Shown here: piece by piece, positions 1 to 63,378 of the stretch
Numbering within the stretch: the first letter of the stretch is position 1
Layout of the letters: each line of letters starts with the position of its first letter
NCBI GenBank assembly: GCA_043754535.1
Contig: JAYUUN010000005.1
Coordinates: 1 to 63,378, forward strand
Direction of reading: 5' to 3'
Source of the DNA: Chloroflexota bacterium
Lineage (GTDB): Bacteria > Chloroflexota > Chloroflexia > QHBQ01
DNA: 63,378 nucleotides
Made by a program: the position numbers and the translations under genes
The notes under the pieces: model-generated
What the model was told of the DNA's origin: nothing
What the model saw: only the letters and a program-made list of their open reading frames with translations
Database searches by the model: none

Positions 1-186
1 AACATCAACCCCTGCAACTTTCAGGGACGCACCTACTACACTGACACAGTATGGATCGACCTTGAGACTGGTATCGCTCTCAAGCGGGAGGGGCTGGACG
101 GGAAGGGTACCATCGTACACTCCCAGGAGGTCACTGGCATCCAGGTGAACGTGCCGCTCGACCCCAGCCTGTTCAACACCAGGTAG
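1..186 (+). CDS. 3' end of a LolA/RseB-like lipoprotein-sorting-fold protein (partial)
   Basis: Frame 1 is open from base 1 to TAG at 184-186 and reads ...TVWIDLETGIALKREGLDGKG...IQVNVPLDPSLF, a typical LolA-like C-terminus. Confidence 0.5.
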   Translation, partial: NINPCNFQGRTYYTDTVWIDLETGIALKREGLDGKGTIVHSQEVTGIQVNVPLDPSLFNTR

Positions 187-201
187 CTGCTAGTCAGCAA
201 C

Positions 202-234
202 AGAAGGGGCGGCCCATTACGGGTCGCCCTCTTT
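202..234. terminator. Bidirectional intrinsic terminator
   Basis: Hairpin AGAAGGGGCGGCCC-ATTAC-GGGTCGCCCTCTTT between convergent genes. Confidence 0.65.
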
Positions 235-265
235 GTACTGCTCACCCTGCTGCTCTGCAAGGGGG

Positions 266-1336
266 CTAGAAGACGCGCTTGAGTACGCCGATTGCGCCCT
301 GCTTCCAGGGGACGCGGTGGCTTACGCCGCTCGCTCCCTCAAAGTCTTGGCGGTGGGCAATGTACCATTGCAGGTTGCGAACCAGCGCGTCCTTGTTGCT
401 GAACTTCGGTCGCCAGCCTAGCTGCTGCTGGGCCTTGTCTATCGAGACGAACGAATCCTTGCTGGCCGTCTCATAGACCCACTTGTAGAGCGGGCTGACG
501 TGTAGGGCTTCGAGGAAGCGCAGCCCCCAGATCGCAGGGGTGGCGGGGAAGCCGATGATCTGCTTGCCATAACCCGCGTAATCCAACACCGCCTGGTAGT
601 CCCCCTTCATGGTGGTGAACTCCTTTGCGCCGATATTGAAGGTATCATTGACCTTCTCTGCTGGCAGGGTCAGGCAGAGATGGATGGCCTGGCAGAGGTC
701 TTCTACGTCGAGTAGCTGGTAGCGGTTGTTGCCGCTGCCGATCATCGGGAAGTTGCGCTTGTCCAAAGCCCAGTCGTAGAGCAGGGCGAACACGCCCAGC
801 CTTTCGGGGCCAATGAACGACTTGGGGCGGATGATGGAGAGAACCAAGCCCTTGGCCCGCTGTTCCAGGCAGACGATCTCGGCCTGGATTTTCGCTTCCC
901 CGTAGGGGCCAACCCCACTGAGGCGGTCTTCCTCGGCAAGGGGATGGTGGTCGGGGATGCCGTAGACGGCGGTGGAGGAGATGTGGACGGCGCGTTTGAC
1001 CCCCAGCTGGCGGGCGGTCTCCATCACGATGCGGCTGCCTACCACGTCGGTGGTATAGATGTCCTTTGGGGTGTAGAGCGGCAGGGCAGCAGCGGTGTGG
1101 ACGACGTAATCGCAGCCCGCCATAGCTTGCTGCACGGCCTTCTTGCTGCGGATGTCGCCCTTGAAGAACTCGATCTTGTCCCTCATGTCGGGGTAGTCGA
1201 AGTCGGCGATGTCCAGCACATTGATTGCGTAGCCGCGCTCGAACAGGTAGCGAGTGAGGTTGATACCGAGGAAGCCGGAGCCGCCGGTAATCAAGACGCG
1301 GCCTGGTTGCTGGTTGCCTTGTGTCTCTTGTGTCAC
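266..1336 (-). CDS. NAD-dependent epimerase/dehydratase (extended SDR, 3-beta-HSD-like)
   Basis: TGGSGFLG Rossmann motif, SSTAVYG, YGEAK catalytic YxxxK; AAGGAG RBS. Confidence 0.9.
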   Translation of the reverse strand: MTQETQGNQQPGRVLITGGSGFLGINLTRYLFERGYAINVLDIADFDYPDMRDKIEFFKGDIRSKKAVQQAMAGCDYVVHTAAALPLYTPKDIYTTDVVGSRIVMETARQLGVKRAVHISSTAVYGIPDHHPLAEEDRLSGVGPYGEAKIQAEIVCLEQRAKGLVLSIIRPKSFIGPERLGVFALLYDWALDKRNFPMIGSGNNRYQLLDVEDLCQAIHLCLTLPAEKVNDTFNIGAKEFTTMKGDYQAVLDYAGYGKQIIGFPATPAIWGLRFLEALHVSPLYKWVYETASKDSFVSIDKAQQQLGWRPKFSNKDALVRNLQWYIAHRQDFEGASGVSHRVPWKQGAIGVLKRVF

Positions 1337-1449
1337 TAAACGATAACTCCTTTGTTGATTTGGTGTAGGTTAAAGTTGCGTCGGTGGCGGGCGTGATGTC
1401 ACGGTGCCGCTCAAATGGGCTGTCAGCAGGGGTAGGGCAGAACTGGAGG

Positions 1450-2313
1450 CTAGATGTTTACGGGCTGGGGTTCTGGCAGGATCGGTTTGCGCTCGATCAG
1501 GTCGTACTTGTGGCCGCTAGTCAGGGTATTGATTACTACGCCGCACATGGTGAAGGGGCGGTAGCCTTTTGCGTCGTGGATGTCGGTGTAGCTCATGTTG
1601 CTCGCGTCTACGATCAGCACGCTCCCCCTGCCGACTACCTCCAGCCGCTTGTCAGGGTCGATGATAGCAGCGGTGTCCTCGTCGATGCCGATACCAAGAA
1701 TGAAGGGGTTGTGGGCGACGGCGGTGAGCAGCCTGCCGATGCGGTCGCGCTGGCTAAAGTGCTGGTCTATGATCGCCTGGGTGAGCAGGCCCATGCCGGG
1801 GCAGAGTTGCACCATACGCTGCTTGGGGCTGCTGCCGCTTGCGCCAAAGGCGATCATGTGCTGGCTGACTGCGCTGGCCCCGGCACTGGTGCCGCCGACC
1901 AGCATCCCTGCGCTGTGCATATCGCGGATGCGCTGCAAGACAGCAGTGCCGCCCAGGATGGCGGAGAGCTTCATCTGGTTGCCACCGGTGATAAAGAGGG
2001 CGGTGGCTCCCTCAAAGGCGGTCAGGTGGCTAACATCCATGGCCTGTTCGCGGCTGCTGATGTTCAGGACCTCGACCTGGCGTGCGCCGAGGGTACGGAA
2101 TATCTCGCGGTAACGCTGGCCGACGACGGTGGCAAGGCTGCTAGCGGTGGGCATCACCACGATGCGGGCGGCGTGGCCCCCGGCCAGCGCGACGAAGCGG
2201 CGTAGGACAGTGCGCTCGTCTTGCTTGTCCTCGGCCCCGCCAATCGGCATCAGGTAGCCGCGCCGCACCAGCTTCTCGCGGGGAAAGAGGACGGCTGTAC
2301 TATCGGTCTCCAT
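1450..2313 (-). CDS. cphB: Cyanophycinase (peptidase S51)
   Basis: IGGAEDK, PTAS, TGGNQ, GTSAGA nucleophile motif, DQHF, GIDED. Confidence 0.88.
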   Translation of the reverse strand: METDSTAVLFPREKLVRRGYLMPIGGAEDKQDERTVLRRFVALAGGHAARIVVMPTASSLATVVGQRYREIFRTLGARQVEVLNISSREQAMDVSHLTAFEGATALFITGGNQMKLSAILGGTAVLQRIRDMHSAGMLVGGTSAGASAVSQHMIAFGASGSSPKQRMVQLCPGMGLLTQAIIDQHFSQRDRIGRLLTAVAHNPFILGIGIDEDTAAIIDPDKRLEVVGRGSVLIVDASNMSYTDIHDAKGYRPFTMCGVVINTLTSGHKYDLIERKPILPEPQPVNI

Positions 2314-2508
2314 AATGTTAAAGTTCCCTCTGTCTTGCCGTGCTGTTTTGCAGCGGGTAATTTGTATATGTATCTATATGATACCATGTGAGCAGGGGGT
2401 TTGTAAACCTCCTGGCTGACGGCAGGCTCTAGCAAAGTGGCCCCTTGACCGCCACCGCAGTCAGCGGTTATGATTAACCCATAGCTTACCAGAGAAGAAG
2501 GAGGCTCC

Positions 2509-4113
2509 TTGATGCGCCGTGCCTATCGCCCGCTGATCGCCCTCGTTGTACTTGCCAGCCTGTTCGCCTGCTACCCGACTTCGCCCGCTGTGGCGCAGGC
2601 GGGGCCACCAGCAGTGCGCTGGTTCTACTACTCGCCCGACGACCCGCTAGCGGTTGCCTCGTTCAAGGCCAACGCCGACCGCTTCAACGCGATCTCACCC
2701 GACTACTATGTGCTGGCCGCGAATGGCACGATCAGCGGCGACAACCAGCCAGAGGCCGACTTGCTGGCTCACCAGAAGAAGATGCGTATCTTCCCCATGC
2801 TCCGCAATGCGGTAAAGGGGGGCGACTTCGACGCTTTCCTCAACGACGCGGTGGCGCGTAAGCGGGCGGTAGCGAGCATCGCGGCGATCCTCAAGAACGG
2901 CGGCTTCGACGGCATCCAGCTTGACCTGGAGCAGGTGGCCGACGGCTCGCGGGCGGGGCTGACGGCCTTCGTCAAGGAGTTGAGCGTGGCTCTGCACCGG
3001 GAGGGGCGGCTAGTGACGATGGCAATCCCGGCGATGACGGCAGACAATGGCTCGGCCTTCGACTACCTGGCCCTGGGCAGCCTGCTGGACTACGCTTGCG
3101 TGATGGCTTATGACTACCACTGGTCTACTGGCGACCCCGGCCCGATTGCGCCAGCGGGCTGGTTGGAGCAGGTGGCGGCTTATAGCGTGCGGACGATAGC
3201 GCGGGAGAAGGTGCTGTTTGGGGTCAACACCTACGGCCTGAACTGGAACCTGACCAGTGGGGGGCAGGCAGCGGAGGCTAGCTACGTGCAGGCGATGGCC
3301 TTTGCGGCCCGCGAGGGGGCCAGCAGCGGCTACGACGCGGCTAGCGAGGGGGGATGGGTGCGTTATAGCGAGGGGGGCCAGCAGCACGAGGTCTGGCACG
3401 AGAACGCGGCCAGCTTCCTGGCGAAGGTGGCGACAGTGGAGATGATGGGTATGGCTGGCTATGCGGTATGGCGCATTGGGGTAGAGGACGCTGCGATCTG
3501 GCCGCAGCTTGGCCGCAGCGTCGCTAGCTCAGCCGCCTGTGAGCGGTTGAGTGCGGCGCAAGCCAGCAGCGGCTTTGCCTACTTTGCAGAGACCGGCCAC
3601 ACGCTGGGCGGTCGCTTCCGCCGCGAGTGGACGGCACGGGGCGGCATCGCAGTGAGCGGCTTCCCGCTCAGCGAGCCGTTCTACCAGCGTAGCAGGCTGG
3701 ATGGCAAACTCTATCTAACCCAGTATTTCGAGCGCGCCCGCTTCGAGTTCCACCCAGAGGCGGCGGGGACGGTGTACGCGGTGCAACTGGGGCAGCTTGG
3801 CCGCGAGGCACTGGGTGACCGCCTGCCGCCGCCCTCTCCACCAGCCGCCAATACTGCCGCCACCCGCTACTTCACCGAGACGCAGCACAAGGTCAGCAAC
3901 GCCTTCTACCAGTATTGGCGGGCGAACGGTGGCTTGACCCAGTTTGGCTATCCACTCAGTGACGAGACGGTGGTGAGCGGCGGGGACGGCAGGCAGATGG
4001 TGGTGCAATACTTCGAGCGCGCCCGCTTCGAGTCGCACCCAGAGAGCGACGCGCAGCCGGTGCAGCTTAGCCGCCTGGGGGTGGACACGCTGGCGGCGCA
4101 GGGTTGCCGCTAG
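2509..4113 (+). CDS. Secreted GH18 glycoside hydrolase (YaaH/SleL-like) with C-terminal Chloroflexota-type repeats
   Basis: Signal peptide; DGIQLDLE (DxxDxDxE-like) and MAYDYH motifs; two YFxET-H...G(F/Y)PLSE...QYFERARFE repeats. Confidence 0.85.
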   Translation: MMRRAYRPLIALVVLASLFACYPTSPAVAQAGPPAVRWFYYSPDDPLAVASFKANADRFNAISPDYYVLAANGTISGDNQPEADLLAHQKKMRIFPMLRNAVKGGDFDAFLNDAVARKRAVASIAAILKNGGFDGIQLDLEQVADGSRAGLTAFVKELSVALHREGRLVTMAIPAMTADNGSAFDYLALGSLLDYACVMAYDYHWSTGDPGPIAPAGWLEQVAAYSVRTIAREKVLFGVNTYGLNWNLTSGGQAAEASYVQAMAFAAREGASSGYDAASEGGWVRYSEGGQQHEVWHENAASFLAKVATVEMMGMAGYAVWRIGVEDAAIWPQLGRSVASSAACERLSAAQASSGFAYFAETGHTLGGRFRREWTARGGIAVSGFPLSEPFYQRSRLDGKLYLTQYFERARFEFHPEAAGTVYAVQLGQLGREALGDRLPPPSPPAANTAATRYFTETQHKVSNAFYQYWRANGGLTQFGYPLSDETVVSGGDGRQMVVQYFERARFESHPESDAQPVQLSRLGVDTLAAQGCR

Positions 4114-4216
4114 CAGAGCAGTACAAGCTCCTTTCTGGCCCGACTATTGCTTTATCGCTGCAATACCCCTGTTGTGGGGATTGGCAGACTGGTATAGCAA
4201 ATGAGGAGGGCGTGAT

Positions 4217-5548
4217 ATGAAAAGATTTGGCATTATTGCTGCGCTGTTGTTGGTTGTATTGGCGGGTAACGCTTTCGCACAGAGTACGCCGGTGCAGATC
4301 GTGGCTGACCTGGACTCGGCCAGCGCGACGGGCATCAGCGTAGAGGGGCTGGTGGCGGATAGTAGCGGCAACCTCTACACCAGCGACCTGGCTAGCCGCA
4401 AGTTCTACCGCATCGCGGCGGCTAGTGGCAAGGTGGATGTGCTTGGCACCCTACCTGGTACTAGCCTCGGCATGGCCTTCGACGGCAAGGGCGATCTCTA
4501 CCTGGCGGCGGCCAGTGGCAGCATCTACCGCCTGCCCGCTAGCCTGCTTGCTGCGGGTAGCTTCACCGCCACCGACGTACTAACCTTTGCCACAGGGGTG
4601 CGCGGGGCTAACGGTATCGCCTTCGACACCGCCAGCAACCTGTTCGTCTCTGGGGGGCAGACTGGTAGCATCTACAAGGTCGCCCCCGATGGCAGCGTGG
4701 TCACCTTCACCAGCGGCCTGACCTCTACTCGCAGCGACCAGCAGATTAGCACCAACGGCCTCGCCTTCAGCCCCCTGGATGGCAAGCTGTACTCGGCTAA
4801 CACGGGTAGCGGCACGATTGACCGCTTTGCCCTCAACGCCGACGGCACCGCTGGGGCGCGGGAGCAGTTCGCGGCCAGCAACCTGCTGCTGGGGGCAGAT
4901 GGCATCACCTTCGCGGCCAACGGTGACCTCTACGTGTGCGCCAACGAGCGGAACGCTATCGTGCGGGTTACGCCTGATGGTAAGGCGACCGACATTGCCA
5001 GCAACGACAACAAGGGGCCGCTGGAGTTCCCCGCCAGCCCCAGCTTCGTTGGCAACGCACTCTATGCCACCAACTTCGACATTGCGAAGGGCGAGAACGC
5101 GCCTAACAGCCCCGGTATCGGTGCCTCTATCGCGCGCATCGAGGTGAACACCACTGGCGCGCCGCTGCCCTTCAAGGGGCGAGTTCAGGTGCAGCCGCCA
5201 GTTGGCAGCCCTGTGGTTAGCCCGACCGCTGCTATCGACACCACGCCGGTGCAGCCTGCGATTACGGCGACCGTGACGGTCACTGGCCTTGCTACCCTAC
5301 CCGCCAGCCCCGAAGCGACCGCCGCTATCGGCAGCACGCCGCAGGTGCAGCCCGCGACTACGGCAACCAGCGCGATGATGGCTAGCCCCACCGCTGCGAT
5401 GATGGCCGAAACGCCAAGCCCGACGGCTAGCCAGCCAAGTGGCCTACCGCGCACAGGGGACAGCGACATGGCAACCATCTTCGCCCTGCTAATCTTCGCC
5501 CTCGCCGCAGTGGGGGTAGGGATCGCGCTGCGAACGCACAAGGCCTAG
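4217..5548 (+). CDS. Sortase-anchored beta-propeller protein (SMP-30/gluconolactonase-like)
   Basis: Signal peptide, repeated GxAFDxxGxLY blades, P/T/A-rich linker, LPRTG plus TM helix plus basic tail. Confidence 0.8.
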   Translation: MKRFGIIAALLLVVLAGNAFAQSTPVQIVADLDSASATGISVEGLVADSSGNLYTSDLASRKFYRIAAASGKVDVLGTLPGTSLGMAFDGKGDLYLAAASGSIYRLPASLLAAGSFTATDVLTFATGVRGANGIAFDTASNLFVSGGQTGSIYKVAPDGSVVTFTSGLTSTRSDQQISTNGLAFSPLDGKLYSANTGSGTIDRFALNADGTAGAREQFAASNLLLGADGITFAANGDLYVCANERNAIVRVTPDGKATDIASNDNKGPLEFPASPSFVGNALYATNFDIAKGENAPNSPGIGASIARIEVNTTGAPLPFKGRVQVQPPVGSPVVSPTAAIDTTPVQPAITATVTVTGLATLPASPEATAAIGSTPQVQPATTATSAMMASPTAAMMAETPSPTASQPSGLPRTGDSDMATIFALLIFALAAVGVGIALRTHKA

Positions 5549-5565
5549 AGCTGGGCGGAACCAGG

Positions 5566-5600
5566 AGGGGGAGCGTGACGTTGGTCATGCTCCCCCTTTT
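5566..5600 (+). terminator. Intrinsic terminator
   Basis: AGGGGGAGCGTGAC-GTTG-GTCATGCTCCCCCT followed by TTT. Confidence 0.75.
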
Positions 5601-5628
5601 GTGTGCGCTAGCGGTTCGCCAGGCTGGG

Positions 5629-6246
5629 CTACGGCTTGAGCGGGCGGGCTGCTACCCCTTGCGGGCCGAAGCGGGCGACCACCAGTGCCTCTAGCCGAGT
5701 GCGGTATTCGCCAGCCGCCTTGAGGCTGCCAATATCACGACCCCGACGGGCAAGCACGGTGTTGGCCCAGAGCAGGCAGAGTTCCGCCGCCTTCAGCACC
5801 AGCCAGAGGGCGTACTGCTCTGGCGCATCGCTGGTGGCCGGGTAGCTGTCGCTGAAGTGTTGGAGGTCGTAGGCAGCATAGACGGTGAGGTTAGCCGGGC
5901 CTGCCTCTGCCGCGAGCAGGGGGCGGCTGAACAGCAGCACGCTGCCGAACATCCGATAGCTGAGGGCGGCACTGCTGGCGGTGTTGGGGTCGGCGGCCTC
6001 ATCGCGGTTGAGCCTGCGCCCAGCCAATTCCACGCTGAGTACGCTGCGGCAACCCGGCACCGCAAGGGCGCGCTGGCCCAGCACCGGGCTGTAGCTATCA
6101 TCGCGCAGGGTAGGCAGGTGTTGCGAGAGCCAGTCAATCGCCTCATTGAGCTTCTGCTTACGCAGGCTATCATCCCAGATGTAGCCGTCGCGGTCACCCA
6201 GTTCGTTCGCCAGTAGTGCGCTGGTGCTGGTCAGTTCGATAGTCAT
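5629..6246 (-). CDS. Putative phage head-tail adaptor/head-completion protein
   Basis: Last gene of the portal operon; AAGGAG RBS; N-terminal L.D....W.D..L...LNEAI pattern resembles head-completion proteins. Function inferred from context. Confidence 0.5.
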   Translation of the reverse strand: MTIELTSTSALLANELGDRDGYIWDDSLRKQKLNEAIDWLSQHLPTLRDDSYSPVLGQRALAVPGCRSVLSVELAGRRLNRDEAADPNTASSAALSYRMFGSVLLFSRPLLAAEAGPANLTVYAAYDLQHFSDSYPATSDAPEQYALWLVLKAAELCLLWANTVLARRGRDIGSLKAAGEYRTRLEALVVARFGPQGVAARPLKP

Positions 6247-6311
6247 CTTGTTGCTCCTTTCGAGCTAGGGGTTGCTGGTTGGTGCGGCTGCGGCTACGCT
6301 ACTAGGCCCAG

Positions 6312-6857
6312 CTAGAGGCGGCCCATGCGGTAGGCGCGCACGTGTTGCAGGAGGCTGCCAGGGCAGGTGGTGTCGTTGTGCGGTAGTTCGCAGTGGCCGT
6401 AAACCTCGTGGTCGGTGACGAGCAGAGCGCGCTGGCGGGCGAGGCTATCGAGGTACCAGCGCAGGCTGAGTAGCTGGGCGGCAGTTGGCTGCTGCCAGCT
6501 ACCGTTGGGCAGCACCCCCGCATCTACCAGGATTGCCAGGCTGCGCTCGTTGGCGGGCGAATGGGCGTGCCAGGTGACCACTTCGAGCGGTTGGGTGAGA
6601 TAAACGACCCCGCTGGCCCCAATCACGCGGTGGTACATCAGGCCGAAGCCGCCAACCCCACCGCCCCAGTCCTTGCGGATGTGATAGCGGGCGAAGTCGC
6701 GGATGCGGGCTAGCTCGTCGTGCGGCTGGTCGGGGCGGGGCGGATAGCCCGTCCAATGTACGGCCACCTCGCTGATCTGGCCGAGTGGTCGTAGTACGAG
6801 GTTGGGGCTGGCCGCTATGCGCGGTATGTCGTTCACGATGTTGACGATCTGGGGCAT
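6312..6857 (-). CDS. N-acetylmuramoyl-L-alanine amidase (Amidase_2/PGRP fold), endolysin-like
   Basis: VAVHWT, YH, WHA..AN, GH...T.CPG zinc-amidase motifs; no signal peptide; ATG overlaps the portal stop (TGATG). Confidence 0.85.
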   Translation of the reverse strand: MPQIVNIVNDIPRIAASPNLVLRPLGQISEVAVHWTGYPPRPDQPHDELARIRDFARYHIRKDWGGGVGGFGLMYHRVIGASGVVYLTQPLEVVTWHAHSPANERSLAILVDAGVLPNGSWQQPTAAQLLSLRWYLDSLARQRALLVTDHEVYGHCELPHNDTTCPGSLLQHVRAYRMGRL

Positions 6858-8146
6858 CACCCACCTCCTTGGGTGGCGGTTTCGCCAATAGCATCCTCTA
6901 CCTGGGCCGCATCGTGGATACCACGGTCGAACAACTGGCTCTCCACTGCCACGCGCTGGGCCAACTCCTGAGGCAATAGGGGCGGCCAGGTGATGGTCAG
7001 CACGGCTTCGCTAACGTCGGCGATGCGGCGGTGGCCGAAGCGTCGCCACTGGTCGAGGATCAGCCAGGCGCGGCGGCGCACCATGCTGCCCCAGCCGATC
7101 TGCTTACGGGCCACCTTTTGGGTGAGGGGTTGCAGTTCGAGTTCGAGGGCTATGCCACTGCGGTTGCCGCCACTGACTTCGCCGAAAGCGATGCGCGGCA
7201 TCTCTGCCAGGTCGTGGAAGACGCGGTAGAGAGCTTCGATGTAGCGCAGGTGTGCGCCAGCCGAGCCGCCACCCAGGAAGTCGAGCAGGTAGGCGCGAGC
7301 AGCGGGATTCTCCAAAGTCCAGAGTTGACCGGGGCCAACGCTGAGGTTGGCGGTCGCCTCCTGGGTCGCCCCAGAGACGACCGCTGCGGGGTTGCCGCTG
7401 GCCTCCAACAGGCGGCTGAGGGTAGAGAGGCGGCGGTTGAGTTCGTCCTGCACCCCTAGCAGCGGCTCAAGGTCGCTCATGCCCCAGGGCGATTTGGGGA
7501 TCGGCTGGTTGGCAAAGAAGATGAAGGGGATGTAGCCGTAGGGGTTGGGGCCGTCGCTGGTAGCCGCGCCGTTCTCGCGGATGATTAGCCGCGCATCCGT
7601 CCACTCCTCCTCGTAGGCCACGCCGCCACTGACATAGCGGTAGGTGAGGGCGGTCAGCCTGCGGTTGTTGCCGCCCCAGACCGGCTCCACGTTCATCACA
7701 TCGCAGGCATCCACCTGCACTCGCCCCTCAGCCGCGCTCCACAGCACGCGATAGCAGCCGTCGCCGAGGACGGCAGCATCAACGGCGGTGGCGTAGTCGA
7801 GGGCGGGCAGGTCGTTGTCGTCGGCGGTCTGCTGGTAGAGGCGGCCAAACCAGGCGGCCTGCTTGGCCGAAACCTGTGCGTAGCTGACCAGGGCGGGCCG
7901 AGCGGTGAGGTAAGTGGCCGCTTTGAGGACGAAGGCTTGCACGTAGTTGAAGGTGAGGCGGGTCTCGCGGCCACGCGCCTGGCCGAACCACTGCTGACCG
8001 TTGTAGAAGTCGAGCAACATCTGGTAGTGCGCCCGTCCCGCTGGAGCCGCCACACCCTCCCCCCAGCCGCTGGGGGCAAACCCGCCCGCAGCCCACCGCC
8101 GCGCCAACTGCTGCGGGCTGATCGCCGTAGAACCATAGTAAGTCAT
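6857..8146 (-). CDS. Phage portal protein (SPP1 gp6-like)
   Basis: FYNGQQW, LTFNY, NPYGYIPF..F.N, WGMSDL..L...QDELN, SGIAL motifs; start placed at ATG 8146 behind a GGGAGG RBS. Confidence 0.88.
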   Translation of the reverse strand: MTYYGSTAISPQQLARRWAAGGFAPSGWGEGVAAPAGRAHYQMLLDFYNGQQWFGQARGRETRLTFNYVQAFVLKAATYLTARPALVSYAQVSAKQAAWFGRLYQQTADDNDLPALDYATAVDAAVLGDGCYRVLWSAAEGRVQVDACDVMNVEPVWGGNNRRLTALTYRYVSGGVAYEEEWTDARLIIRENGAATSDGPNPYGYIPFIFFANQPIPKSPWGMSDLEPLLGVQDELNRRLSTLSRLLEASGNPAAVVSGATQEATANLSVGPGQLWTLENPAARAYLLDFLGGGSAGAHLRYIEALYRVFHDLAEMPRIAFGEVSGGNRSGIALELELQPLTQKVARKQIGWGSMVRRRAWLILDQWRRFGHRRIADVSEAVLTITWPPLLPQELAQRVAVESQLFDRGIHDAAQVEDAIGETATQGGG

Positions 8147-8251
8147 TGGTATTCCCTCCCTTTGCGGCAAACAAGCGCGGCGCACCCACAGATGTGGCTC
8201 GCGCTGCCTTGCCGCCACCGCCCTTTACTGGCAAGCGCAGTGCGGTTGGAG

Positions 8252-8309
8252 GGCAAGCAAAAAGCGCGGTTCCACCCTGGTCTGGGTGGCCGCGCAGTGC
8301 TTGCTACGG
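8252..8309 (-). terminator. Leader terminator of the portal operon carrying the 21-nt motif shared with the capsid operon
   Basis: Minus strand CCGTAGCAAGCACTGCGCGGCCACCC-AGACCA-GGGTGGAACCGCGC-TTTTTGCTTGCC. Confidence 0.7.
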
Positions 8310-8346
8310 TCAAGTATTCTGGTTCAGTCTTGTCGAACCTGACCAC

Positions 8347-8375
8347 ATTGTAGCACAATAGCACCTAATTGTCAA
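8347..8375 (-). promoter_or_regulatory. sigma70-type promoter of the portal operon
   Basis: TTGACA-17 bp-TACAAT with extended TGTG; same architecture as 44119-44147. Confidence 0.75.
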
Positions 8376-8430
8376 GGGGTGGCTAGCGAATGGGGGCAAG
8401 TGGCTGGCATAGAGGCGGTGACCAGGGGCG

Positions 8431-8620
8431 AACAAAAACGCGACTGCCCTTGTCGGTAGTCGCGCCGTGTCTTCTTGTTGTGTTGCAAAGCTACAAGTCT
8501 GCGGCCAAACCCATCTTCGTAAGGCGGGGCCGTAAGCGGCTTGTTACTTGTCCTCCGGACGAGCTAACGGCTCTCCATCTTCGCAGGGTCGCGTCGCGGG
8601 TACGAACGGTGAACGTCGGA
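8431..8620 (-). ncRNA. Candidate ~190-nt structured ncRNA or attenuator leader
   Basis: Bounded by TTGACT-17-TATAAT (8654-8626) and terminator CGCGACTACC-GACAAG-GGCAGTCGCG-TTTTTGTT; no credible ORF inside. Confidence 0.55.
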
Positions 8621-9048
8621 CTAGCATTATACGTTATGTTGGGGCAGGAGTCAAGTAGTTTGGCCTAAATTGGGCAGATTTGGGGGTCGCTGCCCGCCGC
8701 CCACTCAGCAAGCAGGCAGGGATGGAGGTGCTGCCACAATCTACACCTAAAGTTGGTTGCCAGAGGGTAGGGTAAGCTGCTATAATGGGGCATAGTTTGT
8801 ACTTTGAGAGGAGAGCAGCCCATGTCAGTCGCCACCCGCCAGTTTACCCCAGAGTGCGCCCGCTGATCTAGCTTGCCAGTCCTGGCTACCCCGCAGCAAC
8901 TTACCAATCAGGGCGTGACCCACGCGCCCGACTAGTTGCCTGCCCGCGAACCGCCTTCCAGCCTCACGCACTCCCAGCTTGCCGCCTCCAATCGGGGGCA
9001 AAGATGCTCTCCCCTGGGAGGGATAGGTGACGTGAAAGAGGTTCTGTT

Positions 9049-10311
9049 CTGACTAGACTTGATGCTACCCGCCTCTACCTGCTGGTGGCAGTAGGCTTTC
9101 GCTTCGTTATGGGCCTGACCTGGACGACCTTCCCCCTCCACCTGATCAACGACATCCACCTCGACCCCCTGCAACTGGTGCTGGCGGGTACGGCCATTGA
9201 GGGTGCGCAGTTCCTCGCCGAAATCCCGACTGGCATTGTTGCCGACGTGTACAGCCGCCGCCTATCCGTGATCATCGGCTACCTGGTGCTGGGGGCGGGC
9301 TTCATCGCCCTCGGCATCGCCACCAATTTCGCAGGCGTGCTGGTCGGGCAGGTGGTACTCGGCTTGGGCTGGGCCTTCATCAGCGGGGCGTTCACCGCCT
9401 GGCTCACCGACGAGGTGGGTGAGGCGCGCCTGGGCGACATCCTCTTGCACGCATCGCAAATCAGCATCCTCGGCGGTCTGGTTGGCAATGTAGTGGGGGT
9501 CGCCCTGGGGTTGGTCAGCCTGACCCTGGTACTGGTGCTGGCTGGTGGGCTGTTGATTTTGATTGCGGGTCTGATGTGTCTGCTGATGCCAGAACACAAC
9601 TTCAGCCCGATCCGCCGCGAGGTTGGGCAGGGCAACTTGCGGACGATGCTGACCACTGCCACCGTCGGCCTCAAGGTGGTGCGGGGGAGACCGCTAGCCT
9701 CGGTGGTCGTGGCAGTCGGCTTCTTCCTCGGCTTGTTCAGTGAGGGGCCAGATCGCCTCTGGCAGCAGCATTTGATTACCAACATCAGCTTCCCCAACAT
9801 TGGCTGGAACGTGATCATCTGGTTCGGCTTGATCGACACCATTACCGCCGTCCTCTTTTACTTCGTCGCGGGTTACATCCGCTCACGGCTGCCGATGGCA
9901 AGCAGCAGCCACCTGATCCGCGCCCTACTCGTCGTCAGCAGCCTGATGACTGGGGCGTTGTTCGGCTTCGCCCTCGCGGGCAACTTCGTCTTTGCGGTGA
10001 TCAGCAAAGAGCTACTCACCGTCAGCAGCAACGCCCTCGAACCCCTCTACGACACCTGGATCAATCAGAATCTCGACTCGCGGGTGCGGGCCACCGTGCT
10101 TTCCCTCAGCAGTCAGCTTCGCTCCCTCGGCGAGATCACTGCTGGGCCGATTGCAGGGGTGGTCGGCAACAGCTTCGGCCTGCGGGCGGTGATGTTGCTC
10201 GCCACCACGATGCTGCTCCCCGTGCCACTGTTGTTTGCCTACGCCAGCCGCCGCCCCAAGCCGGAGGTTGACGTGGTGGGGCGGCCAGGCCTGGCCCCTA
10301 AGCTAGATTAA
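9049..10311 (+). CDS. MFS transporter (TetA(P)-like efflux family), copy 1
   Basis: About 12 TM helices, EIPTGIVADVYSRR motif; start extended to CTG 9049 by identity with the paralog's 5' end (alternative GTG 9085). Confidence 0.88.
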   Translation: MTRLDATRLYLLVAVGFRFVMGLTWTTFPLHLINDIHLDPLQLVLAGTAIEGAQFLAEIPTGIVADVYSRRLSVIIGYLVLGAGFIALGIATNFAGVLVGQVVLGLGWAFISGAFTAWLTDEVGEARLGDILLHASQISILGGLVGNVVGVALGLVSLTLVLVLAGGLLILIAGLMCLLMPEHNFSPIRREVGQGNLRTMLTTATVGLKVVRGRPLASVVVAVGFFLGLFSEGPDRLWQQHLITNISFPNIGWNVIIWFGLIDTITAVLFYFVAGYIRSRLPMASSSHLIRALLVVSSLMTGALFGFALAGNFVFAVISKELLTVSSNALEPLYDTWINQNLDSRVRATVLSLSSQLRSLGEITAGPIAGVVGNSFGLRAVMLLATTMLLPVPLLFAYASRRPKPEVDVVGRPGLAPKLD

Positions 10312-10328
10312 GAAAGAGGTACCTTGTT

Positions 10329-11630
10329 TTGACTAGACTTGATGCTACCCGCCTCTACCTGTGGGTAGAGGGGGCGATGTCCTTCCTCTCGGCTCTAACC
10401 TGGACAGTATTCGCGGTCTACCTGGTCAAGGAAGCACGGCTTGACCCGCTGCAACTGGTGCTGGTTGGCACCGCTACCGAGGTGACCGCCTTCTTCTGCG
10501 AAATCCCGACGGGGGTGGTGGCTGACCAATACAGTCGCCGCCTGTCGGTGGTGATCGGTCACCTGCTGCTGGGGGTGAGTATGTTCGCCCTCGGCTTCAC
10601 CACCAACTTCGCACTAATCATCCTCACCCAGGTAGTAAGCGGGGTCGGCTACACCTTCGTCAGCGGGGCGTTTGCGGCCTGGCTGACAGACGAGGTGGGT
10701 GAGGAGCGGGTGGGCGATATCTTCCTGCGCTCGTCGCAGATCGGGACGCTGAGCGGCCTGCCGGGGATCGTGGCGGGGGCGGCCATTGGGCTGCTGGGGC
10801 TGGGGCTGCCGCTGATCGTCGGCGGGCTGCTGATCATATTGCTGGCTGGGGCGATGGCTCTGCTAATGCCAGAGACGGCCTTCCAGCCAGCCCCGCGCAA
10901 CCCACAACACAATGCAGTGCAGGCGATGTTCGCCACCTTTGAGCTGGGGCTGCGGGCGACGCAGGGGAGACCGCTCGCGTTGCTGGTGCTGGCGGTGGGC
11001 TTCTTCTTCGGTGCGTTCAGCGAGGGCTTTGACCGCCTGTGGGAGGCGCACTTCATCACCAACTTCAGCTTCCCCGACCTGTTGGGCAATGCGGTGCCAG
11101 TGGTCGTTTGGATAGGCATCATCCGAGTGCTGGGTAGCATCAGCGGCTGGTTGGCGGCTGGCCTGGCCCGCAGGCGGGTGGACACGAGCAACATCCGCGC
11201 CATAGTGGAGGCTCTGTTCTGGGTCAACTGCCTGTTGGTGGGCGCGCTGTTCGGCTTTGCGCTGGCGGGCAACTTCCTGCTCGCGCTGATCGCCCTCGAA
11301 CTGGTGGGGGTGACGCGCACGGTCAACGGCCCGCTCTACGACACCTGGCTGAACCAGAACCTGGACTCGCGGGTGCGGGCTACTGTTCTCTCGATGAGCA
11401 GCCAGCTTGATGCGCTGGGCCAATTCGCGGGCGGGCCAGCGGTGGGGCTGCTAGGCAACAGCTTTGGTATCCGCACTGCGCTGGTAGCCTCGGCCTGCCT
11501 GCTGACCCCGGTAATCCCCCTGTTTGCGTACGCCAGCCGCCGCGCAAAGGGGCAGGGGGGCGCGCTAGCAGCGGAGCCAGCGGAGCTAGCGGAGCCAGCG
11601 GAGCTAGCAGAGGTAGCAGAGGTGGCTTGA
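10329..11630 (+). CDS. MFS transporter (TetA(P)-like efflux family), copy 2
   Basis: EIPTGVVADQYSRR; clear paralog of the upstream gene; C-terminal AEP/AEL 9-bp tandem repeats. Confidence 0.9.
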   Translation: MTRLDATRLYLWVEGAMSFLSALTWTVFAVYLVKEARLDPLQLVLVGTATEVTAFFCEIPTGVVADQYSRRLSVVIGHLLLGVSMFALGFTTNFALIILTQVVSGVGYTFVSGAFAAWLTDEVGEERVGDIFLRSSQIGTLSGLPGIVAGAAIGLLGLGLPLIVGGLLIILLAGAMALLMPETAFQPAPRNPQHNAVQAMFATFELGLRATQGRPLALLVLAVGFFFGAFSEGFDRLWEAHFITNFSFPDLLGNAVPVVVWIGIIRVLGSISGWLAAGLARRRVDTSNIRAIVEALFWVNCLLVGALFGFALAGNFLLALIALELVGVTRTVNGPLYDTWLNQNLDSRVRATVLSMSSQLDALGQFAGGPAVGLLGNSFGIRTALVASACLLTPVIPLFAYASRRAKGQGGALAAEPAELAEPAELAEVAEVA

Positions 11631-11760
11631 GGCAGTCAGGCTGCCAGTCAGCGGCTAGCAGAGGAGGCGGTCAGTAGTGACTGCCTTCAGCCGCCCTGCA
11701 AGTTGGCGGCGCGAAACCTGCTATGCTGCTGCCAGTGATGATGGCTAAGGAGGGACGAGT

Positions 11761-12441
11761 ATGGACACGATCTACCTGGTACGGCATGGGCAGTCTACCT
11801 GGAACGCAGAGGGCAAGCACCAGGGTTGGGCGGAGCCACCGCTGTCGGAGCTTGGCGTGCGTCAGGTGGCGGCGACGGGGCAGCGGCTGGCGCAGAAGGA
11901 CTTCACGGCGGTAGTCAGCAGCCCTACTACTCGCGCTTTGCAGACGGCGCAGGCGATTGCGAAGCTGGCTGGCTTTGGGGGCGAGATCGCTACTGACCCC
12001 GACCTGCGCGATGCCCGCCGCTCGGCCAGCCGCGAGGGGGGGACGTACACGCCAGAGGAAATCCAGACTGTGCGCGGCGACCTGGACTTCAAGTTCGCGG
12101 ACGGCGAGAACAGCCGCGAGTTCATCGCCCGCACGGTGGCGGCCTGGGAGCGGCTGGCGCAGAGCTTCACTGGCACGGCCAATATCCTGTTGGTCACCCA
12201 CGGGATGAACGTCAAGGTGATGTTGCTCAACGCGCTGGGTTTGTTGCCGCAGGTTGACCACAACCCCTTCCTGGTCAACCACGCGATGCGGCTGAGCAAT
12301 TGCGGCCTGACCATCCTCAACCACGACCCGAAGTGGGAGCATGAGGGGGGTATCTACCGCATGACCGCCTTCAACGACACCGGCCACATCGAACTGGCGG
12401 GCCTGGAGTCGCCGCTGACTGCCTCGGCAACGGAGCCGTAG
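11761..12441 (+). CDS. Histidine phosphatase (phosphoglycerate mutase family)
   Basis: LVRHGQS, SSP..RA.QTA, LVTHG, NDTGH. Confidence 0.9.
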   Translation: MDTIYLVRHGQSTWNAEGKHQGWAEPPLSELGVRQVAATGQRLAQKDFTAVVSSPTTRALQTAQAIAKLAGFGGEIATDPDLRDARRSASREGGTYTPEEIQTVRGDLDFKFADGENSREFIARTVAAWERLAQSFTGTANILLVTHGMNVKVMLLNALGLLPQVDHNPFLVNHAMRLSNCGLTILNHDPKWEHEGGIYRMTAFNDTGHIELAGLESPLTASATEP

Positions 12442-12485
12442 GTTGGGGATACGTCAACCAGGGGCAGCGGGGTGGCGGCTAGCGA

Positions 12486-12503
12486 CGTATGTACACACAT
12501 ATG
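12486..12503. promoter_or_regulatory. Candidate parS site, copy 3
   Basis: CGTATGT-ACAC-ACATATG, 16/18 match to the palindromes inside parB; intergenic. Confidence 0.6.
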
Positions 12504-12517
12504 CGTCAGGCTGAAGG

Positions 12518-13378
12518 CTAGCGGTTGCGGACGAGCAGCTTGAAGCTGAGCAGCAGGCTGAAGCTAGCGACGACCAGGATGGTGCTGAGAACAATCCCTT
12601 CTTCTAGCGAACTGCCGCCCTCGAAGGCACTGTAGATGGCTAGGGGCATAGTCTGGGTGCGGCCCACGTAGTTGCCTGCAAAGAGGATGGTTGCGCCAAA
12701 CTCGCCCAGCGCACGCGCCCAGCACAGGACGACCCCCTCGATCAGGCCGGGCATGGCGAGCGGCAGGCTGATCAGGCGGAAGCGCGCCCACAAGCCAGCC
12801 CCGTCTACCTTCGCTGCCTCCTCGACCTCGATTGCTATGCCTGCGAAGCCGAGCCGGGCCGCCTTGAGGTAGAAGGGGGCGGCAATGAAGGTTTGGGCGA
12901 TGACCACGGCCAGGGTGCTGAAGGCGATGTTGATGCCCCAGGCGCGGAAGCTGGAGCCGAGCAGCCCGCGCTGGCCGAAGGCGAACAGCAGGGCGATGCC
13001 TGCCACCGCTGGCGGGAGGACGAGCGGCAACTCGACCAGCGTCTCTAGCAGGCGGTGGCCGGGGAAGCGGGCGCGGGCAAGCAGGTAGGCGAGGGGAGTG
13101 GCGGTGAGCATGGTCAGTAGCAGGGCTGCTGTGCTGGTGAGCAGGCTAACGCCGAGGGCTTGCTGCACAACAGGGCTGCCGAGATAGCCGACGAACTGGC
13201 CGAGTGGCACCCGTAGCAGCAGGGCGACGAGCGGTAGCAGCAGCAGGGTCAGCAGCAACGCGATCAGCGCCGCTGCCGCCAGCCGCGCCAGTCGGTCGGC
13301 GATAGCAGAGTAAGGGGCTAGCTGTGGGGAGGCAGGCTGTTTGTCGCTGGGCAGGGCCAAAGGGCGGCTGTACCTCAC
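12518..13378 (-). CDS. modB: Molybdate ABC transporter permease
   Basis: LPLVLPPAVAG, EEAAKVDGA (EAA loop), WARALGEFGAT, TQTMPLAIY. Confidence 0.92.
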   Translation of the reverse strand: MRYSRPLALPSDKQPASPQLAPYSAIADRLARLAAAALIALLLTLLLLPLVALLLRVPLGQFVGYLGSPVVQQALGVSLLTSTAALLLTMLTATPLAYLLARARFPGHRLLETLVELPLVLPPAVAGIALLFAFGQRGLLGSSFRAWGINIAFSTLAVVIAQTFIAAPFYLKAARLGFAGIAIEVEEAAKVDGAGLWARFRLISLPLAMPGLIEGVVLCWARALGEFGATILFAGNYVGRTQTMPLAIYSAFEGGSSLEEGIVLSTILVVASFSLLLSFKLLVRNR

Positions 13379-14193
13379 TTGTTGGCGGCAAAGCCATACT
13401 TTTGCAGCACAGCCTGACCAGCGGGTGAGAGGGTGTAGGCGATGAAGGCCTGGGCGAGGCTGGCCTGTTTGCTGTCGCTGACGGCGGCGATGGGGTAGCT
13501 GGCGACCACATTGTAGCGGTCGGCTATCTCAACCTGAGCGACCTTGCCCGCCCCACCCGCCACTGCGTCGCTGACGTAGACGATGCCCGCCTGGGCCTCA
13601 CCGCTGCTAACTTTGGTATAGACTGCCTTTACATCCTGCTCGTTGGACAGCACGTTGGCTAGCACTTTGCGCTGGAAGTCTGCGCCGAGGGCGGGGTCGC
13701 TGCTAGCTTTGGCGAGGAACTGGCGGGCGTATTGGCCTGCTGGTACGCTGCTGTCGGCCAGCACCAGTTGCAGGCCGGGGCGAGCGAGGTCAGCGATCTG
13801 CTTGACGGCGGCGGGGTTGTCCCTGGGCAGGATGATGATCAGGCGGTTGCGGGTGAAGGTCTGCTGCGTGCCGCTGACCACCCGCCCGCTCTTGATCGCC
13901 GCTGCCATCTGGCTGCCGCTAGCCGAGGCGAACACGTCGGCAGGTGCGCCCTGGCCGAGTTGGGTGGCTAGCTGCTGCGAACCAGCAAAGCTGAAGGCCA
14001 CCTGGCTACCTGGCTGGGTGGCGGCAAAGTCGCTGCCGATCTGGGTGAAGGCTTCCTTGAGCGAGGCGGCGGCGAAGACGGTGAGCTTGCCGCCCACCTG
14101 GGGGCGGGTGAAGGTGGAGGTGGGGGGGCTAGCGTTGTCGCAGGCGACTAGGATGAGGGTAAGGAGCAGAAGCAGGCTGAGGCGTAGTTTCAT
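13375..14193 (-). CDS. modA: Molybdate ABC transporter substrate-binding lipoprotein
   Basis: Lipobox LVAC, VFAAASL, FAGS, ADVFASA, VPAG.YA, GIVYVSD; ATG 14193 behind AAGGAG. Confidence 0.92.
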   Translation of the reverse strand: MKLRLSLLLLLTLILVACDNASPPTSTFTRPQVGGKLTVFAAASLKEAFTQIGSDFAATQPGSQVAFSFAGSQQLATQLGQGAPADVFASASGSQMAAAIKSGRVVSGTQQTFTRNRLIIILPRDNPAAVKQIADLARPGLQLVLADSSVPAGQYARQFLAKASSDPALGADFQRKVLANVLSNEQDVKAVYTKVSSGEAQAGIVYVSDAVAGGAGKVAQVEIADRYNVVASYPIAAVSDSKQASLAQAFIAYTLSPAGQAVLQKYGFAANK

Positions 14194-14392
14194 CGTGAGG
14201 TTCTCCTTGTCAATGCTACTGAACAACGGGGTAAACACTGCCCCAGCTACCAGGGTTGGAGTTAGAGGGGCTAGCAAGCTCGATTATAGCACGCGCTGCC
14301 ACTGCGAGTGGTACGCCGCGGGCTGGCTGCTGGATTGCTGTCCACAGAGCCAGGCAATCTGCGCTAATGTAGCAAATATGTGCAAAAAGCTA

Positions 14393-14422
14393 TTGACATT
14401 AGAAACCATGTTCTGGTATAAT
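14393..14422 (+). promoter_or_regulatory. sigma70-type promoter P1 upstream of parA
   Basis: TTGACA-18 bp-TATAAT. Confidence 0.65.
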
Positions 14423-14636
14423 GACCTTGCAAGCAAGCAAGCGCAGTGCGAGTTAGCAGGGTAGCATAGGCTATCACACCTGGGGCGTATCCCTGTCGGC
14501 CTCAAACTGAGCATTGGGCAGTGTGCCTGCACTTCAGATTGTGTGCTATCCTACGCAATGTGGGTTGTCAGGGCCAGGATTGCGGCTTTGCAGCAAGGGA
14601 AAGGCAACATTAGTTAGTAATTGGCTGCAAAAGGTA

Positions 14637-14665
14637 TTGACAAATCGCGCGAATCATGCTAGATT
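14637..14665 (+). promoter_or_regulatory. sigma70-type promoter P2 upstream of parA
   Basis: TTGACA-17 bp-TAGATT with extended TG; like P1 it is preceded by TGCAAAA(A/G)G(C)TA. Confidence 0.55.
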
Positions 14666-14745
14666 CTATGTGGCACGTGTTATGTTTACTTCGATGTTAA
14701 TTGTCGGGCGGGTACGTGCGCCGCCAGCACGAAAGAGAGCCGACC

Positions 14746-15843
14746 TTGAGTGAGTTTCTGACCGTCGAAGAAGCCGCTGCCCGCCTGCGGGTGCATAGCC
14801 AAACGTTGCTGCGCTGGATCAAGGAGGGCAAGCTACCCTCGATCAAGATTGGTCGCAGCTATCGGATTAAGCCCCGCGACCTGGACAAGCTGATCGGCGA
14901 AGTCGGCGAGGGGCTGAGGCCGAACGAAGCGCAAGTGGTGGCTGTTGCCAACCAGAAGGGTGGGGTGGGCAAGACCACTACTACCTGGAACACCGGCGCG
15001 GCGATGAGTGAGCGCGATAAGCGGGTGTTGCTGGTGGATATGGACCCGCAGGCCAACCTGACTATCGCCATGCGCCTGCAACCCTACGCCCTCGAACGCT
15101 CGATCTACGACGGCCTCTCGGCTGTGCTTAGCGCGCAGAGCCAGGCTAGCTTCGACTCGCAGGAGGCAGACTTCGACCCACACAGCCTGATCATCCACAC
15201 GCGCAAGATGGACATCCTGCCCGCCAACATCGAACTGAGCAAGAGCGAACTGCGCTTTGCGGGGGGGATGCGCCGCGAATACCTGCTCAAGAAGCTGCTC
15301 GCGCCCCTCCGTGAGGAGTACGATGTGATCATGATCGACTGCCCGCCCAATCTTGGCCTGCTGACGATCAATGCGCTGGTGGCCGCAGACTGGGTGGTGG
15401 TGCCAGTGCAGACTGAAGCGTGGGCCGCAGCGGCGATCCGCCCAGTGCTAGACAGTCTGGCAACGATGCGTTCGCAAGACCTCAACCCCAACCTTGAACT
15501 GGCGGGCCTGCTGCTGACGATGGTGGACACCCGTACGGGGCTGACCCACGACGTGATTGATGCGATCCGCCGCGCCTACGCCGACCGGGTGCCGCTGTTC
15601 AAGACGATCATCAAGCGCAGCGTCAAGTTCGGGGCAAGCGCGATGCAGCAGGACAACATCCTCAGCTTCGACCCCAACAGCCCACACGCCGCTGCCTACC
15701 GCCACTTTGCCGCCGAGTTGATGGTGAGGATAGGGATCGAGAATGAGTTGCCACCAGTTCAGGTTGACGCGTTGGAGGAAGTAGACGAGGGCTTGGACGA
15801 CAAAGCTAGCGTCGGTAGCAGCAGCAAGGGCGGGAGGAAGTAG
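14746..15843 (+). CDS. parA: ParA partition ATPase with N-terminal excisionase-type HTH
   Basis: FLTVEEAAARLRVH..TL.RWIKEG HTH, then deviant Walker A NQKGGVGKTT, DMDPQAN, IDCPP; TTG start at 14746 behind GAGAG. Confidence 0.9.
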   Translation: MSEFLTVEEAAARLRVHSQTLLRWIKEGKLPSIKIGRSYRIKPRDLDKLIGEVGEGLRPNEAQVVAVANQKGGVGKTTTTWNTGAAMSERDKRVLLVDMDPQANLTIAMRLQPYALERSIYDGLSAVLSAQSQASFDSQEADFDPHSLIIHTRKMDILPANIELSKSELRFAGGMRREYLLKKLLAPLREEYDVIMIDCPPNLGLLTINALVAADWVVVPVQTEAWAAAAIRPVLDSLATMRSQDLNPNLELAGLLLTMVDTRTGLTHDVIDAIRRAYADRVPLFKTIIKRSVKFGASAMQQDNILSFDPNSPHAAAYRHFAAELMVRIGIENELPPVQVDALEEVDEGLDDKASVGSSSKGGRK

Positions 15844-15845
15844 GG

Positions 15846-16847
15846 GTGGTACGCAAGCGCACAAACGACAACTTCCTGATCGAGGCGTGGGGCAACCCAA
15901 CGGTGGGCAAGGGCGGCTCGGTGCTAGACGAGATGCTGAACAACCCAGAGTTGCCGGTGACAATGCTGCCGCTGGAGCAGCTAGTTGGCAACCCCTATCA
16001 GCCGCGCCAGAGCTTTGGCGACGAGGAACTGGATGAGCTACGGCGCAGCATTGAGATGCACGGCTTCCTCGGCCACCTGGTCGCCCGCCGCTATGAGCGC
16101 GACCGCTATCAGATCGCTTACGGCGAACGCCGCCTGCGGGCCAGTAAGCTGGCGGGGCTGGAGCGTCTACCAGTGCAGGTGCAGGACCTGGACGACAACC
16201 AGATGATGCAGATCGCCCTGGCCGAGAACCTCCAGCGTGTTGACCTCAGCCCACTGGAAGAAGGGGTGATGTATGTGATGATGATGGGCCAACTGCACCT
16301 TAGCTACAGCGAACTGGCCGAGATGATTAACAAAGATAAGGGATACATCCAGAACCGGGTGCGGCTGGCAAAGGCACCAGACGACCTCAAGCAGATGGTG
16401 ATGGCCCGGCCCGAAACCCTCTCTGCGGTTCGCTATCTGGTGAAGGTAGAGGACGGGGCGGCGCGCAAGGTGTTGGCGGCGGCGATGCTGGATGGTCGGG
16501 TGACGGTCAAGATGTTGAGCGAGAACGAAGGCGACCTGCTGGGGCTGGCCGAGCGGCTGCTGCACCCAACCCAGGCAGCGTATGTACGCACATACGAGCA
16601 GCCAGAGTTGGCGGCGAAGGAGGCGTATGTACGCACATACGAGGAGGAGCAGGAGGAGGCGAGCAATCGCTACAGCGTCGGTCGGCGGCGGCTGGATGTG
16701 GTCTATCGCAACCTGGCTAACCTGCACATGAGCAGCGAGCGCAACCTGGGTAAGCTATCGGTGGAGGCACGTACCGACATGATGACTACCCTGCGTGGCA
16801 TCCGCCAGATGGCTGAGGAGATGTTGGCTCGCCTTGATCAGGATTGA
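15846..16847 (+). CDS. parB: ParB/RepB/Spo0J partition protein
   Basis: NPYQPR, GERRLRA, ENLQRVDLSPLEE, followed by an HTH; 2 bp after parA. Confidence 0.92.
   Translation: MVRKRTNDNFLIEAWGNPTVGKGGSVLDEMLNNPELPVTMLPLEQLVGNPYQPRQSFGDEELDELRRSIEMHGFLGHLVARRYERDRYQIAYGERRLRASKLAGLERLPVQVQDLDDNQMMQIALAENLQRVDLSPLEEGVMYVMMMGQLHLSYSELAEMINKDKGYIQNRVRLAKAPDDLKQMVMARPETLSAVRYLVKVEDGAARKVLAAAMLDGRVTVKMLSENEGDLLGLAERLLHPTQAAYVRTYEQPELAAKEAYVRTYEEEQEEASNRYSVGRRRLDVVYRNLANLHMSSERNLGKLSVEARTDMMTTLRGIRQMAEEMLARLDQD
16579..16641. repeat. Two identical 18-bp palindromes inside parB (candidate parS)
   Basis: CGTATGT-ACGC-ACATACG at 16579-16596 and 16624-16641, encoding AYVRTYE twice. Confidence 0.7.
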
Positions 16848-16999
16848 CTGAATCGCGGCTGACTGTGTCTTACATCCGTGTTAATCGGCGCACCCACCCG
16901 CGCAGGGGGCGGGGCTGCATCGGCAGCTTATGCACTGGTGACCGCGCTCTTGCGTCGTCTGGCTCTGGCAGAGACGGCGGCAGGGGCTACGAAAGAACA

Positions 17000-17103
17000 C
17001 AAAGAAAGAGGCCGCCCCCCTTAGCTTGCCGGCACCGGGGACAACCTCTTACATTGGAAGGCCGTGTTGCTATGAGCCTCACGACAGGTTTTGCTACCAC
17101 CTG
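17000..17103 (-). ncRNA. Counter-transcribed antisense RNA (ctRNA-like) between parB and rep
   Basis: Perfect TTGACA(17137-17132)-17-TATAAT(17114-17109) on the minus strand; ends in a ~14-bp stem AAGAGGTTGTCCCC...GGGGGCGGCCTCTT plus a U-rich tail. Confidence 0.72.
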
Positions 17104-17187
17104 GATTCATTATACCAGAGTAGCGAGTCGCTGTCAATAGCACGAGGTCAACCAGGGGTTCACGGTGAACCCAGAAAGGATGATGCT

Positions 17188-18681
17188 ATGCTACGCGACC
17201 TTCGCAGCGCGCCATTCTGCTGGCAGGAGAAGACTGTCATGCGGAAGCTGCGCGCCCACTACACGGGTGCTATCTTCAGCCACCGGGCGACCGCGATTGC
17301 GATCTACCAGGCACTGACCGAGGTGGCCTCTAACCAGAACAGCCAGAACGAGGCCCGCGCCTTTGTGCGCCAACTGGCAGAACTGGCGGGCTGCTCCGAC
17401 CGCACCGCCCAACGCTACATCCGCGAGTTCGAGGAGATCGGCCTGGTCGTTACCCACCGCAATCGGCTGGACGAGCGCACCAATCTAGCGAACACCTACT
17501 CGCTCGTCTCCTCCACCGCCGAGGGCGTAGCACTGGTGGCCTCAGTGTCACCACCCACCGACAGCAGCGGCCCACCTGCCCTGGCGCGGGCGACCACGCG
17601 AGCCAAGCGCAAGCCAGCCGCCCCCCCTCATCTTGAGCCTACGGCCCTGGTGTCGCCCACGCCACCAGCCCCCACCGCTGCCACCAACATGGTGTCGCCC
17701 ACGCCACCAGCCCCCACCGCTGTCACCAATATGGTGCCGCCCATGTCACCAGCGGCGATCTCCACGCCACCAGTTGGCGATCCCCACGCCGCCAATGATG
17801 GTGATCGGGGTGTCGCCCTTATAGAACCAGAGTCAGAACCAATTTATCTAGAACAACAACCAGCGGCGAAAGTGGCTGTTGTTGGCAGTGGGGTGGATAA
17901 GCGGCTGAAGGGGAGCAGTGGGCAGCAGCCGTTGGCCGCCGAGGAGGACTGGCGGCGCACTGTTGCCCGGCGCAAGCTAACCATGCGGGTGATAGAGGGC
18001 GGCAACCCGCCAGCCGAGCAAGTCGGCCCACCGTCCAGCCCGCCGCCGCTAGCCGAGGATGAGCAGCCGCAGCCGCCCCTGCCCACCCCGCCAGAGAAGG
18101 TGGACGAGGCGCAGCAGGAGTTGATCCAGAACCTCAAGCTGGCGATGATTGGCCTGGGGGTGGACGAGCGCACGGCCCAGCTACTGGCCGCCGAGCGCGA
18201 CCCACAGTTGGTGGCGGGCTGGCTGCACTATGTTCAGACTGAGCCGGGTATCAGCCGCCCAGCCGCCCTGTTGGTCAGCCGTCTGCGGGCGAACGAGGCA
18301 GTGCCAGCCAGGGCTACTAATCGCCCACAGCCCCCGCCGCCCATCGCGCCGCCCACGGAGGACAAGCTGGCTCGCGACCAGCAGCGGCAGCAGGAGGCAG
18401 CCCTTGCCCTACTCGTCAGCTACGAGGTGGATGAAGCGACGCTGCGGCTCTGGCTGGCAGTGCAAGAGCGGCTGGCCGTGGAGGAGCCAGAGGCTTACCG
18501 CCGCTGCTTCCGCGATGCCTTCCTTGCTCGCCCCGCCGCTGGGGTCGCCCTGATCGTCCTGCCCCCCCGCGTGCCACTAGCCGAGGCCGAGCGGCACGTT
18601 CTCACCCTGCGCCAACTGCTACTCCCCTTGATTGGGGGCCGCGACCTGGTGATCGAGTTTGAACACCCCCACCGCCTGTGA
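17188..18681 (+). CDS. Putative replication initiator (N-terminal winged HTH, repeat-rich linker)
   Basis: AIYQAL...VRQLAELAGCSDRTAQRYIREFEEIGLV...NTYSL resembles phage/plasmid initiator wHTH; ATG 17188 behind AAAGGA; third gene after parAB. Confidence 0.7.
   Translation: MLRDLRSAPFCWQEKTVMRKLRAHYTGAIFSHRATAIAIYQALTEVASNQNSQNEARAFVRQLAELAGCSDRTAQRYIREFEEIGLVVTHRNRLDERTNLANTYSLVSSTAEGVALVASVSPPTDSSGPPALARATTRAKRKPAAPPHLEPTALVSPTPPAPTAATNMVSPTPPAPTAVTNMVPPMSPAAISTPPVGDPHAANDGDRGVALIEPESEPIYLEQQPAAKVAVVGSGVDKRLKGSSGQQPLAAEEDWRRTVARRKLTMRVIEGGNPPAEQVGPPSSPPPLAEDEQPQPPLPTPPEKVDEAQQELIQNLKLAMIGLGVDERTAQLLAAERDPQLVAGWLHYVQTEPGISRPAALLVSRLRANEAVPARATNRPQPPPPIAPPTEDKLARDQQRQQEAALALLVSYEVDEATLRLWLAVQERLAVEEPEAYRRCFRDAFLARPAAGVALIVLPPRVPLAEAERHVLTLRQLLLPLIGGRDLVIEFEHPHRL
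17648..17860 (+). repeat. Intragenic iteron-like repeats plus AT-rich patch (candidate oriV)
   Basis: 42-bp unit TGGTGTCGCCCACGCCACCAGCCCCCACCGCTG(C/T)CACCAA(C/T)A about 2.5 times, GGCGATC repeats, then AT-rich 17819-17860. Confidence 0.55.
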
Positions 18682-18977
18682 GCAGGGCGGGCGGCTGGCT
18701 ACGTCCCACCTTGCAGCGCGGTCGGGGGCAGTAGTCAGCCGCCCCGCGCAAACCACAGTGGTCAGCTACACAAGTAGCGGTCTTGCCCTTGAACAGCATA
18801 GTACGGTGGTACACTTATTGCCTTTAGCCATCTACTACACCACTGTCTTCGGTTATCTCTATGGACAGCTTGCCGCCCGCTATTGCGACAGCCTGCCACT
18901 ATGTGCTAAGATGTAATGGAGCCAATCCGTAGTCGTTAAAGCGCGAGTAGCTTTGGAGAACAGGAAGCAGTGTCAAT

Positions 18978-20270
18978 ATGGAAGAAGGAGATAACGGTAT
19001 TAGCCATTTCTACACTGAGCCGTCAATCTATCGGGCTGCTGCTCACCTCCAGCGGGCCGAGGCCGCCATGCGGAGTACGGACTACGTTGTGGCAGCCCAC
19101 CAGTTGGCCCAGGCCACTAACATTGCGGACTTGAGCGCAGGTGTAGGAGCAGAGTTGCGCCCCCTGGCCGCCCGCCTTGCCTGGCTGCGCGGGATGCTAG
19201 CCTACAATCGCGGGCAACTGAGCGAAGCGCAACGCTCGCTATTGCTGGCTGAGAGCAACGCACTGGCGGCGGGCTTGAGCGACGACCTGCTGACCAACAT
19301 CCTCAAAGCCCTGGGCAACACCGCCTACCTCAAGGGCGAGATGGATGCTGCCCTCGACTACTACCAGCGGGCCAACGAGCTTGCCACCCGGCTTGGTGCG
19401 CACGACCTGGCCGCCCTGCTCCTGGTCAACAGCGGTGGTGTCTACCTGAGCCGAGGCGACATAGCACAGGCGATGGATTGCTACGAACGTGGCTTGACCC
19501 GTGCCGAACTAAGCGGCGACGCAGCCACCCGCTGCCAGTGCTACGGCGTGCTGGCCCTGATTTGCTCAAGCTACATCTCCTTCCCCCGCGCCCTCCGCTA
19601 CGCCGCCTTCGCCAGCGAACTGGTCAGCGACTTGCGGAGCAGCCGCCTGCGCTACCTCGTTCTTACCGACCTGGGCATCGTCTACCTGCGCGCTAATCGC
19701 TTGAGTTGGGCCGCAAGCTGCCTGCTGACCGCCCACCATTTGGCCCAGCGTGGCGGCGACCGGGTGGCCGAAGCAGTCGCCAGCATCAGCCTGGCCGAGT
19801 TGCGCCAGCGGCAAGGGGCGGCGGCTGATGGCTACCGCTACGCCCGCTTCGCCTTCAGCGTCAGCACTGATGTGCCGAGCATCCGCAGCCGCGCCGCCCT
19901 CGCCTACGCCCGCGCCCTGGCCGCCCGTTCAACCGCCGCTGCCGAGCGCGAGCAACTGATCGAGCGAATGAAGGTGCAGCTAGCCAGCGAGAAGGGTGAG
20001 GAGGCTGCCTTCTTGCAGCGCGGGCTGGCGACCTTGCACGCCGCCGCTGGCGAGAGGGAGGCGGCGGCAGCAGCATACCAGGCCGCGATCATCGTCGCTG
20101 CCCCCACCCCCTACCAGCAGGCCGTCACCCTGGAGGAGTATGCCACCTTGCTGCAAGAACTGGGGGAGCGTCAGACTGCCATCCGCGCCCTTGAGCAGGC
20201 CGCCAGTCTCTACCGCCGCCTGAGCTTGCAGGCGAGCCTCGACAACATCGAAATCATGCTCACCGCCTAG
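18978..20270 (+). CDS. Tetratricopeptide-repeat protein, paralog 1
   Basis: LG..AY..GE.D.AL.YYQRA TPR pattern throughout. Confidence 0.85.
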   Translation: MEEGDNGISHFYTEPSIYRAAAHLQRAEAAMRSTDYVVAAHQLAQATNIADLSAGVGAELRPLAARLAWLRGMLAYNRGQLSEAQRSLLLAESNALAAGLSDDLLTNILKALGNTAYLKGEMDAALDYYQRANELATRLGAHDLAALLLVNSGGVYLSRGDIAQAMDCYERGLTRAELSGDAATRCQCYGVLALICSSYISFPRALRYAAFASELVSDLRSSRLRYLVLTDLGIVYLRANRLSWAASCLLTAHHLAQRGGDRVAEAVASISLAELRQRQGAAADGYRYARFAFSVSTDVPSIRSRAALAYARALAARSTAAAEREQLIERMKVQLASEKGEEAAFLQRGLATLHAAAGEREAAAAAYQAAIIVAAPTPYQQAVTLEEYATLLQELGERQTAIRALEQAASLYRRLSLQASLDNIEIMLTA

Positions 20271-20392
20271 CCAAAAAGTACCCCCGTGTACTAGCTATAT
20301 AGTACCATCCTATCCTACACAGCCTCCCATAAGCCGCTACGCCTTGTGCTGTCGTGCTTCATCTGCTACAATAAGTGTTGAGGGGGTAAGCG

Positions 20393-21751
20393 GTGCAAGT
20401 AATGGAGCAAGAGGGACTACTAGCCTGTCTAGATTGTCAGCGCAGCAATTCAGCGCAGGCAGCTAAGTGCCAGCAGTGTGGAGCGGCCATGCGCCCTGCC
20501 CACGCCAGCCACCACCTCGACCAGGCGGAGGCTGCTATCCTTGCTGCCGACTACGAGCGGGCCGTGGAGCAACTCAACCAGGCCGACCTGGAGATGCTGG
20601 CCCTGCGCCAAAGCGAGCGTGACCGCTACTTGCTTAGTGCCAGGGGCTTCTGGCTACAAGGTCTGATGTACTATAGCCGTAGCATGATGACTGAAGCGCG
20701 CCACGAACTAACCCTCGCTCGCACCAGCCTCGTTGCCCAGCCCAGCGGCCAACACCTGCTCTGCAACGTGCTGCTCCGCCTCGGCAACATCGGCTACTAC
20801 CAGGAGAGCTTTGATGAGGCTAACAGCTACTATCGCCAGAGCGCATTGCTAGCCGCCCGCCTCGACAACCACCCCCTCGCCGCCAAAGCTCTCAGCAATA
20901 TCGGCGTGATCGTCACCATCCAGGGCCAACCCGACACTGCCCTTGACTATCACCTGCGCGCCCTCACTCACGCCGAACAGGGCGGCGACCCCGACGCTCT
21001 CAGCCAGTGCTACCGCGTCCTCGCCAACCTCTACAGCCGCCAGGGGCCGTATAGCAGGGCTACAGAGTTCGCCGCCAAAAGCATAGCCCTGCACTCCCAG
21101 ATTGAGAGCCGCGACACCCTCGCTACCCTCTACACCGAAGCCGGGCGCATCTACCGCACCGTCGGCGACTACCGCTCGGCCCGCCAATACCTCCACCAGG
21201 CTCAGGAGCTTACCCGCCACAATCCTAACCTGATCAACCTGACTATCGTAGAGGTCGAACTGGCAATCCTCGCCAGCCAGCAGGGTGACCCCGAAGGCTG
21301 GCTAGCTTTCGCCCACCATGCCTTCAATGAGGCGCACGAGTCGCCGCTGGTCAAAGCCGCCGCCTGCGAACAACTTGCCCTGTTCTATGCAGCCCGGAGC
21401 GACTGGCCGCATAGCCGCCACTACTTCCAGCAGTGGCGCGAAGAACTGGAGCGCGGCGGTGGCGACCAGAGCAATGGCGGCCTCGCCCGCATGGAAGCCA
21501 CCCTCTGCGCTGCCGTCGGCGACTGGCTGGCAGCAGTGGCAGCCTACCAGCGTGCCTTCAGCCAGCCCCTCAGCCGCTACCAGTTGGCCCTAACCTGGCA
21601 GAGCTATGCAATATTGCTTGCGGCCATGCCCGCCCGCGACCCAGCAGCCGAGTGCGCTGCGCTACAGGAGGCAGCCACCCTCTACCGCCAACTCGAACTG
21701 CCCCAGCAGCTTGCTGTCGTCGAAGCCGCCCGTGCTGACCGCCTGCCCTGA
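20393..21751 (+). CDS. Zinc-ribbon plus TPR protein, paralog 2
   Basis: CLDC...N....KCQQCG followed by TPRs. Confidence 0.85.
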   Translation: MQVMEQEGLLACLDCQRSNSAQAAKCQQCGAAMRPAHASHHLDQAEAAILAADYERAVEQLNQADLEMLALRQSERDRYLLSARGFWLQGLMYYSRSMMTEARHELTLARTSLVAQPSGQHLLCNVLLRLGNIGYYQESFDEANSYYRQSALLAARLDNHPLAAKALSNIGVIVTIQGQPDTALDYHLRALTHAEQGGDPDALSQCYRVLANLYSRQGPYSRATEFAAKSIALHSQIESRDTLATLYTEAGRIYRTVGDYRSARQYLHQAQELTRHNPNLINLTIVEVELAILASQQGDPEGWLAFAHHAFNEAHESPLVKAAACEQLALFYAARSDWPHSRHYFQQWREELERGGGDQSNGGLARMEATLCAAVGDWLAAVAAYQRAFSQPLSRYQLALTWQSYAILLAAMPARDPAAECAALQEAATLYRQLELPQQLAVVEAARADRLP

Positions 21752-22057
21752 GCAGTCCACCACTACTCTACCGCTTAGCCAAACTGCCACAGCAAAGCAG
21801 CAGCCTCCTCTGCTAGACTTGCCGCAGCCGCCTGTCTTCTAGAGCAGCGTAACAGAAAGCAGCATATGTAGTTTATCTATGTATACACTCCAAATACCGA
21901 CACGACTGTTCTGCAATCCTTGGCGAAAATCTGTACCTGGTCTATAATGGCAACATCATCGGCGGCCATCTGGCTTGCTCTACAGGTTCTGAACTATCAT
22001 ATGAGTAATAGGGCAGCCTGCGCGTTCTGCGTGGCTAGTCCACCTGGGCGGGCAAAG

Positions 22058-23407
22058 ATGCTTTGTACCAACTGTCAGGTCGAGAATAGCGAGCGAGCGA
22101 TTACTTGCATCCACTGTGGCAGTCTGCTGGATGCCAGCCGAGTCAGCTACCAGCTGGCTTTGGCCGGGGCCGCAAAGGAGGAGGGCGACCACGAGCGGGT
22201 AGCCGTCGCCCTCAGCCGGGCTGGGGCCGACCTCCGCCGCGTACCAGCCACCGTGCGCCGCAGCTTTGCCTCTGTCATCCACTTCTACCAGGGCTGGCTC
22301 TACTTCAACCAACGCCTGCCCGTCCAGGCCGAGGACGAACTGCTCAGTGCCGAGCTAGGTCTGGCCCCCCAGGGCAGGCCCGCCATGCTAGCCGAGACCC
22401 TCAACCTGCTGGGCCACAGCCTCATCTTCCAGAACCGCCCCCAGGCCGCCGCCACCTACTTCCAGCGCAGCGGCGAACTGGCCCAGGCCAACGGCCTCGC
22501 CCCGGCTGCCATCCTCGCCCTCAGCAACCTGGCGGGCTTGCGCCTCGACCTCGGTGCCGTAGAAGCGGCAGTTTGCATTTACCAGCTAGTCCTCTCCCAG
22601 GCCGAAGCCAGTGGCGACCTGCTCGCTGTGGCCCGTAGCCACCGCAATCTTGCCCGCCTCTATGGGCGGCATGGCCCCTACAGCCGCGCCCTTGCCCATG
22701 CCGATCAGGCCATAGCCCTGCGCTCGGTAGTCAGCAACCACGCCCAGCTAGCCCGCCTGCTCAGCGAAGCCGCCATTGTCTACCAACACGCTGGCCTGTT
22801 GAGCCAGGCTACTGGCTACCTGTATGAGGCGCGCGCCCTGCTGCAAGGCAACCACGACCACATCGCCCGCGTCGTCCTCGCTATGGCCCTCACCGAACTG
22901 CTCTGGCTCAAGGGTAGCTATGAACCCTGGTACGGCTACGCGATTATGGTGCTAGAAGACGACCTCGCTGGCTTCCTCTACAGCGGCGAACCCGCCTTCC
23001 ACCTGGCCCGCTACTACATCAGCCAGCAAGAGTGGGCGCAGGCCCGCCGCCTGCTGCACCGCCTGGCCGCCATCGCTGAGAGCCAGCGTGACAGCCTCAA
23101 CCCCAGCGACCGCAGCTACATGGACTACGCCACCGCCATCTTGCAGGCTGGGCTGGGCGAAACCGCTGTGGCCCTCGACGGCTACCGCCGCGTCCTCCGC
23201 AGTGGCCTGCTCATCCCCTACCAGCAGGCCACCGCCCTGGTGGAGTACGCCCGCCTGCTTTATAGCTACCAGCGCAGCCCCGACCTTGATTACCCCAACC
23301 CCGCCCGCTCTGCCCGCGCTGCCCTGCTCTACGCCCGCCACCTCTACTGCCAACTTGAACTGCCCCACCGCCAGGCCCAGGTAGATAGCCTGCTGGCAGT
23401 CGGCTAG
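22058..23407 (+). CDS. Zinc-ribbon plus TPR protein, paralog 3
   Basis: CTNC..EN....TCIHCG followed by TPRs; shares LY.R.GPYSRA with paralog 2; start uncertain. Confidence 0.8.
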   Translation: MLCTNCQVENSERAITCIHCGSLLDASRVSYQLALAGAAKEEGDHERVAVALSRAGADLRRVPATVRRSFASVIHFYQGWLYFNQRLPVQAEDELLSAELGLAPQGRPAMLAETLNLLGHSLIFQNRPQAAATYFQRSGELAQANGLAPAAILALSNLAGLRLDLGAVEAAVCIYQLVLSQAEASGDLLAVARSHRNLARLYGRHGPYSRALAHADQAIALRSVVSNHAQLARLLSEAAIVYQHAGLLSQATGYLYEARALLQGNHDHIARVVLAMALTELLWLKGSYEPWYGYAIMVLEDDLAGFLYSGEPAFHLARYYISQQEWAQARRLLHRLAAIAESQRDSLNPSDRSYMDYATAILQAGLGETAVALDGYRRVLRSGLLIPYQQATALVEYARLLYSYQRSPDLDYPNPARSARAALLYARHLYCQLELPHRQAQVDSLLAVG

Positions 23408-23488
23408 TTGCCCCGTCCCTTGCCTCCCGCCAGCTTTGTTGCACCCACCATCGGGAAGGCTTATAATGGAGGCTCAGGAGGCAATCTT

Positions 23489-24130
23489 GTGGCAATCCTA
23501 TACACCGAGAACGAGATAGTAATGCACGCCCCCCTGGAGCGCGTCTACCAGGCCGCCGCCGAGGTCGAACACTGGCCGCGCATCCTTAGCCACTACCGCT
23601 TCGTGCGCGACCTGCCCAGCCGTGCCAGTCAGCGCACCGTCGAGATGTCCGCCTACCGCGACTTCATCCCCACCTACTGGGCCTCTACCATGCAACTGCG
23701 GCGGCCCAGCGAGAGCGACCAACCGCGCGTCATCTTTCGCCATATCGCAGGGGTGACCAAGGGGATGTACGTGGAGTGGCAGTTCCAGCCGCAGCCAGAC
23801 GGCGTACACGTCCGCATCACCCACGAACATCCAGACTTCCGCTTCCTCTGGCTAGTGCGCGGCTGGCTGGCCCAGCAGCTAATTGGCAACCAGTTCGTCC
23901 ACAACATCGCTGCGAAAACCCTGCGCGGGATCAAAGCGTATGTTGAGGGCAAGTTATGCTCGGTGGGGCAGGTTAGGCTAGCATCTTGCTTAGCATCTTG
24001 CTACAGGGGTGTCAGGTTGCGCTTGGCTGCCACCAACCCAACCGCCCCGACCACAGGGCTGCAGCCCCCTGACTCATACTCATGCTGTGTAACACCTATC
24101 TCCTTATCAAAGCAAGGATACCCAGAATGA
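23489..24130 (+). CDS. SRPBCC/polyketide cyclase-dehydrase family protein
   Basis: I.APLERVY..AA.VE.WP.IL.HY; GTG start behind AGGAGG; stop overlaps the KS start (ATGA). Confidence 0.8.
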   Translation: MAILYTENEIVMHAPLERVYQAAAEVEHWPRILSHYRFVRDLPSRASQRTVEMSAYRDFIPTYWASTMQLRRPSESDQPRVIFRHIAGVTKGMYVEWQFQPQPDGVHVRITHEHPDFRFLWLVRGWLAQQLIGNQFVHNIAAKTLRGIKAYVEGKLCSVGQVRLASCLASCYRGVRLRLAATNPTAPTTGLQPPDSYSCCVTPISLSKQGYPE

Positions 24131-25365
24131 CTAATAGGCGCGTAGTAATCACTGGTATTGGCGCAATCACCCCTATCGGTAGCGGCAGTGACGGTTTGTG
24201 GGCCGGCGTGCAGCAGGGCAAGTCGGCGGTGCAAACAGTTGACCGCTTCGATCCCTCTCCCTTCCGCTCCCACCTGGCCGCCCAGGTCAACGACTTCAAT
24301 CCGCTAGCCTACATGGACGAGAAGCGCGAACGGCGGCTAGACCGCTTCGCCCAGTTTGCCCTGGCCGCCAGCAAACAGGCCGTCACCGCTGCTGGCCTCG
24401 ATCTGGACGAGCAGGAGCGCGAGTCGGCGGGCCTCTACATCGGCTCTGCCCTGGGCGGCATCGCCTACGCCGAGGAGCAGCACCGCCGCTACCTCGAAGA
24501 CGGCCCCAACGCGGTCAGCCCCACCCTGGCCGTCGCCGTCTTTGGCGGGGCCGCCCCCACCAACGTGGCGTTGGAGTTTGGCTGGCACGGCCCCAACATG
24601 AGCAGCGCGAACGGCTGCGCGAGCGGAGCAATCGCCATCGGCGAAGCCTTCCGCATGATCCGCCGGGGCGAGGCTCCAGTGATGCTGGCGGGCGGCGTAG
24701 AAGCCCCCCTCGGCGCGCTGGTCTACGGCGCGTTCGCCATCATCCGCGCCATGTCTAGCCGCAACGACGACCCCGCCACCGCCAGCCGCCCCTTCGACCG
24801 CGACCGCGACGGCTTCGTGATGAGCGAGGGCGCGACCATCTTGCTGCTAGAGGATGCCGAGTTTGCGGCGGCACGGGGAGCGCAGCCCATCGCCGAGATC
24901 GTCGGCTATGCGACCACCACCGACGCTTACCACATGACCGCCCCGCTGCCCAACGGCACGCAGGCCACCCGCTGTATGCAGCTAGCCCTCAAGGATGCCT
25001 GCCTGCCGCCCGAAGCGATTGGCTACGTCAACGCGCACGGCAGTTCCACCCCGCTCAACGACGGCACCGAAGCCCAGGCCATCCGCGCCGCCCTCGGCAA
25101 GGCGGCAGACAACGCGCCAGTCAGCGGCACCAAGGGGCTGACCGGCCACCTGCTGGGGGCGACCGGCGCAGTAGAGGCGGCCATCTGCGCCCGCAGCCTG
25201 CAAGCGGGCTGGCTGCCACCTTGCGCCAACCTGTTCAACCCCGACCCGCTGGTAGACCTCGACCTGATCTGTGGCGAAGGCCGCCACCGTGCCGTGCAGT
25301 ACATCCTCTCCAACTCCTTTGGCTTCGGCGGTATCAACGCCAGCCTGGTCTTGGCGAAGGTCTAG
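24127..25365 (+). CDS. fabF: Beta-ketoacyl-ACP synthase II-like ketosynthase
   Basis: RRVVITGIG, GCASG (catalytic Cys), RPFDRDRDGFV, NAHGSST, GHLLGA, NSFGFGG. Confidence 0.88.
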   Translation: MTNRRVVITGIGAITPIGSGSDGLWAGVQQGKSAVQTVDRFDPSPFRSHLAAQVNDFNPLAYMDEKRERRLDRFAQFALAASKQAVTAAGLDLDEQERESAGLYIGSALGGIAYAEEQHRRYLEDGPNAVSPTLAVAVFGGAAPTNVALEFGWHGPNMSSANGCASGAIAIGEAFRMIRRGEAPVMLAGGVEAPLGALVYGAFAIIRAMSSRNDDPATASRPFDRDRDGFVMSEGATILLLEDAEFAAARGAQPIAEIVGYATTTDAYHMTAPLPNGTQATRCMQLALKDACLPPEAIGYVNAHGSSTPLNDGTEAQAIRAALGKAADNAPVSGTKGLTGHLLGATGAVEAAICARSLQAGWLPPCANLFNPDPLVDLDLICGEGRHRAVQYILSNSFGFGGINASLVLAKV

Positions 25366-25457
25366 CCTGGCGGATCGCACAGAGGGGGTGGGTAGCTGCG
25401 GCTTGCGCCAACATCAGCTACCCGCCCCCAACAACCGTCAAGCCCTGCGCTCGCCGC

Positions 25458-26165
25458 CTACCGCTCCTTAAGCAGGTCTTCTACGTCGCGGCGCACGTTG
25501 GCATCCACCCCTTCGCCGATGTGCAGCGCGCGGATGTGGCCCTGCTTGTCGATCAGGTACTGTGCGGGCCAGTAGGAGTTGTTGTAGGCCCGCCAGTTCT
25601 TGAAGTCGTTGTCCAGCGGCACCGGATAAGTGATGCCCCACTTCGTGATTGCCGCCTTGATGTTGTCGAGGTCGCGCTCATAACTGAACTCTGGCGAGTG
25701 TGGGCCAAGCACCACCAGGCCGTCCGCCTTGTGGTCGTTGTAGAGCTTGACCAGGCCGGGTAGCGAGTGCTGGCAGTTGATGCAACCTAGCGTCCAGAAG
25801 TCCACAATCACCACCTTACCGCGCAGGCTAGCCAGCGTCACCGGCTTGCCGCCAGTGTTCAGCCAGGTAGTGCTGCTAATCTCAGGGGCTGGCCCCCGGT
25901 CGGGCAGAGCCGAGCGGTAGGGCGGGGTCGCTGTGGCCGTGGCTGGCACTGGCGTGCTGGTCGCTGCCTTCTTCGTCGCGGTCGCCGCTGGTTTGCGCGT
26001 CACAGTCGCGGGCGGGCTGGTGCGGGTCGCCACCGCCTGCACTGCCGCCAGCGAGTTGCTCGCCGCCAGTTCATCCCCCCCGCCGCAGGCCGTCAGCACC
26101 ACCGCCAGCAGCCCCAGCCCGAATAGTGACCTCATTGACAATCTCATCAAGTAAACCCTCCTCAT
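25458..26165 (-). CDS. Thioredoxin-like redoxin lipoprotein (DipZ/TlpA-like)
   Basis: Lipobox LTAC; LRGKVVIVDFWTLGCINC; HSPEF; YWPA.YLID. Confidence 0.88.
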   Translation of the reverse strand: MRRVYLMRLSMRSLFGLGLLAVVLTACGGGDELAASNSLAAVQAVATRTSPPATVTRKPAATATKKAATSTPVPATATATPPYRSALPDRGPAPEISSTTWLNTGGKPVTLASLRGKVVIVDFWTLGCINCQHSLPGLVKLYNDHKADGLVVLGPHSPEFSYERDLDNIKAAITKWGITYPVPLDNDFKNWRAYNNSYWPAQYLIDKQGHIRALHIGEGVDANVRRDVEDLLKER

Positions 26166-26292
26166 CCTCTTGTTGACGACTAGCGGCCAATCCGCTCGTC
26201 TACAAGCTATACTGGGCTATCCCCCCTGCGGATTGCCACCCCGCCGTGCGATAACCCCTTCTTCTGGCAGGCCCGCCAGCCCAGGCTGACCA

Positions 26293-26331
26293 CAAAGAGG
26301 AGAGCGCAGCCCGCAAGCCACGCCCTCCTCT
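26293..26331 (-). terminator. Intrinsic terminator
   Basis: Minus strand AGAGGAGGGCGTGGC-TTGCGG-GCTGCGCTCTCCTCT-TTG. Confidence 0.6.
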
Positions 26332-26356
26332 GCTAACCCTCTGCTTGGCCGCTGCC

Positions 26357-29300
26357 TTACGGTGCGCTGAGGCCGAGCCAAAGGAACTTGCTCAACTCAT
26401 CGCGGCGCACATTGTTGTTCGGGCGGAAGCAGATACCGCGGCCCCCCGCGCAACTGCCGCCGCTGATCACACCCCGCTGCGCCAGAGCCTCAATCGAGCC
26501 GTAGGCGAAGTAGGTCGGCGACACATCACCGAAGGTCGGCACGGTTGGGGTGGCTAGCGGCCAGTTGCGCGCCCGGCGCACGATCAGGGCGATCTCCGCC
26601 CGGTTGATTGGGCTGTTCGGGCGGAAGCAGGAGCCAGCCGTGCCACACTGCGCGGGCGAGTAGCCGTTGATCAGCCCACTGTGCGCTGCCGCCTCGATGT
26701 AGCTGTAGAAGACGTAGGCTGCTGGCACGTCGGCGAAGGTCGGTGAAGTCGGCGTGAAGTTGGGGACGGCGAAGCTGATCGCCGCCATCTTAGCGAACTG
26801 CCCCCGCGAAGCCTGCGCCGCCACGTTGTAGAAGTTGGGGCCGAAGCCGTTGACCGCCCCGATGCAGGTCAGCGGGTGGATGTAGGCGTAGAAGATGTTG
26901 TTCTCTGGCACGTCGCTGAACTCATCGCAGCTATCGTAGGTGATGATCGTTGCGTTGTCGCCCACCGCCCAGCTGTGGCCGTCTGGGGCGATGGTAACCT
27001 TGTTGAGCTGGGGATAGCTGCCTGCCTCGTCTACCCACTGGCCCTTGCGCTCGCTAATAATCCGCCCGCGGCCATTGCCGTCGTGGCCCACCGCTATCGC
27101 CGACACGCCATCTACCCATTGGCCCTTGCGCTCGGTGACGATGCTGGTGGCGATGAAGTTGCTGTCGCTATAGACGACGCTCCAACTGCTGCCGTCCCAG
27201 CCGAAGATGTGACCCTGCTGGCTGACCGCGAAGCCGCGATTCGGCTCGGCCAGCGAGACCCCGGTCAGGTCGTCGTTGTAAGGCAGGGTGTAGTTAGTCC
27301 AGGTGCTGCCATTGAAGCGCAGCATCATGCCATTGCGCCCAACGCAGAAGCCCGTACCATCGTCGCTGAAGCTGAGGTCCTTCATGTCATAGCTAGTAGT
27401 CAGCGGGATTTGCACCCAGGGTTCAGCGGGGTTGAGCGGGTTGTTCTTGCGGATCAGGGTGCCACCGTCGCCCACCGCATACACCTTGTTGGTGATGGGG
27501 TTGCGGCCTATGCGGTTCAGGTTGCTGTTCACCGGGCTATCTACTACCCCCCAGCTACGCCCGTCGTAGACCAGGATGCTGCCGCCGCCGCCGACCGCAT
27601 AGCCGAGCGTCGGCGAGATCAGGTCGACCGCCGCCAGGTCGTACTGGGCGGTGGTGCTGAAGACCTGCCAGACACCAGAGTTGCGCTGGAGTAGCGCACT
27701 GCGCTGCTGCGACCCGCTGAGGCCGTTGCTAGCAACCGCCCAGCCACTCACGCTATCCGCGAGGTCGCTGCTGTCGTTCGGGTTGCTCGGCACGAAGTCG
27801 AAGTCGAGGACGTTGATACCCGTCGTCAACACCGGCGCGGGCCGCCAGCGGTGTGGGCGGGGAGTCGGCAGGTTAGAGGGTGTGGCCGAGGCGGCTGCGG
27901 TAGCGGTTGCTGTCCGCGTGCTGGTGGCAGTACCACCGGCAGGGGCGGGGGAGGTGTTGGTAGAGGTGCTGCTGGGGGTGAAGCTAGTGGTCGGTGGGGG
28001 GGTGAAGGTGTTGGTAGAGGTACTGCTGGGGCTGGGGGTAGCCGTCGGTGGGGGAGTGTCAGTGGCGGTAGAGGTAGCCGTCGCTGAGGGTGGGGGGGTG
28101 CCGAGCGTAGCAGTGGATGTGGGCGTGTCCAAGCCAATCGGCACCAGGGTAAAGTCGAGGGCTAGCCGCTGATTGTCGACGAAGGCTAGCGTTAGCGTCT
28201 GCGTGTAGTAGCCTGGCTTGGCGACCGTGATCTTGAAGCTGCCAACTGGCACCCCACCGAAGTTGTAGTTACCAGCATTGTCGCTGGTCACCAGGTTGCC
28301 GTTGCCGTCGTTGATCCGTACCTCGGCCAGCGGCAGCGGGTTGTTGGAGGTGAACTCGCGGATTTGGCCGCTGAACGACGCGCCACTGATGCACTTGTAG
28401 TGGGCCATCATCGCCTTTGGTGTCCCACTGTTGACGTAGGTACCGACGGCCCACACGTCTTCGCTGCTCAGCACCTTGACCCCGTTCAGGTAGTTTGCCT
28501 CGTTGCCCAGGTTAGGCGTGTTGATCGCAGTCCAGTTGCCGCTGCCAAAGCCACTACTGGTGATTGCTACGGTGGTGGTCAGGCCGTTGTTGTTGGCCGC
28601 GCCGACCGCCCAGAGGTTGTGGCCGCTGGCGTAATCCACGTCGTTGAGGGCATAGCTGCCGGGTGGCAGGGTGGCCCTGGTGTATACCCCCCCGCCGGTG
28701 CGGGTAATCACCAGCGGTTCACGCAGGTTGGGCGTGCTGTTGTAGCCGTAGCCAACTAGTACCGAGGTGTTGAGGCCGACCGCTGCCGCGCCGCGCATCT
28801 CATTCCAGGTAGAAAGCAGGCCAGCGAAGGTGAAGGTAGTCACCGTCGCCGAGGTTGCGTAAGTGGGCAGGGTGCTGGTCAGCGTGTTGTAGGCGTAGCC
28901 GCCGCTCCAGGGCTGGCTGCCAAGTGTGACAGCGTTGAGTCGGTTTGTGCGGGTGCCGATAGTGTTCGCCCCATCGTTGAGCCAGCCGCCGCTAAAGCTG
29001 TCAAAGTGCATCGCCAGGTTGCGCTCCCCCGGCTGACTGAGGGTAGTAAAGGAGCCGACAGCGTAAGCCTCGTTATTGGTCGCCACCACTGCGTTGAGGC
29101 TGTTGGTCACGTTGCCAGGGTCAGGGGCGTTGTAGTTCGTCCAACTGGTGCCGTCATAGCGAGCAATCAGGCTGTGGCTCTTGCCTGCTGAGTCGCTGTA
29201 GCTACCAACGGCCCAGGTCTGGGTTACAGTGGCGGCAACGCTGTAGAAGACGCTGTTGGTAGCCGAGAGCGGGGGGGTGTAGATCATCTGCGCCCAGGCA

Positions 29301-29611
29301 GTGCCGTTCCAGCGCATCGCCAGGGCGGTCAGGCTGCCAGGATTGTAGCTGCCAACGGCCCAGACGTTGCTGGGGTCGCTCGCCGCTACTGCATAGAGGT
29401 TGGCGGCAGTGGCGACCGTGTTCGAGTAGGTAGTCCAGCCGAGCGTGCCGCTGCACGTTTGTGGCTGGGCGGCTGGGGCAACCGGTGCAGCGATGGCCGC
29501 AGCCGCCTGGGGGGGGGCCACAGGCGAGGCCGGGCCAGAGCCGAAGCCGAATAGAGTGCTGCTTGCCAGGCTAACCAGCAGGAGCAGGTAGGGGATGGTG
29601 TTCTTACGCAT
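26357..29611 (-). CDS. Large secreted surface protein: two propeller-like repeat regions, carboxypeptidase-regulatory-like domain, P/T linker, C-terminal SLH-like repeats
   Basis: Signal peptide; WAVG repeats; TSDNAGNYNF..VP.G; FSDVP..FY.YI repeats. Confidence 0.85.
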   Translation of the reverse strand: MRKNTIPYLLLLVSLASSTLFGFGSGPASPVAPPQAAAAIAAPVAPAAQPQTCSGTLGWTTYSNTVATAANLYAVAASDPSNVWAVGSYNPGSLTALAMRWNGTAWAQMIYTPPLSATNSVFYSVAATVTQTWAVGSYSDSAGKSHSLIARYDGTSWTNYNAPDPGNVTNSLNAVVATNNEAYAVGSFTTLSQPGERNLAMHFDSFSGGWLNDGANTIGTRTNRLNAVTLGSQPWSGGYAYNTLTSTLPTYATSATVTTFTFAGLLSTWNEMRGAAAVGLNTSVLVGYGYNSTPNLREPLVITRTGGGVYTRATLPPGSYALNDVDYASGHNLWAVGAANNNGLTTTVAITSSGFGSGNWTAINTPNLGNEANYLNGVKVLSSEDVWAVGTYVNSGTPKAMMAHYKCISGASFSGQIREFTSNNPLPLAEVRINDGNGNLVTSDNAGNYNFGGVPVGSFKITVAKPGYYTQTLTLAFVDNQRLALDFTLVPIGLDTPTSTATLGTPPPSATATSTATDTPPPTATPSPSSTSTNTFTPPPTTSFTPSSTSTNTSPAPAGGTATSTRTATATAAASATPSNLPTPRPHRWRPAPVLTTGINVLDFDFVPSNPNDSSDLADSVSGWAVASNGLSGSQQRSALLQRNSGVWQVFSTTAQYDLAAVDLISPTLGYAVGGGGSILVYDGRSWGVVDSPVNSNLNRIGRNPITNKVYAVGDGGTLIRKNNPLNPAEPWVQIPLTTSYDMKDLSFSDDGTGFCVGRNGMMLRFNGSTWTNYTLPYNDDLTGVSLAEPNRGFAVSQQGHIFGWDGSSWSVVYSDSNFIATSIVTERKGQWVDGVSAIAVGHDGNGRGRIISERKGQWVDEAGSYPQLNKVTIAPDGHSWAVGDNATIITYDSCDEFSDVPENNIFYAYIHPLTCIGAVNGFGPNFYNVAAQASRGQFAKMAAISFAVPNFTPTSPTFADVPAAYVFYSYIEAAAHSGLINGYSPAQCGTAGSCFRPNSPINRAEIALIVRRARNWPLATPTVPTFGDVSPTYFAYGSIEALAQRGVISGGSCAGGRGICFRPNNNVRRDELSKFLWLGLSAP

Positions 29612-29872
29612 CGGGACTCTCCTTCTTGTGATCGGTCAATCGCGCGACCGGGGGTGAGACATGGTTCCGCCATTTAGATTATAGGGCGACAGCGATCAAG
29701 CTGTCAATGATAAGTTAGTAATCGCCGTGTAAAATATACAACAGACCGATATTCGCTTCACTGCTGTTCAGGGTGCTGTTCAGGGCGCCAGTTGCCCGCC
29801 AGCCCCTTGCTATAGCTGAACAGGTGTGCTATAATGAGCAGGTGGTGGTAGCTTTTGTGGAGGTAGTGATAA

Positions 29873-30169
29873 TTGGATGAGCTAGAAGCAGTCCTCAAGC
29901 AAGTAGCTGGGCAACCAGCCTTCAGCAGCATCGTCTGGCAGGAAGGCCAACTCTGGTTGAAGCGCAGCTATCGGCTGCGGCCAGACGAGGTGCCGCTCCT
30001 GCTGCGCCAGCAAACCACCCCCGCCCGCTTCAGCATCCACCGCGAACAGGGCGACACCCGCACCGTAATCATCGAAACCCCGCTCGCTGGGGTGGATGAT
30101 GGGGGCCAGTCCCCGCCCAATCTGCCCAACCCGCTGGGCCGAGCGGCTGGCAGCGATGTGGTAGAATAG
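29873..30169 (+). CDS. Hypothetical protein
   Basis: GGAGG RBS; TGCTATAAT -10 upstream; first gene before mazG. Confidence 0.6.
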   Translation: MDELEAVLKQVAGQPAFSSIVWQEGQLWLKRSYRLRPDEVPLLLRQQTTPARFSIHREQGDTRTVIIETPLAGVDDGGQSPPNLPNPLGRAAGSDVVE

Positions 30170-30217
30170 AAGTGAAACCCGCTGCTGCAAACCAATTGGC
30201 AAGGAACAAGGAGCTAT

Positions 30218-31894
30218 ATGGCAACCGATATTATCGTCCTCGGTCTCGGCCCTGGCGCGTGGGGCCAGCTTACTGGTGAGGCCCGCGACATCCTCAACAA
30301 GGTGCGGCCCGACCATCTCTACTTTCGCACGATCAAGCACCCGACGGTGGATGCCCTGCCAGCCGCCACCCGCGACGGCGCGCACAGCTTCGATGCGCTC
30401 TACGAAGCCAGCCCCACCTTCGAGGCGATCTACACCAACATTGCAGCCAGCCTCAGCCTGGCCGCCCGCAACGCAGCCGCGGGCAGCCCCATCATCTACG
30501 CCGTCCCCGGCCACCCGCTGATCGGCGAAGCCAGCGTGCTGCGCCTGCTAACCCGCGCCCAGATTGCGGACATCCCAGTTAGGATTGTGGCGGGCCTCAG
30601 CTTCATCGAACCGCTTTGCACTGCGCTGCGCCTCGACCCACTGGCGGCGGGCCTGCAACTGGTGGACGCGACCCAGCTTGCCAGCGAACTGGAGGTGACC
30701 CCCACCCAGCTAGCCGCTAGCGACCGCAAGGACGACGGCGGCCCCCAGTTCTTCAGCCCCTATAGCATCCCCTTCGCCAACAATCGGCTGCCCACCCTGC
30801 TCACCCTCTCGCCCAACGCGCCGCTGCTGGTCAGCCAACTCTACAACAGCCGCACGGCGGGCATGGTCAAGCTGGCCCTGCTCGAACTCTACCCTCCCGA
30901 TTATGAGGTGACGCTGGTGCGCGCCGCTGGCACCGCGCAGGAGCTTGTGCTGCGGCTGCCGCTGCACGAGCTAGACCATAGCGAACACGCTGCGGCGGTC
31001 AACCACCTCACCTGCCTCTACCTGCCACCAATGCCCGCCCTCGCCAGCACCCGCCAGTTGAGCAGCCTCATCTACATCATGGCGCGGCTGAACGGGCCGC
31101 GCGGTTGCCCGTGGGACAGGGAGCAGAGCCACCAGACGATCAAGCAGAACCTGATTGAGGAGACCTATGAGGCGGTGGAGGCCCTGGACGCGCTGGCCGC
31201 CAACCCCAACGATGCGGATGCGCTGCACAAGTTTGCCGAGGAACTGGGCGATATCCTCTTGCAGGTCGTCTTCCACGCCCAGCTTGGCGCAATCAGCGGC
31301 GAGTTCACCCTGGCCGAGGTGGTCAACCACATCGCCAGCAAGCTGCTGCGCCGCCACCCCCACGTCTTCGGCGACGTGCAGGTTAGCGGCTCTGGCGAAG
31401 TGTTGCAGAACTGGGAGCAAATCAAGCAGCAGGAGCGGGCGGCGGCGGCAGCAAAGAAGGCGACTCGCACTGAAGCTGGCAGCGAAATCAGTGAGGGGCT
31501 GAAGGGGGTCAGCCGCCAGCTACCCGCCCTGCACTACGCCCAAGAGATTGCAGGGCGGGTGGCCCGCCGCGGCTTCGACTGGCCCAGCGCAGACGGTGTG
31601 CTGGACAAGGTGCGTGAGGAGATAGCCGAGCTAGCGGCAGCCCCCGACCCACAGAACCAGCGTGAGGAGTTCGGCGACCTCCTGTTCACCCTAGCGCACC
31701 TCGCCAACTGGCTCAAGCTGGATGCCGAGGAGAGCCTGCGCCTCGCCAATGCCAAGTTCGTGCGCCGCTTTGCCGCCACCGAGCGCAAGGTGGCCGCCGC
31801 TGGGCTGCGCTGGGACGACCTCGATCTGGCGGCCCTCGACCACTTTTGGGACGCGGTGAAGGCCGATGAGCGCGCCACCGCAGCAGAGAGCTAA
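30218..31894 (+). CDS. mazG: Tetrapyrrole-methylase/MazG fusion (YabN-like nucleoside triphosphate pyrophosphohydrolase)
   Basis: GLGPG and YAVPGHP N-domain; GCPWDREQ, EETYE, EELGD, RRHPHVFG, GFDW, EEFGDLLF. Confidence 0.92.
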   Translation: MATDIIVLGLGPGAWGQLTGEARDILNKVRPDHLYFRTIKHPTVDALPAATRDGAHSFDALYEASPTFEAIYTNIAASLSLAARNAAAGSPIIYAVPGHPLIGEASVLRLLTRAQIADIPVRIVAGLSFIEPLCTALRLDPLAAGLQLVDATQLASELEVTPTQLAASDRKDDGGPQFFSPYSIPFANNRLPTLLTLSPNAPLLVSQLYNSRTAGMVKLALLELYPPDYEVTLVRAAGTAQELVLRLPLHELDHSEHAAAVNHLTCLYLPPMPALASTRQLSSLIYIMARLNGPRGCPWDREQSHQTIKQNLIEETYEAVEALDALAANPNDADALHKFAEELGDILLQVVFHAQLGAISGEFTLAEVVNHIASKLLRRHPHVFGDVQVSGSGEVLQNWEQIKQQERAAAAAKKATRTEAGSEISEGLKGVSRQLPALHYAQEIAGRVARRGFDWPSADGVLDKVREEIAELAAAPDPQNQREEFGDLLFTLAHLANWLKLDAEESLRLANAKFVRRFAATERKVAAAGLRWDDLDLAALDHFWDAVKADERATAAES

Positions 31895-31896
31895 CT

Positions 31897-32625
31897 ATGA
31901 GCCAGCCCACCGCCGACAGTCAGCACAGCCGCGTCGTGCTGGAACACATCATCTACGCCGAGCTGCTCGACCTTAGCTCCTACCAGTACGAGCAACTGGT
32001 GCGCGAGTTGTTCATGTTCGATGGCTTTGAGACGGCGGTAGTCGGGGTAGAGGGCGACCGCCACATCGAACTGAGTCTGCGGAAGGGCAGCGACACCTTC
32101 ATTGCCCACGCCCAGCGCGGCCACGGCACCGTTCGTCGTGGCGACGTGCTGCGGCTGCGCAAGCCAGTAGAGAAGGCCAGCGTGAGCGGCGGCTATCTCG
32201 TCACCACGCGCAAGGCTCTGGACAGCGAACGGCAGTTGGGTATTGGCAACAACCGCATCGTGCGCCTGATCGACGGCAACGACCTGGTGGCTGGGGTCGC
32301 CCGCTTCGCCAGAGCAAGTATGAGCATCAGCCGCGCCGCCGACCTCGCCCTGCAAGGGGATGACTATCGGATGCTGCAATGGCTCAGCCGCCACCACTAC
32401 GGCGAGTCTGCCCTTGCCCCCAACCAGGCCCGCGCCCTGACCGCAACCAGTGGGGCGGCCAGCAAGCCAATCCGACGGGCCAGGCTCGCCCCCAGCGCAA
32501 GCCCGCCGCTAACCCTAGACCCCACAATCCAGCAGCCGGGCCGCATCAGCGACCGTGCCGCCCTGCTCGCCGCTGCGCTCGTCGTCGCCCTCATCCTGCT
32601 CGTCGGCTGGCTGCTGCTGCATTGA
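31897..32625 (+). CDS. Mrr-like restriction endonuclease domain (degenerate) with C-terminal TM helix
   Basis: YEQLVRELF...GF, GD..IEL, G.LVTT, LIDG..L; catalytic D/QxK replaced by E/HAQR. Confidence 0.7.
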   Translation: MSQPTADSQHSRVVLEHIIYAELLDLSSYQYEQLVRELFMFDGFETAVVGVEGDRHIELSLRKGSDTFIAHAQRGHGTVRRGDVLRLRKPVEKASVSGGYLVTTRKALDSERQLGIGNNRIVRLIDGNDLVAGVARFARASMSISRAADLALQGDDYRMLQWLSRHHYGESALAPNQARALTATSGAASKPIRRARLAPSASPPLTLDPTIQQPGRISDRAALLAAALVVALILLVGWLLLH

Positions 32626-32658
32626 CGAGGGGCAGCATAGTAGCAAGGAGGTGGTGGC

Positions 32659-33312
32659 GTGGCGATGGCAACAGGTGACAGCCCCGATGCCCAGCTACTG
32701 GGGCGCATCATGCAGCTTGACCCGGTAGACTTCGAGGAGATGGTCGCTGGTCTATTCGAGATGGAGGGCTTTGTGGCCCAGAGTACACCCCGCTCTGGCG
32801 ACGGCGGCGTAGACCTCTACCTCCAGCGCGGCAATCTGACCGCTATCGTGCAGTGCAAACGCCTCAACAGCACGGTTGGCGAACCTACAGTCCGCGATCT
32901 CTACGGCACTATGCTGCACGTGGGGGCGCAAGGGGCGTTCCTGGTCACCACCGGCGGCATCTCAGAGCCAGCCCGCCGCTTCGCTGCTGGCAAGCCGATC
33001 AAGCTGTTCGACGGTCGCTACTTGCTGCGCTGGCTGCACCAGCACGAGGGCGAAATCCGCAGCGACCCCACCGCCCGCCAACCCGCGCCCGCCCGCCCGC
33101 CAACGACGGCTGCGCTCCCGCCTGCTAGCCGCGCCCGCCCGCCCGCCAATCTGCCCCCGCCTCTCCCCCGCCAGTCCGCTGGCAGCCCGCCCAGGCCGCA
33201 AGATGCTGGTTACCAGCGGGCTAGCAGCCAGCAGGCCGCCCTGCAAACCGCCGCCGTCTTCGGGCTGCTGCTGGTCATTGGTGTGCTGATCTACCTGATT
33301 GTGCGGAGTTGA
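32659..33312 (+). CDS. Mrr-like (type IV) restriction endonuclease with C-terminal TM helix
   Basis: FEEMVAGLF, SGDGGVDL, IVQCKR, VRDLYG, FLVTTG, LFDG; Pro-rich linker, then hydrophobic C-terminus. Confidence 0.85.
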   Translation: MAMATGDSPDAQLLGRIMQLDPVDFEEMVAGLFEMEGFVAQSTPRSGDGGVDLYLQRGNLTAIVQCKRLNSTVGEPTVRDLYGTMLHVGAQGAFLVTTGGISEPARRFAAGKPIKLFDGRYLLRWLHQHEGEIRSDPTARQPAPARPPTTAALPPASRARPPANLPPPLPRQSAGSPPRPQDAGYQRASSQQAALQTAAVFGLLLVIGVLIYLIVRS

Positions 33313-33381
33313 GGGCTTGTGCAGCCCACTAAAACGACCCCCCAAATGGAGGGCCGTCGCCGGGTTGTGGTTGTTTGGTGC

Positions 33382-33603
33382 TTAGAGTTGCCAGTCGTCG
33401 AGCTTGCGGCTCTGGCGGTTCTCCACCAGCAAGGCGGGGTAGTCGCTCAGGCTGTAGCTGCGTTGGCCGGGCCGCTCTGGGGCGCGCTCCTCGCTGGCCC
33501 GCAGGCGGGGATTAGGAGTCTGCTTCCCCCGCTCGTTGCCTGCGTCGCCCTGCACGCCTTGAATGCTGATGATATTTACTAGCCAGTTGGTCATCTTTTT
33601 CAT
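33382..33603 (-). CDS. Small hypothetical protein
   Basis: ATG with a strong GGAGGAG RBS; fills the intergenic gap. Confidence 0.55.
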   Translation of the reverse strand: MKKMTNWLVNIISIQGVQGDAGNERGKQTPNPRLRASEERAPERPGQRSYSLSDYPALLVENRQSRKLDDWQL

Positions 33604-33903
33604 GATGGTCTCCTCCGCTTCCAGTTGAACCTTCTGCCCTTATAATACCCCGCCCAGCCCAGATAGTTCCGTTAACCACTTTACAGACTAGTGTAAAGTT
33701 CTTGACACAGCCGCCCCGCCGCCCACCGTCAGTAAGGTGGCGGTAAGGTAAGGCCGCTAGCTGCCAGCACCCCCTGTTGCAGCCCCAGCCAAGTTAGCTT
33801 ATAATAGGCACAGCGGGGCATGGACGAGCGTACCGTGTGCCACCCCCCGACCTACATTCGCCGCTGCCCTTGCAGCCTAACTAAATAAGAAGGAGTGCGC
33901 GCC

Positions 33904-35082
33904 TTGAACAAGTTGAAGGTTATCCGTCAGAAGAAAGGGTTGACCACCGGCCAACTCGCCGCCCGCGCCAGCATCCCCACCCGCCTGATCAGCGACTACG
34001 AGGAGGGCCACCAGGCCATCCCCCTGCCCCATGCTCGCCTGCTAGCAAAGGCTCTCTGGGTTAAGGTCGAGGACATCATCCCACCCAACCAGCCGCCCGT
34101 CCCTCCGCCCAGTAGCCTGGCGGTCGCTCCCGGTTCGCCGCCACCACCAGCAGTATTGCCCAGTCAGGGCGGCGAGCAACCGACAGAGCAGCAGGGTGCG
34201 CAGCAGAGCGCAGCCGCCAATGGCGATCCGCAATCCAGCCCCCCCCGCGACTACCAGGGTAGCTACCAGGGTGGCAGCAGTGGCGGCTACCAGGGTGGCG
34301 GCGGCGGCGGCTATCAACGCAGCAGCGGCGGCTACCAGGGTGGCTTCTCCAGCGGCCCCCGCCCGCCCCGTCCCCCCCTGCGCGAACCCCAACCGCCCCA
34401 GCCGCCCCGCCCCAAGCAAGAGCCGATCATCCTGCCCGCTACCGAGGGCCAGATTACCGAGATACTGCGCCAGGCCAACCGCGTCGGCATGGAGCCAGAA
34501 GCGGTGGCAACTGAGGTGGGCAAGTCGCTAACCGAGCTTGACCGTGCTGCTGCCCGCCAGTGGATTCGCACCATGCGCGAGCGCGCCGCCAACCTGACTA
34601 GCGAGCAGCGCAGTTCGCCCGACACCGCCCGCCTGCCCGAAGACCGCGAACCGCAGTACCTTGAGCAGCAGCGCAAGGCTGGCGCAATCTTCAGCTTCAC
34701 CCTGTTCGACGGCAGCATCTTCACCGGCCCGCTCAAGCTGTTCAGCCCCTACACCATCGTGCTGCACGGCGAAGACGATAAGGATATCGTGCTGCGTAAG
34801 TTGGCGATCGCCTACTACCAACAGATCGGCTCCGACCTGCACAGTGCAGAGTTGGCGAAGACCGAGGACGGCAAGTACCCTGAACCGGGCCACCACCACA
34901 AGGGCGAGGTCGAGCCACCGAGCGCACCCGCTGCCGAGAGCAGCCTGGCCGAGGATGGGCAGCCCGGCTTCTTCGGCCCCGACAGCCACGAGCAGCGCGA
35001 CCTGGACGAGGACAAGCGCGACGACGTGGCCGACGCACCTGGTGAGGAGCCGCTGCCAGTGGTGAAGGGAGCGCAAGCATGA
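33904..35082 (+). CDS. XRE-HTH plus G/Y/Q/P-rich disordered linker plus Hfq/Sm-like domain
   Basis: LKVIRQKKGLT..QLA......ISDYE.G HTH; C-terminal segment aligns by eye with Hfq Sm1/Sm2; TTG start behind AAGGAG. Confidence 0.75.
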   Translation: MNKLKVIRQKKGLTTGQLAARASIPTRLISDYEEGHQAIPLPHARLLAKALWVKVEDIIPPNQPPVPPPSSLAVAPGSPPPPAVLPSQGGEQPTEQQGAQQSAAANGDPQSSPPRDYQGSYQGGSSGGYQGGGGGGYQRSSGGYQGGFSSGPRPPRPPLREPQPPQPPRPKQEPIILPATEGQITEILRQANRVGMEPEAVATEVGKSLTELDRAAARQWIRTMRERAANLTSEQRSSPDTARLPEDREPQYLEQQRKAGAIFSFTLFDGSIFTGPLKLFSPYTIVLHGEDDKDIVLRKLAIAYYQQIGSDLHSAELAKTEDGKYPEPGHHHKGEVEPPSAPAAESSLAEDGQPGFFGPDSHEQRDLDEDKRDDVADAPGEEPLPVVKGAQA

Positions 35083-35477
35083 GCCTGGCCGACCACCTCA
35101 AGTTTTTGCGCGCTCGCAAAGGGGGCGTAACCCCCATCGAGATCGAAGCAGCCACTGGCATCAGCCTGCACGACCTCAACTATCTGGAAATCAAGCATCG
35201 CCAGGTGGGTGAGGATGATGAGCTGCTGGCGAAGCTGGCCGCCTTCTACGCCGTGCCACTGGCCGAGTTGCAGTGGCACCGCGACCGCTATCGCAAGAAG
35301 CTGACCGCCTACCTCTACGAACGCAGCGAGAGCGGTGACGAGGTTCACCTTACCTTGCAGAACCGCCATACCATCAGCGGCCCCCTGCTCTGGTGGGATC
35401 GCGCCGTCATCGCCGTCGAGCAGGTAGGAGCGCACCCCATCCTAGTCGAGCGACACTTCATCATAGACTGGCAGTAA
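35079..35477 (+). CDS. XRE-HTH plus Hfq/Sm-like domain protein
   Basis: LADHLKFLR...IEAATGIS....YLE; VHLTLQN...SG.LLWWD..VI.V...ILVERHFI; ATGA overlap with the previous gene. Confidence 0.7.
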   Translation: MSLADHLKFLRARKGGVTPIEIEAATGISLHDLNYLEIKHRQVGEDDELLAKLAAFYAVPLAELQWHRDRYRKKLTAYLYERSESGDEVHLTLQNRHTISGPLLWWDRAVIAVEQVGAHPILVERHFIIDWQ

Positions 35478-35579
35478 CTATACTCCCACCCTGCTCCCCT
35501 TACCAGGGGGCGGCGGGGGAGCGGAAGAAGGTAGCTCCACCCGCGTGTGGTAGGACAGGAACGGAAGAAGGCAACCGCA

Positions 35580-36791
35580 ATGGCGATCAAGGACGACAAG
35601 GCGCAGCCTGCACGGGCGATGACTCAGCCGTTTGAGGGGATGCAGAGTTTCACCCACGACGAGTTGGCCGAGTGCCTCTCCTTCCTGCGGCGCATGAACA
35701 GCCAGATCAGCGGCGATCTTATCCGCCCTGCCCTCGACCGCGACACGCGGCGGCGGCTGGACGAGGAGCTTGAGCGCAATGAGACCTGGGCTGCCGAGAT
35801 CGCCGCCCGCCTCAGCCTGATGCCCGCCAGCCCCACCGCCCCCGCTGTCACCCGCCGCCTTGAACGGCTGCCGCTAGAGGCCGAGGTAGTCTGCAAGGCG
35901 TGTGGCGCGCACAACCGCATCAGCGCACGCTTCTGCACTGCCTGCGGCCAAACCCTGCCTGGCGAGGGCAAAGAGCGGCCAACAGTGCAGCTTGCCATCC
36001 GCATCGTGCATGGCGAACTCAGCGACGTGGGCGTAGTGCGCCGCAACAACGAGGACTCGATCTTCAGCCGCGAACTGGAGTTGCCGAAATCGCTGGGCGG
36101 CGGGCGCGGCTGGCTGGGCCTGGTCGCCGACGGCATGGGCGGGGCCAGTGCGGGCGAGGTCGCCAGCGGCATGACGGTGGAGCTAGCCCCCGCCTACGTG
36201 TTGGAGCGGGTTAGCAGCCTGCAAGCGGAGGGCGTAGAAGCTGTCTTGCGCGAGGGGCTAGAGGCTGCCAACCGCGCCGTCTTCCAGCGCGCCCGCGCCA
36301 TCGCCGGGCAGCGCGGCATGGGGACGACCGCCACCATGCTGCTGCTCGCCCCTGGCCTTGAACGCTGCTGGCTAGCCCACATCGGCGACAGTCGTGCCTA
36401 CCTGCTCAACCGCCTCGGCATCACAATGAAGGGGGCGAGAGCGCGCAATATCGTGCAACTAACCACTGACCACAGCGTAGTCGCCCGCCTGATCGAACTG
36501 GGCCAGCTAACCCCAGAGGAGGCGGCCAAGTCGCCCCACCGCAGCGTCCTCTACCGCTCGCTCGGCACCGAGCCGACCACCGAAGTTGATACTTGCAGCC
36601 AGCAGTTGCAGCCGGGCGACCGCTTGCTGATCTGCTCCGACGGCCTCAACGCCCACCTGGCCGACCCAGACATCGCGGGCATTGTTCTCCGCAGCCCCGA
36701 CCCACAAGAAGCCTGCGCCCGCCTGGTCGCCGAGACTAAGAAGCGCGGTGCGATAGACAATGTGAGTGTAGAGTTGTTCGCGCTGGAGTAG
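35580..36791 (+). CDS. PP2C-family Ser/Thr phosphatase with zinc ribbon
   Basis: CKACG..N....FCTACG; RRNNED, VADGMGG, GMGTT, HIGDSRAY, CSDGL, DNVS. Confidence 0.92.
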   Translation: MAIKDDKAQPARAMTQPFEGMQSFTHDELAECLSFLRRMNSQISGDLIRPALDRDTRRRLDEELERNETWAAEIAARLSLMPASPTAPAVTRRLERLPLEAEVVCKACGAHNRISARFCTACGQTLPGEGKERPTVQLAIRIVHGELSDVGVVRRNNEDSIFSRELELPKSLGGGRGWLGLVADGMGGASAGEVASGMTVELAPAYVLERVSSLQAEGVEAVLREGLEAANRAVFQRARAIAGQRGMGTTATMLLLAPGLERCWLAHIGDSRAYLLNRLGITMKGARARNIVQLTTDHSVVARLIELGQLTPEEAAKSPHRSVLYRSLGTEPTTEVDTCSQQLQPGDRLLICSDGLNAHLADPDIAGIVLRSPDPQEACARLVAETKKRGAIDNVSVELFALE

Positions 36792-36877
36792 TGGCCGTCA
36801 GCCACCGCCGCCTGGCCCTTTGGCCGCCACCCCCTGCGTGACCGCCGCTTGCTAGTGGTTATAATGCGGGCAACGGC

Positions 36878-36914
36878 CCACCTCCCATCCACCTCCCATC
36901 CACCTCCCATCCAC
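36878..36914 (+). repeat. 11-bp tandem repeat (CCACCTCCCAT x3)
   Basis: Read directly; lies in the 5' UTR of the GH15 gene. Confidence 0.85.
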
Positions 36915-36934
36915 AGCAACGGAGCCAACCCATT

Positions 36935-39016
36935 ATGCCACGTGACCTACCGCTCGGCAACGGCAGTATGCAGATCAACTTTGACCCGCAGTACAACCTG
37001 CGCGATATCTTCTGGCCGCACGTCGGCAAGGAGAACCACACGGCGGGCAATATCAACCACACTGGCGTATGGGTCAGCGACGACGGTAGCGGCCAGCCCG
37101 CCTTCGCCTGGTTCGAGGATGCTGAGTGGCAGCGCGACCTGCGCTATCGGGATGAGACGATGGTCACGGCAGTGACGATGCAGAACGACCGCCTCGGCCT
37201 GCACCTGCTCTGCGAAGACACGGTGGACTTCGACCGCGACACCTTCATCCGCCACTTTGTCGTCCACAACCTGCGCGACATCCAGCGTTCCGTCCGCTTC
37301 TTCTTCCACTACGACTGGTACATTTATGGTGAGGCGGTCGGCGATACTACCTACTATCAGCCGACACACGGCAGCCGCCCCGGTGAGTTCCTGGTCGCCT
37401 ACAAGAGCAACCGCTACTTCGTCCTCAACGCCCAGGTGGGCCGCAAGGTGGGGATTAGCAGTTGGGCAAACGGCGTAAAGGGGGTGGGCGGCCTGCTCGG
37501 TACCTGGAAGGACGCGGAGGACGGCCAGCTAGCCTGCGGCAATATCGCCCAGGGGTCAGTAGACTGCACCCTCGGCGTACACCTGGACAACGTACCTGCG
37601 GGCGGCACCGTCACCTTCTACCACTGGCTCTGCGCGGGCTACAGCTTCCAGGACGTAGAGCGCGAAGACCGCAGGGTGCGCGAACGTGGCCCCGCCAGCT
37701 TCCTCGAACGCACCGCCAACTACTGGCACCGCTGGGCCAACAAGCTGCCAATGGACTGGGCCGACCTGCCCGCCGACCTGATCACTGCCTACAAGCGCAG
37801 CCTGCTCGTCCTTCGCACCCAGGTAGACGATCATGGGGCGGTGATCGCCTCCACCGACTACGACATCCTCACCTTCGCCCGCGATAGTTACTGCTATATG
37901 TGGCCGCGTGATGCTGCCCTCGTCATCTACGCCCTCGACGAAGCGGGCTTCCAGGACCCGGCGCGGGGGCTGTTCACCCTCATCGCCCGCATCATGCGCC
38001 CAGAAGGCTATCTCCTGCACAAGTACGACCCGGAGGGCGCACTCGGCTCCTCCTGGCACCCCTGGGCCGACAGCAAGGGCAACCCCCAGTTGCCCATCCA
38101 GGAGGACGAGACTGCCCTGATCATCTATGCCATGTGGCACCATTACGAGAAGTACCACGACTTTGAGTTCGTCTCCCAGTTCTACAGTCGGGTGATCAAG
38201 GCGGCGGGCGACTTCATGGTAAGCTATCGCCACCTCGCCACCCGCCTGCCTGGCCCCTCGCACGACCTCTGGGAGGAGCGGCGCGGTATTAGCAGCTTCA
38301 CCGTCGGCGCGGTCTGGGCGGGCCTGACGGCGGCAGCCAACTTCGCCGAGATGTTTGGCGACCTCAACCTCGCCGACGAGTACCGCACTGCCGCCCGCGA
38401 GATCAAGAACGCCTGCGTGCGCTTTATGTTCGACCAGGAGGGCGGCTACTTCGTCCGCCAACTGGCAGTGCATGACGACGATACGACCAGCCAGGACTGC
38501 ACCGTAGATGCCAGCGCGACCGGCCTCTTTCAGTTCGGTATGTTCGCCGCCGACGACCCGCTGATCGTCTCTACTATGCAGGCGATCAAGGAGAAGCTGG
38601 TGATCCCCACCCCCGTTGGCGGGGTCGCCCGCTATCAGTCCGACTACTACCAGCGGGTTAGCCAGGACGTGACTGGCAACCCCTGGTTCATCTGCACCCT
38701 CTGGCTGGCCGACTACTATATCGCGGCAGCTCGCAATCTGGCCGAGATGGAGCCTGCCCTCGACCTGCTGCACTGGGTCTGCCAGCACAGCCTGCCCAGC
38801 GGGGTGCTGGCCGAGCAAATCCACCCCTACACTGGTGCGCCGCTCTCTGTTTCGCCGCTCACCTGGAGCCATGCCGCCTACGTTACCACTACCTTGCGCT
38901 ACGTGCAGAAGCGGCAGACCTTCTTTCTGCAAGCAAAAATAGGCAGTAGTGACCTCAAAATCAAGCAGCTAACTCCTGCTGGCCCGGTTATTGGTATGGG
39001 GGAGTCAGACAGATGA
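36935..39016 (+). CDS. Glycoside hydrolase family 15 (glucoamylase/trehalase-like)
   Basis: Y.YMWPRD, QEDET, DLWEER, LAEQ, PLTWSHA. Confidence 0.92.
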   Translation: MPRDLPLGNGSMQINFDPQYNLRDIFWPHVGKENHTAGNINHTGVWVSDDGSGQPAFAWFEDAEWQRDLRYRDETMVTAVTMQNDRLGLHLLCEDTVDFDRDTFIRHFVVHNLRDIQRSVRFFFHYDWYIYGEAVGDTTYYQPTHGSRPGEFLVAYKSNRYFVLNAQVGRKVGISSWANGVKGVGGLLGTWKDAEDGQLACGNIAQGSVDCTLGVHLDNVPAGGTVTFYHWLCAGYSFQDVEREDRRVRERGPASFLERTANYWHRWANKLPMDWADLPADLITAYKRSLLVLRTQVDDHGAVIASTDYDILTFARDSYCYMWPRDAALVIYALDEAGFQDPARGLFTLIARIMRPEGYLLHKYDPEGALGSSWHPWADSKGNPQLPIQEDETALIIYAMWHHYEKYHDFEFVSQFYSRVIKAAGDFMVSYRHLATRLPGPSHDLWEERRGISSFTVGAVWAGLTAAANFAEMFGDLNLADEYRTAAREIKNACVRFMFDQEGGYFVRQLAVHDDDTTSQDCTVDASATGLFQFGMFAADDPLIVSTMQAIKEKLVIPTPVGGVARYQSDYYQRVSQDVTGNPWFICTLWLADYYIAAARNLAEMEPALDLLHWVCQHSLPSGVLAEQIHPYTGAPLSVSPLTWSHAAYVTTTLRYVQKRQTFFLQAKIGSSDLKIKQLTPAGPVIGMGESDR

Positions 39017-39041
39017 AGTAGCTCGTGGGGGGTATTGCAGC

Positions 39042-39701
39042 ATGAGTAGGATCGTTGACCTTAGCCACCCGGTCGAGGAGCAGATGCCCAACTACCCTGG
39101 GCGGCTTGCCCCCCTGTTTGGCATAACCGAAGAAGCCACCGTGGTCGCCAGCGAGCAGCCAGGCAGCCCCTTCCTGATCAACCGCTTTGGCTTCGATGGC
39201 GATCTCGGCACCCACCTGGATGCCCCCCACCACGTCTTCCCCACTGGCCTGGACGTTGCTAGCCTACCGCTTGACCGCCTCGCCAACCTGCCAGGCGTAG
39301 TCGTCAACATCAGCCGCCAGCCTGGGCGCGCCATTGGCCCCGCCGCCTTCACCGACCTGGAACTAGCGGGTCGGGCCGTGCTGCTCCGCACCGACTGGTC
39401 GGTACGCTGGTCGATCCCCTCCTACTGGCGCAACGCTCCATACCTGACCGCAGAGGGGGCCGCCCACCTGGTCGCGCAAAGGGTGGCCCTGGTCGGCATC
39501 GATTGCGGCAGCATAGACGACCGCAGCAACCCCCACAAACCGGCCCACACCCTGCTGCTGGCTGCTGATATCCCGCTGATCGAGCAATTGACCAACATTG
39601 CTGTGCTAGGCAACGACTTCTTCCGCTTCTTCGCCGCCCCCATCGCCCTACGCGGAGCCGCCTGCTTCCCCGTGCGCGCCTTCGCCATCATCGAGGGCTA
39701 G
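39042..39701 (+). CDS. Cyclase family metal-dependent hydrolase (KynB-like)
   Basis: IVDLSH, GTHLDAP.H, LVGID..SID, H..LL, PVRAFA. Confidence 0.88.
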   Translation: MSRIVDLSHPVEEQMPNYPGRLAPLFGITEEATVVASEQPGSPFLINRFGFDGDLGTHLDAPHHVFPTGLDVASLPLDRLANLPGVVVNISRQPGRAIGPAAFTDLELAGRAVLLRTDWSVRWSIPSYWRNAPYLTAEGAAHLVAQRVALVGIDCGSIDDRSNPHKPAHTLLLAADIPLIEQLTNIAVLGNDFFRFFAAPIALRGAACFPVRAFAIIEG

Positions 39702-40231
39702 CCAATCGCCAGGTGTTCGAGCAGCAGCACGGTGACCAGCCAGCCGAGGTTGGGCAGGCAGTCGGTTTGCAGCCGCTCATGCCACTGGTGCAGGTAGACG
39801 TTGTAGCTGCCGCCCTCTGGCAGGTCGAGGTTCGCGCCCACCCCCGCCCCGCCGAGGTCGTAGAAGGCAGCCAGGCTAGCCCGCATGGCTGCCCCGCTGC
39901 GGCCCGCCGGTGCGCCACTGCGGGTCAAAGCACCATCGCGGCAATCCAGTTCGACCAGCCACAGGCGCGGGCTGGCGGTAGTACCCAGCGTCCACCGCTG
40001 CTGCTGGCGCACGGCCCCTACGTACTCGGTCAGCAGGTCGCCAGCCGTCTGCACCGCCGGGGTGTTCAGCACAAGAGTGCGCTGCATCTCCAGCCGCCCC
40101 GGTCGGGCGAGATAGAACTCCTGGGCCAGCCCGCCCCCCACCGTCGCGTGGCTGAGGCGCATATCCCAGCCAGGTAGGGTAGGGTCGCCCACTGCGTAAA
40201 GCTCCTGTACTGCATCCTCATAGTTGCTCAT
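39698..40231 (-). CDS. Hypothetical protein downstream of the terminase
   Basis: ATG behind AAGGAGAAG; co-oriented with the terminase. Confidence 0.6.
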   Translation of the reverse strand: MSNYEDAVQELYAVGDPTLPGWDMRLSHATVGGGLAQEFYLARPGRLEMQRTLVLNTPAVQTAGDLLTEYVGAVRQQQRWTLGTTASPRLWLVELDCRDGALTRSGAPAGRSGAAMRASLAAFYDLGGAGVGANLDLPEGGSYNVYLHQWHERLQTDCLPNLGWLVTVLLLEHLAIG

Positions 40232-40318
40232 CGCTTCTTCTCCTTCGCAGCAGGTAGGGGTCACCTCGTGCTGCATATGCTGGTCTAGCCTTTGCTCACA
40301 TCGCCGTTGCTTGCCCAC

Positions 40319-41749
40319 CTAGAGGTAGGAGCGCACCGTCGCCCCACTCGGCTGCTCCTTCTTCTTCGGCTCGTCCAACAAGACGCAGAGGCTAGCACTG
40401 ATTACCAGGTCGTCGTGCAAGGTTGCACCCGGCACTTGCCAGCGCAACTGCTTGCTCGTCCCCACCACCTCGGCTTGCAAGTTGGCCGCTTGCTGCCAGA
40501 AAAGGCGGCTCTCCGCTGCCCCCTCGTCCACATATTCCTTGTAGCGGCCCTGCTCGATGCAGGCCAGCCACCGCCAGCCCAGGTCGCTCTTGCTCTGCGC
40601 TGTAAAGGTGAACTTGCGGACGCGCTCACCCAATGCCGCCTCCAGGTGGCTAGCGATGCCCATGCCCAGCCCCGTCGCGTCCACCACCAGCCGCTCCGCC
40701 CGCCAGTGGTCGGCCAGGGCCAGCACCTGCTGCTCAAGGTCTACGTGGTTCGCGCCCTGCCAGCTACGGCGGTCTACCACCTGGTAGGCGGGTAGGCCGC
40801 GCCCGCTCGCCACCATCTGCACGACGGTCAGGGCGGTGCTGTCGCGGCGGGGATTGCCACTGCGCCGCTCGGCCTCATCCGCCTCGGCCTCGCCCCCCAC
40901 GTCGAGCAGCAGCGCGTAGCGGCCAGCGGCCTGTGGCTCCCGCTGGCGGTCGTGTTCACCGTGCATTAGGGCTAGCTTTGCCGCGTCCAGCATCGCGCCG
41001 TTGCCGTCGTACTCCTCCAGGCAGTACTCGGTGCGAATGAAGGGGTGCTGCGCGCCAAGCTGGGCGATCCGCGCCTGCACCCGCCGTCCATACGCCTCCA
41101 CCGTTGCCGCCACCTCCTCCCAGCGCACCCGCCAGAGTTGCTGATAGCCTGCTTCAGCCTGGGCCAGAGCGTAGCGGCGTTCGCGGGCCAGCAAGCTGTG
41201 GCTGTTCCAGGGCGTGCCGAAGAACACCGTTGTCGCATCGGTGGCCGCCGCCATCGGGTCGAAGCGCGCATCCCACACGTCGGGGTCAACATCCTGGGCT
41301 TCGTTGCAGAGCAGCAGCAGGTCGGCAGTATCGCCGCGCACGTTCGCGCTCTCTGCCGCACTCAGGTAGACCGCACTGGCCGCCCCAAGCTGCACCCCCC
41401 GCGTCCCCTCCTTCCGTACCTCCCCCGCGAAGGCCGAGTTCTGCAAGCGCGTCAGCAGGCGGCGGCGGCTGATTGCCCCCTGACCCTCAGTCGGGTTCGC
41501 CATCACCACCCGCCCACCGCTCTCGCAGCGCAAAACCAGCAGGTAAGCGATAGTCTGGGCGATCAACTCGTCCTTGCCGCTCTGCCTGCTAAACTCGATC
41601 ACGAACCTGCGCCCCCAACCACCCAGCACACTCGCCACAATCGCCTCCGCCGGGCCAAGCTGGTAGCCCCGCAATGGCAGCTTCAGCTCCTGCTCGCTGA
41701 ACATCGCCAGCCCCGTCAGCGGCTCTGGCCCCTTGTTCTCTGTTGCCAT
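40319..41749 (-). CDS. Terminase large subunit
   Basis: Walker A SRQSGKD, Walker B-like LLLCNEAQ, motif III FGTP, nuclease LLLDVGG, VDATGLG, HDDLV. Confidence 0.85.
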   Translation of the reverse strand: MATENKGPEPLTGLAMFSEQELKLPLRGYQLGPAEAIVASVLGGWGRRFVIEFSRQSGKDELIAQTIAYLLVLRCESGGRVVMANPTEGQGAISRRRLLTRLQNSAFAGEVRKEGTRGVQLGAASAVYLSAAESANVRGDTADLLLLCNEAQDVDPDVWDARFDPMAAATDATTVFFGTPWNSHSLLARERRYALAQAEAGYQQLWRVRWEEVAATVEAYGRRVQARIAQLGAQHPFIRTEYCLEEYDGNGAMLDAAKLALMHGEHDRQREPQAAGRYALLLDVGGEAEADEAERRSGNPRRDSTALTVVQMVASGRGLPAYQVVDRRSWQGANHVDLEQQVLALADHWRAERLVVDATGLGMGIASHLEAALGERVRKFTFTAQSKSDLGWRWLACIEQGRYKEYVDEGAAESRLFWQQAANLQAEVVGTSKQLRWQVPGATLHDDLVISASLCVLLDEPKKKEQPSGATVRSYL

Positions 41750-41866
41750 AGTTCCCCCCCTTCCCTCACCAACACTGTTGTACAGCCGTTCACCAACCGC
41801 CAGCCACTACCCGCCAGCCGCCCTGCCCTGATCTGCGCATCTGCTGGCTGCATCCGCTGCAACCGC

Positions 41867-41881
41867 TGGCACGCCTTTTGC
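41867..41881 (+). promoter_or_regulatory. Candidate sigma54 (-24/-12) promoter
   Basis: TGGCACG-CCTT-TTGC with exact GG-N10-GC spacing, 40 bp before ATG 41921. Confidence 0.5.
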
Positions 41882-41920
41882 CCTAGTAGTCGGCATAACG
41901 AGCAAAGAGGTGAAGTTACA

Positions 41921-42226
41921 ATGACTGAGCCAACCCCAGATGCTATCCGCAACGAGTCCGGTGTCCACCAGGACAGCCCCGAAGGCGCGCCCGGTGTACA
42001 ACGCACTGCCGCCGAGCGTGGCTACCCTCCCGAACCCGACCGCATCGCCGCCATTGGCTTTGGCGACAGTAAGCCAGAGACGATTGGCCGCACCGAGCAG
42101 GAGCGCGAACGCTTCATTGGCCTGGTCGGGATGAGCGGTCAAATGCGCGACGAGATGGGCATGGATCGCATCGTAGACGAAGCTGAAGACCAGGCCCAGC
42201 CCTTCAGTGAAGAAAAGTCTAGCTAA
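41921..42226 (+). CDS. Small acidic hypothetical protein
   Basis: GAGGTG RBS; MTEPTPDAIRNES...; hydrophilic. Confidence 0.7.
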   Translation: MTEPTPDAIRNESGVHQDSPEGAPGVQRTAAERGYPPEPDRIAAIGFGDSKPETIGRTEQERERFIGLVGMSGQMRDEMGMDRIVDEAEDQAQPFSEEKSS

Positions 42227-42260
42227 CCAAACCAACCAGATAGCCGAAAGGAACAACCCC

Positions 42261-42776
42261 ATGCCAGACCACGCCAGCGAGATTGGCCGCGACGAGCGTA
42301 GCCACGAGGAGAAGTTGCAGGATCGCGGCATCTCCCCCACCGAACACCCCGCCATGGACGAGAACCTGGGCAATCCCGACTATCGGGTGGCCCAGCATGG
42401 CACCCAGGGCCAGACTGAGGACGACAGCGACGACAACAGCGACGGCCAGCACACCTATAGTGAGGGTAAGCCGCAGCCACCAGCCAGGAAGGTAGCCCGC
42501 ATGGCAGCCGAAGTCGAAGCCGAAGCCGAGGCCAAAGACAGGCCGCAGAACCAGTTGGAGGAGGAGCAGGAACACCACCTCTCCGAGCAGAGCCAGCGTG
42601 ACCGCGACGAGACCACCGCCCCCAATGCTGGCAAGGGCCAACATGACCGCAACAGCGACCGCAGACAGGTGGAGGCCGAAACCATCAACCAGCAGCGGCG
42701 GTTAGCCACAACCAGCACTGCCCACAAAGAGGGGACGCGCAAGCACGTCCCCTTCTCCATGCCAGCCCCGGTTTAG
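42261..42776 (+). CDS. Acidic, likely disordered hypothetical protein
   Basis: AAAGGA RBS; D/E/Q/H-rich; stop overlaps the capsid stop. Confidence 0.7.
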   Translation: MPDHASEIGRDERSHEEKLQDRGISPTEHPAMDENLGNPDYRVAQHGTQGQTEDDSDDNSDGQHTYSEGKPQPPARKVARMAAEVEAEAEAKDRPQNQLEEEQEHHLSEQSQRDRDETTAPNAGKGQHDRNSDRRQVEAETINQQRRLATTSTAHKEGTRKHVPFSMPAPV

Positions 42777-43654
42777 CGCACCCCCTTCAGGCGGGCCAGG
42801 GCCGCATCGCGGAAGTTCGCCAGCCCAACGTACCACTTTAGCCGCGTGCGGCTAGCATCCTTCGCCTCCAGCGGGCCAAGCCGCTCCACCTGTATCCCCC
42901 CGTTGTCCAGCCCCATTACGCCGCGCTCGTAGCCGAACTGAAGCGCGTAGATGCTAGAGCAGTCGTTGCTGCTGCCCATCACCTCCGCGTCGCCGATGTT
43001 GTCGTCCACCTCAATCGGGATGCCGTTGTAGTAGCTCTGGCTAATGCCAAACTCGTCGGGGCTGCTAGCCACCGTGCCAGTAGTACGCGCCAGCCGGGTC
43101 AGGCTGCGGCGGCTGCGGCGGCTCATCAGCAGCAGATCGGGCTTGCCAGGGCGCACCTGGTCGAGCAGCGCATCCAGCAAGTCCAGGGTCAATGCCCCCC
43201 CGTTCGGCCCCACCGTCGCCGTCTGGCCCACCGCTGCCAGCTTCGCCAGCCCGTCGAACCCGTTGCTGTCAGCGTCTACGTCGCCGTTGATGAAGTTGGC
43301 CGCGAACTTGTAGCCGACAGCCCGCGCCTTCGCCTCAATCACAGTCGCCTCCAGGTCGTTGATGTTGGCGTAGGTCTGCTGCAAAAAGTTATCCACATCC
43401 GCGTCGCCACCGAGGATCGCCAGGCTCGCCTGCTTGCGGGCGAAGGTCGGCGTACTCTCAATCCAAACGTCGCCCACCGCGTGAAACTCTACGGTGCCAT
43501 GAGTCAACACCTGGTTGTATTGCAGGCTGCTGCCGTTGATCGTCATGAAGGGCAGGTACTTGAGTACGGGGCTGGTCGTGGTCATCGTCTCCACCACCCC
43601 CTGCAACATCATGCTCTGGCTCAAGTTCGCCGCCTCGATAATTGTCAGTGCCAT
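42773..43654 (-). CDS. Phage major capsid protein (HK97-fold type, about 293 aa)
   Basis: LPF..I.G....YN, LGGDADVD.F, FINGD.....FDGL, L.L..LD.L.D.V, YNGIPI, SSIY, R.KWY; ATG behind GGAG. Confidence 0.85.
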   Translation of the reverse strand: MALTIIEAANLSQSMMLQGVVETMTTTSPVLKYLPFMTINGSSLQYNQVLTHGTVEFHAVGDVWIESTPTFARKQASLAILGGDADVDNFLQQTYANINDLEATVIEAKARAVGYKFAANFINGDVDADSNGFDGLAKLAAVGQTATVGPNGGALTLDLLDALLDQVRPGKPDLLLMSRRSRRSLTRLARTTGTVASSPDEFGISQSYYNGIPIEVDDNIGDAEVMGSSNDCSSIYALQFGYERGVMGLDNGGIQVERLGPLEAKDASRTRLKWYVGLANFRDAALARLKGVR

Positions 43655-43700
43655 AGTCAGTTCTCCATTCTTGAAACTAGCTGTTGCTTGCCACCCCTGC

Positions 43701-44006
43701 TCAGCGACCCCGCCGCAGGGCCAGCCCAATCTTAGCTGCTGCGCCAAGCGGCCAGGGCGCGGTCTGCTCCTGTCGCACCACGTTGACTGCTGGCACGCTC
43801 GGCGCGGTCGAGGTCAGGCTAGCCCGCACCTCGCCGTAGATCGCCACCGTGCGCGCCAACGCCGCGTCCAGTGCCACCTTGCTCTCGCCCGCCACCAGCC
43901 CATGCAGCGCAGGCACACCCGCCACCGCCGACCCCGCGATCACCTGCCCGCGATAGCCCGCCAGCAACTCGGCCATCGCTGCCTGCGTGTCTGTCGTTTC
44001 GTCCAT
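43701..44006 (-). CDS. Small helical protein upstream of the capsid (putative scaffold)
   Basis: AGGAGGT RBS; first gene of the capsid operon. Function inferred from position. Confidence 0.6.
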   Translation of the reverse strand: MDETTDTQAAMAELLAGYRGQVIAGSAVAGVPALHGLVAGESKVALDAALARTVAIYGEVRASLTSTAPSVPAVNVVRQEQTAPWPLGAAAKIGLALRRGR

Positions 44007-44039
44007 CTCATACCTCCTTGCAAAAAGCCCCTCGCCGCA

Positions 44040-44109
44040 GGCAAACAAAAAGCGCGACTGGCCCTGCCACCCAATGGTGAAAGAGTCAGCCGCGCAGTGC
44101 TTGCTACGG
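44040..44109 (-). terminator. Leader terminator of the capsid operon carrying the shared 21-nt motif
   Basis: Minus strand CCGTAGCAAGCACTGCGCGGCTG...CAGTCGCGC-TTTTTGTTTGCC. Confidence 0.7.
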
Positions 44110-44118
44110 AATACGATT

Positions 44119-44147
44119 ATTGTAGCACAGATGCTCTCTTTTGTCAA
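44119..44147 (-). promoter_or_regulatory. sigma70-type promoter of the capsid operon
   Basis: TTGACA-17 bp-TACAAT with extended TGTG. Confidence 0.75.
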
Positions 44148-44183
44148 GTGGCAAGCGGCTCGCTACTTTGGTACAATAGCAGC

Positions 44184-44678
44184 ATGAAGACGACTATCTC
44201 CGCCGAGCGGCTGACCCTGATCGAGGATCGCCGCAGCAACAACCTGCAACTGGCAGCCATCGCCCTGTTCACCCTGCTCGTCGTCCCCCTGGCCTTCGTC
44301 GCTGGGGCCGCCGAGGAGAACAGCACCCTGCCCGCGATCATCCTCAGCCCCCTGATCCTGATCGTGATCGTCGTTCTCAGCCTCAGCCGCACCCTGTTCA
44401 AGCCGAAGGCCCAGTTTACCTTCGACCGCCAGAGCGACCGCTTCCTGCGTGGCAGCACCGTCGTTGCCCCGCTCAGCGCAATCCAGTGCGTGGTAGTCGA
44501 GGCTGACCCTGCAAAGGCGGGCTACGGCCACCGCCTCACCGTCCTCACCCGCGAGCTAGAGACGGAGCTAGACACCGCCCTCGGCGGCCTGGTGGAGATT
44601 GCCGCCCTGGAGAAGCTAGCCAACCAGGTAGCAGCCTACCTCAACGTCCGCGTCGTCCACCGCGAAGCCCAGGGCTAG
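44184..44678 (+). CDS. Membrane protein (2 TM plus soluble domain), probably leaderless
   Basis: ATG 6 nt after TGGTACAAT; two hydrophobic helices. Confidence 0.7.
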   Translation: MKTTISAERLTLIEDRRSNNLQLAAIALFTLLVVPLAFVAGAAEENSTLPAIILSPLILIVIVVLSLSRTLFKPKAQFTFDRQSDRFLRGSTVVAPLSAIQCVVVEADPAKAGYGHRLTVLTRELETELDTALGGLVEIAALEKLANQVAAYLNVRVVHREAQG

Positions 44679-44989
44679 GCGGTGGGCCAGCCACCCACGC
44701 TGCTGCAAGCCGCCAGCTAGCCCCCCGCCAGCCGCTCCCAAACCCCCTCCTCCGCTTACCTGCTAGCCATTGCTAGTGGCCTCAGCAACCAACCCTTTGC
44801 CCATCTCCACCCCCGCCAAACCCAATCTGTAAGCCCTTCCACAGGCAAGCTGCGCCAAACTGGAAATAGGGCCGCTTGACATTGGCGTTTTGACAAAGAT
44901 GGGTATATAATGCAACCAGGAGCAAAAGCCAACCCAACCTGGCCCAAACTAGCTTTAGGACCCACACAAATAGATCGGGGGATTACTAA

Positions 44990-46780
44990 TTGGAACAGCT
45001 ATCTCATCATGAACGCAGCAATGCTCTGGCCCAGATGGCCGCCGAAGGGGTTGATGTGCTGATTATCGGCGGCGGCATCACCGGCGTGTCAGTAGCGATG
45101 GACGCAGCAGCCCGCGGCTACCGCGTCGGCCTGGTCGAGCGGCATGACTTCGCCAGTGGCACCAGCAGCAAGTCTACCAAGCTGGTGCATGGTGGCATCC
45201 GCTATCTACCACAGTTCGATTTCGTCCTCGTGCGCGAAGCCCTCGTCGAGCGCGGCCTGCTCTTTCGCAACGCCCCCTGGATCGTGCGCCCCCTCGCCTT
45301 CATCCTCCCGCTCTACGCCAACGCCAAGAAGCCGCTTGGTGTCCCCTTCACCCTCCCCGGTCGCTTCCTGCTGGATTGGGAGGTGCAGGCTGGCTTGCTG
45401 ATGTACGACCTCTTTAGCGGGCGGCTAGGCATCAAGCACCACCAGCGCATCAGCGTCGCCGCCGCCTTGCAGCGCGCCCCCTCCCTCAAGCGTGAGGGGC
45501 TGAAGCACGCCTTTGTCTACTATGACGGCCAGACCGACGACACCCGCCTGACCACTACCGTCCTCCGTACCGCAGTGCGGCTGGGGTCGTTGGCCGCCAA
45601 CTATGCCGAGGTAACCAGCTTCCAGATCGATGGCGGCCAGATCGCCGCCGCCCACGTCTGCGACAACATCAGTGGCAAGCAGTACACCATCCGCGCCCGC
45701 CACGTCGTCAACGCAGGTGGCGTGTTTGCCGAGAAGATCGAGTCGCTGACGGGCATCCACAGCGACCTCAGCGTGAAGCCAGCCAAAGGCGTTCACCTCG
45801 TCTTTAGCCGTGACAAACTGCCCATCACCGACGAAGCGGTTGTGCTACCCGAAACCGACGACGGTCGTCTGCTCTTTATCGTCCCCTGGGAGGGCCGCGT
45901 TGTGGTCGGCACCACCGACACCGAGGGCGGTGACGTGGAGCGGCCAGAGACCAACGCGGCGGATATTGCCTACTTGCTCGACCACCTGCACCGCTACCTG
46001 AATGTCAACTTGACAGAACATGATATTATCAGCACATACGCAGGCTACCGCCCACTAGTCAGCAGCAAAGACCCGGCCAAGTCCTCCGCCCACCTATCAC
46101 GCAGCCATGCTGTGCTAGACGGCCCCGGTGGGATGGTGACCATTGTCGGTGGCAAGCTGACCACCTGGCGGCGCATGGCCGAGGATACCGTCAACCACGT
46201 GGCCCGGCGCGACGGCAATCCCCCTTCGCAGCTAACCCGCCAGTTGTACCTCGAAGGCACAGTCGGTTGGCCGCGAGTAGAGCGCGAAGTGCAGCGGCGT
46301 GGCACGAAGTTGGGCCTCGACCTCGATATCCTCGAACACCTGGGCCAGAGCTTCGGCGCGAACCTGGAGAGTGTCTTGCAGATTGCGGCGGCTGACCACC
46401 GCCTGGCCCGGCGGATCGTTCCCGATCTGCCCTACATCCTGGCGGAGGTAGTCCAGGCCTGCCGCTACGAGATGGCTATGACCGTAGATGACGTGCTATC
46501 GCGCCGCACCCGCCTGGTGCTAGAAGATCAGCAGCAGGGGGTCGGCGTAGCCCGCGAGATAGCACAGCTGATGGCCCACGAGTTGGGCTGGGACCAAGCC
46601 GAGAGCGAGCGGCAAGTGCGCGCCTACTACAAGATAGTTGGGCGTAACTACAGCGAGGGTGACGGTGCAGACGGTTCGACCACCCCGCAGCAGCAGGCGG
46701 CTCTGCGGCAATCTGGGGCGAGAGAGGAGGATGATTGGAGCAACGCCACTATAGAGATTGGCGATGCAAGTGGCAAGTAG
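44990..46780 (+). CDS. glpD: Glycerol-3-phosphate dehydrogenase/oxidase
   Basis: IIGGGITG, DFASGTSSKSTKLVHGGIRYL, GGKLTTWRRMAED. Confidence 0.95.
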   Translation: MEQLSHHERSNALAQMAAEGVDVLIIGGGITGVSVAMDAAARGYRVGLVERHDFASGTSSKSTKLVHGGIRYLPQFDFVLVREALVERGLLFRNAPWIVRPLAFILPLYANAKKPLGVPFTLPGRFLLDWEVQAGLLMYDLFSGRLGIKHHQRISVAAALQRAPSLKREGLKHAFVYYDGQTDDTRLTTTVLRTAVRLGSLAANYAEVTSFQIDGGQIAAAHVCDNISGKQYTIRARHVVNAGGVFAEKIESLTGIHSDLSVKPAKGVHLVFSRDKLPITDEAVVLPETDDGRLLFIVPWEGRVVVGTTDTEGGDVERPETNAADIAYLLDHLHRYLNVNLTEHDIISTYAGYRPLVSSKDPAKSSAHLSRSHAVLDGPGGMVTIVGGKLTTWRRMAEDTVNHVARRDGNPPSQLTRQLYLEGTVGWPRVEREVQRRGTKLGLDLDILEHLGQSFGANLESVLQIAAADHRLARRIVPDLPYILAEVVQACRYEMAMTVDDVLSRRTRLVLEDQQQGVGVAREIAQLMAHELGWDQAESERQVRAYYKIVGRNYSEGDGADGSTTPQQQAALRQSGAREEDDWSNATIEIGDASGK

Positions 46781-46954
46781 GCAGTAAGGTCTCACAGGTC
46801 AGTGATCGATCACCCGGTTTAGAAAGGATTGAAGCCTGCGTCGCCCCAGCCCACTCAGAGGCGGGCCAGCGGCGGGCAGGCATAAGCGAGGCTGGGGGGA
46901 CAGGGTTGTACCAGATAGCCACCTCCTGACCTCTAAATCATGGGAGGATTTGAC

Positions 46955-47803
46955 GTGAGAAGGAATACACTAGCGGGCGAGTTGGCAGCCGAGTTCCTCG
47001 GCACCCTCGTACTGTTGCTCTTTGGTACAGGCGTAGTTGGTAGCGTCGTGGCCGCTGGGCGTGGCGATGCGAATAGCATCAGCTTCGCCTGGGGCTTTGC
47101 CGTGACGATGGGCGTATACGTCGCTGGTGGTCTCAGCGGCGCACACCTCAACCCCGCCGTCACCGTCGCCCTGGCAGCACGCGGCGACGTACCCTGGGGC
47201 AAGGTTGGTCCCTACATCCTGGCCCAGTTGGTCGGCGCATTCTGTGGCGCGGGCCTCGTCCTGCTCCACTACTCGCAGATCATCGGCGCACGGGTCAACG
47301 GCACTTACCCTGGGGTCAGTGCTAAGGCAACCCTGGACGACATGGGCGGCATCTTCTACACCCGCCCCAATCCGGCAGTTCATGCTGGTGGCGACATCCC
47401 CTGGGCGTTCTTCAGCGAGTTGCTCGGCACCTTCATCCTGATGTTCGTCATCCGCGCAATCACCGACACCCGCAATAGCTCCCCCGTCGGCAATATGGCC
47501 CCGCTGCTGATCGGCTTCCTGGTCGCGGTCATCGGTATGAGCCTCGGCGCAACCACCGGCTATGCGATCAACCCCGCCCGCGACCTCGGCCCGCGCCTGT
47601 TGGCCGCCCTCGGTGGCTGGGGTGCCATCCCCTTCACCGACAACGGTGGCTACTTCTGGATACCGATTGTCGCCCCGATTGTTGGTGCGGTGCTTGGTAT
47701 CTTCGCCTACGACTTCGGCATCCGCCAGTTCTTGATCGACAAGGGTGAGCAGCCGCTCGCTGGCGAGCAGTCGAAGGCCGAAACCGTCCGCGAACGCCGC
47801 TGA
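46955..47803 (+). CDS. glpF: Glycerol uptake facilitator (MIP family)
   Basis: SGAHLNPAVT and INPARDLGPR (two NPA motifs, NPARD aquaglyceroporin signature). Confidence 0.95.
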   Translation: MRRNTLAGELAAEFLGTLVLLLFGTGVVGSVVAAGRGDANSISFAWGFAVTMGVYVAGGLSGAHLNPAVTVALAARGDVPWGKVGPYILAQLVGAFCGAGLVLLHYSQIIGARVNGTYPGVSAKATLDDMGGIFYTRPNPAVHAGGDIPWAFFSELLGTFILMFVIRAITDTRNSSPVGNMAPLLIGFLVAVIGMSLGATTGYAINPARDLGPRLLAALGGWGAIPFTDNGGYFWIPIVAPIVGAVLGIFAYDFGIRQFLIDKGEQPLAGEQSKAETVRERR

Positions 47804-47994
47804 ACCCGCCAACCCCCTCCGCTCGGCAAGCTGGGTGGAGGGGGATCGTAAACCCACCCTCTACATACCTCCGAGCCTGACCTCCGCCAGTGGGCGCAAG
47901 GTCGGGCCTGCTGCACCCAGCGCATCAGGGACACCTTTGTGCGTCGGGCCAGCCGAAGCAACGTAGCTTATTTTCTCAACGAAGGAGAACGCAA

Positions 47995-49509
<1,515 letters not shown>

Positions 49510-49539
49510 GCCACGCCGCTTGCAGTAGCAGCTAGCAGC

Positions 49540-49576
49540 AAGGGGGTGGCGCAGCATAGGCCACCCCCTTCTTCTT
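49540..49576 (+). terminator. Intrinsic terminator of the glp operon
   Basis: AAGGGGGTGGC-GCAGCATAG-GCCACCCCCTT-CTTCTT. Confidence 0.75.
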
Positions 49577-49658
49577 GTCCCCGGAAGCGTCCCAGCACCC
49601 CGTCCACCTCGCTGAAACAAAATCGCCCGCCAGTCCGTCTTAATGCCATACGGACTTC

Positions 49659-50042
49659 ATGGCTAACCACAAAAGGAGCAAGACAGTGCTAACAGGCGAG
49701 CTAGACCACCACGCGCAAGCCGACGACCAACCCCACAGCGAGCAACCAACCCCACTCACCCCAGAGCGCGACAAGCGCAACGAGGAGATCGGCAATCTGG
49801 CTGGTACCAGTGCTGGTTTCCTACTCGGCACGCGGGTCGGCAGCGTGCTGATCCCCATCCCCTTCGCCGGGGCGTTCATCGGCGGGCTGATCGGTGCATC
49901 GTTCGGCAGCGACCTGGGCAAGAGCATCGGCAAAGCGATCCTCAATGGCGTAGACCAGTTCATGCAGGGCGCGACCAGCCCCATGCAGTCTGACCAACCT
50001 GCCATCCCGCCCGCGCCGCAGGCCGAAACCCTGAGTGCCTGA
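49659..50042 (+). CDS. Glycine-zipper membrane protein
   Basis: GxxxG repeats (AGAFIGGLIGASFGS). Confidence 0.65.
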   Translation: MANHKRSKTVLTGELDHHAQADDQPHSEQPTPLTPERDKRNEEIGNLAGTSAGFLLGTRVGSVLIPIPFAGAFIGGLIGASFGSDLGKSIGKAILNGVDQFMQGATSPMQSDQPAIPPAPQAETLSA

Positions 50043-50330
50043 CCAACCTGGGTGTGGGGTTTAGCCACGGAGCGCAACCAACCAGGTTGCGCTCCTCTAT
50101 TTCCCCCTCCCCCCTCAATTTGCGTAAACTTGTGGCAAAATGTTGCATAGTTTGCACTAGTAGCCCCTCAACGGTTATACTAGAGAGTGAGCCATGCGCC
50201 TTAGCAGGTAGTGGTCATAGCACAGGGCGATACCGAGGGCTTGTAGATACAGATTGGTTGTAAGGTTGCCGAGAGAGCTTCTATTAGCCACCTACGCCAT
50301 CAATGTGTGCTATAATCCAGTGAGGGGGTA

Positions 50331-50825
50331 TTGCATTTGCTAGGCTCTATGGGAATAATGGTGAAGAAGCAGCGCGAGGAACTAAAAGAGCTTCACGGCT
50401 CACAATATGACCAGGGTGCCGTAGCCAACCGGGTTGGCCTGTCGCAGAGCGTGCTTTCCGACCTTGAACGAGGCCGCATCGCCTACCTGCCAGAAGCCAG
50501 TACCCTGAATAGTCTTGTAGCCGAGTTGCACCTGAACATGGCGGAGCTACTCCAGGCGGCAGGCTACGACATCTACCCCGACGTGGTAGATCGGGCGATC
50601 ACGCACGGGGTGATCGATAGCGTCAGCCTGCGCGATATCCTGCGCCTGAAGTACAACATCCACGAGTCGCAGATGCACATCGTCGAGGCGGTGATCGGTC
50701 TGCTCGCCAACCAGCAGCAGCGGTTAGGCCAGCAGACCCGCCTGGTCACCCGCAGCAACAAGCCGCCCCTTCCAGAGGAGCGGCTCGTTTTGTGGAGCGC
50801 AGGCGCGGGTTGGCTCTTGGGCTAG
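50331..50825 (+). CDS. XRE-family HTH transcriptional regulator
   Basis: Q..VA.RVGLSQS.LSDLERG; ELLQAAGY. Confidence 0.8.
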   Translation: MHLLGSMGIMVKKQREELKELHGSQYDQGAVANRVGLSQSVLSDLERGRIAYLPEASTLNSLVAELHLNMAELLQAAGYDIYPDVVDRAITHGVIDSVSLRDILRLKYNIHESQMHIVEAVIGLLANQQQRLGQQTRLVTRSNKPPLPEERLVLWSAGAGWLLG

Positions 50826-51604
50826 TGGCTGCTGCGAGCCAGCCGCACGTTACGTAGGTAGCGTACCAGCAGCAGTAGCAGTAGCAGACCTGCCACGATC
50901 ATGATCGGGAACTCTGCGCCAGTTGCCGGTTGCGTCGTCGCCTGCCCACCATTGGTGCTGGGGTTCACCGTCGCAGCCGGGGTTGCCCCACTGACAGCAC
51001 TGGCAATCGGCAAGACGGCACCAGCAACGGTCACGCCCTTCCAATCAGCCAGTTTGTCGCTATCGGTCGTCTTTACCGTCTGGCGGCGGTAGATCAGGAT
51101 GCCAGAGTTCTTGTCTGCCCCCGCGAAGTCCGCCGGGCTGTTGTTCGAGCGGGTAATCGCCAGGCCAGGGTCGAACAGCGGGCCTGCGGTAGCAAAGGCT
51201 GTATAGTTGGCGGCAGTCTTGTCTACTGCCCCCCAGTTGATGCAATCCACCACCACCCCATTGTTGTCCTTGATGCAGAGCAGGTCAGCCTCGCGCTTGA
51301 GGCCGCCCGCCGCCCGCCACTTGGGGAACTGGGCCGACTTCAGTTGCTCGCCCAGGGCATAGTTAGCGACCGTGGTCGAGAAGTTGTCGCAAGTGCGGCT
51401 GGTACAAACCTGCCAGTTGTTGAGGGTCAGAGGGTTGGTCGAGTTGTTGGAAAGCTGAAAATACTGGTCGTCCACCGTCGTCCCCACCTTGACGGTCGCC
51501 AGCAGGATGGTCGTCGAGGCGGCCTGAGCTGGCTGGCTGCTGATCAATAGGCCAGAAAAGAGGGCCAACAGCATCGCCCCCGCAATCACCCGCTTGCTAA
51601 TCAC
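50822..51604 (-). CDS. Secreted lamin-tail-like domain protein with sortase-like anchor
   Basis: Signal peptide; L.N.....L.L.NW, D..G.VVD.I.W; QPATG plus TM plus basic tail. Confidence 0.65.
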   Translation of the reverse strand: MISKRVIAGAMLLALFSGLLISSQPAQAASTTILLATVKVGTTVDDQYFQLSNNSTNPLTLNNWQVCTSRTCDNFSTTVANYALGEQLKSAQFPKWRAAGGLKREADLLCIKDNNGVVVDCINWGAVDKTAANYTAFATAGPLFDPGLAITRSNNSPADFAGADKNSGILIYRRQTVKTTDSDKLADWKGVTVAGAVLPIASAVSGATPAATVNPSTNGGQATTQPATGAEFPIMIVAGLLLLLLLVRYLRNVRLARSSH

Positions 51605-51882
51605 AATCGCGCTCCTTTCGCTCCAGGGGCAAGCACATCGAGTCCGCCCCCTGCGTCCTTATCAACTAAACATAATGTAGCATAAAACATCCTGCCTGTC
51701 AATAGCGCAGCCTCCTTTTTCGCCAACTTCTTCGTCAAAAAGGCAAACTGCCTGCGCTCAGCTGCTCTCTGCTCCTATCCTCCCTTCTCAACCTGGCTGC
51801 TTGCCCCCGCCAGATGTGCTATAATCGTAGGACGGGGTTCCCTGATCGCCCCAGTTCGCAAGCCACAAGGAGGCAACCTGTT

Positions 51883-52326
51883 TTGGCAACCGTACACGCT
51901 AACCTCAACCTGCTACACGACATGGAGTTCACCGCCCACGCCCCCAGCGGTCACAGCCTGACCCTGGATGTTGGCAGCGAGTCTGGCGGCCACGGCATGG
52001 GCCTGGAACCGCTCGACCTCGTGCTGCTCAGTCTGGGCGGCTGCCTGGGCATGAGCGCGCTCTCGATCCTTCGCAAGAAGCGGCAGGAGATCACTCACTA
52101 CGAAATCCGCGTTACCGCCCAGCAGGCCGACAGCCAGCCCCACGTCTACCACGAGATCGAACTCGACCACATCCTGGCTGGGCATGGCCTGGACGAGGCA
52201 GCGGTCGCCCGTTCCTTGCAACTGGCAGAGGAGAAGTACTGCCCCGTCAGTGCCATGCTGCGTGGCTCGGTCAAGATCATCAACAAGTTCCGCATCATCC
52301 CCGACGCGGAACACGAGACCAAGTAG
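51883..52326 (+). CDS. OsmC family protein
   Basis: P.DL.L.SLGGC and EKYCPV; TTG start behind AGGAGG. Confidence 0.88.
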   Translation: MATVHANLNLLHDMEFTAHAPSGHSLTLDVGSESGGHGMGLEPLDLVLLSLGGCLGMSALSILRKKRQEITHYEIRVTAQQADSQPHVYHEIELDHILAGHGLDEAAVARSLQLAEEKYCPVSAMLRGSVKIINKFRIIPDAEHETK

Positions 52327-52380
52327 AAGCAACCTGCTGGCAAGGATGGGCTAGCAGAGTTAAGTTAGTAGAAAGAGAGA

Positions 52381-54807
52381 TTGACGAAGATGAGGACGAA
52401 CGTGTATTTGCGCGGCCTACTACTGGCGGCTGTACTAATCAGCCTGCTGTTCAGCAGCCCCGGCTTTGGCACCAACAATAGCAGCCCCCAACCACGGCTA
52501 GACCCGGCGGCCAAGATCGAGCAGCGGTTGCAGCAAGACCTGGCGGGCGGCAAGTCAGCCAGCTTCATTATCGTGCTGGATGCCCAGGCCGACCTCAGCC
52601 CCGCTTATGCAATGACCAACCAGGACGCACGCGGCTGGTACGTCTACAATACCCTCAAGGCTGAGGCCGCCCGTAGCCAGCCTGCCCTCACGTCGCTGCT
52701 AGCCAGCGAGGGGGTAGCCTATCAGTCGTTCTGGGCCGCCAATGCCATCGTGGTCAACAGTGGCGATGCCGGGTTGGTTAGCCGCCTGGCCGCCCGCAGC
52801 GACGTGCGCCGCCTGGAGGCCAACCGCACCTTCTCTGCGATTGACCCCATCGAGCGCACCCCCCTCAGCAGCGATAGCAGCGACAGCCGCCAGCCCGCCG
52901 CCATCGAGTGGGGCGTGCAGAACGTCAACGCCCCCCAGGTCTGGGCCTTGGGCTACCGTGGGCAGGGCATTGTGATTGCGGGCGAAGACACCGGCATCCG
53001 CTGGACGCACAACACGCTCAAGGCCAAGTATCGTGGCTGGAACGGCACCACTGCCAACCACAACTACAACTGGCACGATGCGATCCACACCGGCGGCGGT
53101 GGCTGCGGCCCCGATAGCCTCGTCCCCTGCGACGACACCGACCACGGTACCCATACTGTCGGTAGCATCGTCGGCGATGATGGTGCAGGCAACCAGATCG
53201 GCGTAGCCCCCGACGCGAAGTGGATCGGCTGCCGCAACATGGACGTGGGCAACGGCAACCCCGCCACCTACACCGAATGCATTCAGTGGATGATTGCCCC
53301 CACCGACCTGGCAGGCAACAACCCCAACCCCACCCTCCGTCCCCACGTGATCAACAATAGCTGGGGCTGCCCGCCCAGCGAAGGTTGCGCCCCCCTCACT
53401 CTGGAGACCATCATCGGCAATGCCCAGGCTAGCGGCATCTTCTTCGAGGCTTCAGCGGGCAATGGTGGCCCCAACTGTGCCACTGTGAGCGACCCGCCCG
53501 CCAACTACGCCGCCAGCTTCAGCACTGGCGCAATCAACATCAACAACGGTCTCGCCAGCTTCAGCAGCCGTGGCCCTGGCATCAGCACCAACCTGCTCAA
53601 GCCCGACCTCTCCGCCCCCGGCGTGAACGTGCGCTCGGCAACCAACAGCAGCGATACTGCCTACATCAATCTCAGCGGCACTAGCATGGCTGGCCCGCAC
53701 GTCGTCGGCGTAGTCGCCCTGCTCTGGTCGGCCCATCCCGAACTGGCCCGCAACATCACCGCCACCAAGAACATCCTGCTCCAGACTGCCAACCCCGTCG
53801 TCGTCCTCAACCCAGTGCAGACCTGTGGCGGCACCAGCAGCAGCCAGATTCCCAACAACAGCTTCGGCTATGGTCGGGTAGACGCACTGGCCGCCGTCAA
53901 CTCCGTTCCCTTCGGCACCCCGACCAGCACCGTGACTGGCACCCCACCGACCGCCACCTCCACTAGCCTACCCGCCACCGCCACCACCACTCGCACGGCG
54001 ACCACCACCCCGACCGCGACTGCCACCAGCACGGTGACCAGCATCGCGACCGCGACCAGCACAGCAGCCAGTGCGACCGCAACCCTGACTGGCACCGCCG
54101 TGGCAACCGCCACCGCGACCCTGACTGGCACCGCCGTGACAACCGCCACCGCAACCCTGACTGGCACCGCCAGCCCGCCGACCGCCACCGCAACCCTGAC
54201 TGGCACCCCCGCGGCAACCGCCACCCCCTGCGCGATCCGCTTCAGCGACGTGCCAACCAGCAACCTGTTCTATGGTGACATCCAGTACCTCGCCTGTCGC
54301 GGCATCGTCAGCGGCGCGAACGGCCTCTTTAGCCCCAACGCCAACGCCAGTCGCGGCCAGTTCGCCAAGATTGCCACCCTCGGTTTCGCTATCCCCGCCT
54401 TCACCCCAACCGTCCAGACCTTCGTGGACGTAGCCCCTGCTAGCATCTTCTATGGCTACATCGAAGCCGCCTTCCACGCTGGGGTCGTCAACGGTCTAAC
54501 CGCCAGTCAGTGCGCGGCCCTCGGCACCCCCGGCACCTGCTACGCGCCCAACGTCAGCATCAGCAGAGCGCAAGTGGCGGTGATCGTCCAGCGGGCCAAG
54601 CAGTACTCCCTCTTTACCCCGACCGTCCAGACCTTCAGCGACGTGCCAGTGGGCAACTTCGCCTACGCCGCGATTGAAACCCTTGCCCACAACAACATCA
54701 TCAACGGCGCAGCCTGCGGCACCAGCCTCTGCTTCCGCCCCAACGACAACATCAAGCGCGGTGAACTGTCGAAGGTCGTGCGCCGGGCCATCGAAACCGC
54801 CCCCTAA
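52381..54807 (+). CDS. Secreted S8 serine peptidase (bacillopeptidase F-like) with T/A-rich linker and SLH-like C-terminus
   Basis: Catalytic triad EDTG / HGTHT / SGTSMA; ATATLTGT repeats; FSDVP repeats. Confidence 0.92.
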   Translation: MTKMRTNVYLRGLLLAAVLISLLFSSPGFGTNNSSPQPRLDPAAKIEQRLQQDLAGGKSASFIIVLDAQADLSPAYAMTNQDARGWYVYNTLKAEAARSQPALTSLLASEGVAYQSFWAANAIVVNSGDAGLVSRLAARSDVRRLEANRTFSAIDPIERTPLSSDSSDSRQPAAIEWGVQNVNAPQVWALGYRGQGIVIAGEDTGIRWTHNTLKAKYRGWNGTTANHNYNWHDAIHTGGGGCGPDSLVPCDDTDHGTHTVGSIVGDDGAGNQIGVAPDAKWIGCRNMDVGNGNPATYTECIQWMIAPTDLAGNNPNPTLRPHVINNSWGCPPSEGCAPLTLETIIGNAQASGIFFEASAGNGGPNCATVSDPPANYAASFSTGAININNGLASFSSRGPGISTNLLKPDLSAPGVNVRSATNSSDTAYINLSGTSMAGPHVVGVVALLWSAHPELARNITATKNILLQTANPVVVLNPVQTCGGTSSSQIPNNSFGYGRVDALAAVNSVPFGTPTSTVTGTPPTATSTSLPATATTTRTATTTPTATATSTVTSIATATSTAASATATLTGTAVATATATLTGTAVTTATATLTGTASPPTATATLTGTPAATATPCAIRFSDVPTSNLFYGDIQYLACRGIVSGANGLFSPNANASRGQFAKIATLGFAIPAFTPTVQTFVDVAPASIFYGYIEAAFHAGVVNGLTASQCAALGTPGTCYAPNVSISRAQVAVIVQRAKQYSLFTPTVQTFSDVPVGNFAYAAIETLAHNNIINGAACGTSLCFRPNDNIKRGELSKVVRRAIETAP

Positions 54808-55909
54808 CACACTTTAGCGCAACAGGAAGGGGCAGGCCCATGTGGTCTGCCCCCTCTCTGTGCCAGATTGTTGCTCCCCCTAACATCGGTCGTACCACCA
54901 GCAGTCCGCGCTCAACCTGCACCATCGGCACGGCAGTACTGACGTTGGCGGTGGCGGCGGCCAGGCAGTCGGCGGCCCAGCCGAAGCGCAGCAGATGCGT
55001 CCCGCTGCTCGTCTCGTTGAAGGCGGTGAGGAAGGTGTCGCGGCCAGGCTGGGCCGGGTTCTCCTGCGGCGCAATGTAGCTGAGGTAGAGGCGCAGCGCG
55101 ATAGTCGCCCCCTCCTCTGCCATCCGCACCTCGCCAGACCCACCACCCTCCCCTGCTCTGCGCGGCCCCGGTTCGCCCCAGCCACTACCCTGCGCCGCAT
55201 TGAAAGGCACAAAAGGGAAGGCAGCCCCCGCATTGCGCTGCATTACCTCGGCACTGGCCTCCCCTACGCTGGTCGGGCGGCTGTCTGCCTCGGCGAAGCG
55301 GGCGTAGTCGGGGTCGTCCTCGCTGAGGTCAGTCAGGGTGGCAGTGCGGGCCTGCGTTGCGCTGGTCAACCCGGCACCCTCGCGCAAGAGGTAGACCAGG
55401 TAGCCGCCCACGATCAGGTCGTCCAACGAGAGGTTGTTGCCGCGCCCCCGCCCGCTGGCAACCACCGTGATGTCGCAGCCGTTGGCCGCCGCATAGGCCA
55501 GGGCTGCCGCCGTGACCGCGCGGGCATTGCGGGTCGAGGCCGCCAGCACCAACGGCGCACCCGCCTCCATCAAGCGGCGCAGGGCTTTGGTGCCGTTCGT
55601 GGTGCAGAAGGCCAGCCGCCGCCCGCGCAAGCTCTCCGCAGGCGCAGCCAACACCTGCGCTGGCGAGTTCGAGTAGTCGAAGCCCTCTGGCGCAAGCCCC
55701 CCCCGCTCGCCCGCCAACAGGCAGTCGCCCATCTGCGCGGCAATCGCCCGCACGTCCTCTGGGTCAACCCCCAGGTAGACTTCGCGCACCCCCTGCTCTA
55801 GGAAAGCGACCAGCGTCGTCGTTGCCCGCAAGATGTCTACTACAAGGCACACCTGCCGCTCTGGGTCGCGCACCAGGTTGGGCAGCACGGCCAGTTCAAT
55901 GTTCATCAT
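54752..55909 (-). CDS. comB: 2-phosphosulfolactate phosphatase family protein
   Basis: VVDILRATT, LLAGERGG, NSP, TTNGT, DD; large internal insertion and extended C-terminus. Confidence 0.8.
   Translation of the reverse strand: MMNIELAVLPNLVRDPERQVCLVVDILRATTTLVAFLEQGVREVYLGVDPEDVRAIAAQMGDCLLAGERGGLAPEGFDYSNSPAQVLAAPAESLRGRRLAFCTTNGTKALRRLMEAGAPLVLAASTRNARAVTAAALAYAAANGCDITVVASGRGRGNNLSLDDLIVGGYLVYLLREGAGLTSATQARTATLTDLSEDDPDYARFAEADSRPTSVGEASAEVMQRNAGAAFPFVPFNAAQGSGWGEPGPRRAGEGGGSGEVRMAEEGATIALRLYLSYIAPQENPAQPGRDTFLTAFNETSSGTHLLRFGWAADCLAAATANVSTAVPMVQVERGLLVVRPMLGGATIWHREGADHMGLPLPVALKCVRGRFRWPGARPSTVHRA
54824..54859. terminator. Bidirectional terminator-like hairpin
   Basis: GGGGCAGGCC-CATGT-GGTCTGCCCC just after the peptidase stop. 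Confidence 0.6.
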
Positions 55910-56006
55910 GTTCCCCCAGCCCGTCGTAGCTACCATTCTACCACAAGCGGGGATTGCTAGCCAGCCCCTACCCGTAGCTGCCCTGGCAGATGCTCCAGAT
56001 CGTCGG

Positions 56007-56035
56007 TTGACAAACCCGCCCCGAATCCGTATAAT
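56007..56035 (+). promoter_or_regulatory. sigma70 promoter of the T-box operon
   Basis: Perfect TTGACA-17 bp-TATAAT. Confidence 0.85.
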
Positions 56036-56041
56036 TAAATC

Positions 56042-56326
56042 AATTGATAAGAAGATCGACTGGCGATGACGGAAAGAGTAGCTGGTTAACGCGTCCCTCA
56101 GAGAGCCTGCGCCCGGTGCGAGCAGGCGGACGACGAGCAGCGAAAATCACTCCTGAGCCGTTGCCCGATGGTAGCCACCGCTACCCCAGGCGCAACCGGA
56201 TGCCCACCGTTATCACGGGCAGGGGTGTATTTGCACCCCACTGAGTGGGTCGTAGCACTGCGGCCAATTAAGGTGGCACCGCGAGAATAATCTCGTCCTT
56301 AACCAACAAGGACGGGATTTTTGTTT
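56042..56326 (+). ncRNA. T-box riboswitch, Ile specifier (AUC)
   Basis: Stem I motifs GCGATGA, AGTA, AGAGA, GGTGCGA; specifier loop GAAAATCAC (ATC at 56146-56148); T-box AATTAAGGTGGCACCGCG at 56266-56283; terminator 56289-56326. Confidence 0.93.
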
Positions 56327-56359
56327 GCCTGCTTTGCAGGTCGGTTAGGAGGAGTGAGG

Positions 56360-57220
56360 ATGCAGGTAGCATATTTGCAGCAGCAACCGCCCCGCCGCTT
56401 GAAGGCTGGTGAAGGGCGGGTAGCCGAGGGCGTGCTGGCCTATTCGCTGACCGGCAGTGGTGGGGCGGTGGAGACCCGCCTGTTCGAGATCGAGGCCCAG
56501 GGGCGGCTGGCTAGCTCTGGCGGCGGCGGCGAACGCCACTACTTCGTGCTGCAAGGGGCAGGCCTGGTCGCCCCCGCCAGCGGCCAACCCACCCAGGAGC
56601 TAAAGAGCGGCGCGCTGCTCTCGCTCGCCGAGGATGAGGGCTTCAGCATCAGCAATCCCGGCGACCACCCGCTCATCCTGCTCTATATTGCCCCCGTCGC
56701 TGCCCCGGCCCTGCCCCCCGCCACCCCCGCTGGTCGCCCCGCAGCCGCCCGCCCTGGCCGTCCCCCTGCCCCAGATGTGGACGCGGGCAGCGGCGAACAA
56801 CCCACCTACCGCCTCGTCTTCAGTGCGCAGGGCGGGCGCAATGGTGGCAATGGCAGCCACGCCCTCTATCGGCCCGCTCCCGACGGCCGCCTTGAGAAGC
56901 CCCAGCTTGCTGCTGAGGAGTATAGCGACGCGACCAGCCAGGCCGACGCAGAGTATTACACCCTGCTAGACGCACTAGACGCACTGGCCGAACTGGTCTA
57001 CGCCACTGGCGGTGACCCCGCCGACTCGCGGGTAGACCTGGTGACCGACAGCAAGCTGATCCTCAACCAACTACGCGACGGCAGCGAACCGAAGACCCCG
57101 CGCCTGACCGAACTGCGCGACCAGGCACTCGACAACCTCGCCAACTTCGCCGCCTTCAATATTACGCTTCAGACCCGCGACAACCTGATCAAGGTACTGG
57201 GCAGCGGCACGGAGGAATAG
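56360..57220 (+). CDS. Cupin-RNase H-like fusion, degenerate active site
   Basis: Cupin (E.HYFVLQG.G...I.N.G..PL); RNase H fold with AEY and TDS, but the first Asp is missing (VFSAQGG). Confidence 0.75.
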   Translation: MQVAYLQQQPPRRLKAGEGRVAEGVLAYSLTGSGGAVETRLFEIEAQGRLASSGGGGERHYFVLQGAGLVAPASGQPTQELKSGALLSLAEDEGFSISNPGDHPLILLYIAPVAAPALPPATPAGRPAAARPGRPPAPDVDAGSGEQPTYRLVFSAQGGRNGGNGSHALYRPAPDGRLEKPQLAAEEYSDATSQADAEYYTLLDALDALAELVYATGGDPADSRVDLVTDSKLILNQLRDGSEPKTPRLTELRDQALDNLANFAAFNITLQTRDNLIKVLGSGTEE

Positions 57221-57223
57221 AGA

Positions 57224-58078
57224 GTGCAAGTGCTATCGCTTACCCAGCAGCAATCGCGGGTGATCCAATCCAGCGCGACCTGGCAGGCTGAAGGGGTACA
57301 CGCCCGCAGCCTGCGTAACCTGGCGGGCCTCGACCTGCGCCTCTTGGAGGTCGCCCCCGCTGGCGAACTAACCAGCCCCGCGATCAGCAGCGACCGTTGC
57401 TACTATGTGCTGGCGGGCAGCGGCGTGATTGGCAAGCCGGGCGCGGCTGGCGAGCCGTTCGCCCTCGGCAACGTTGCCGCCTTGACCCAGGGTGAGAGCT
57501 TCTTCATCCGCAATATTGGTGACGGCCCCCTGCAAGTGCTGTTCATTCGTGGCGCAGAGGAGGGGACGATAGCGAAGGAGACGCTGCCGCCCGCCCAGCC
57601 CGCCGCGAAGAAGCAGCCCGCAGCGGCGAAGGCTGGCGCGGTTATCCCCAACGATAGCTTCCGCTGCATGATCTGGTTCGACGGCGGCAGCACCGGCAAT
57701 CCTGGGCCGAGCTACGGCAGCTACGCCATCTTCGTCCCCGACGCGGGCGGCAACTGGCCCAGCGAGCCAGCCCAGGTGATCGGGCGGCTAGACTTTGGCC
57801 GTGGCACAAACAACGAGGCCGAATACAAGGCTCTGCTGGCTGGGCTGGAAGATGTAACCCAGCGCATCGAAGCGGCGGGCCAGCCGGTGGCGAAGTGGCA
57901 GATCGAGGTGCGCGGCGACAGCGACCTGGTGATCAAGCAGGTTGGCGGCGAGTGGCAGGTGAAGAAGGATACCCTGCGCCCGCTCACCGACCGCGCCCAG
58001 ACCCTCCTTCGGCGGTTCGGCAAGCGCGACCTCAAGTGGCACAGCCGCACCAATAGCGTACGCGTGCTAGGGCATTGA
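57224..58078 (+). CDS. Cupin-ribonuclease HI fusion
   Basis: Cupin (YYVLAG.G...IRN.G..PL); WFDGGS.GNPGP, TNNEAEY, RGDS.LVI.Q. Confidence 0.85.
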   Translation: MQVLSLTQQQSRVIQSSATWQAEGVHARSLRNLAGLDLRLLEVAPAGELTSPAISSDRCYYVLAGSGVIGKPGAAGEPFALGNVAALTQGESFFIRNIGDGPLQVLFIRGAEEGTIAKETLPPAQPAAKKQPAAAKAGAVIPNDSFRCMIWFDGGSTGNPGPSYGSYAIFVPDAGGNWPSEPAQVIGRLDFGRGTNNEAEYKALLAGLEDVTQRIEAAGQPVAKWQIEVRGDSDLVIKQVGGEWQVKKDTLRPLTDRAQTLLRRFGKRDLKWHSRTNSVRVLGH

Positions 58079-58167
58079 GTGGCTGGCCGCTGGCAACAGG
58101 GCAGTTCACCAACTCACCACTAGTTGTAGTGTAATTGGCAGCAGTACAAGGCAAGAGGAGGCAACCC

Positions 58168-61100
58168 ATGACATTCAAGCCAGTAGACAACAACCCCAAC
58201 TTCCCGCTGCTAGAGCATGATGTGCTGCGCTTCTGGCGCGAGAACCGCATCTTCGACCGCCTGCGCGAGCAGAATGCGGGCGGCCCCCGCTACAGCTTCT
58301 TCGACGGCCCGATTACCGCCAACAACCCGATGGGTGTACACCACGCCTGGGGCCGCACCTACAAAGACCTCTACCAACGCTACAAGGCGATGCAGGGCTA
58401 TCAGTTGCGCTACCAGAACGGCTTCGACTGCCAGGGCCTCTGGCTGGAAGTAGAGGTGGAGAAGGCCCTGGGCTTCAATAGCAAGCGCGACATCGAGGCG
58501 TTTGGCCTGGACAAGTTCGCGGAGCAGTGCCGCGCCCGCGTCCTCAAGTTCAGCGAGAAGCAGACTCAGCAATCAATCCGCCTCGGCCAGTGGATGGACT
58601 GGGAGAACTCGTACTATACTATGAGCGACACCAACATCGAGTATATTTGGCACTTCCTCAAGGTCGTCAACGAGCGCGGCTGGCTGGCGGAGAAGGCACT
58701 AATCATGCCCTGGTGCATCCGCTGCGGCACGTCGTTGGCTCAGCACGAACTGACCGATAGCTACCGCACTGTCACCCACCGCTCGGTCTACGTCAAGCTG
58801 CCGCTCAACGAGCATCCTGGCGAGTACCTGTTGGCCTGGACTACTACCCCCTGGACGCTATCCAGCAACATGGCCCTGGCCGTCAATCCCAGCCTGGACT
58901 ATGCCCAGGTGCAGCAAGGCGAAGAAGTCTACTACCTCTCCACCGGCACGCTCAAGCTACTCAAGGGCGACTTCGTGCAGATTGGCACGCTCAAGGGTAG
59001 CGCGCTGATTGCGCGGGCTAGCGGGGGCTACGCTGGCCCCTTCGACGACCTTGCCTTGCAGCAAGGGGTGGTCCATCCGGTCTTGCCCTGGGCCGAGGTC
59101 AGCGACGAGGAAGGTACTGGCATCGTGCATATCGCCCCCGGCTGTGGGGCCGAGGACTACAACCTCTACACTGGCATCTTCGGCAAGCAGGCGCGGATCA
59201 TCGCCCCCATTGACGATAGCGGCCTCTACCTGGCGGGCTTCGGCCAGTATAGCGGGCGGCACGTGCGTGAGGTGACCAACGACATCTTCAGCGACCTGAC
59301 CGCCAAGAACCGCATCTACAAGATCGAGGACTACACCCACCGCTACCCCGTCTGCTGGCGGTGCGGCGAGGATTTGGTCTACCGCCTGGTAGACGAGTGG
59401 TTCATCCTGGCCGACGGCCCAGCGGGTAACAGCGACCCAGAGCAGAGCGTGCGCGTGCAGATGAAGCGCAATGCCGAGCAGGTGCGCTGGCTGCCAGAGG
59501 CGAGCGGCAAGCGGATGCAGAACTGGCTGGACAATATGGGCGACTGGTGCATCAGCCGCAAGCGGTACTGGGGGCTGCCGCTACCCTTCTATCGCTGCGC
59601 CAACAAGCACGTGACTACCGTCGGTAGCCGCGCCGAGTTGCGCCAGCTTGCTACCAACCCGGCAGCAGTGGACAACCTCAAGGAGCTACACCGCCCCTGG
59701 ATCGACGAGGTGACGATCACCTGTCCCCAATGCCAGCAGGAGGCCAAGCGGGTGACCGAGGTCGGCGACTGTTGGCTGGATGCGGGCATCGTCCCCTTCA
59801 GTACCCTCAAGTACCTGGAAGACAAGGACTACTGGCAGCAGTGGTTCCCCGCCGAGTTCATCACCGAGATGCGCGAACAGGTACGCCTCTGGTTCTACTC
59901 GCAACTGTTCATGAGTACCACCCTGGTCGGCAAGGCTCCCTACCAGACCGTGCTAACCAACGAGATGGTGCGCGACGAGAAGGGCGAGCGCATCAGCAAG
60001 ACCAAGGGCAATGGCGCACCCTACGACGAGGCGGTAGAGAAGATGGGCGCGGATGTGCTGCGCTGGCTCTACGCTGGACAGAACAACGCGGCAGACATCA
60101 AGTTCGGCTACGGCCCCGCCCGCGAGGTGACGCGCCACCTGCTGACCCTCTGGAACACCTACAACTTCTTTGTCACCTACGCCAACCTGGATGGGCTGAC
60201 GGTGGCGAACCTGCCGCCCAACATCGAGCGTAGCGAACTTGACCGCTGGATACGCGCCCGCCTCCACCTGCTGATCCAGCAAACCCGCGCCGCCCTGGAC
60301 AACTATGATAGCATGACGGTGACGAAGCTGGTCACCAACTTCATCGAAGACCTATCGAACTGGTATGTGCGCCGCAGCCGCCGCCGCTTCTGGAAAAGCG
60401 AGAGTGACGAGGACAAGGTGGCCGCTTACGCCACGCTGTACGAGGCGTTGGTCACGTTGGTCAGCCTGCTAGCCCCGATCATGCCCTTCCTCAGCGAGCA
60501 AATCTACCAGAACCTGGTGGTGGATCAACTCAAGACCGCGCCCGCCAGCGTCCACCTGATCGAGTACCCTTTCGCAGACGAGTCGTTGATCGATAGGGGG
60601 CTGATCGAGGAGATCGACCTGGTGATCAAGGTGGTGAGCATGGGCCGCATGGCCCGTCAACGCCACGAACTGAAGGTGCGCCAGCCGCTCGCCGCAATCA
60701 CAGTGCGCGTGCGCAACCAGCAGGAGGCGGCTCAGTTGGCCCGCCACAGCCAGCAGATCGAGGAGGAACTGAACGTCAAGGCGGTCAAGATCACGACCGA
60801 CGGCGGCGAACTGGTCAGCTATGTGCTTAAGCCGAACCTGCGGCTGCTGGGCAAGAAGTACGGCAAGCAGCTACCAGCGATCACCGCCGCCCTTGCTGCC
60901 GCCGATGGTGCAGCAGTGGCTGTCGCCATCGCCGCTGGTCAGCCAGTCAGCATCAACCTGGCGGGCGAGAGCCTGGCCCTGCAAGCGGATGAGGTGCTGG
61001 TCGAGACCAAGGAGCGCGAGGGGCTGGCCGTCTTCCAGGATGAGGGGCTGGTTGTCGCCCTGGACACCGAACTCACGCCCGAACTGCGAGCCGAAGGGCT

Positions 61101-61395
61101 GGCCCGCGACCTCGTGCGCGTGGTGCAGGATATGCGAAAAGCAGCAGGCTTCAGTATCGCCGACCGCATTGTTACCTACTACGTCGGCAACGGCGCAGCA
61201 GGGGCTGTCCTCACTAACTACCGCGAGTACATCGCCAGCGAGACCCTCAGCCGCGACCTGGTGGCTCTGGCTAGCAGCAGCGAACTACCAGCCGCCGCCT
61301 ACCAGCAGAGCAGCGACCTGAACGGCGAACAACTGCTGCTGGCCGTGCAGCAGACTGGCGAGCAGGCTAGCGGCATCGTCGCCGACGAGGAGTAG
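58168..61395 (+). CDS. ileS: Isoleucyl-tRNA synthetase, type 2 (IleRS2)
   Basis: DGP.TAN, AWTTTPWTL, GTGIVHIAP, DWCISRKRYWG, SNWYVRRSRRRFW, type-2 C-terminus; upstream Ile T-box. Confidence 0.96.
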   Translation: MTFKPVDNNPNFPLLEHDVLRFWRENRIFDRLREQNAGGPRYSFFDGPITANNPMGVHHAWGRTYKDLYQRYKAMQGYQLRYQNGFDCQGLWLEVEVEKALGFNSKRDIEAFGLDKFAEQCRARVLKFSEKQTQQSIRLGQWMDWENSYYTMSDTNIEYIWHFLKVVNERGWLAEKALIMPWCIRCGTSLAQHELTDSYRTVTHRSVYVKLPLNEHPGEYLLAWTTTPWTLSSNMALAVNPSLDYAQVQQGEEVYYLSTGTLKLLKGDFVQIGTLKGSALIARASGGYAGPFDDLALQQGVVHPVLPWAEVSDEEGTGIVHIAPGCGAEDYNLYTGIFGKQARIIAPIDDSGLYLAGFGQYSGRHVREVTNDIFSDLTAKNRIYKIEDYTHRYPVCWRCGEDLVYRLVDEWFILADGPAGNSDPEQSVRVQMKRNAEQVRWLPEASGKRMQNWLDNMGDWCISRKRYWGLPLPFYRCANKHVTTVGSRAELRQLATNPAAVDNLKELHRPWIDEVTITCPQCQQEAKRVTEVGDCWLDAGIVPFSTLKYLEDKDYWQQWFPAEFITEMREQVRLWFYSQLFMSTTLVGKAPYQTVLTNEMVRDEKGERISKTKGNGAPYDEAVEKMGADVLRWLYAGQNNAADIKFGYGPAREVTRHLLTLWNTYNFFVTYANLDGLTVANLPPNIERSELDRWIRARLHLLIQQTRAALDNYDSMTVTKLVTNFIEDLSNWYVRRSRRRFWKSESDEDKVAAYATLYEALVTLVSLLAPIMPFLSEQIYQNLVVDQLKTAPASVHLIEYPFADESLIDRGLIEEIDLVIKVVSMGRMARQRHELKVRQPLAAITVRVRNQQEAAQLARHSQQIEEELNVKAVKITTDGGELVSYVLKPNLRLLGKKYGKQLPAITAALAAADGAAVAVAIAAGQPVSINLAGESLALQADEVLVETKEREGLAVFQDEGLVVALDTELTPELRAEGLARDLVRVVQDMRKAAGFSIADRIVTYYVGNGAAGAVLTNYREYIASETLSRDLVALASSSELPAAAYQQSSDLNGEQLLLAVQQTGEQASGIVADEE

Positions 61396-61437
61396 CCACC
61401 GCTGGCTAGCCGCCACGATTGTGAGGGTTGAAGTAGC

Positions 61438-62325
61438 ATGGACAACACAGCAGTCAGCCAAACCAATCTGCCCCTGCCGCTGTTTGGCCGGGGCAAGGTG
61501 CGCGACACCTACGACCTCGGCGACCGCCTGTTGATGGTCAGCACCGACCGCCTCAGCGCGTTCGACGTGGTGCTGCCCACGCCATTGCCGGGGCGCGGCA
61601 TCATCCTCAACCAGATGGCTGCCTACTGGTTTACCTACACCCGCAACATCGTCGCCAATCACCTGCTCAGCACAGATATAGCCGACTTTCCAGCGGCGGT
61701 GCAGCAATCGCCCTACCGCGAACAGGTGGTGGGGCGGGCGATGCTGGTTCGCAAAGTGCAGCGGCTCGACCTTGAGTGCGTCGTGCGCGGCTACCTGGCG
61801 GGCGGCGGCTGGGCCGACTATCAGCGGACGGGCGCGCTCTGCGCCATCCCGCTGCCAACGGGGCTGCTGGAGAATGCGCGGCTAGATGTGCCGATCTTCA
61901 CCCCCTCGACCAAAGCGAGCAGCGGCCACGACCAGAACATCAGCTTTGCCCAGGCGGTGGAGATCGTTGGCGAGAAGACCGCAGAGCGGCTGCGCGACCT
62001 CAGCCTGCAACTCTACGCCGCCGCCAGCATCCACGCCGAAGCCCGTGGCATCATCATCGCCGACACCAAGTTTGAGTTCGGCCTGGACGAGGCGGGCGCA
62101 GTTATCCTGATCGACGAAGCCCTCACCCCCGACAGTTCGCGCTTCTGGCAGGCGACCAGCTACCTCCCTGGGCAGCCCGCCCACAGCTTCGACAAGCAGT
62201 TTGTACGCGACTGGCTCAAGCAGAGTGGCTGGGACAGGCAAGCCCCCCCCCCCGATCTGCCGCCAGAGATCGTCGCTGCCACCCTTGACCGCTACCAGCA
62301 GGCGTTGGCGCGGCTGACCAGTTAG
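61438..62325 (+). CDS. purC: SAICAR synthetase
   Basis: GKVRD, DRLSAFD, ECVVRGY, FTPSTK, ADTKFEFG, DEALTPDSSR, DKQFVRD. Confidence 0.96.
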   Translation: MDNTAVSQTNLPLPLFGRGKVRDTYDLGDRLLMVSTDRLSAFDVVLPTPLPGRGIILNQMAAYWFTYTRNIVANHLLSTDIADFPAAVQQSPYREQVVGRAMLVRKVQRLDLECVVRGYLAGGGWADYQRTGALCAIPLPTGLLENARLDVPIFTPSTKASSGHDQNISFAQAVEIVGEKTAERLRDLSLQLYAAASIHAEARGIIIADTKFEFGLDEAGAVILIDEALTPDSSRFWQATSYLPGQPAHSFDKQFVRDWLKQSGWDRQAPPPDLPPEIVAATLDRYQQALARLTS

Positions 62326-62352
62326 CCCACGATGCAAAAGGGAGACCCGCAA

Positions 62353-62643
62353 TTGCAAGCACTAGAAAACGCGCAGCCCGCCCCGACCAGCCAGCGGTTC
62401 ACCGCCAACGTCTACGTCACGCTCAAGCCAGTGGTCAACGACCCGCAAGGGCTGTCGGTCGCCAGCGGCCTGCAACATCTAGGCTACGACACGGTGGCTA
62501 GCGTGCGCGTCGGCAAGTACATCACCCTCAAGCTGGCCGCCAGCGACCGCGCCGAGGCCGAGCGGGTGGTCAGCGAGATGTGCGCGAAGCTGCTGGCGAA
62601 CACGGTGATCGAAGACTACCGCTTTGAGTTGACCGCCGAGTGA
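62353..62643 (+). CDS. purS: Phosphoribosylformylglycinamidine synthase subunit PurS
   Basis: VTLK..V.DPQG, VRVGK, MC.KLLAN.VIEDY. Confidence 0.93.
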   Translation: MQALENAQPAPTSQRFTANVYVTLKPVVNDPQGLSVASGLQHLGYDTVASVRVGKYITLKLAASDRAEAERVVSEMCAKLLANTVIEDYRFELTAE

Positions 62644-63378
62644 TGCTCAACCGCCTGCCACCCCTCCACCGTTACACCATGCTGGCGGGGCTGCTGATCA
62701 TCCTGGCGGGGCTGCTGCCCGTCCTCGCCCCCAGCGACTTCGACCTCTGGTGGCACCTGCGCACGGGCCAGTTGATCGCCGAGCAGGGCGTGCCGACGGT
62801 CAACGACTACTCCTACACCGAGCTAGGCCGCCCCTGGATCGCCTACCACTGGCTGATCGAGTGGCTGATGTACGGGGTGCAGCAGCTCTTTGGCTACCCT
62901 GGCCTGATCATCCTCTTTGGTCTGGTGCAAGCTGGCAGCAGCCTGCTTGTCTACCGCCTACTGCGGCTGCTGGGGGCTGGGCGGGTGCTTACCCTCTTGC
63001 TCCTGCTCCTCTTTGCCATCCTCACCGTCCCCACCTGGGGCGTGCGCCCGCAAATCCTTGCCTCACTGTTCCTGGCCGCCTACTACCTGATCCTGCTCAC
63101 CTACAAGCACACGCCCAGCCGCCGCTGGCTGCTCTGGCTGCTGCTGCCGCTCTCCGTGCTGTGGACGAATATGCACGGCACTTACATCACCGGCCTGATC
63201 CTGATCGGCATCTTCCTGCTGGGCGAAGTCCTCAACAACTTCATCTACCGCCCAGAGCAACCGCTGCCCACCCTGCCGCTGCTGCTTGCGCTGCTTGGTA
63301 GCACGGCGGCTACCCTGCTCAACCCCTACTTCGTCAACTTGTGGCTCCTACCCCTCGGCTACGTGCCTAACGGCAGCC
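62643..63378 (+). CDS. Multi-pass membrane protein, GT-C-like (partial; runs off the window)
   Basis: ATG overlaps the purS stop; DFDLWWHLRTG, W..YHWL, RPQ, LWTNMHG, LLNPY; absent from the ORF track because there is no stop in the window. Confidence 0.75.
   Translation, partial: MLNRLPPLHRYTMLAGLLIILAGLLPVLAPSDFDLWWHLRTGQLIAEQGVPTVNDYSYTELGRPWIAYHWLIEWLMYGVQQLFGYPGLIILFGLVQAGSSLLVYRLLRLLGAGRVLTLLLLLLFAILTVPTWGVRPQILASLFLAAYYLILLTYKHTPSRRWLLWLLLPLSVLWTNMHGTYITGLILIGIFLLGEVLNNFIYRPEQPLPTLPLLLALLGSTAATLLNPYFVNLWLLPLGYVPNGS

Follow-up and report, generated by a model that had tools for sequence, protein, structure and literature searches.

Phage head genes scattered among ordinary host genes may be what is left of a prophage or a particle that the host has kept. 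The window analysed here, a stretch of 63,378 nucleotides from a genome of the class Chloroflexia (G000; assembly 88.9% complete), raises this question with two groups of such genes, at 5629-8146 and 40319-44006. The first-pass annotation had taken them for an intact minimal phage head kit and proposed a gene transfer agent (GTA)-like system. Our main reading, to which we give a probability of about 0.6, is that a domesticated, phage-derived head for packaging DNA is encoded in four dispersed units, three of them in the window and one on another contig (C47).

Identity and layout of the head genes

Pfam, PHROGs and the ESM Atlas confirmed the identity of the head genes (Table 1). All six frames (portal, amidase, adaptor, scaffold-like, capsid and large terminase, TerL) are intact, and their GC3 of 0.78-0.84 is host-like. 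The start of the amidase gene overlaps the portal stop; in relatives this gene is found after the capsid gene. The adaptor gene has no match in Pfam or PHROGs and was assigned by an ESM Atlas feature score of 0.96 and a structural TM of 0.74 to a cluster with a 79% share of PF24175, a family which the adaptor orthologues of relatives match directly. The longest ORF of the capsid gene extends to 43747, with the ATG at 43654 as the likely start; it is the sole PF05065 match in the genome, and a second HK97 capsid gene is not present in the assembly. Of 15 aligned relatives, all 15 keep the Walker A/B and nuclease motifs of TerL wherever the alignment covers them. From its position, which in relatives is that of the scaffold gene, the 101-aa protein may be a scaffold; its similarity to the relatives' scaffold family is weak (hhalign E 4.8e-4, probability 32%), as is the match of that family to phrog_1793. 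For the 192-aa protein encoded after TerL, a search of 5.8 billion proteins found just 2 homologues, and structure prediction gave no confident fold. In genus g2 the same slot is taken by a family of 192-193 aa, to which no similarity was detected.

Table 1. Features of the phage-derived head kit and its control regions in the window.
Feature	Position	Strand	Evidence or remark
SU10-type head-to-tail adaptor, 205 aa	5629-6246	-	ESM Atlas
N-acetylmuramoyl-L-alanine amidase, 182 aa	6312-6860	-	PF01510 (Amidase_2) E 4.7e-12; phrog_1493 endolysin
Portal, 429 aa	6857-8146	-	PF05133 E 1.5e-21 (Pfam); phrog_64 E 2e-31 (PHROGs)
Second, degenerate hairpin, leader A	8164-8215	-	like design judged by eye (weak)
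Leader hairpin A, terminator-like	8253-8304	-	stem GCAAGCA/UGCUUGC, internal loop, GC stem, U-rich 3' side
21-nt leader box CCGTAGCAAGCACTGCGCGGC, copy A	8289-8309	-	exact match
Promoter of locus A	8347-8376	-	TTGACA, 12-nt gap, extended -10 TGTGCTACAAT
Protein of uncertain kind 3' of TerL	39698-40318; probably 192 aa, 39698-40276	-	ORF
TerL (large terminase), 476 aa	40319-41749	-	PF17289 E 1.3e-5; phrog_2 E 3.9e-10
Two small hydrophilic host genes, outside the kit	41921-42226; 42261-42776	+	between capsid and TerL
HK97-fold major capsid, 293 aa	42773-43654	-	phrog_212 E 1.6e-66; PF05065 E 8e-11
Scaffold-like protein, 101 aa	43701-44006	-	directly upstream of the capsid gene
Leader hairpin B, terminator-like	44041-44104	-	fold -37.3 kcal/mol, z -5.75, 0/200 shuffles
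21-nt leader box, copy B	44089-44109	-	exact match
Promoter of locus B	44119-44148	-	TTGACA, 12-nt gap, TGTGCTACAAT; 11/12 consensus matches, TG present

The capsid and TerL genes had been placed in one operon, which had to be given up: two real genes on the opposite strand separate them, so that TerL and the 192-aa gene form a unit of their own. The two opposite-strand genes are free of stops, show dN/dS values of 0.20 and 0.11 (N-terminal part) and match no Pfam family, and 42094-42605 is covered by two metatranscriptome contigs with 0-1 mismatch. Minus-strand ORFs in the same interval were rejected as genes (dN/dS 3.9 and 1.3, stops present). The window therefore holds the portal locus (A), the capsid locus (B) and the TerL unit, and the remaining unit is on contig C47.

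The two groups of kit genes in the window lie 31 kb apart on a single contig, and split kits are also present in closed genomes from other families (in G041 ~70 kb separate TerL and portal from the capsid gene, and G044 has its TerL on the other replicon), which rules out the assembly artefact named at the outset as a possible refutation. The intervening genes had been described as ordinary host genes, and those scanned, like the flanking ones, are host-type: GH18, gluconolactonase-like, MFS, GH15, cyclase and glycerol-3-P oxidase. As first noted, neither integrase nor repressor was present among the scanned neighbours, and there was no replication gene among them; no integrase, regulator or primase-replicase module adjoins any kit unit, and a direct-repeat scan found none flanking either window locus. 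Neighbours for replication, integration or lysogeny are likewise absent in genus g3 and in closed genomes of family f5.

A shared leader under a general promoter

The claim that loci A and B share a promoter and a leader was upheld for the 21-nt box, which is identical and rare, but the promoter is generic. The window contains the combination CTTGACAA...TGTGCTACAAT two times, where 100 shuffles gave an expectation of 0.00. The extended -10 TGTGCTAYAAT has 128 copies genome-wide, 9 of them preceded at the proper distance by an exact TTGACA, and 3 of these 9 are at the kit; the kit promoter is thus the organism's strong general consensus and not a private one. The exact box has 3 copies in the genome. 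Scanning for further copies, as had been suggested, uncovered the third on contig C47, where it heads an operon with genes for a TerS-like (terminase-small-subunit-like) protein of Zn-ribbon/helical build and a small membrane protein, homologues of which precede TerL in relatives. Exactly 3 copies are also present in the sister species G001, and none was found in the other 39 relatives. A covariance-model search gave no copy beyond the three and none upstream of TerL; since the TerL unit has no leader in front of it, the shared leader ties together only part of the kit.

Between the two sister species the box is identical (0/63 positions differ, versus 33/469 elsewhere in promoter and leader; Fisher p = 0.023 for these two close species). 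It lies within the 5' strand of a hairpin, at a variable distance from the -10 element (9, 19 and 37 nt). The three leader hairpins are of one design (z -4.1 to -5.8): hairpin A folds with -37 kcal/mol (z -4.07, equally stable shuffles 0/200), terminator-like sites in leader B were also flagged by a scan, and the region 8147-8240 downstream of hairpin A reaches a z of just -1.08. In these folds the promoter and the first gene are separated by a GC-rich hairpin that a U tract follows, the arrangement of an intrinsic-terminator leader. No Rfam family matched. A role in termination and read-through is suggested by the predicted structure, two close species being too few for covariation.

In lambda-type late operons, a strong constitutive promoter is followed by a short leader and a terminator, which the Q antiterminator overcomes; LoaP and RfaH are NusG paralogues for specialised transcription control. 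The kit resembles the lambda arrangement in its near-consensus promoter, the conserved element within ~10-40 nt, the GC hairpin with U-rich tail and the placement before phage morphogenesis genes. It differs from lambda and LoaP in that no antiterminator candidate was identified and the box sits at variable distance inside the 5' strand of the hairpin. Control of the RfaH/LoaP type is not supported, as it requires a second NusG-family gene and the genome, in its incomplete assembly (88.9%), has one PF02357 match.

Selection and distribution

Maintenance rather than decay had been proposed, and the comparison with G001 bears this out. The sister species shares the dispersed layout, with the same three leader loci and syntenic flanks at 90-94% nucleotide identity. 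The dN/dS values are 0.071 for portal, 0.058 for TerL, 0.045-0.074 for capsid, 0.10 for adaptor, 0.097 for amidase, 0.18 for the scaffold-like 101-aa gene, 0.095 for the 192-aa gene and 0.094 for the TerS-like gene (which in G001 has an in-frame TGA), compared to 0.05-0.25 for host flanking genes. The dS values of kit (0.11-0.37) and host (0.11-0.41) are alike, and the TerL motifs are intact. Judged by these sequences, the kit is inherited vertically in the genus (g1) under purifying selection.

Similar genes had been mentioned for other Chloroflexota, and across Chloroflexia we found the capsid gene in 90/201 genomes (65/156 of the high-quality ones) and in 10/16 families, the set being nearly always single-copy. 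Among the 41 genomes of the order (including G000), 28 have capsid, 28 portal and 33 TerL, mostly in one copy; G006, an assembly of 8 contigs, lacks all three. A single-copy set in almost half of the sampled class genomes looks like a long-domesticated virus-derived particle. The closest homologues are not phages, which would have spoken against domestication: chromosomal Chloroflexia copies share 48-62% identity, whereas no cultured phage exceeds 42%. Several species of genus g3 have the kit at one conserved site, with identical host neighbours, and its identity follows that of RpoB; the slot between TerL and portal gathers inserted genes that differ from species to species.

The trees follow the hosts in part. 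The TerL tree recovers host families, but the capsid tree does not join g1 and g2, and the g2 kit is discordant with RpoB (G004 and G002 share 98% identity in RpoB, 66% in TerL and 69% in portal). Genus g2 also contains a contig of 12,770 bp whose ends overlap by 119 bp, that is, a circular relative of 12.65 kb, with head genes, adaptor, an XRE repressor and a replication-initiator-like gene; no nozzle homologue was found on it. In view of such mobile-looking relatives, part of the class-wide spread may be host-restricted infection and not descent.

Control and delivery in relatives

Just upstream of the first kit gene, LexA boxes (AGAAC-N4-GTTCT) are present at 9 loci in genus g2 and families f3, f5 and f9, with the architecture of G000's own lexA promoter. 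In G000 this box is carried by lexA and recA, and none with <=1 mismatch is present at the kit loci (the best matches have 2 mismatches), which have the terminator-like hairpin instead.

The sets of other families also contain a P22-gp10-like nozzle, a MuF-like minor head protein and a holin. In families f5, f6 and f13, a kit protein of ~600 aa gave nozzle or tail-hub chains as its best Foldseek matches (Pa223, Pan3, P22 gp10 (8eap_D), Sf6 gp8, T7, PhiM1 and SU10; E 6e-10 to 5e-7 over 430-530 columns). With a model pLDDT of 61 and TM of 0.25-0.37, both low, its identification as a podovirus nozzle is a good lead and not proof. The kit thus resembles the tail hubs of P22, Sf6, SU10 and T7 in its PF24175-type adaptor and, in these families, in this candidate nozzle, and differs from them in that no nozzle was found in the order of G000: the nozzle profile hit 0/41 genomes (positive controls 5/5), and tblastn returned nothing. 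The first-pass annotation had seen no recognisable tail genes, and in the whole genome (88.9% complete) we likewise found no tail, nozzle, recognisable holin or tape measure (PF10145). Fibres, spikes and needle were not recognised in any kit.

Proposed origin and operation

The kit is probably a local, reduced version of a Chloroflexia-wide set, which comprises TerS-like, small membrane protein, TerL, portal, adaptor, scaffold, HK97 capsid and amidase and would derive from a very small podovirus-like element. In this genus it is fixed in the chromosome, in pieces among host genes and held by purifying selection, and has lost the LexA box that precedes it in many relatives. Its three leader-headed units each carry a strong general sigma-A promoter followed by the identical 21-nt box in a terminator-like hairpin. 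Transcription would start constitutively and mostly halt at the hairpin until a box-recognising factor permits read-through; scaffold and capsid protein would then assemble procapsids on the portal, the TerS-like protein and TerL would load them with DNA, the adaptor would close the portal and the amidase would aid release at lysis.

Comparison with known systems

RcGTA, a siphovirus-like GTA of Alphaproteobacteria (Rhodogtaviriformidae), has a full tail, head spikes and tail fibres; it is regulated by CtrA/GafA, with a link to the SOS regulator, and its structural genes are chromosomally fixed at several loci, in single copy, under purifying selection, with release by lysis. The kit likewise consists of phage structural genes that are fixed in the chromosome, have no modules for replication, integration or lysogeny, occur in single copy at several loci, are widespread within a high-rank host clade and stand under purifying selection. 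Host regulation with an SOS link, of which the LexA boxes of relatives are a sign, and lysis release may be further likenesses. The Chloroflexia set differs in its podovirus type, seen from the SU10-type adaptor and, in other families, the P22-gp10-like nozzle, in its putative control by a LexA box (relatives) or leader hairpin (this genus) and in having no sequence kinship with RcGTA beyond shared folds; in G000, the adaptor is the only tail part. Of the GTA-like system proposed at the outset, the domesticated, selected and dispersed nature stands; no delivery device was found in this genome, and the g2 relatives look mobile. By its evolutionary status the kit would qualify as a GTA-like 'viriform', domesticated and maintained, with gene transfer as a putative function. 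The lack of a tail argues against a classical GTA, and without tail, nozzle or holin a functional GTA that delivers host DNA to recipients would be mechanistically incomplete.

Capsid-forming PICIs (cfPICIs), reported in Proteobacteria and Firmicutes, are defined in the relevant passages of PMC10085698 by encoding a capsid, TerL, portal and head-tail adaptor of their own while lacking tail and holin, all of which applies to the kit. The same passages describe them (e.g. EcCIEDL933) as mobile islands in one piece that encode an integrase, an AlpA/MerR-type regulator and a primase-replicase besides HNH, protease and connector genes; a further source is bioRxiv 10.1101/2025.02.11.637232. The likeness thus covers a small-capsid module with terminase subunits, portal, capsid and adaptor, and extends to the satellite-like circular g2 element with its repressor and replication gene. 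The kit differs in its dispersal, in having neither integrase nor primase-replicase, in a scaffold protein in place of the protease and in the lysis genes that belong to the relatives' set.

Alternative explanations

An intact or defective podovirus prophage was rejected, as the genes are dispersed and nozzle, replication and lysogeny genes were not found. The retention of an adaptor under selection in an order of 41 genomes without a nozzle could also mean tail piracy of the cfPICI kind, in which DNA-filled, adaptor-capped heads become infectious only with tails or nozzles of an infecting or resident phage, so that the kit would be a chromosomally stranded satellite transducing host DNA, its leader opened by a helper-phage factor. 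A constitutive promoter with a terminator-like leader suits a phage antiterminator acting in trans, and both the gene content by which PMC10085698 (as far as its cited passages go) defines cfPICIs and the nozzle-less circular g2 relative fit. We nevertheless regard this explanation as unlikely: no helper phage is known, neither a further HK97 capsid gene nor a tape measure gene occurs in the assembly, ancestral control was by the host's LexA rather than a helper, and with no integrase, primase-replicase or contiguous island, its pieces being 31 kb apart and on another contig, the element could not move itself.

We give still less credence to a functionless remnant, a small podovirus-like prophage or satellite broken up in the genus ancestor with decay pending. 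The loss of the nozzle, holin and LexA box that other families have, the in-frame stop in the G001 TerS-like gene and the mobile-looking g2 relatives would fit, and PHASTER-type surveys call such Chloroflexi MAG clusters 'incomplete prophages' in the part of PMC8597652 that concerns them. Decay is contradicted by dN/dS values of 0.045-0.18, reached over some 0.13-0.37 synonymous changes per site in at least eight genes and equal to those of flanking host genes, by the retention of every catalytic TerL motif, by an identical box preserved in three separate units, and by closed genomes of other families, which dispersed their kits independently and retained single copies. Equally slim are the chances of an exaptation beyond gene transfer, either damage-induced altruistic lysis that releases protected DNA or interference with phages by decoys or competition. 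The relatives' SOS wiring together with lysis genes (amidase, holin), a particle without delivery device in this order and the varied insertions in the g3 slot point that way; against it, none of the kit proteins, as annotated here, resembles a known defence protein, and a selected packaging motor (TerS-like, TerL, portal) with its adaptor is explained most simply by DNA-filled heads.

The domesticated DNA-packaging head that we prefer may be part of a wider picture, which we put forward tentatively, as possible rather than probable: an independently evolved, podovirus-type, SOS-wired, GTA-like viriform family in Chloroflexia, inherited across much of the class and reduced in this order to a tail-less DNA-filled head. 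Its operation in this genus as a small regulon, under a private antitermination-type leader, belongs to the same tentative picture. If true, this would be the first GTA-like system of the phylum Chloroflexota and the first of short-tailed type, and would offer a natural series that begins with a mobile mini-phage and ends with a fully dispersed host organelle.

Small satellites with their own encapsidation genes are also described from Streptomyces: MiniFlayer/Mulch are helper-dependent according to the cited part of PMC10690885. By that description they share with the kit small size, Gram-positive-type hosts and own encapsidation genes, and differ as free satellites of lytic helpers. Closer to a podovirus prophage than the G000 kit are the circular g2 contig and an IMG/VR contig (L078).

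Gene set and units

The first-pass annotation had described a split set of phage head genes, and this observation is real: portal, amidase, adaptor, capsid and large terminase (TerL) genes were found with Pfam, PHROGs and the ESM Atlas, beside a scaffold-like gene, all on the minus strand. Of the two operons proposed for these phage-derived head and packaging genes (the kit), the portal unit (locus A) and the scaffold-like/capsid unit (locus B) stand, but TerL does not belong to the capsid operon, as two small plus-strand genes with good ribosome-binding sites intervene. In the comparison with the sister species (G001) neither of these contains stops, and minus-strand ORFs at 42219-42644 and 41807-42373 were ruled out as genes by dN/dS values of 3.9 and 1.3 and by the presence of stops. 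Since the plus-strand genes split the capsid from TerL and the minus-strand ORFs there behave as non-coding, TerL and the following gene form a fourth unit, at which the leader covariance model R1 detects no leader copy. The two plus-strand proteins are very hydrophilic, under purifying selection and match no Pfam family; the second is highly charged, of low complexity, and differs by an indel of ~165 nt between the source genome (G000) and G001.

The 205-aa adaptor protein matches neither Pfam nor PHROGs and groups with SU10-type head-tail adaptors in the ESM Atlas (feature score 0.96; TM 0.74 to a cluster with a PF24175 share of 79%). The protein encoded after TerL (p206/p192, probably 192 aa) had just two homologues in the protein search, an Atlas model with pLDDT 0.32 and no usable neighbour, and hhalign probabilities of 1% and 10% against the kit-adjacent protein families 10 and 7 of relatives. 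GC3 of the kit genes (0.78-0.84) resembles that of host ORFs, and the neighbours that were scanned belong to the usual host repertoire (GH18, gluconolactonase-like, two MFS transporters, GH15, cyclase, glycerol-3-phosphate oxidase). The G000 assembly (88.9% complete) lacks a second HK97 capsid gene as well as any tape measure gene, and tblastn with the relatives' holin, nozzle, MuF-like, family 7, family 10 and other kit-adjacent proteins returned no kit-related match in it, only generic NlpC/P60 and repeat-domain matches. In the metatranscriptome X1 (contigs only), 13% of the sampled words were present; coverage at >=99% was confined to 42094-42605, within the two opposite-strand genes, and the remaining pieces were fragments of 22-39 letters. 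No X1 contig was found over kit genes, and such contigs-only data are uninformative on kit expression.

Features of the window and of contig C47, with dN/dS between G000 and G001 (NG86)
Feature	Position	Strand	Unit, match or context	dN/dS
Portal	6857-8146	-	Locus A; PF05133, E 1.5e-21; phrog_64, E 2e-31	0.071
Amidase_2	6312-6860	-	Locus A	0.097
SU10-type head-tail adaptor, 205 aa	5629-6246	-	Locus A; ESM Atlas	0.10
Scaffold-like, 101 aa	43701-44006	-	Locus B	0.18
HK97-fold capsid	42773-43654/43747	-	Locus B; phrog_212, E 1.6e-66	0.045-0.074
TerL	40319-41749	-	Fourth unit; PF17289; phrog_2	0.058
p206/p192, after TerL	39698-40318	-	Fourth unit; ORF	0.095
Two small genes between capsid and TerL	41921-42226 and 42261-42776	+		0.20 and 0.11 (N-terminal part)
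54-aa membrane ORF	C47		Downstream of third box
Zn-ribbon/helical (TerS-like) protein, 123 aa	G000:C47:3684-4055		Downstream of third box	0.094
60-aa C-terminally anchored protein	C47		Downstream of third box
T-box leader	56057-56303	+	RF00230, 113.7 bits, E 2.4e-24; ahead of ORF 56321-57220
MFS transporter tandem duplicate	9045-10311 and 10325-11630	+
Thr/Pro/Ala-rich imperfect repeats, 8 x 45-nt unit	53917-54225	+	Within 808-aa ORF 52381-54807

Maintenance in the sister species

G001, a member of the same genus with an RpoB 99-100% identical to that of G000, holds the same three leader loci and the same TerL unit in syntenic flanks at 90-94% nucleotide identity. The dN/dS values of the kit genes (0.28-0.31 for two small membrane ORFs, otherwise as tabulated) stand beside 0.05-0.25 in the host flanks, and dS was 0.11-0.37 in the kit versus 0.11-0.41 in the flanks. 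That the genes are maintained and not decaying is well supported by the synteny, the low dN/dS and the flank-like dS. In G000 the head-and-packaging gene set is complete, includes adaptor and amidase, and is chromosomally fixed, dispersed, and kept in the sister species under purifying selection.

A common leader with a conserved hairpin

The promoter and leader proposed as common to the two operons fared differently. The promoter-leader pattern occurs twice in the window and in none of 100 shuffles, but the extended -10 TGTGCTAYAAT has 128 copies in the G000 genome (nine with a perfect TTGACA, three of these at the kit), and the kit promoter is the organism's strong general promoter. Unlike the extended -10, the 21-nt box CCGTAGCAAGCACTGCGCGGC is specific, being matched exactly at three places in the 3.87-Mb assembly. 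The third, found by the suggested genome scan, lies on contig C47 ahead of three small ORFs, which are followed by a host GT-C gene. As TerS-like and small membrane genes precede TerL in relatives, the C47 genes correspond to the first genes of the TerL operon in its ancestral form. The 123-aa C47 protein is a putative TerS-like protein named by position alone, because supporting matches are absent apart from a weak Zn-ribbon hint (phrog_10899, E 0.0077): a word-index homologue search returned only the protein itself, and its AF2 model (pLDDT 65) had no BFVD match better than E 0.56. In the G001 orthologue (L052, G001:C223) the gene, at a dN/dS of 0.094, contains an in-frame TGA (CAVHR*AKG), for which a sequencing error, read-through and a recent loss of function are possible explanations.

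At all three copies the box is the 5' strand of one hairpin design, comprising a basal stem GCAAGCA/UGYUUGC, an internal loop, a GCGCGG/CCGCGC stem, an apical part that is paired yet wholly different from locus to locus, and a U-rich 3' side. The stabilities were -37, -37.3 and -50.6 kcal/mol (z -4.1, -5.8 and -4.9), reached by 0 of 200 shuffles each, and the leader matched no Rfam family at the gathering threshold or at E up to 0.1. Between G000 and G001 the box differs at 0 of 63 positions versus 33 of 469 elsewhere in the three promoter-leader regions (Fisher p = 0.023), and two stem changes retain pairing (G-C to G-U, U-A to U-G). Among 41 genomes R1 recovered the three copies in G000 and three in G001, with nothing credible beyond these two (in each genome the other matches had E above 0.01); the leader arose in this genus. 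The hairpin would act as a terminator or attenuator that is opened by a box-specific factor, and the 21-nt leader offers a compact handle on this putative regulator. LoaP/RfaH-type control was rejected on the single NusG gene in the G000 assembly (88.9% complete).

Relatives within the order

In the order (41 genomes including G000; G007, G012, G015 and G034 enter these tallies and the gene-level analyses rest on the others), capsid and portal genes were each found in 28 genomes and TerL in 33, or in 9, 9 and 10 of the 11 high-quality genomes, mostly in one copy. Most of these relatives carry a single block of ~9 kb in the order TerS-like, small membrane protein, TerL, portal, adaptor, 150-aa protein, scaffold, capsid, amidase; a 192-aa protein lies between TerL and portal in the sister genus g2, the adaptor is PF24175 in family f2, and a holin ends the block in G004. 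In g3, another genus of the order, the block occupies one chromosomal site, with a Yip1-domain gene upstream in four species and two cyclophilin genes, YGGT and aquaporin downstream in two, and between TerL and portal differing host genes have been inserted. Kit identity there tracks RpoB identity (G019-G029: RpoB 96%, TerL 91%, portal 90%; G005-G011: RpoB 86%, TerL 81%, portal 80%, capsid 84%). The TerL tree recovers f2 (SH-aLRT 100), f3 (98) and the genus of G000 (g1) with g2 (86), as does the RpoB tree, with g1 on a long branch.

A class-wide family that is repeatedly dispersed

The expectation that similar genes exist elsewhere in Chloroflexota was borne out: at E of at most 1e-20 the capsid gene is present in 90 of 201 Chloroflexia genomes (65/156 high-quality), almost always in single copy and at 48-62% identity, while cultured phages reach <=42%. 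Ten of the 16 families sampled are positive (f1 4/4, f2 16/26, f3 5/9, f4 1/1, f5 20/24, f6 12/16, f8 3/8, f9 1/1, f12 22/30, f13 5/8), and none of the genomes sampled from f7, f10, f11, f14, f15 and f16 had the gene. In a capsid tree of 31 rows f2 forms one clade (96-98), sister to f3, g1 and g2 do not join, and nine family labels need 9 changes (minimum 8).

In closed f5 genomes a block bordered by host genes encodes a TerS-like protein, membrane protein, scaffold, capsid, portal, adaptor, TerL, lysin, a MuF-like minor head protein (phrog_4728) and a ~600-aa protein, followed in G115 by amidase and holin. The ~600-aa family matches no PHROG, and the best PDB matches of its low-confidence model (pLDDT 61) are podovirus nozzle or tail-hub chains (Pa223, Pan3, P22 gp10, VP1, Sf6 gp8, Pam1, T7, PhiM1 and SU10; Foldseek E 6e-10 to 5e-7, 430-530 columns, TM 0.25-0.37). 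Its profile detected 0 of 41 genomes of the order of G000 versus 5 of 5 f5/f6 controls.

Lineages differ in gene order, and several have a split set. In the closed genome G041 ~70 kb separates TerL and portal from capsid and nozzle, and capsid, portal and TerL are on three contigs in G086; the most extreme dispersal was seen in the closed, two-replicon genome G044, with capsid and portal on C1 (~1.91 Mb) and TerL on C2 (10401-11711). Such a dispersed organisation cannot be that of a mobile element. The G000 kit is one member of a family that spans the class, is mostly single-copy, was dispersed repeatedly and often has a LexA box in front.

LexA boxes in front of the kit

A perfect AGAAC-N4-GTTCT lies directly upstream of the first kit gene at nine loci (G002b, G003, G004, G008, G010, G095, G111, G115, G045) from at least four families, and these are 9 of the 15 boxes within the 561 kb of scanned loci. 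LexA of green non-sulfur bacteria is reported to bind the Gram-positive-type box (Fernandez de Henestrosa and co-workers, 2002). In g2 the spacer of a TTGACA/TATAAT promoter contains the box; the lexA promoter of G000 has the same box-in-promoter architecture, and its recA box is near-perfect. The f2 operons instead share TGTCCC-N16-GGGATTAAGTTAATAG, with a one-mismatch box after it, and no box with <=1 mismatch was found at the G000 kit. The ancestral trigger would have been the SOS response.

Perfect LexA boxes also lie in G000 ahead of three genes identified by eye: singly ahead of a GreA-like gene (C28:5589) and, as pairs, ahead of a 76-93-aa protein with a CxC...CxH (SWIM-like) motif (C84:21211/21246) and of a 274-aa protein (C48:19057/19114), three possible unusual members of the SOS regulon. 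In the relative G005, GGATTAAGTTAATAG has 15 exact copies, one ahead of the portal operon. Most others start a C/A-rich element of ~800 nt (L021-L049 in G005, L020-L028 in G011, e.g. L045:1400-2260), 76-88% conserved and without a conserved ORF or Rfam match, which has an early hairpin with loop CGTAGCGCAACA and ends in a terminator-like manner. This element, with a promoter type also found at the f2 phage-head operons, may represent an as yet undescribed RNA in multiple copies or be non-coding mobile DNA.

Mobile relatives and known systems

The kit family also takes in small autonomous elements, as indicated by a circular contig, replication-type genes and an IMG/VR contig. G004 and G002 (both g2) have RpoB 98% identical but TerL 66%, portal 69% and capsid 83%. 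One of the two kit copies of G002 is on contig L059 (G002:C130; 12,770 bp), whose 119-bp terminal direct overlap implies a circle of ~12.65 kb. It encodes capsid, amidase, an XRE-type HTH protein, a DUF6610 protein, a replication-initiator-like ORF, TerL, portal and adaptor, with no nozzle homologue found, and may be a tiny phage of Chloroflexia or one of their satellites that form their own capsids. A RepO-like gene adjoins the block in G008 (f3). An IMG/VR search with TerL as single query gave one locus, the 10.4-kb contig L078, with HTH_17, Zn-finger TerS-like, scaffold, capsid, portal, NlpC/P60 tail-lysin-like, holin (phrog_1299, E 2.5e-11), 846-aa and TerL genes.

Gene transfer agent (GTA), as first suggested, is a reasonable label for the evolutionary status of the kit, not yet for its function. 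Like a GTA, the kit consists of chromosomal structural genes without replication, integration or lysogeny modules among the neighbours scanned, and in g1 and g3, though not in g2, it is inherited vertically under purifying selection; unlike a GTA, it has no tail or delivery device beyond the adaptor in G000, and the nozzle profile found nothing in the 41 genomes of the order. Its proteins would assemble DNA-filled heads. The particle-gene architecture also matches that of capsid-forming PICIs as set out in PMC10085698, but the mobility and replication features of these elements are absent from the kit. PMC8597652 lists capsid/terminase fragments of Roseiflexus MAGs as incomplete prophages. No published description of this system was found among the papers listed for Chloroflexi gene transfer agents, phage satellites and viriforms and for Thermomicrobium prophages.

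To our knowledge, few lineages have domesticated phage particles, and these arose separately. The present gene set is a good natural series for the transition from virus to host device, with a circular element of 12.65 kb at one end and a tail-less version in four loci at the other, and was scattered repeatedly over chromosomes and once over replicons without loss of its genes. As closed genomes with the full set exist, gene transfer, tail piracy and other uses are directly testable.

Other features of the window

The T-box leader is the sole Rfam match in the window. The tandem duplication of the MFS transporter includes 42 nt upstream (93% identical), the coding sequences being ~71% identical.

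Follow-up and report, generated by a model that had tools for sequence, protein, structure and literature searches.

Two operons of virion genes in one stretch of DNA from an uncultured Chloroflexota bacterium (hereafter, the window; 63,378 nucleotides) begin with the same 21-nucleotide element, which raises the question of what this element does ahead of genes for virus particles. A preliminary description of the window had proposed that promoter, leader, and terminator form a single cassette upstream of both operons. In general, we find that this soil-type bacterium carries old virus-particle genes in three pieces, each headed by the same short, predicted RNA stop signal. The features in the window are collected in Table 1.

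Table 1. Predicted features of the two virion operons and their leaders, in window coordinates
Feature	Position	Strand	Evidence or remark
Portal protein, first gene of operon A	6857..8146	-	Pfam SPP1_portal 1.9e-21; phrog_64
Amidase/endolysin	6312..6860	-	Pfam Amidase_2; phrog_1493
Podovirus-type head-tail adaptor (SU10 adaptor-like)	5629..6246	-	Atlas feature score 0.96, TM 0.74
Scaffold-like protein, first gene of operon B	43701..44006	-	Weak match (E 0.006); family lies upstream of relatives' capsid gene
Major capsid protein	42773..43654	-	phrog_212 4.9e-66; Pfam Phage_capsid
Terminase large subunit	40319..41749	-	Pfam Terminase_6C; phrog_2
177-aa protein past terminase, possibly tail-related (lead only)	39698..40231	-	Atlas 0.79 to viral clusters; 1.7% amino acid change to sister species
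Upstream unit	8425..8654	-	Promoter 8654-8626 and ~190-nt non-coding transcript (8620-8425), predicted
21-mer copy A	8289..8309	-	37 nt past -10; proposed recognition site
21-mer copy B	44089..44109	-	9 nt past -10, about +4 of transcript
Promoter A	8347..8375	-	Sigma-70 consensus 11/12 plus TG extension; without LexA box
Promoter B	44119..44147	-	Consensus 11/12; spacer has 2 mismatches to LexA box here, 4 in sister species
Leader terminator A (predicted)	8253..8295	-	Stem 8295-8264 (-22.4 kcal/mol), tail 8263-8253
Leader terminator B (predicted)	44040..44095	-	Stem 44095-44052 (-28.0 kcal/mol), tail 44051-44040
Extra 5' hairpin, leader A only	8321..8339	-	
Second hairpin, leader A	8164..8215	-	Degenerate copy of the first, without 21-mer; kept in sister species
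Weak second hairpin and U run, leader B	44020..44053	-	Overlaps first tail, abuts ribosome-binding site

The two copies of the 21-mer are identical, as first reported, and are the only matches in the window at ≤3 mismatches (2 found, 0.01 expected). The whole assembly (G000; 3.87 Mb, 89% complete) contains three exact copies and none with 1 to 3 mismatches. The third copy (C; G000:C47:4256-4276) lies ahead of a 54-aa ORF and a small-terminase-like gene. The element thereby marks 3/3 virion loci, which together contain all virion genes detected in G000, and no other site in the genome, with copy A heading the portal operon, copy B the capsid/terminase operon, and copy C the small-terminase gene on contig C47. 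A genome-wide, REP-like repeat unrelated to virion genes, the alternative raised in the preliminary description, was not seen, as all three copies found at ≤3 mismatches belong to virion loci. The genome of a sister species (G001) has the same three copies with the same genes downstream.

Beyond these two genomes, searches yielded copies from the same species only. The exact 20-mer retrieved nothing from 185,579 species genomes other than the three copies of G001, and a gapped pattern run against metagenomes retrieved three loci, of which two were from the same species (99.6%) and one was a chance match. Viral contigs contained no 18-mer matches, and none of the 32 matches to a looser pattern in these contigs had the fold or promoter of the model. 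Among 400 genomes of the phylum, a single 2-mismatch match was found in five, below the reversed control (about 30). The covariance-model search suggested in the preliminary description was run on this genome and its relatives (61 genomes); it returned the six training copies at 79 to 96 bits but nothing else above 23 bits. Two 16-nt partial matches to the 21-mer were located within ORFs and were discarded. The sole window match to Rfam covariance models was a T-box (56057-56303), with nothing credible in positions 8000-9100 at E values up to 10; a likeness of the 21-mer to the T-box portion at 56250 was dismissed as chance. We note that this T-box leader (56057-56332, plus strand) is followed by two cupin-like ORFs and then ileS. 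Taken together, the known range of the leader 21-mer is the two uncultured genomes and same-species metagenome contigs only.

All three 21-mers sit on the same strand as, and downstream of, a TTGACA-17-TA(C/T)AAT promoter. In the window, each copy follows a TTGACA-17-TACAAT promoter on the minus strand (8375-8347 and 44147-44119) and precedes the first gene, in agreement with the preliminary description. The leaders are 106 to 194 nt long. Because the element lies 9 (B), 19 (C), and 37 nt (A) after the -10 hexamer, the shared element resides in the RNA and not in promoter DNA. When the core promoters were tested for a common DNA element, the leader spacers shared only TGTGC beside the -10 hexamer, which precedes it in all three leader promoters versus 9 of the 128 consensus promoters of this type in G000. 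This pentamer may be a relic of one ancestral promoter.

Each 21-mer provides the 5' side of a GC stem (-22 to -38 kcal/mol) that runs directly into a U-rich tail (≥5 U in 8), and the earlier reading of the two window copies as terminator-like hairpins thus holds. The tail is paired as well, with nucleotides 6 to 12 of the 21-mer, which brings the interrupted outer stem to 14 bp; the full leader fold is an interrupted stem of 19 to 30 bp. Comparable flank-to-tail pairing (≥7 bp) was present at 51/250 terminator-like sites. The tail of leader C is interrupted, and the second hairpin of leader A finishes directly ahead of the ribosome-binding site. All three virion loci have a terminator-like hairpin after the promoter and ahead of the first gene, extending the original claim to copy C; by the filter used, only 5/128 consensus promoters have such a hairpin within 150 nt, and three of these five are the virion leaders. 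Among the 250 terminator-like sites, the virion leaders are the only trio with a common 15-nt 5' word, and one unrelated pair also has one. The shared tail was indeed present after both stems in the window, but it proved to be the general terminator tail of G000, occurring at 64 sites that include those after T-box leaders and tRNA genes. The leader tail matches the tail of the T-box terminator at 56318, to which the tail of leader B is equal. With 128 such promoters and 64 such tails in the genome, neither the consensus promoter nor the shared tail is specific; the specific features are the 21-mer and its placement.

Across the six copies (A, B, and C in two species), the 5' strand is invariant (6/6), and 97.6% of cells are paired. 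The sole changes in the outer stem turn G-C pairs into G-U by substitutions in the 3' strand, with no two-sided changes. The invariant 5' strand includes nucleotides 1 to 5 and the unpaired nucleotides 13 and 14. Inner stems have been rebuilt, with lengths of 19 to 46 nt and mostly different sequences. The preliminary description had held that the loops differ completely while pairing is kept; pairing is indeed kept, but leaders A and B have an inner CACC/GGGUGG hairpin in common, which indicates that the copies are old duplicates. Because the 5' strand is fixed while the 3' strand drifts from G-C to G-U and the inner stems are rebuilt, the 21-mer is constrained as a sequence and not merely as a pairing partner.

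Between G000 and G001, the 21-mers show no changes in 63 nt, versus 0.10 to 0.27 at four-fold sites; the probability of this outcome is near 2e-4 at a neutral rate of 0.13. Loops A and B are also near-unchanged between the two species, which makes the between-species test weak, and the weight is thus carried by the paralogue comparison, which comprises only three independent copies and for which the shuffle control is uninformative. Overall, the leader observation is real, specific, and selected.

The 21-mer can also fold by itself. Taken alone, it pairs end to end (-6.5 kcal/mol; loop of 5 nt) in a structure that excludes the terminator, and in predicted folds this small hairpin forms in 6/6 leaders until the 3' arm emerges. 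A self-fold as good was obtained for 742/5000 shuffles and 209/1024 alternative 5' ends (15 to 20% of controls), and the self-hairpin is no better than chance. Folds that include the small hairpin are 7 to 17 kcal/mol less stable than the free fold. In leader B, nucleotides 1 to 6 of the 21-mer can pair downstream of the tail instead, and the second weak hairpin with its U run can form when the small hairpin is forced. In leader A, the same forcing frees the first tail, which occupies the 5' arm of the second hairpin.

The genes behind the leaders belong to a cassette that is widespread in the class. Profiles built from relatives' cassettes found G000 members solely at the three 21-mer loci; two cassette families (a small coiled-coil/membrane protein and a 560-715 aa protein) had no G000 match by profile. 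The small-terminase-like gene at locus C has a weak PHROG match (E 0.008) and is matched by the profile of relatives at 4e-15. The adaptor family was present in 18 of the clustered loci from relatives, and no long-tail genes were found in the cassette. Capsid, portal, and large terminase genes lie within one stretch of ≤20 kb at 13/20 loci from 19 relatives, and some of the remaining relatives' loci also appear split. The capsid gene was matched in 37/61 class genomes (a tally that includes G007), mostly in single copy and at 48 to 62% identity. A capsid tree built by a quick method from 32 sequences (31 genomes), from which G007, five partial hits, and the second G017 copy were left out, required seven host-group label changes, the smallest number possible, and placed the bacterium's own family in two long branches. 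Virion proteins of G000 and G001 differ by 1.7 to 7% of amino acids versus 10 to 27% at four-fold sites. The mostly single-copy state, the host-congruent capsid tree, and the low amino acid change relative to four-fold change fit a host-kept element. From its genes, the cassette fits a host-kept, podovirus-type head cassette across Chloroflexia and is a candidate gene transfer agent. A literature search for a Chloroflexota gene transfer agent or capsid cassette returned no relevant description.

Some further features of the cassette deserve mention. The gap between the capsid and large terminase genes contains two antisense ORFs, both acidic (101 and 189 aa; 41921-42776, plus strand), and four-fold divergence favours the plus-strand frames. 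No consensus promoter was seen for the terminase. Many relatives' cassettes (L021-L047 and L053-L062) have intergenic tandem repeats of 6 to 7 nt together with longer palindromic repeats.

Control of the cassette seems to be lineage dependent: several families have LexA boxes, one family lacks them, and one genus has the leader. Scoring used the LexA box consensus, and the box is present upstream of lexA in G000. Among relatives' cassette heads, which were placed by eye with four f5 loci and two short loci unscored, a LexA box with ≤1 mismatch was present at 6/14 and one with two mismatches at three more. The box was missing from the five cassette heads of family f2. None of the six leaders of G000 and G001 has a LexA box (best match, 2 to 4 mismatches), against a background of 8/128 promoters. 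Given this difference from the relatives, the leader occurs together with a cassette in three pieces and the loss of LexA control. We infer that the leader took the place of the LexA operator in this genus, and the order of these events is likewise our reading.

Several observations in this part of the analysis stand on their own. The f2 heads L053, L054, L059, and L060 show by eye a TGTC(C/T)(C/G)G ... TTAA/TTAG pair, perhaps an alternative-sigma promoter. One relative (G002) has two cassettes (L063 and L065), one LexA-boxed and the other without a good box. Scattered in G000 are LexA-boxed operons with mobile-element-like genes (L174, L175, L177, and L178), encoding a SWIM protein and a 284-aa protein of no assigned function with SSB; an FtsK-like protein; a replication-initiator-like protein; and an unassigned protein with an excisionase-like HTH protein. 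Between the virion loci, genes for HTH-ParA, ParB, and a replication initiator (14393-18681, plus strand) follow a promoter with a 1-mismatch LexA box. This module is syntenic in G001, and the cumulative GC skew turns near 18 kb; it may be a chromid origin or a run-off-replication module. The window also contains three tandem TPR genes (18978-23407, plus strand) and two tandem Mrr-family nuclease genes after mazG (31897-33312, plus strand).

A regulator acting on the leaders was sought among known antiterminator families. The CAT RNA-binding domain (PF03123) was detected in 0/5 genomes, with G000 being 89% complete. In G000 and G001, the Q family gave only matches below cutoff for PF06530 and none for PF03589, and no GlpP or ArpU gene scored over cutoff in genomes that are 87 to 89% complete. 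G000 and G001 each have one NusG, with no second NusG-family gene of the RfaH/LoaP/UpxY type. An ANTAR protein is encoded by one gene in each of five genomes, with or without the leader. The LexA-boxed genes of G000 included none with an antiterminator annotation. Two candidates, an HTH/Hfq-like gene (35079-35477) and the LexA-boxed 284-aa gene, were rejected since both are order-wide (41/61 and 38/61 genomes, tallies that include G007, G012, G015, and G034) and thus do not track the leader. The former is the second member of an XRE-HTH gene pair (33895-35477, plus strand) and has a weak Hfq-related domain; its 41 genomes are nearly all of the same order.

The unit upstream of leader A offers a candidate of another kind. 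Its predicted ~190-nt transcript ends in a related terminator that lacks the 21-mer and contains two internal 9-nt repeats. The unit is restricted to the genus, is 92% identical in G001, has no Rfam match, and is not 6S RNA. The transcript is a candidate partner of the leaders or an independent RNA.

Starting from the observed copy number, location, conservation pattern, terminator-like anatomy, and lack of LexA boxes, we propose, at about even chances, that the leader is an attenuator opened by a trans-acting RNA-binding factor that coordinates the three cassette pieces. Each leader promoter would fire, the GC stem would form, and RNA polymerase would halt at the U tract, leaving the virion genes off. 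On induction, the invariant 21-mer would be bound as it emerges by a factor acting in trans, for which an RNA-binding protein of a not-yet-described family is the likeliest candidate. The 21-mer would probably be bound as its own small hairpin, making the 5' arm of the terminator unavailable, and the three operons would then be read through together. A processive factor would also clear the second hairpin of leader A and the second weak hairpin with its U run in leader B. All of the following belong to this reading of the sequence: that transcription terminates, that a factor exists, that the small hairpin is where it binds, and the order of events. A broader version is distinctly more doubtful. 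In it, Chloroflexia would have a podovirus-type gene transfer agent not described before, and one genus would have exchanged the LexA operator that served as its master switch for an RNA regulon. Three identical 21-nt sites, recognised either by RNA-binding antiterminators of a new class or by the ~190-nt RNA, would then keep the split cassette coordinated.

Other explanations account for parts of these data. Three strong promoters might simply be damped by a leaky terminator without regulation; a single promoter-plus-terminator unit would have been duplicated as the cassette broke up, and the outer stem would stay identical only because single changes break pairing. The copies are in fact homologous past the 21-mer (the inner CACC/GGGUGG hairpin and the TGTGC before -10), degenerate copies lacking the 21-mer lie at 8164-8215 and 8428-8470, flank-to-tail pairing is common among terminator-like sites, and the regulator searches found none. 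We nonetheless consider this explanation rather unlikely, as the inner stems and degenerate copies diverged and the 3' arm drifted to G-U while the 5' strand, including nucleotides 1 to 5 and unpaired 13 and 14, remained fixed. Less likely again is post-transcriptional control, with the long hairpin acting on RNA processing, stability, or translation (for instance, as a substrate of the RNase III type or by hiding the ribosome-binding site). RNase III sites precede phage T7 genes, the full fold offers a long interrupted stem, and in A and B the Shine-Dalgarno sequence is base-paired when the leader folds freely, with the stem of C ending beside it. However, the stem is flush against the standard terminator tail of the genome, and structure-recognising nucleases would not need 21 identical bases.

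Slightly below this in probability, the 21-mer may act as DNA, either as a repressor operator past the start site or as a start site for packaging by terminase. The element is imperfectly palindromic, lies at about +4, +14, and +32, and marks exactly the packaging genes, but if it acted as DNA, its 14 bp of pairing with an arm 22 to 50 nt away would not have survived the rebuilding of the loops. The terminator could also be blocked by a small RNA that pairs with the 21-mer, and the ~190-nt transcript might be that RNA, but we regard this as quite improbable. That transcript adjoins leader A, shares its genus-only range, is 92% identical between the species, is not 6S, and has a 5-nt complement to each end of the 21-mer, both conserved in the two species; these stretches form a hairpin of their own, making the match a cheap one noticed after the fact, and there is no complement of the 21-mer at ≤3 mismatches. 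Finally, copies A and B are in direct orientation around a LexA-boxed ParA-ParB-Rep module and could be attachment-site-like repeats bounding a 35.8-kb excisable segment with the parA-parB-rep and capsid genes. This is highly improbable given the third copy on C47, the portal gene outside the segment, the 0 integrases among 55 window proteins scanned, and the order-wide host genes and ordinary GC content of the segment.

An attenuator opened in trans, which we favour, has partial precedents. The preliminary description had likened the leaders to lambda Q and GafZ of the Caulobacter gene transfer agent (CcGTA). With GafZ, BrrG (BaGTA), and lambda Q, the proposal shares antitermination as the on-switch of virion genes. 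The GafZ element lies between -10 and -35, as for Q and AlpA, according to PMC11150451; BrrG binds near its own promoter, needs a -10-like pause, and links loci of separate origin via a leader terminator, according to 10.1101/2024.11.20.624540. As these sources describe them, such factors load from promoter DNA, whereas the leader element is downstream, at a variable distance, and embedded in the terminator. The analogy to Q and GafZ is not supported by this comparison, with no Q-family gene over cutoff and the leader element beyond -10 in every copy; because GafZ has a promoter DNA site and BrrG binds near the promoter, these analogies fit the logic and not the anatomy.

Another precedent is the RAT, a short conserved RNA that overlaps the 5' arm of a terminator and folds as an alternative hairpin (PMC3369931). 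Like the BglG/SacY RAT as outlined there, the leader has a conserved stretch that overlaps the terminator 5' arm, and this stretch can be folded as one alternative hairpin, a fold that 15 to 20% of controls also reach. It differs in that its element is 21 nt and the RAT 29 to 30 nt, in that no CAT-RBD gene was found in 5/5 genomes, and in its proposed control of virion genes versus sugar uptake. ANTAR systems of the EutV type likewise make a regulon from a repeated element over several terminators, and both elements start with AGCAA. In contrast to the ANTAR RNA described there, the leader lacks the hexaloop A1/G4 (its loop has 5 nt), and leader B has no room for a second hairpin; the single ANTAR gene also occurs in relatives without the leader. 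The conAn and zipper-type attenuator of the pLS20 conjugation operons (PMC8191782 and PMC13401043) resemble the leader in placing RNA control with alternative pairings at the head of a mobile-element operon. The pLS20 leaders run to hundreds of nucleotides with the zipped stem as antiterminator, whereas those here measure 106 to 194 nt, and in them the long stem would be the terminator.

As no gene of the CAT-RBD, Q, GlpP, ArpU, or NusG-paralogue type was found over cutoff, an RNA site of this kind would point to an RNA-binding regulator not yet described, and the 21-mer is a ready-made bait for it. A class-wide, host-kept head cassette in Chloroflexia would also provide a natural case of domesticated-phage rewiring. 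Like the dispersed loci of RcGTA, CcGTA, and BaGTA, the cassette consists of mostly single-copy, family-congruent head and packaging genes under purifying selection. It differs in its podovirus-type adaptor, in that no long-tail genes were found, and in its Chloroflexia host. If the proposal is true, an RNA site inside the terminator would control a dispersed virion regulon by a route distinct from the promoter loading described for GafZ and BrrG.

Follow-up and report, generated by a model that had tools for sequence, protein, structure and literature searches.

Hfq is regarded as a stand-alone, homohexameric RNA chaperone, and to our knowledge the Chloroflexota are among the phyla in which no Hfq is found. 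In the excerpted text of PMC6561178, the N-terminal extension of Hfq is described as usually only four residues long, and its acidic C-terminal tip as competing with RNA at the rim. An HTH combined with an Sm-fold domain is characteristic of a widespread class of bacterial transcription factors, the WYL proteins, e.g. PafBC; PafB and PafC are paralogues that act as one factor, with a ligand site at the Sm2 loop (PMC6789036, excerpted text). This WYL/PafBC class is the closest known analogue of the gene pair described here. A literature search, in which few subscription journals were covered, turned up no publication that deals with HTH-Hfq fusions or with an Hfq of Chloroflexota. The statement of a first-pass annotation of this DNA that no description of the architecture was known needs qualifying: JGI automatic annotation gives the name 'sRNA-binding regulator protein Hfq' to some relatives of gene 2, one ESM Atlas cluster is auto-named 'Hfq related/Helix-turn-helix', and the HTH plus Sm-fold class is known from WYL proteins.

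The pair is found in a 63,378-nt stretch of DNA (the window) from a Chloroflexota bacterium (Chloroflexia; QHBQ01; assembly GCA_043754535.1, contig JAYUUN010000005.1). Two overlapping genes, each with an XRE-type HTH and an Hfq-like Sm domain, had been proposed, and both open reading frames and their ATGA overlap are indeed present (Table 1). The gene 1 and gene 2 families align with an hhalign probability of 94.6%, residues 12-132 of gene 2 matching residues 191-307 of gene 1, and as far as sequence can tell the two genes are translationally coupled paralogues. Gene 1 was called by the program from a GTG at 33895. However, all homologues in the family alignment have the N-terminus MN(K/R)L, and as an AAGGAG is present 8 nt upstream of the TTG at 33904, this TTG is the likely start. 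Relatives carry AAGGAG or AGGAG in the equivalent position. Further upstream, the TATAAT box of a promoter-like element is common to six Chloroflexia-type relatives, and in five relatives (L036, L037, L040, L043 and L049) it aligns together with an ATTGC-type hexamer upstream of it; the element was missed by a consensus scan because its -35 hexamer matches at only 3/6 positions. No operator common to the whole family was found upstream of gene 1 in relatives. The palindromes seen 5' of the gene 1 Shine-Dalgarno sequence are specific to sub-clades (GAGCTCGC...GCGAGCTC; AACCCGA...TCGGGTT; GGGCGATTTTGAAAATCGCCC). Family-wide 5'-UTR structure was not found upstream of gene 1 either, with a median z of -0.49 over 62 folded regions and 5/62 below -2.

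Table 1. Features of the gene pair, with positions in the window.
Feature	Position	Strand	Basis or remark
Promoter-like TTGCAG - 17 nt - TATAAT, 5' of gene 1	33777..33805	+	read from sequence; putative function
Shine-Dalgarno AAGGAG of gene 1	33890..33895	+	8 nt 5' of TTG 33904; sequence
Gene 1, 392 aa: HTH - disordered linker - helical domain - Hfq-like Sm domain - acidic tail	33904..35082	+	
Gene 1 residues 1-60, canonical XRE/Cro-C1 HTH	33904..34083	+	Pfam HTH_3; pLDDT 90-97
Gene 1 residues 61-175, P/G/Q/S-rich disordered linker with GGYQGG repeat	34084..34428	+	pLDDT 39-64
Gene 1 residues 176-240, small helical domain at the site that the HTH occupies in gene 2	34429..34623	+	pLDDT about 90
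Gene 1 residues 245-307, Hfq-like Sm domain	34636..34824	+	family profile, Pfam Hfq, secondary structure
Gene 1 residues 308-392, disordered acidic tail	34825..35079	+	pLDDT 42-54
Shine-Dalgarno GAAGGGAG of gene 2, within the end of gene 1	35064..35071	+	7 nt 5' of ATG 35079; sequence
ATGA start/stop overlap of genes 1 and 2, putative translational coupling	35079..35082	+	sequence
Gene 2, 132 aa: divergent XRE-like HTH + Hfq-like Sm domain	35079..35477	+	

The HTH of gene 1 scores 28.6 bits with Pfam HTH_3 (residues 4-54), which is above the cut-off of 23, and its predicted fold matches those of CylR2, DdrO, C.AhdI and P22 c2 (Z 10.2-10.7). The linker behind it has the composition P28 G21 Q16 S14 of 115 residues. 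The GGYQGG low-complexity repeats previously noted are located here, in a GYQ-rich stretch (residues 112-150: G15 S8 Y5 Q5) that is encoded by a DNA tandem repeat with a period of 24 nt (3.6 copies, 34262-34344). As this block is gapped in 14 other aligned members of the gene 1 family, the repeat is specific to this lineage and, with regard to the condensates thought possible in the first-pass annotation, cannot be a core feature. The small helical domain (helices 181-193, 198-205 and 214-229 in the predicted structure) is aligned by hhalign with the HTH region of gene 2; its best match by fold, the C-terminal domain of Red-beta, has a middling score (Z 8.8, rmsd 1.8, 62 aligned). In the Sm region, a predicted helix (245-259) is followed by predicted strands (262-305), and the stretch quoted in the first-pass annotation, YLEQQRKAGAIFSFTLFDGSIFTGPLKLFSPYTIVL...IVLRKLAI, is found at residues 252-302. 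The acidic tail, also claimed there, is confirmed with a net charge of -14, and carries an RDDVAD motif that is kept among closer relatives in the family alignment.

Gene 2, which contains the quoted YLYERSESGDEVHLTLQNRHTISGPLLWWDRAVIAV...ILVERHFI, has an HTH at residues 1-70 and an Sm domain at 73-132, linked by one continuous helix (61-85; mean pLDDT of the AF2 model 85). The HTH of the window copy has no Pfam match at E<=1. Its modelled fold is XRE-like (Z 9-10 against the HTHs of RodZ, YmfM, DdrO and SinR), HTH_31 is matched by 9/27 gene 2 relatives at E<=0.01, and the gene 2 family profile matches ImmR (7t8i) at E 6.1e-4. The closest match of this HTH is RodZ, whose HTH binds MreB according to the title of the PDB entry, which leaves it in doubt whether gene 2 binds DNA. 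Some gene 2 orthologues additionally bear G/R/N-rich tails.

The likeness of both C-terminal domains to Hfq, first noted by eye, is greater than expected by chance, as both family profiles are significant against the PDB. The 36 best matches of profile A5, built from the Sm module of gene 1, are all Hfq (best E 2.6e-5), and the gene 2 family profile (A1, 4 rows) picks up Hfq 6gwk with an E of 1.1e-4; for both Sm modules, no other non-HTH family of the PDB ranks above Hfq. Pfam has two Hfq families, PF17209 (Hfq) and PF21979 (Hfq_1, cyanobacterial-type), with a gathering cut-off of 27 bits. The window copies fall below it, gene 1 with 13.6 bits to Hfq for the whole protein (E 0.054) and 18.1 bits for the cropped domain (E 0.0021), and gene 2 with 22.9 bits to Hfq_1 (E 9.3e-5). 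Among relatives, Hfq is matched by 10/12 cropped gene 1 modules (best 2.3e-7), with the gene 1 orthologue in genome G331 above the cut-off (29.7 bits), and Hfq_1 is matched by 15/27 relatives of gene 2.

Structure comparison of the gene 2 model gives Hfq with Z 9.2-9.8 and rmsd 1.5-1.7 Å over 58-59 residues. Hfq also provides the top Foldseek matches, which reach a TM by target of 0.82 with an rmsd of 1.5 over 57 columns, and the model has the N-terminal helix and five strongly bent strands of the Sm fold. Three structure searches that used the complete model of gene 1 (Foldseek on the PDB, VIA wide and VIA second look) returned no Hfq row, HTHs filling the match lists, and the Sm fold of gene 1 is a prediction from its sequence profile and secondary structure. 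When residues 176-312 of gene 1 were compared with the ESM Atlas, the one cluster returned scored 0.75, which is within the chance range (Flag1_repress 15%, Hfq 13%). The comparison with Hfq that had been advised for the C-terminal domains is thus positive for the gene 2 fold and for both profiles, while the gene 1 fold searches are dominated by the HTH. Judged by these profile and model comparisons, both proteins are an XRE-type HTH joined to an Hfq-family Sm domain.

When only the fold is compared, the gene 2 model matches the WYL domain of DriD as well as it matches Hfq (Z 9.3, rmsd 1.5, 61 residues), so that this comparison does not decide between the two families. The DriD domain in question is bound to ssDNA, and the tie is a point for a PafBC/WYL-like heterodimer, in which the HTHs would bind promoters and the Sm-fold domains would be sensors of a ligand (ssDNA, RNA or a nucleotide), with no ring. 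XRE HTHs usually act as dimers, which is a further point for such a heterodimer. The breadth of the HTH plus Sm-fold class, and within it the paralogous PafB and PafC with their Sm2-loop ligand site, also fits (PMC6789036, excerpted text). However, the WYL domain PF13280 is matched by neither protein at E<=1 in Pfam, whereas the profiles specifically find Hfq, and no WCX-like extension follows the Sm domain. The heterodimer is possible, but we lean away from it.

A complex between gene 2 and residues 175-312 of gene 1 was predicted from our own alignments, alongside three controls. The predicted gene 1-gene 2 complex has an ipSAE of 0.71 versus 0.00 for the best control; the ipSAE mark is reached by 116/157 solved complexes and 2/215 mismatched pairs, counts that hold only roughly here because of the use of our own alignments. 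At least 69% of contacts are common to the runs, and partner pLDDT is at least 78. The predicted interface lies between residues 302-309 of gene 1 and 118-124 of gene 2. It is an Sm-ring-type pairing of the strand 4/strand 5 kind, in which the final strand of gene 1 lines up with strand 4 of gene 2, and it argues against the WYL-like heterodimer. The pass in this prediction does not tell hetero- from homo-oligomers, covers only one of the two interfaces of a closed ring, and may reflect solved Hfq hexamers that the model has memorised. The heteromeric Sm-Sm contact proposed in the first-pass annotation is nevertheless predicted, with the controls at 0.00, and the pair probably forms one mixed complex.

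Conservation was counted in 67 orthologues of each gene and compared with Q8, F42, K56 and H57, which we take to be the E. coli Hfq numbering of the proximal-face RNA pocket. In gene 1, the Q8 position is occupied by E249 (67/67), F42 and K56 are kept as Y283 (65/67) and K299 (67/67), and H57 is lost to Leu (L300, 65/67); Y252 (66/67) and Y305 (67/67) are also conserved. In gene 2, Leu/Phe is found at Q8 and Gly/Ala at F42, while K56-H57 are kept as R125-H126 (67/67 and 63/67); G101 and W131 are present in 67/67. The rim positions of Hfq are Q/E in most gene 1 orthologues, and the full proximal pocket set is present in neither paralogue. In these alignments, each paralogue retains a different part of the RNA-binding residues of Hfq (proximal, rim and distal). 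With a domain attached to the N-terminal helix, the proximal face would in addition be covered and could be blocked. The Sm2 loop holds the best-conserved residues, R125-H126 of gene 2 and K299 of gene 1, which is again a point for a WYL-like ligand sensor. The Sm2-like motifs are QRHAV in gene 2 and KLAIAYY in gene 1.

Retention of QRHAV in gene 2 and of Y283 and K299 in gene 1 also speaks for a true replacement of Hfq, i.e. a pair that is mainly an sRNA chaperone in Hfq-less Chloroflexota and uses its HTH-fold heads for protein or RNA contacts. The similarity of the gene 2 HTH to the MreB-binding HTH of RodZ would fit this role, as would the disordered acidic tail behind the gene 1 Sm domain, a feature shared with Hfq. 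However, at each of Q8, F42, H57 and the rim positions, at least one of the two paralogues lacks the Hfq residue, and the HTH of gene 1 is a canonical, well-scoring XRE DNA-binding domain. A replacement of this kind therefore seems unlikely to us.

A search with alignment A1 found 66 related loci, all in Chloroflexota. Both genes are adjacent in 66/66, and a separate gene 1-type ORF is directly upstream of gene 2 in 65/66; in the exception, L093, the gene 1-type module is within the open frame of gene 2 itself. The 4-nt overlap was computed in 58/66. Among 401 sampled Chloroflexota genomes, the gene 2 and gene 1 Sm-module profiles match the same six, with one copy each. The pairing of the two genes is strict. 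PF17209 matches 5/401 of these genomes, and in four of the five the match is the pair itself; no further match to this family was found in the genome of the window (88.9% complete) or in the five other carrier genomes. The lack of another Hfq-like gene in carriers is a point for the replacement of Hfq. However, most sampled Chloroflexota (395/401) are without the pair and, by PF17209, without Hfq, and thus the pair is not a phylum-wide Hfq substitute.

The neighbours of the pair differ between lineages. One of them is scpB, which is directly upstream on the same strand in 23/66 loci and in L006. Gene context suggests a chromosomal, housekeeping-type setting, and the adjacency of scpB hints at a role in nucleoid organisation. 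PP2C, put forward earlier as a possible regulator, follows the pair in only 1/66 loci, that of a 98%-identical relative, and was rejected as a functional partner. Two Mrr_cat genes are found upstream of the pair in the window, and Mrr-like genes are absent from the 12 most frequent neighbour clusters of the related loci. These two genes, the weak matches of the gene 1 HTH to capH, RmrA and HipB-type models, and the 4-nt overlap of two small genes, which is typical of toxin-antitoxin pairs, would be in keeping with a mobile-element module, be it a toxin-antitoxin pair, a phage repressor pair or a defence-system regulator. However, PADLOC and PHROGs matches of gene 1 are confined to its HTH region and span the generic HTH only, and gene 2 has none; a defence or phage origin was rejected on this ground. 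Neither protein has a toxin-like domain, and the pair is single-copy, with neighbours that vary between lineages (scpB in 23/66). We consider a mobile-element module highly improbable.

The analysis establishes the domain architecture, the Hfq homology, the strict pairing and the conservation. Our best reading, to which we give a probability of about 60%, is that the two proteins form an obligate hetero-oligomer, with the Hfq-type domains as scaffold and the HTHs as DNA-binding heads, and that it would serve as a chromosomal regulator or nucleoid-associated factor. One transcript would yield both paralogues, each with its XRE-type HTH head and Hfq-family Sm domain, and the Sm domains would couple the two proteins obligately through the edge-strand pairing of Hfq/Sm rings seen in the predicted complex, most likely in a ring with alternating subunits. 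Gene 1 would contribute two disordered parts, an acidic tail and a tether of ~115 residues that carries its canonical DNA-binding HTH, while the divergent HTH of gene 2 would be fixed in place on the proximal face of its Sm domain, which bears the helix. The complex would bind DNA via the HTH heads and act in Chloroflexota lineages without ordinary Hfq. The Sm platform would be at least an oligomerisation scaffold, and may also bind single-stranded nucleic acid through a partly retained Sm2 pocket (R125-H126 of gene 2; Y283 and K299 of gene 1).

A bolder version, in which Hfq has been turned into an alternating two-paralogue ring with sequence-specific DNA-binding heads, the first bacterial counterpart of eukaryotic hetero-Sm rings, is a tentative idea that we rather doubt. 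If true, one ring particle could hold a chromosomal site together with a nascent or small RNA or ssDNA, recognition of transcription sites would be coupled to RNA handling, and a composite nucleotide pocket could be formed, one half by Y283 and K299 from gene 1 and the other by R125-H126 from gene 2. The occurrence of strictly paired HTH-Hfq fusion paralogues across several classes would be a new bacterial use of the Sm scaffold. If the ring is mixed, it would be a bacterial parallel of the eukaryotic hetero-Sm rings, and if it binds DNA, the Hfq fold would be tied to transcription or nucleoid organisation.

Compared with known systems, the pair resembles Hfq in the sequence of both C-terminal domains, in the modelled gene 2 fold of an N-terminal helix plus bent strands (Z 9.8), in its Sm2-like motifs and predicted strand 4/strand 5 subunit interface and, by analogy only, in the disordered acidic tail behind the gene 1 Sm domain. 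It differs in that Hfq is a stand-alone protein of ~70-100 aa that forms homohexamers, whereas here two paralogues are always paired, 60-240 residues are fused ahead of each Sm helix, and retention of the RNA-binding residues (proximal, rim and distal) is incomplete. With WYL proteins (PafBC, DriD, BrxR/CapW type), the pair shares an HTH head and Sm-fold domain in one chain, and the gene 2 model can be superposed with the WYL domain of DriD at Z 9.3. However, the HTH of PafBC is a winged HTH, as opposed to the XRE type of the pair. PafB and PafC are also paralogues that work together, with functional residues in the Sm2 loop (PMC6789036, excerpted text). The pair differs from this class in lacking a WYL sequence match and a WCX domain, in being nearer to Hfq in sequence, and in being predicted to pair as ring subunits. 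Eukaryotic Sm/LSm proteins have no HTH and are only weakly similar by profile (SmD2, E 0.2), but their hetero-heptamers are rings of different paralogous Sm subunits, as may be the case here. Some of those subunits carry low-complexity G-rich tails, which are comparable to the GYQ linker of gene 1 and to the G/R/N-rich tails of certain gene 2 orthologues.

The pair formed by gene 1 and gene 2 is an unstudied, obligate two-paralogue unit, in which Hfq/Sm domains are fused to XRE HTHs, and is restricted to some lineages of Chloroflexota. The same-strand ORFs run from 33895/33904 to 35082 (gene 1) and from 35079 to 35477 (gene 2). The ORF caller starts gene 1 at GTG 33895; however, as all gene 1 homologues share an MN(K/R)L N-terminus and AAGGAG stands 8 nt 5' of TTG 33904, the start was taken as 33904 (392 aa). 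Gene 2 (132 aa) has GAAGGGAG 7 nt upstream of its ATG. The peptide strings quoted in the first-pass annotation were recovered in the translations, as were the GYQ-rich low complexity it reported in gene 1 (residues 112-150, from a 24-nt tandem repeat of 3.6 copies), the acidic tail (net charge -14) and the ATGA overlap of the two genes.

Features of the pair and its surroundings (contig positions unless residues are named; conserved residues are counts over 67 pairs)
Feature	Position	Evidence
Mrr_cat gene, first	31897-32625 (+)	E 2.4e-10
Mrr_cat gene, second, adjacent	32659-33312 (+)	E 1.2e-29
Promoter-like TTGCAG-17-TATAAT	33777-33805	TATAAT aligned in five relatives
Gene 1	33904-35082 (+)	
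Canonical XRE HTH	gene 1 residues 1-60	HTH_3 28.6 bits, cut-off 23; pLDDT 90-97
Disordered P/G/Q/S-rich linker	gene 1 residues 61-175	pLDDT 39-64
Small helical domain	gene 1 residues 176-240	pLDDT about 90
Helix 245-259, then long bent strands 262-305	gene 1 residues 245-305	pLDDT 85 falling to 69
Disordered acidic tail	gene 1 residues 308-392	predicted model and composition
Gene 1 conserved residues		E249 67/67, Y252 66/67, G275 66/67, Y283 65/67 (plus 2 F), K299 67/67, L300 65/67, Y305 67/67
ATGA overlap	35079-35082	gene 2 ATG with gene 1 TGA
Gene 2	35079-35477 (+)	
Gene 2 N-terminal conserved residues		M1-S2-L3 67/67, R11-A12 67/67, E37 67/67, R72 67/67
Gene 2 Sm-part conserved residues		G101 67/67, W106 59/67, D107 63/67, R125 67/67, H126 63/67, W131 67/67
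PP2C gene	35547-36791 (+)	Stp1/IreP-like, E 4e-59; N-terminal zinc ribbon, residues 113-138

For gene 1, the reading as an XRE HTH plus an Hfq-like domain is borne out by HTH_3 and, for the second part, by sequence profiles. The HTH fold matches CylR2, DdrO, C.AhdI and P22 c2 (Z 10.2-10.7). The window copy matches Pfam Hfq weakly (E 0.054 for the whole protein, 0.0021 after cropping to the domain). A profile built from 12 cropped gene 1 Sm modules (alignment A5: the window copy, four orthologues from genome-search loci and seven stored-protein stretches) has Hfq as each of its best 36 PDB matches (E 2.6e-5 to 0.011), and 10 of the 12 members match Pfam Hfq at E<=0.1 (best 2.3e-7). The orthologue from genome G331 scores 29.7 bits, above the cut-off of 27, and those from G185 and G219 reach 26.8 bits (27.0-27.1 when neighbouring stretches are included). 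Three fold searches with the full-length gene 1 model gave lists filled by the N-terminal HTH; residues 176-240 have the Red-beta C-terminal domain as top fold match (Z 8.8, middling).

Gene 2 is likewise an XRE-type HTH plus an Hfq-like domain, here with agreement of fold and profile. Its AlphaFold model (mean pLDDT 85) has an HTH of four helices plus the first part of a fifth, which continues unbroken (61-85) into the Sm helix and is followed by five strands. In the Foldseek comparison proposed in the first-pass annotation, Sm-fold Hfq entries rank top against PDB (TM by target 0.66-0.82, rmsd 1.2-1.8 Å, 54-59 columns). With VIA, residues 73-132 match many Hfq entries (Z 9.2-9.8), tied with the DriD WYL domain (Z 9.3) and designed SH3-like barrels, and residues 1-72 match XRE-type HTHs (RodZ Z 10.2, YmfM 9.9, DdrO/SinR/CapH about 9). 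The single sequence reaches Hfq_1 at 22.9 bits (E 9.3e-5, under the cut-off) and NCBIfam Hfq_rel_Cyano at E 2.3e-4; the four-row profile A1 finds Hfq 6gwk (E 1.1e-4) and ImmR (6.1e-4) in PDB. An exhaustive search gave 113 representatives at E<=1e-3, 41 at <=1e-10 and 15 at <=1e-30. From the 113, excluding fragments and HTH-only matches, 23 near-full-length matches were joined to the window copy and three matches from a separate search as the 27-row alignment A3, whose members match Hfq_1 (15), Hfq (6) and HTH_31 (9) at E<=0.01. The same search returned long proteins with four to seven tandem HTHs resembling the gene 2 N-terminal domain (P0056, 1002 aa; P0061, 703 aa; P0116, 585 aa; P0093, 516 aa). 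The gene 2 orthologues P0058, P0067, P0069 and L010 (G359) extend at the C-terminus into long tails enriched in G, R, N, D and P (repeats such as GGGNFRDN); with the GYQ linker of the window's gene 1, low-complexity regions thus recur in the family at differing positions.

In hhalign, A1 against A2 (the gene 1 side) gives 94.6% probability, with gene 2 residues 12-132 aligned to gene 1 residues 191-307. By this sequence comparison the two genes are paralogues, and gene 1 looks like a gene 2-like module with an extra XRE HTH and linker in front. Scanning one genome per species gave 66 related loci, every one from a Chloroflexota MAG (titles: Chloroflexia, Anaerolineae, Anaerolineales, Ardenticatenaceae, Thermoflexales or Roseilinea). 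In 65 of them, gene 2 is immediately preceded on its own strand by a separate gene 1-type ORF (Sm module E 2e-17 to 2e-30); at locus L093 this module shares an open frame with gene 2, and there seems to be a frameshift farther upstream. A 4-nt overlap was computed in 58/66 loci and gaps of 3-65 nt in six, the L060 value being mis-measured and L093 having no separate upstream ORF. Of 401 evenly sampled genomes of the phylum, six contain a full-length gene 2 match (17 more have the HTH part only), and the gene 1 Sm profile matches exactly the same six, once each. The phylum-wide survey envisaged earlier finds both modules at every one of the 66 loci. PF17209 (E<=0.01) is matched in five of the 401 genomes; four matches are the pair and the fifth is genome G015. 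No other Hfq-like gene was found in the window's genome (88.9% complete) or the five other carriers.

G015 (92% complete, 8% contamination) holds the only PF17209 matches outside the pair in this sample: two copies of a different, shorter XRE-HTH and Hfq-like fusion (L033, G015:C432; L034, G015:C354) with Sm2-like YYHAV, and a stand-alone Hfq-like ORF (L032, G015:C79; open frame about 90 aa) with VVYKGAL.

Complex prediction was run on gene 1 residues 175-312 plus gene 2, each with its own alignment, and on three controls. The ipSAE was 0.70-0.72 (median 0.71; best control 0.00), with at least 69% of contacts in common between runs and partner pLDDT of at least 78. The ipSAE mark is reached by 116/157 solved complexes and 2/215 mismatched pairs, counts that are only roughly valid here because author-built alignments were used. 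Confident contacts join the last strand (302-309) and helix 244-252 of gene 1 to strand 118-124 of gene 2; the modelled contact corresponds to the edge pairing of strands 4 and 5 by which Hfq and Sm rings are closed. As solved Hfq hexamers resemble the predicted interface, the pass may reflect that likeness and not binding, and it is compatible with homomers too. Strict co-occurrence, adjacency and translational coupling give independent genomic support for binding of gene 1 to gene 2. A hetero-oligomeric DNA-binding complex on an Hfq-type scaffold is the favoured reading (probability about 0.6); its closure into a ring is a tentative proposal, somewhat short of even odds.

Conserved residues were mapped through HMMER alignments to the E. 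coli Hfq positions Q8, F42, K56 and H57. Gene 1 keeps the F42-type aromatic (Y283) and K56 (K299), with Leu for H57 and an invariant Glu for Q8; its rim positions are R-K in the window and Q/E in most orthologues. Gene 2 keeps K56-H57 as R-H in QRHAV, with Gly/Ala for F42 and Leu/Phe for Q8. Each paralogue thus retains only part of the classical RNA sites, the two sets partly complement each other, and residues of both may combine into one pocket. Binding of RNA or ssDNA by the pair is proposed with slightly more doubt than ring closure. The first-pass observation is confirmed and its heteromeric Sm interpretation stands in part; hetero Sm-Sm strand pairing is predicted, and full Hfq RNA pockets are absent from both paralogues.

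Regulation of the pair by the downstream PP2C finds no comparative support, since the two adjoin in 1/66 loci only (L035, a 98%-identical relative). The gene immediately preceding gene 1, in the same orientation, is scpB (PF04079, SMC_ScpB, E about 4e-53) in 23/66 loci (L051, L052, L058-L060, L062, L073, L078, L079, L081, L083, L084, L088, L090-L094, L096-L100) and also in L006; none was found within the window. The arrangement suggests a possible connection with chromosome organisation, or may be lineage synteny alone. Both Mrr_cat (restriction-endonuclease-like) proteins upstream in the window have a P-rich stretch and a hydrophobic C-terminal segment, and the second gene matches PADLOC candidate family PDC-S02 (E 9e-18). 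Comparison of regions upstream of gene 1 yielded no operator common to the whole pair family, and folding z-scores are weak (median -0.49; below -2 in 5/62 regions). Perfect palindromes or hairpins specific to sub-clades stand 5-30 nt 5' of the gene 1 SD: GAGCTCGC..GCGAGCTC (L079, L083, L084, L092, L094, L097, L098), AACCCGA..TCGGGTT (L088, L090, L099, L100) and GGGCGATTTTGAAAATCGCCC (L057, L063, L064, L066, L085). These could be operators or 5'-UTR stem-loops.

The architecture had been thought undescribed; literature searches found no paper on XRE HTH-Hfq fusions, although automatic annotation already names some pair members Hfq. The pair shares homology with Hfq at family level, and gene 2 its fold, but neither the defining stand-alone homohexamer nor complete RNA pockets. 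According to PMC6561178, RNA binding by Hfq is gated by its acidic C-terminal tip, which docks onto the basic rim; by analogy, this invites the idea of a similar role for the gene 1 tail. Neither gene matched WYL by sequence in the domain search. The closest functional analogue of the pair is found in WYL transcription factors such as PafBC, a paralogue pair for which PMC6789036 describes an HTH with an Sm fold and functionally important residues located in the Sm2 loop.
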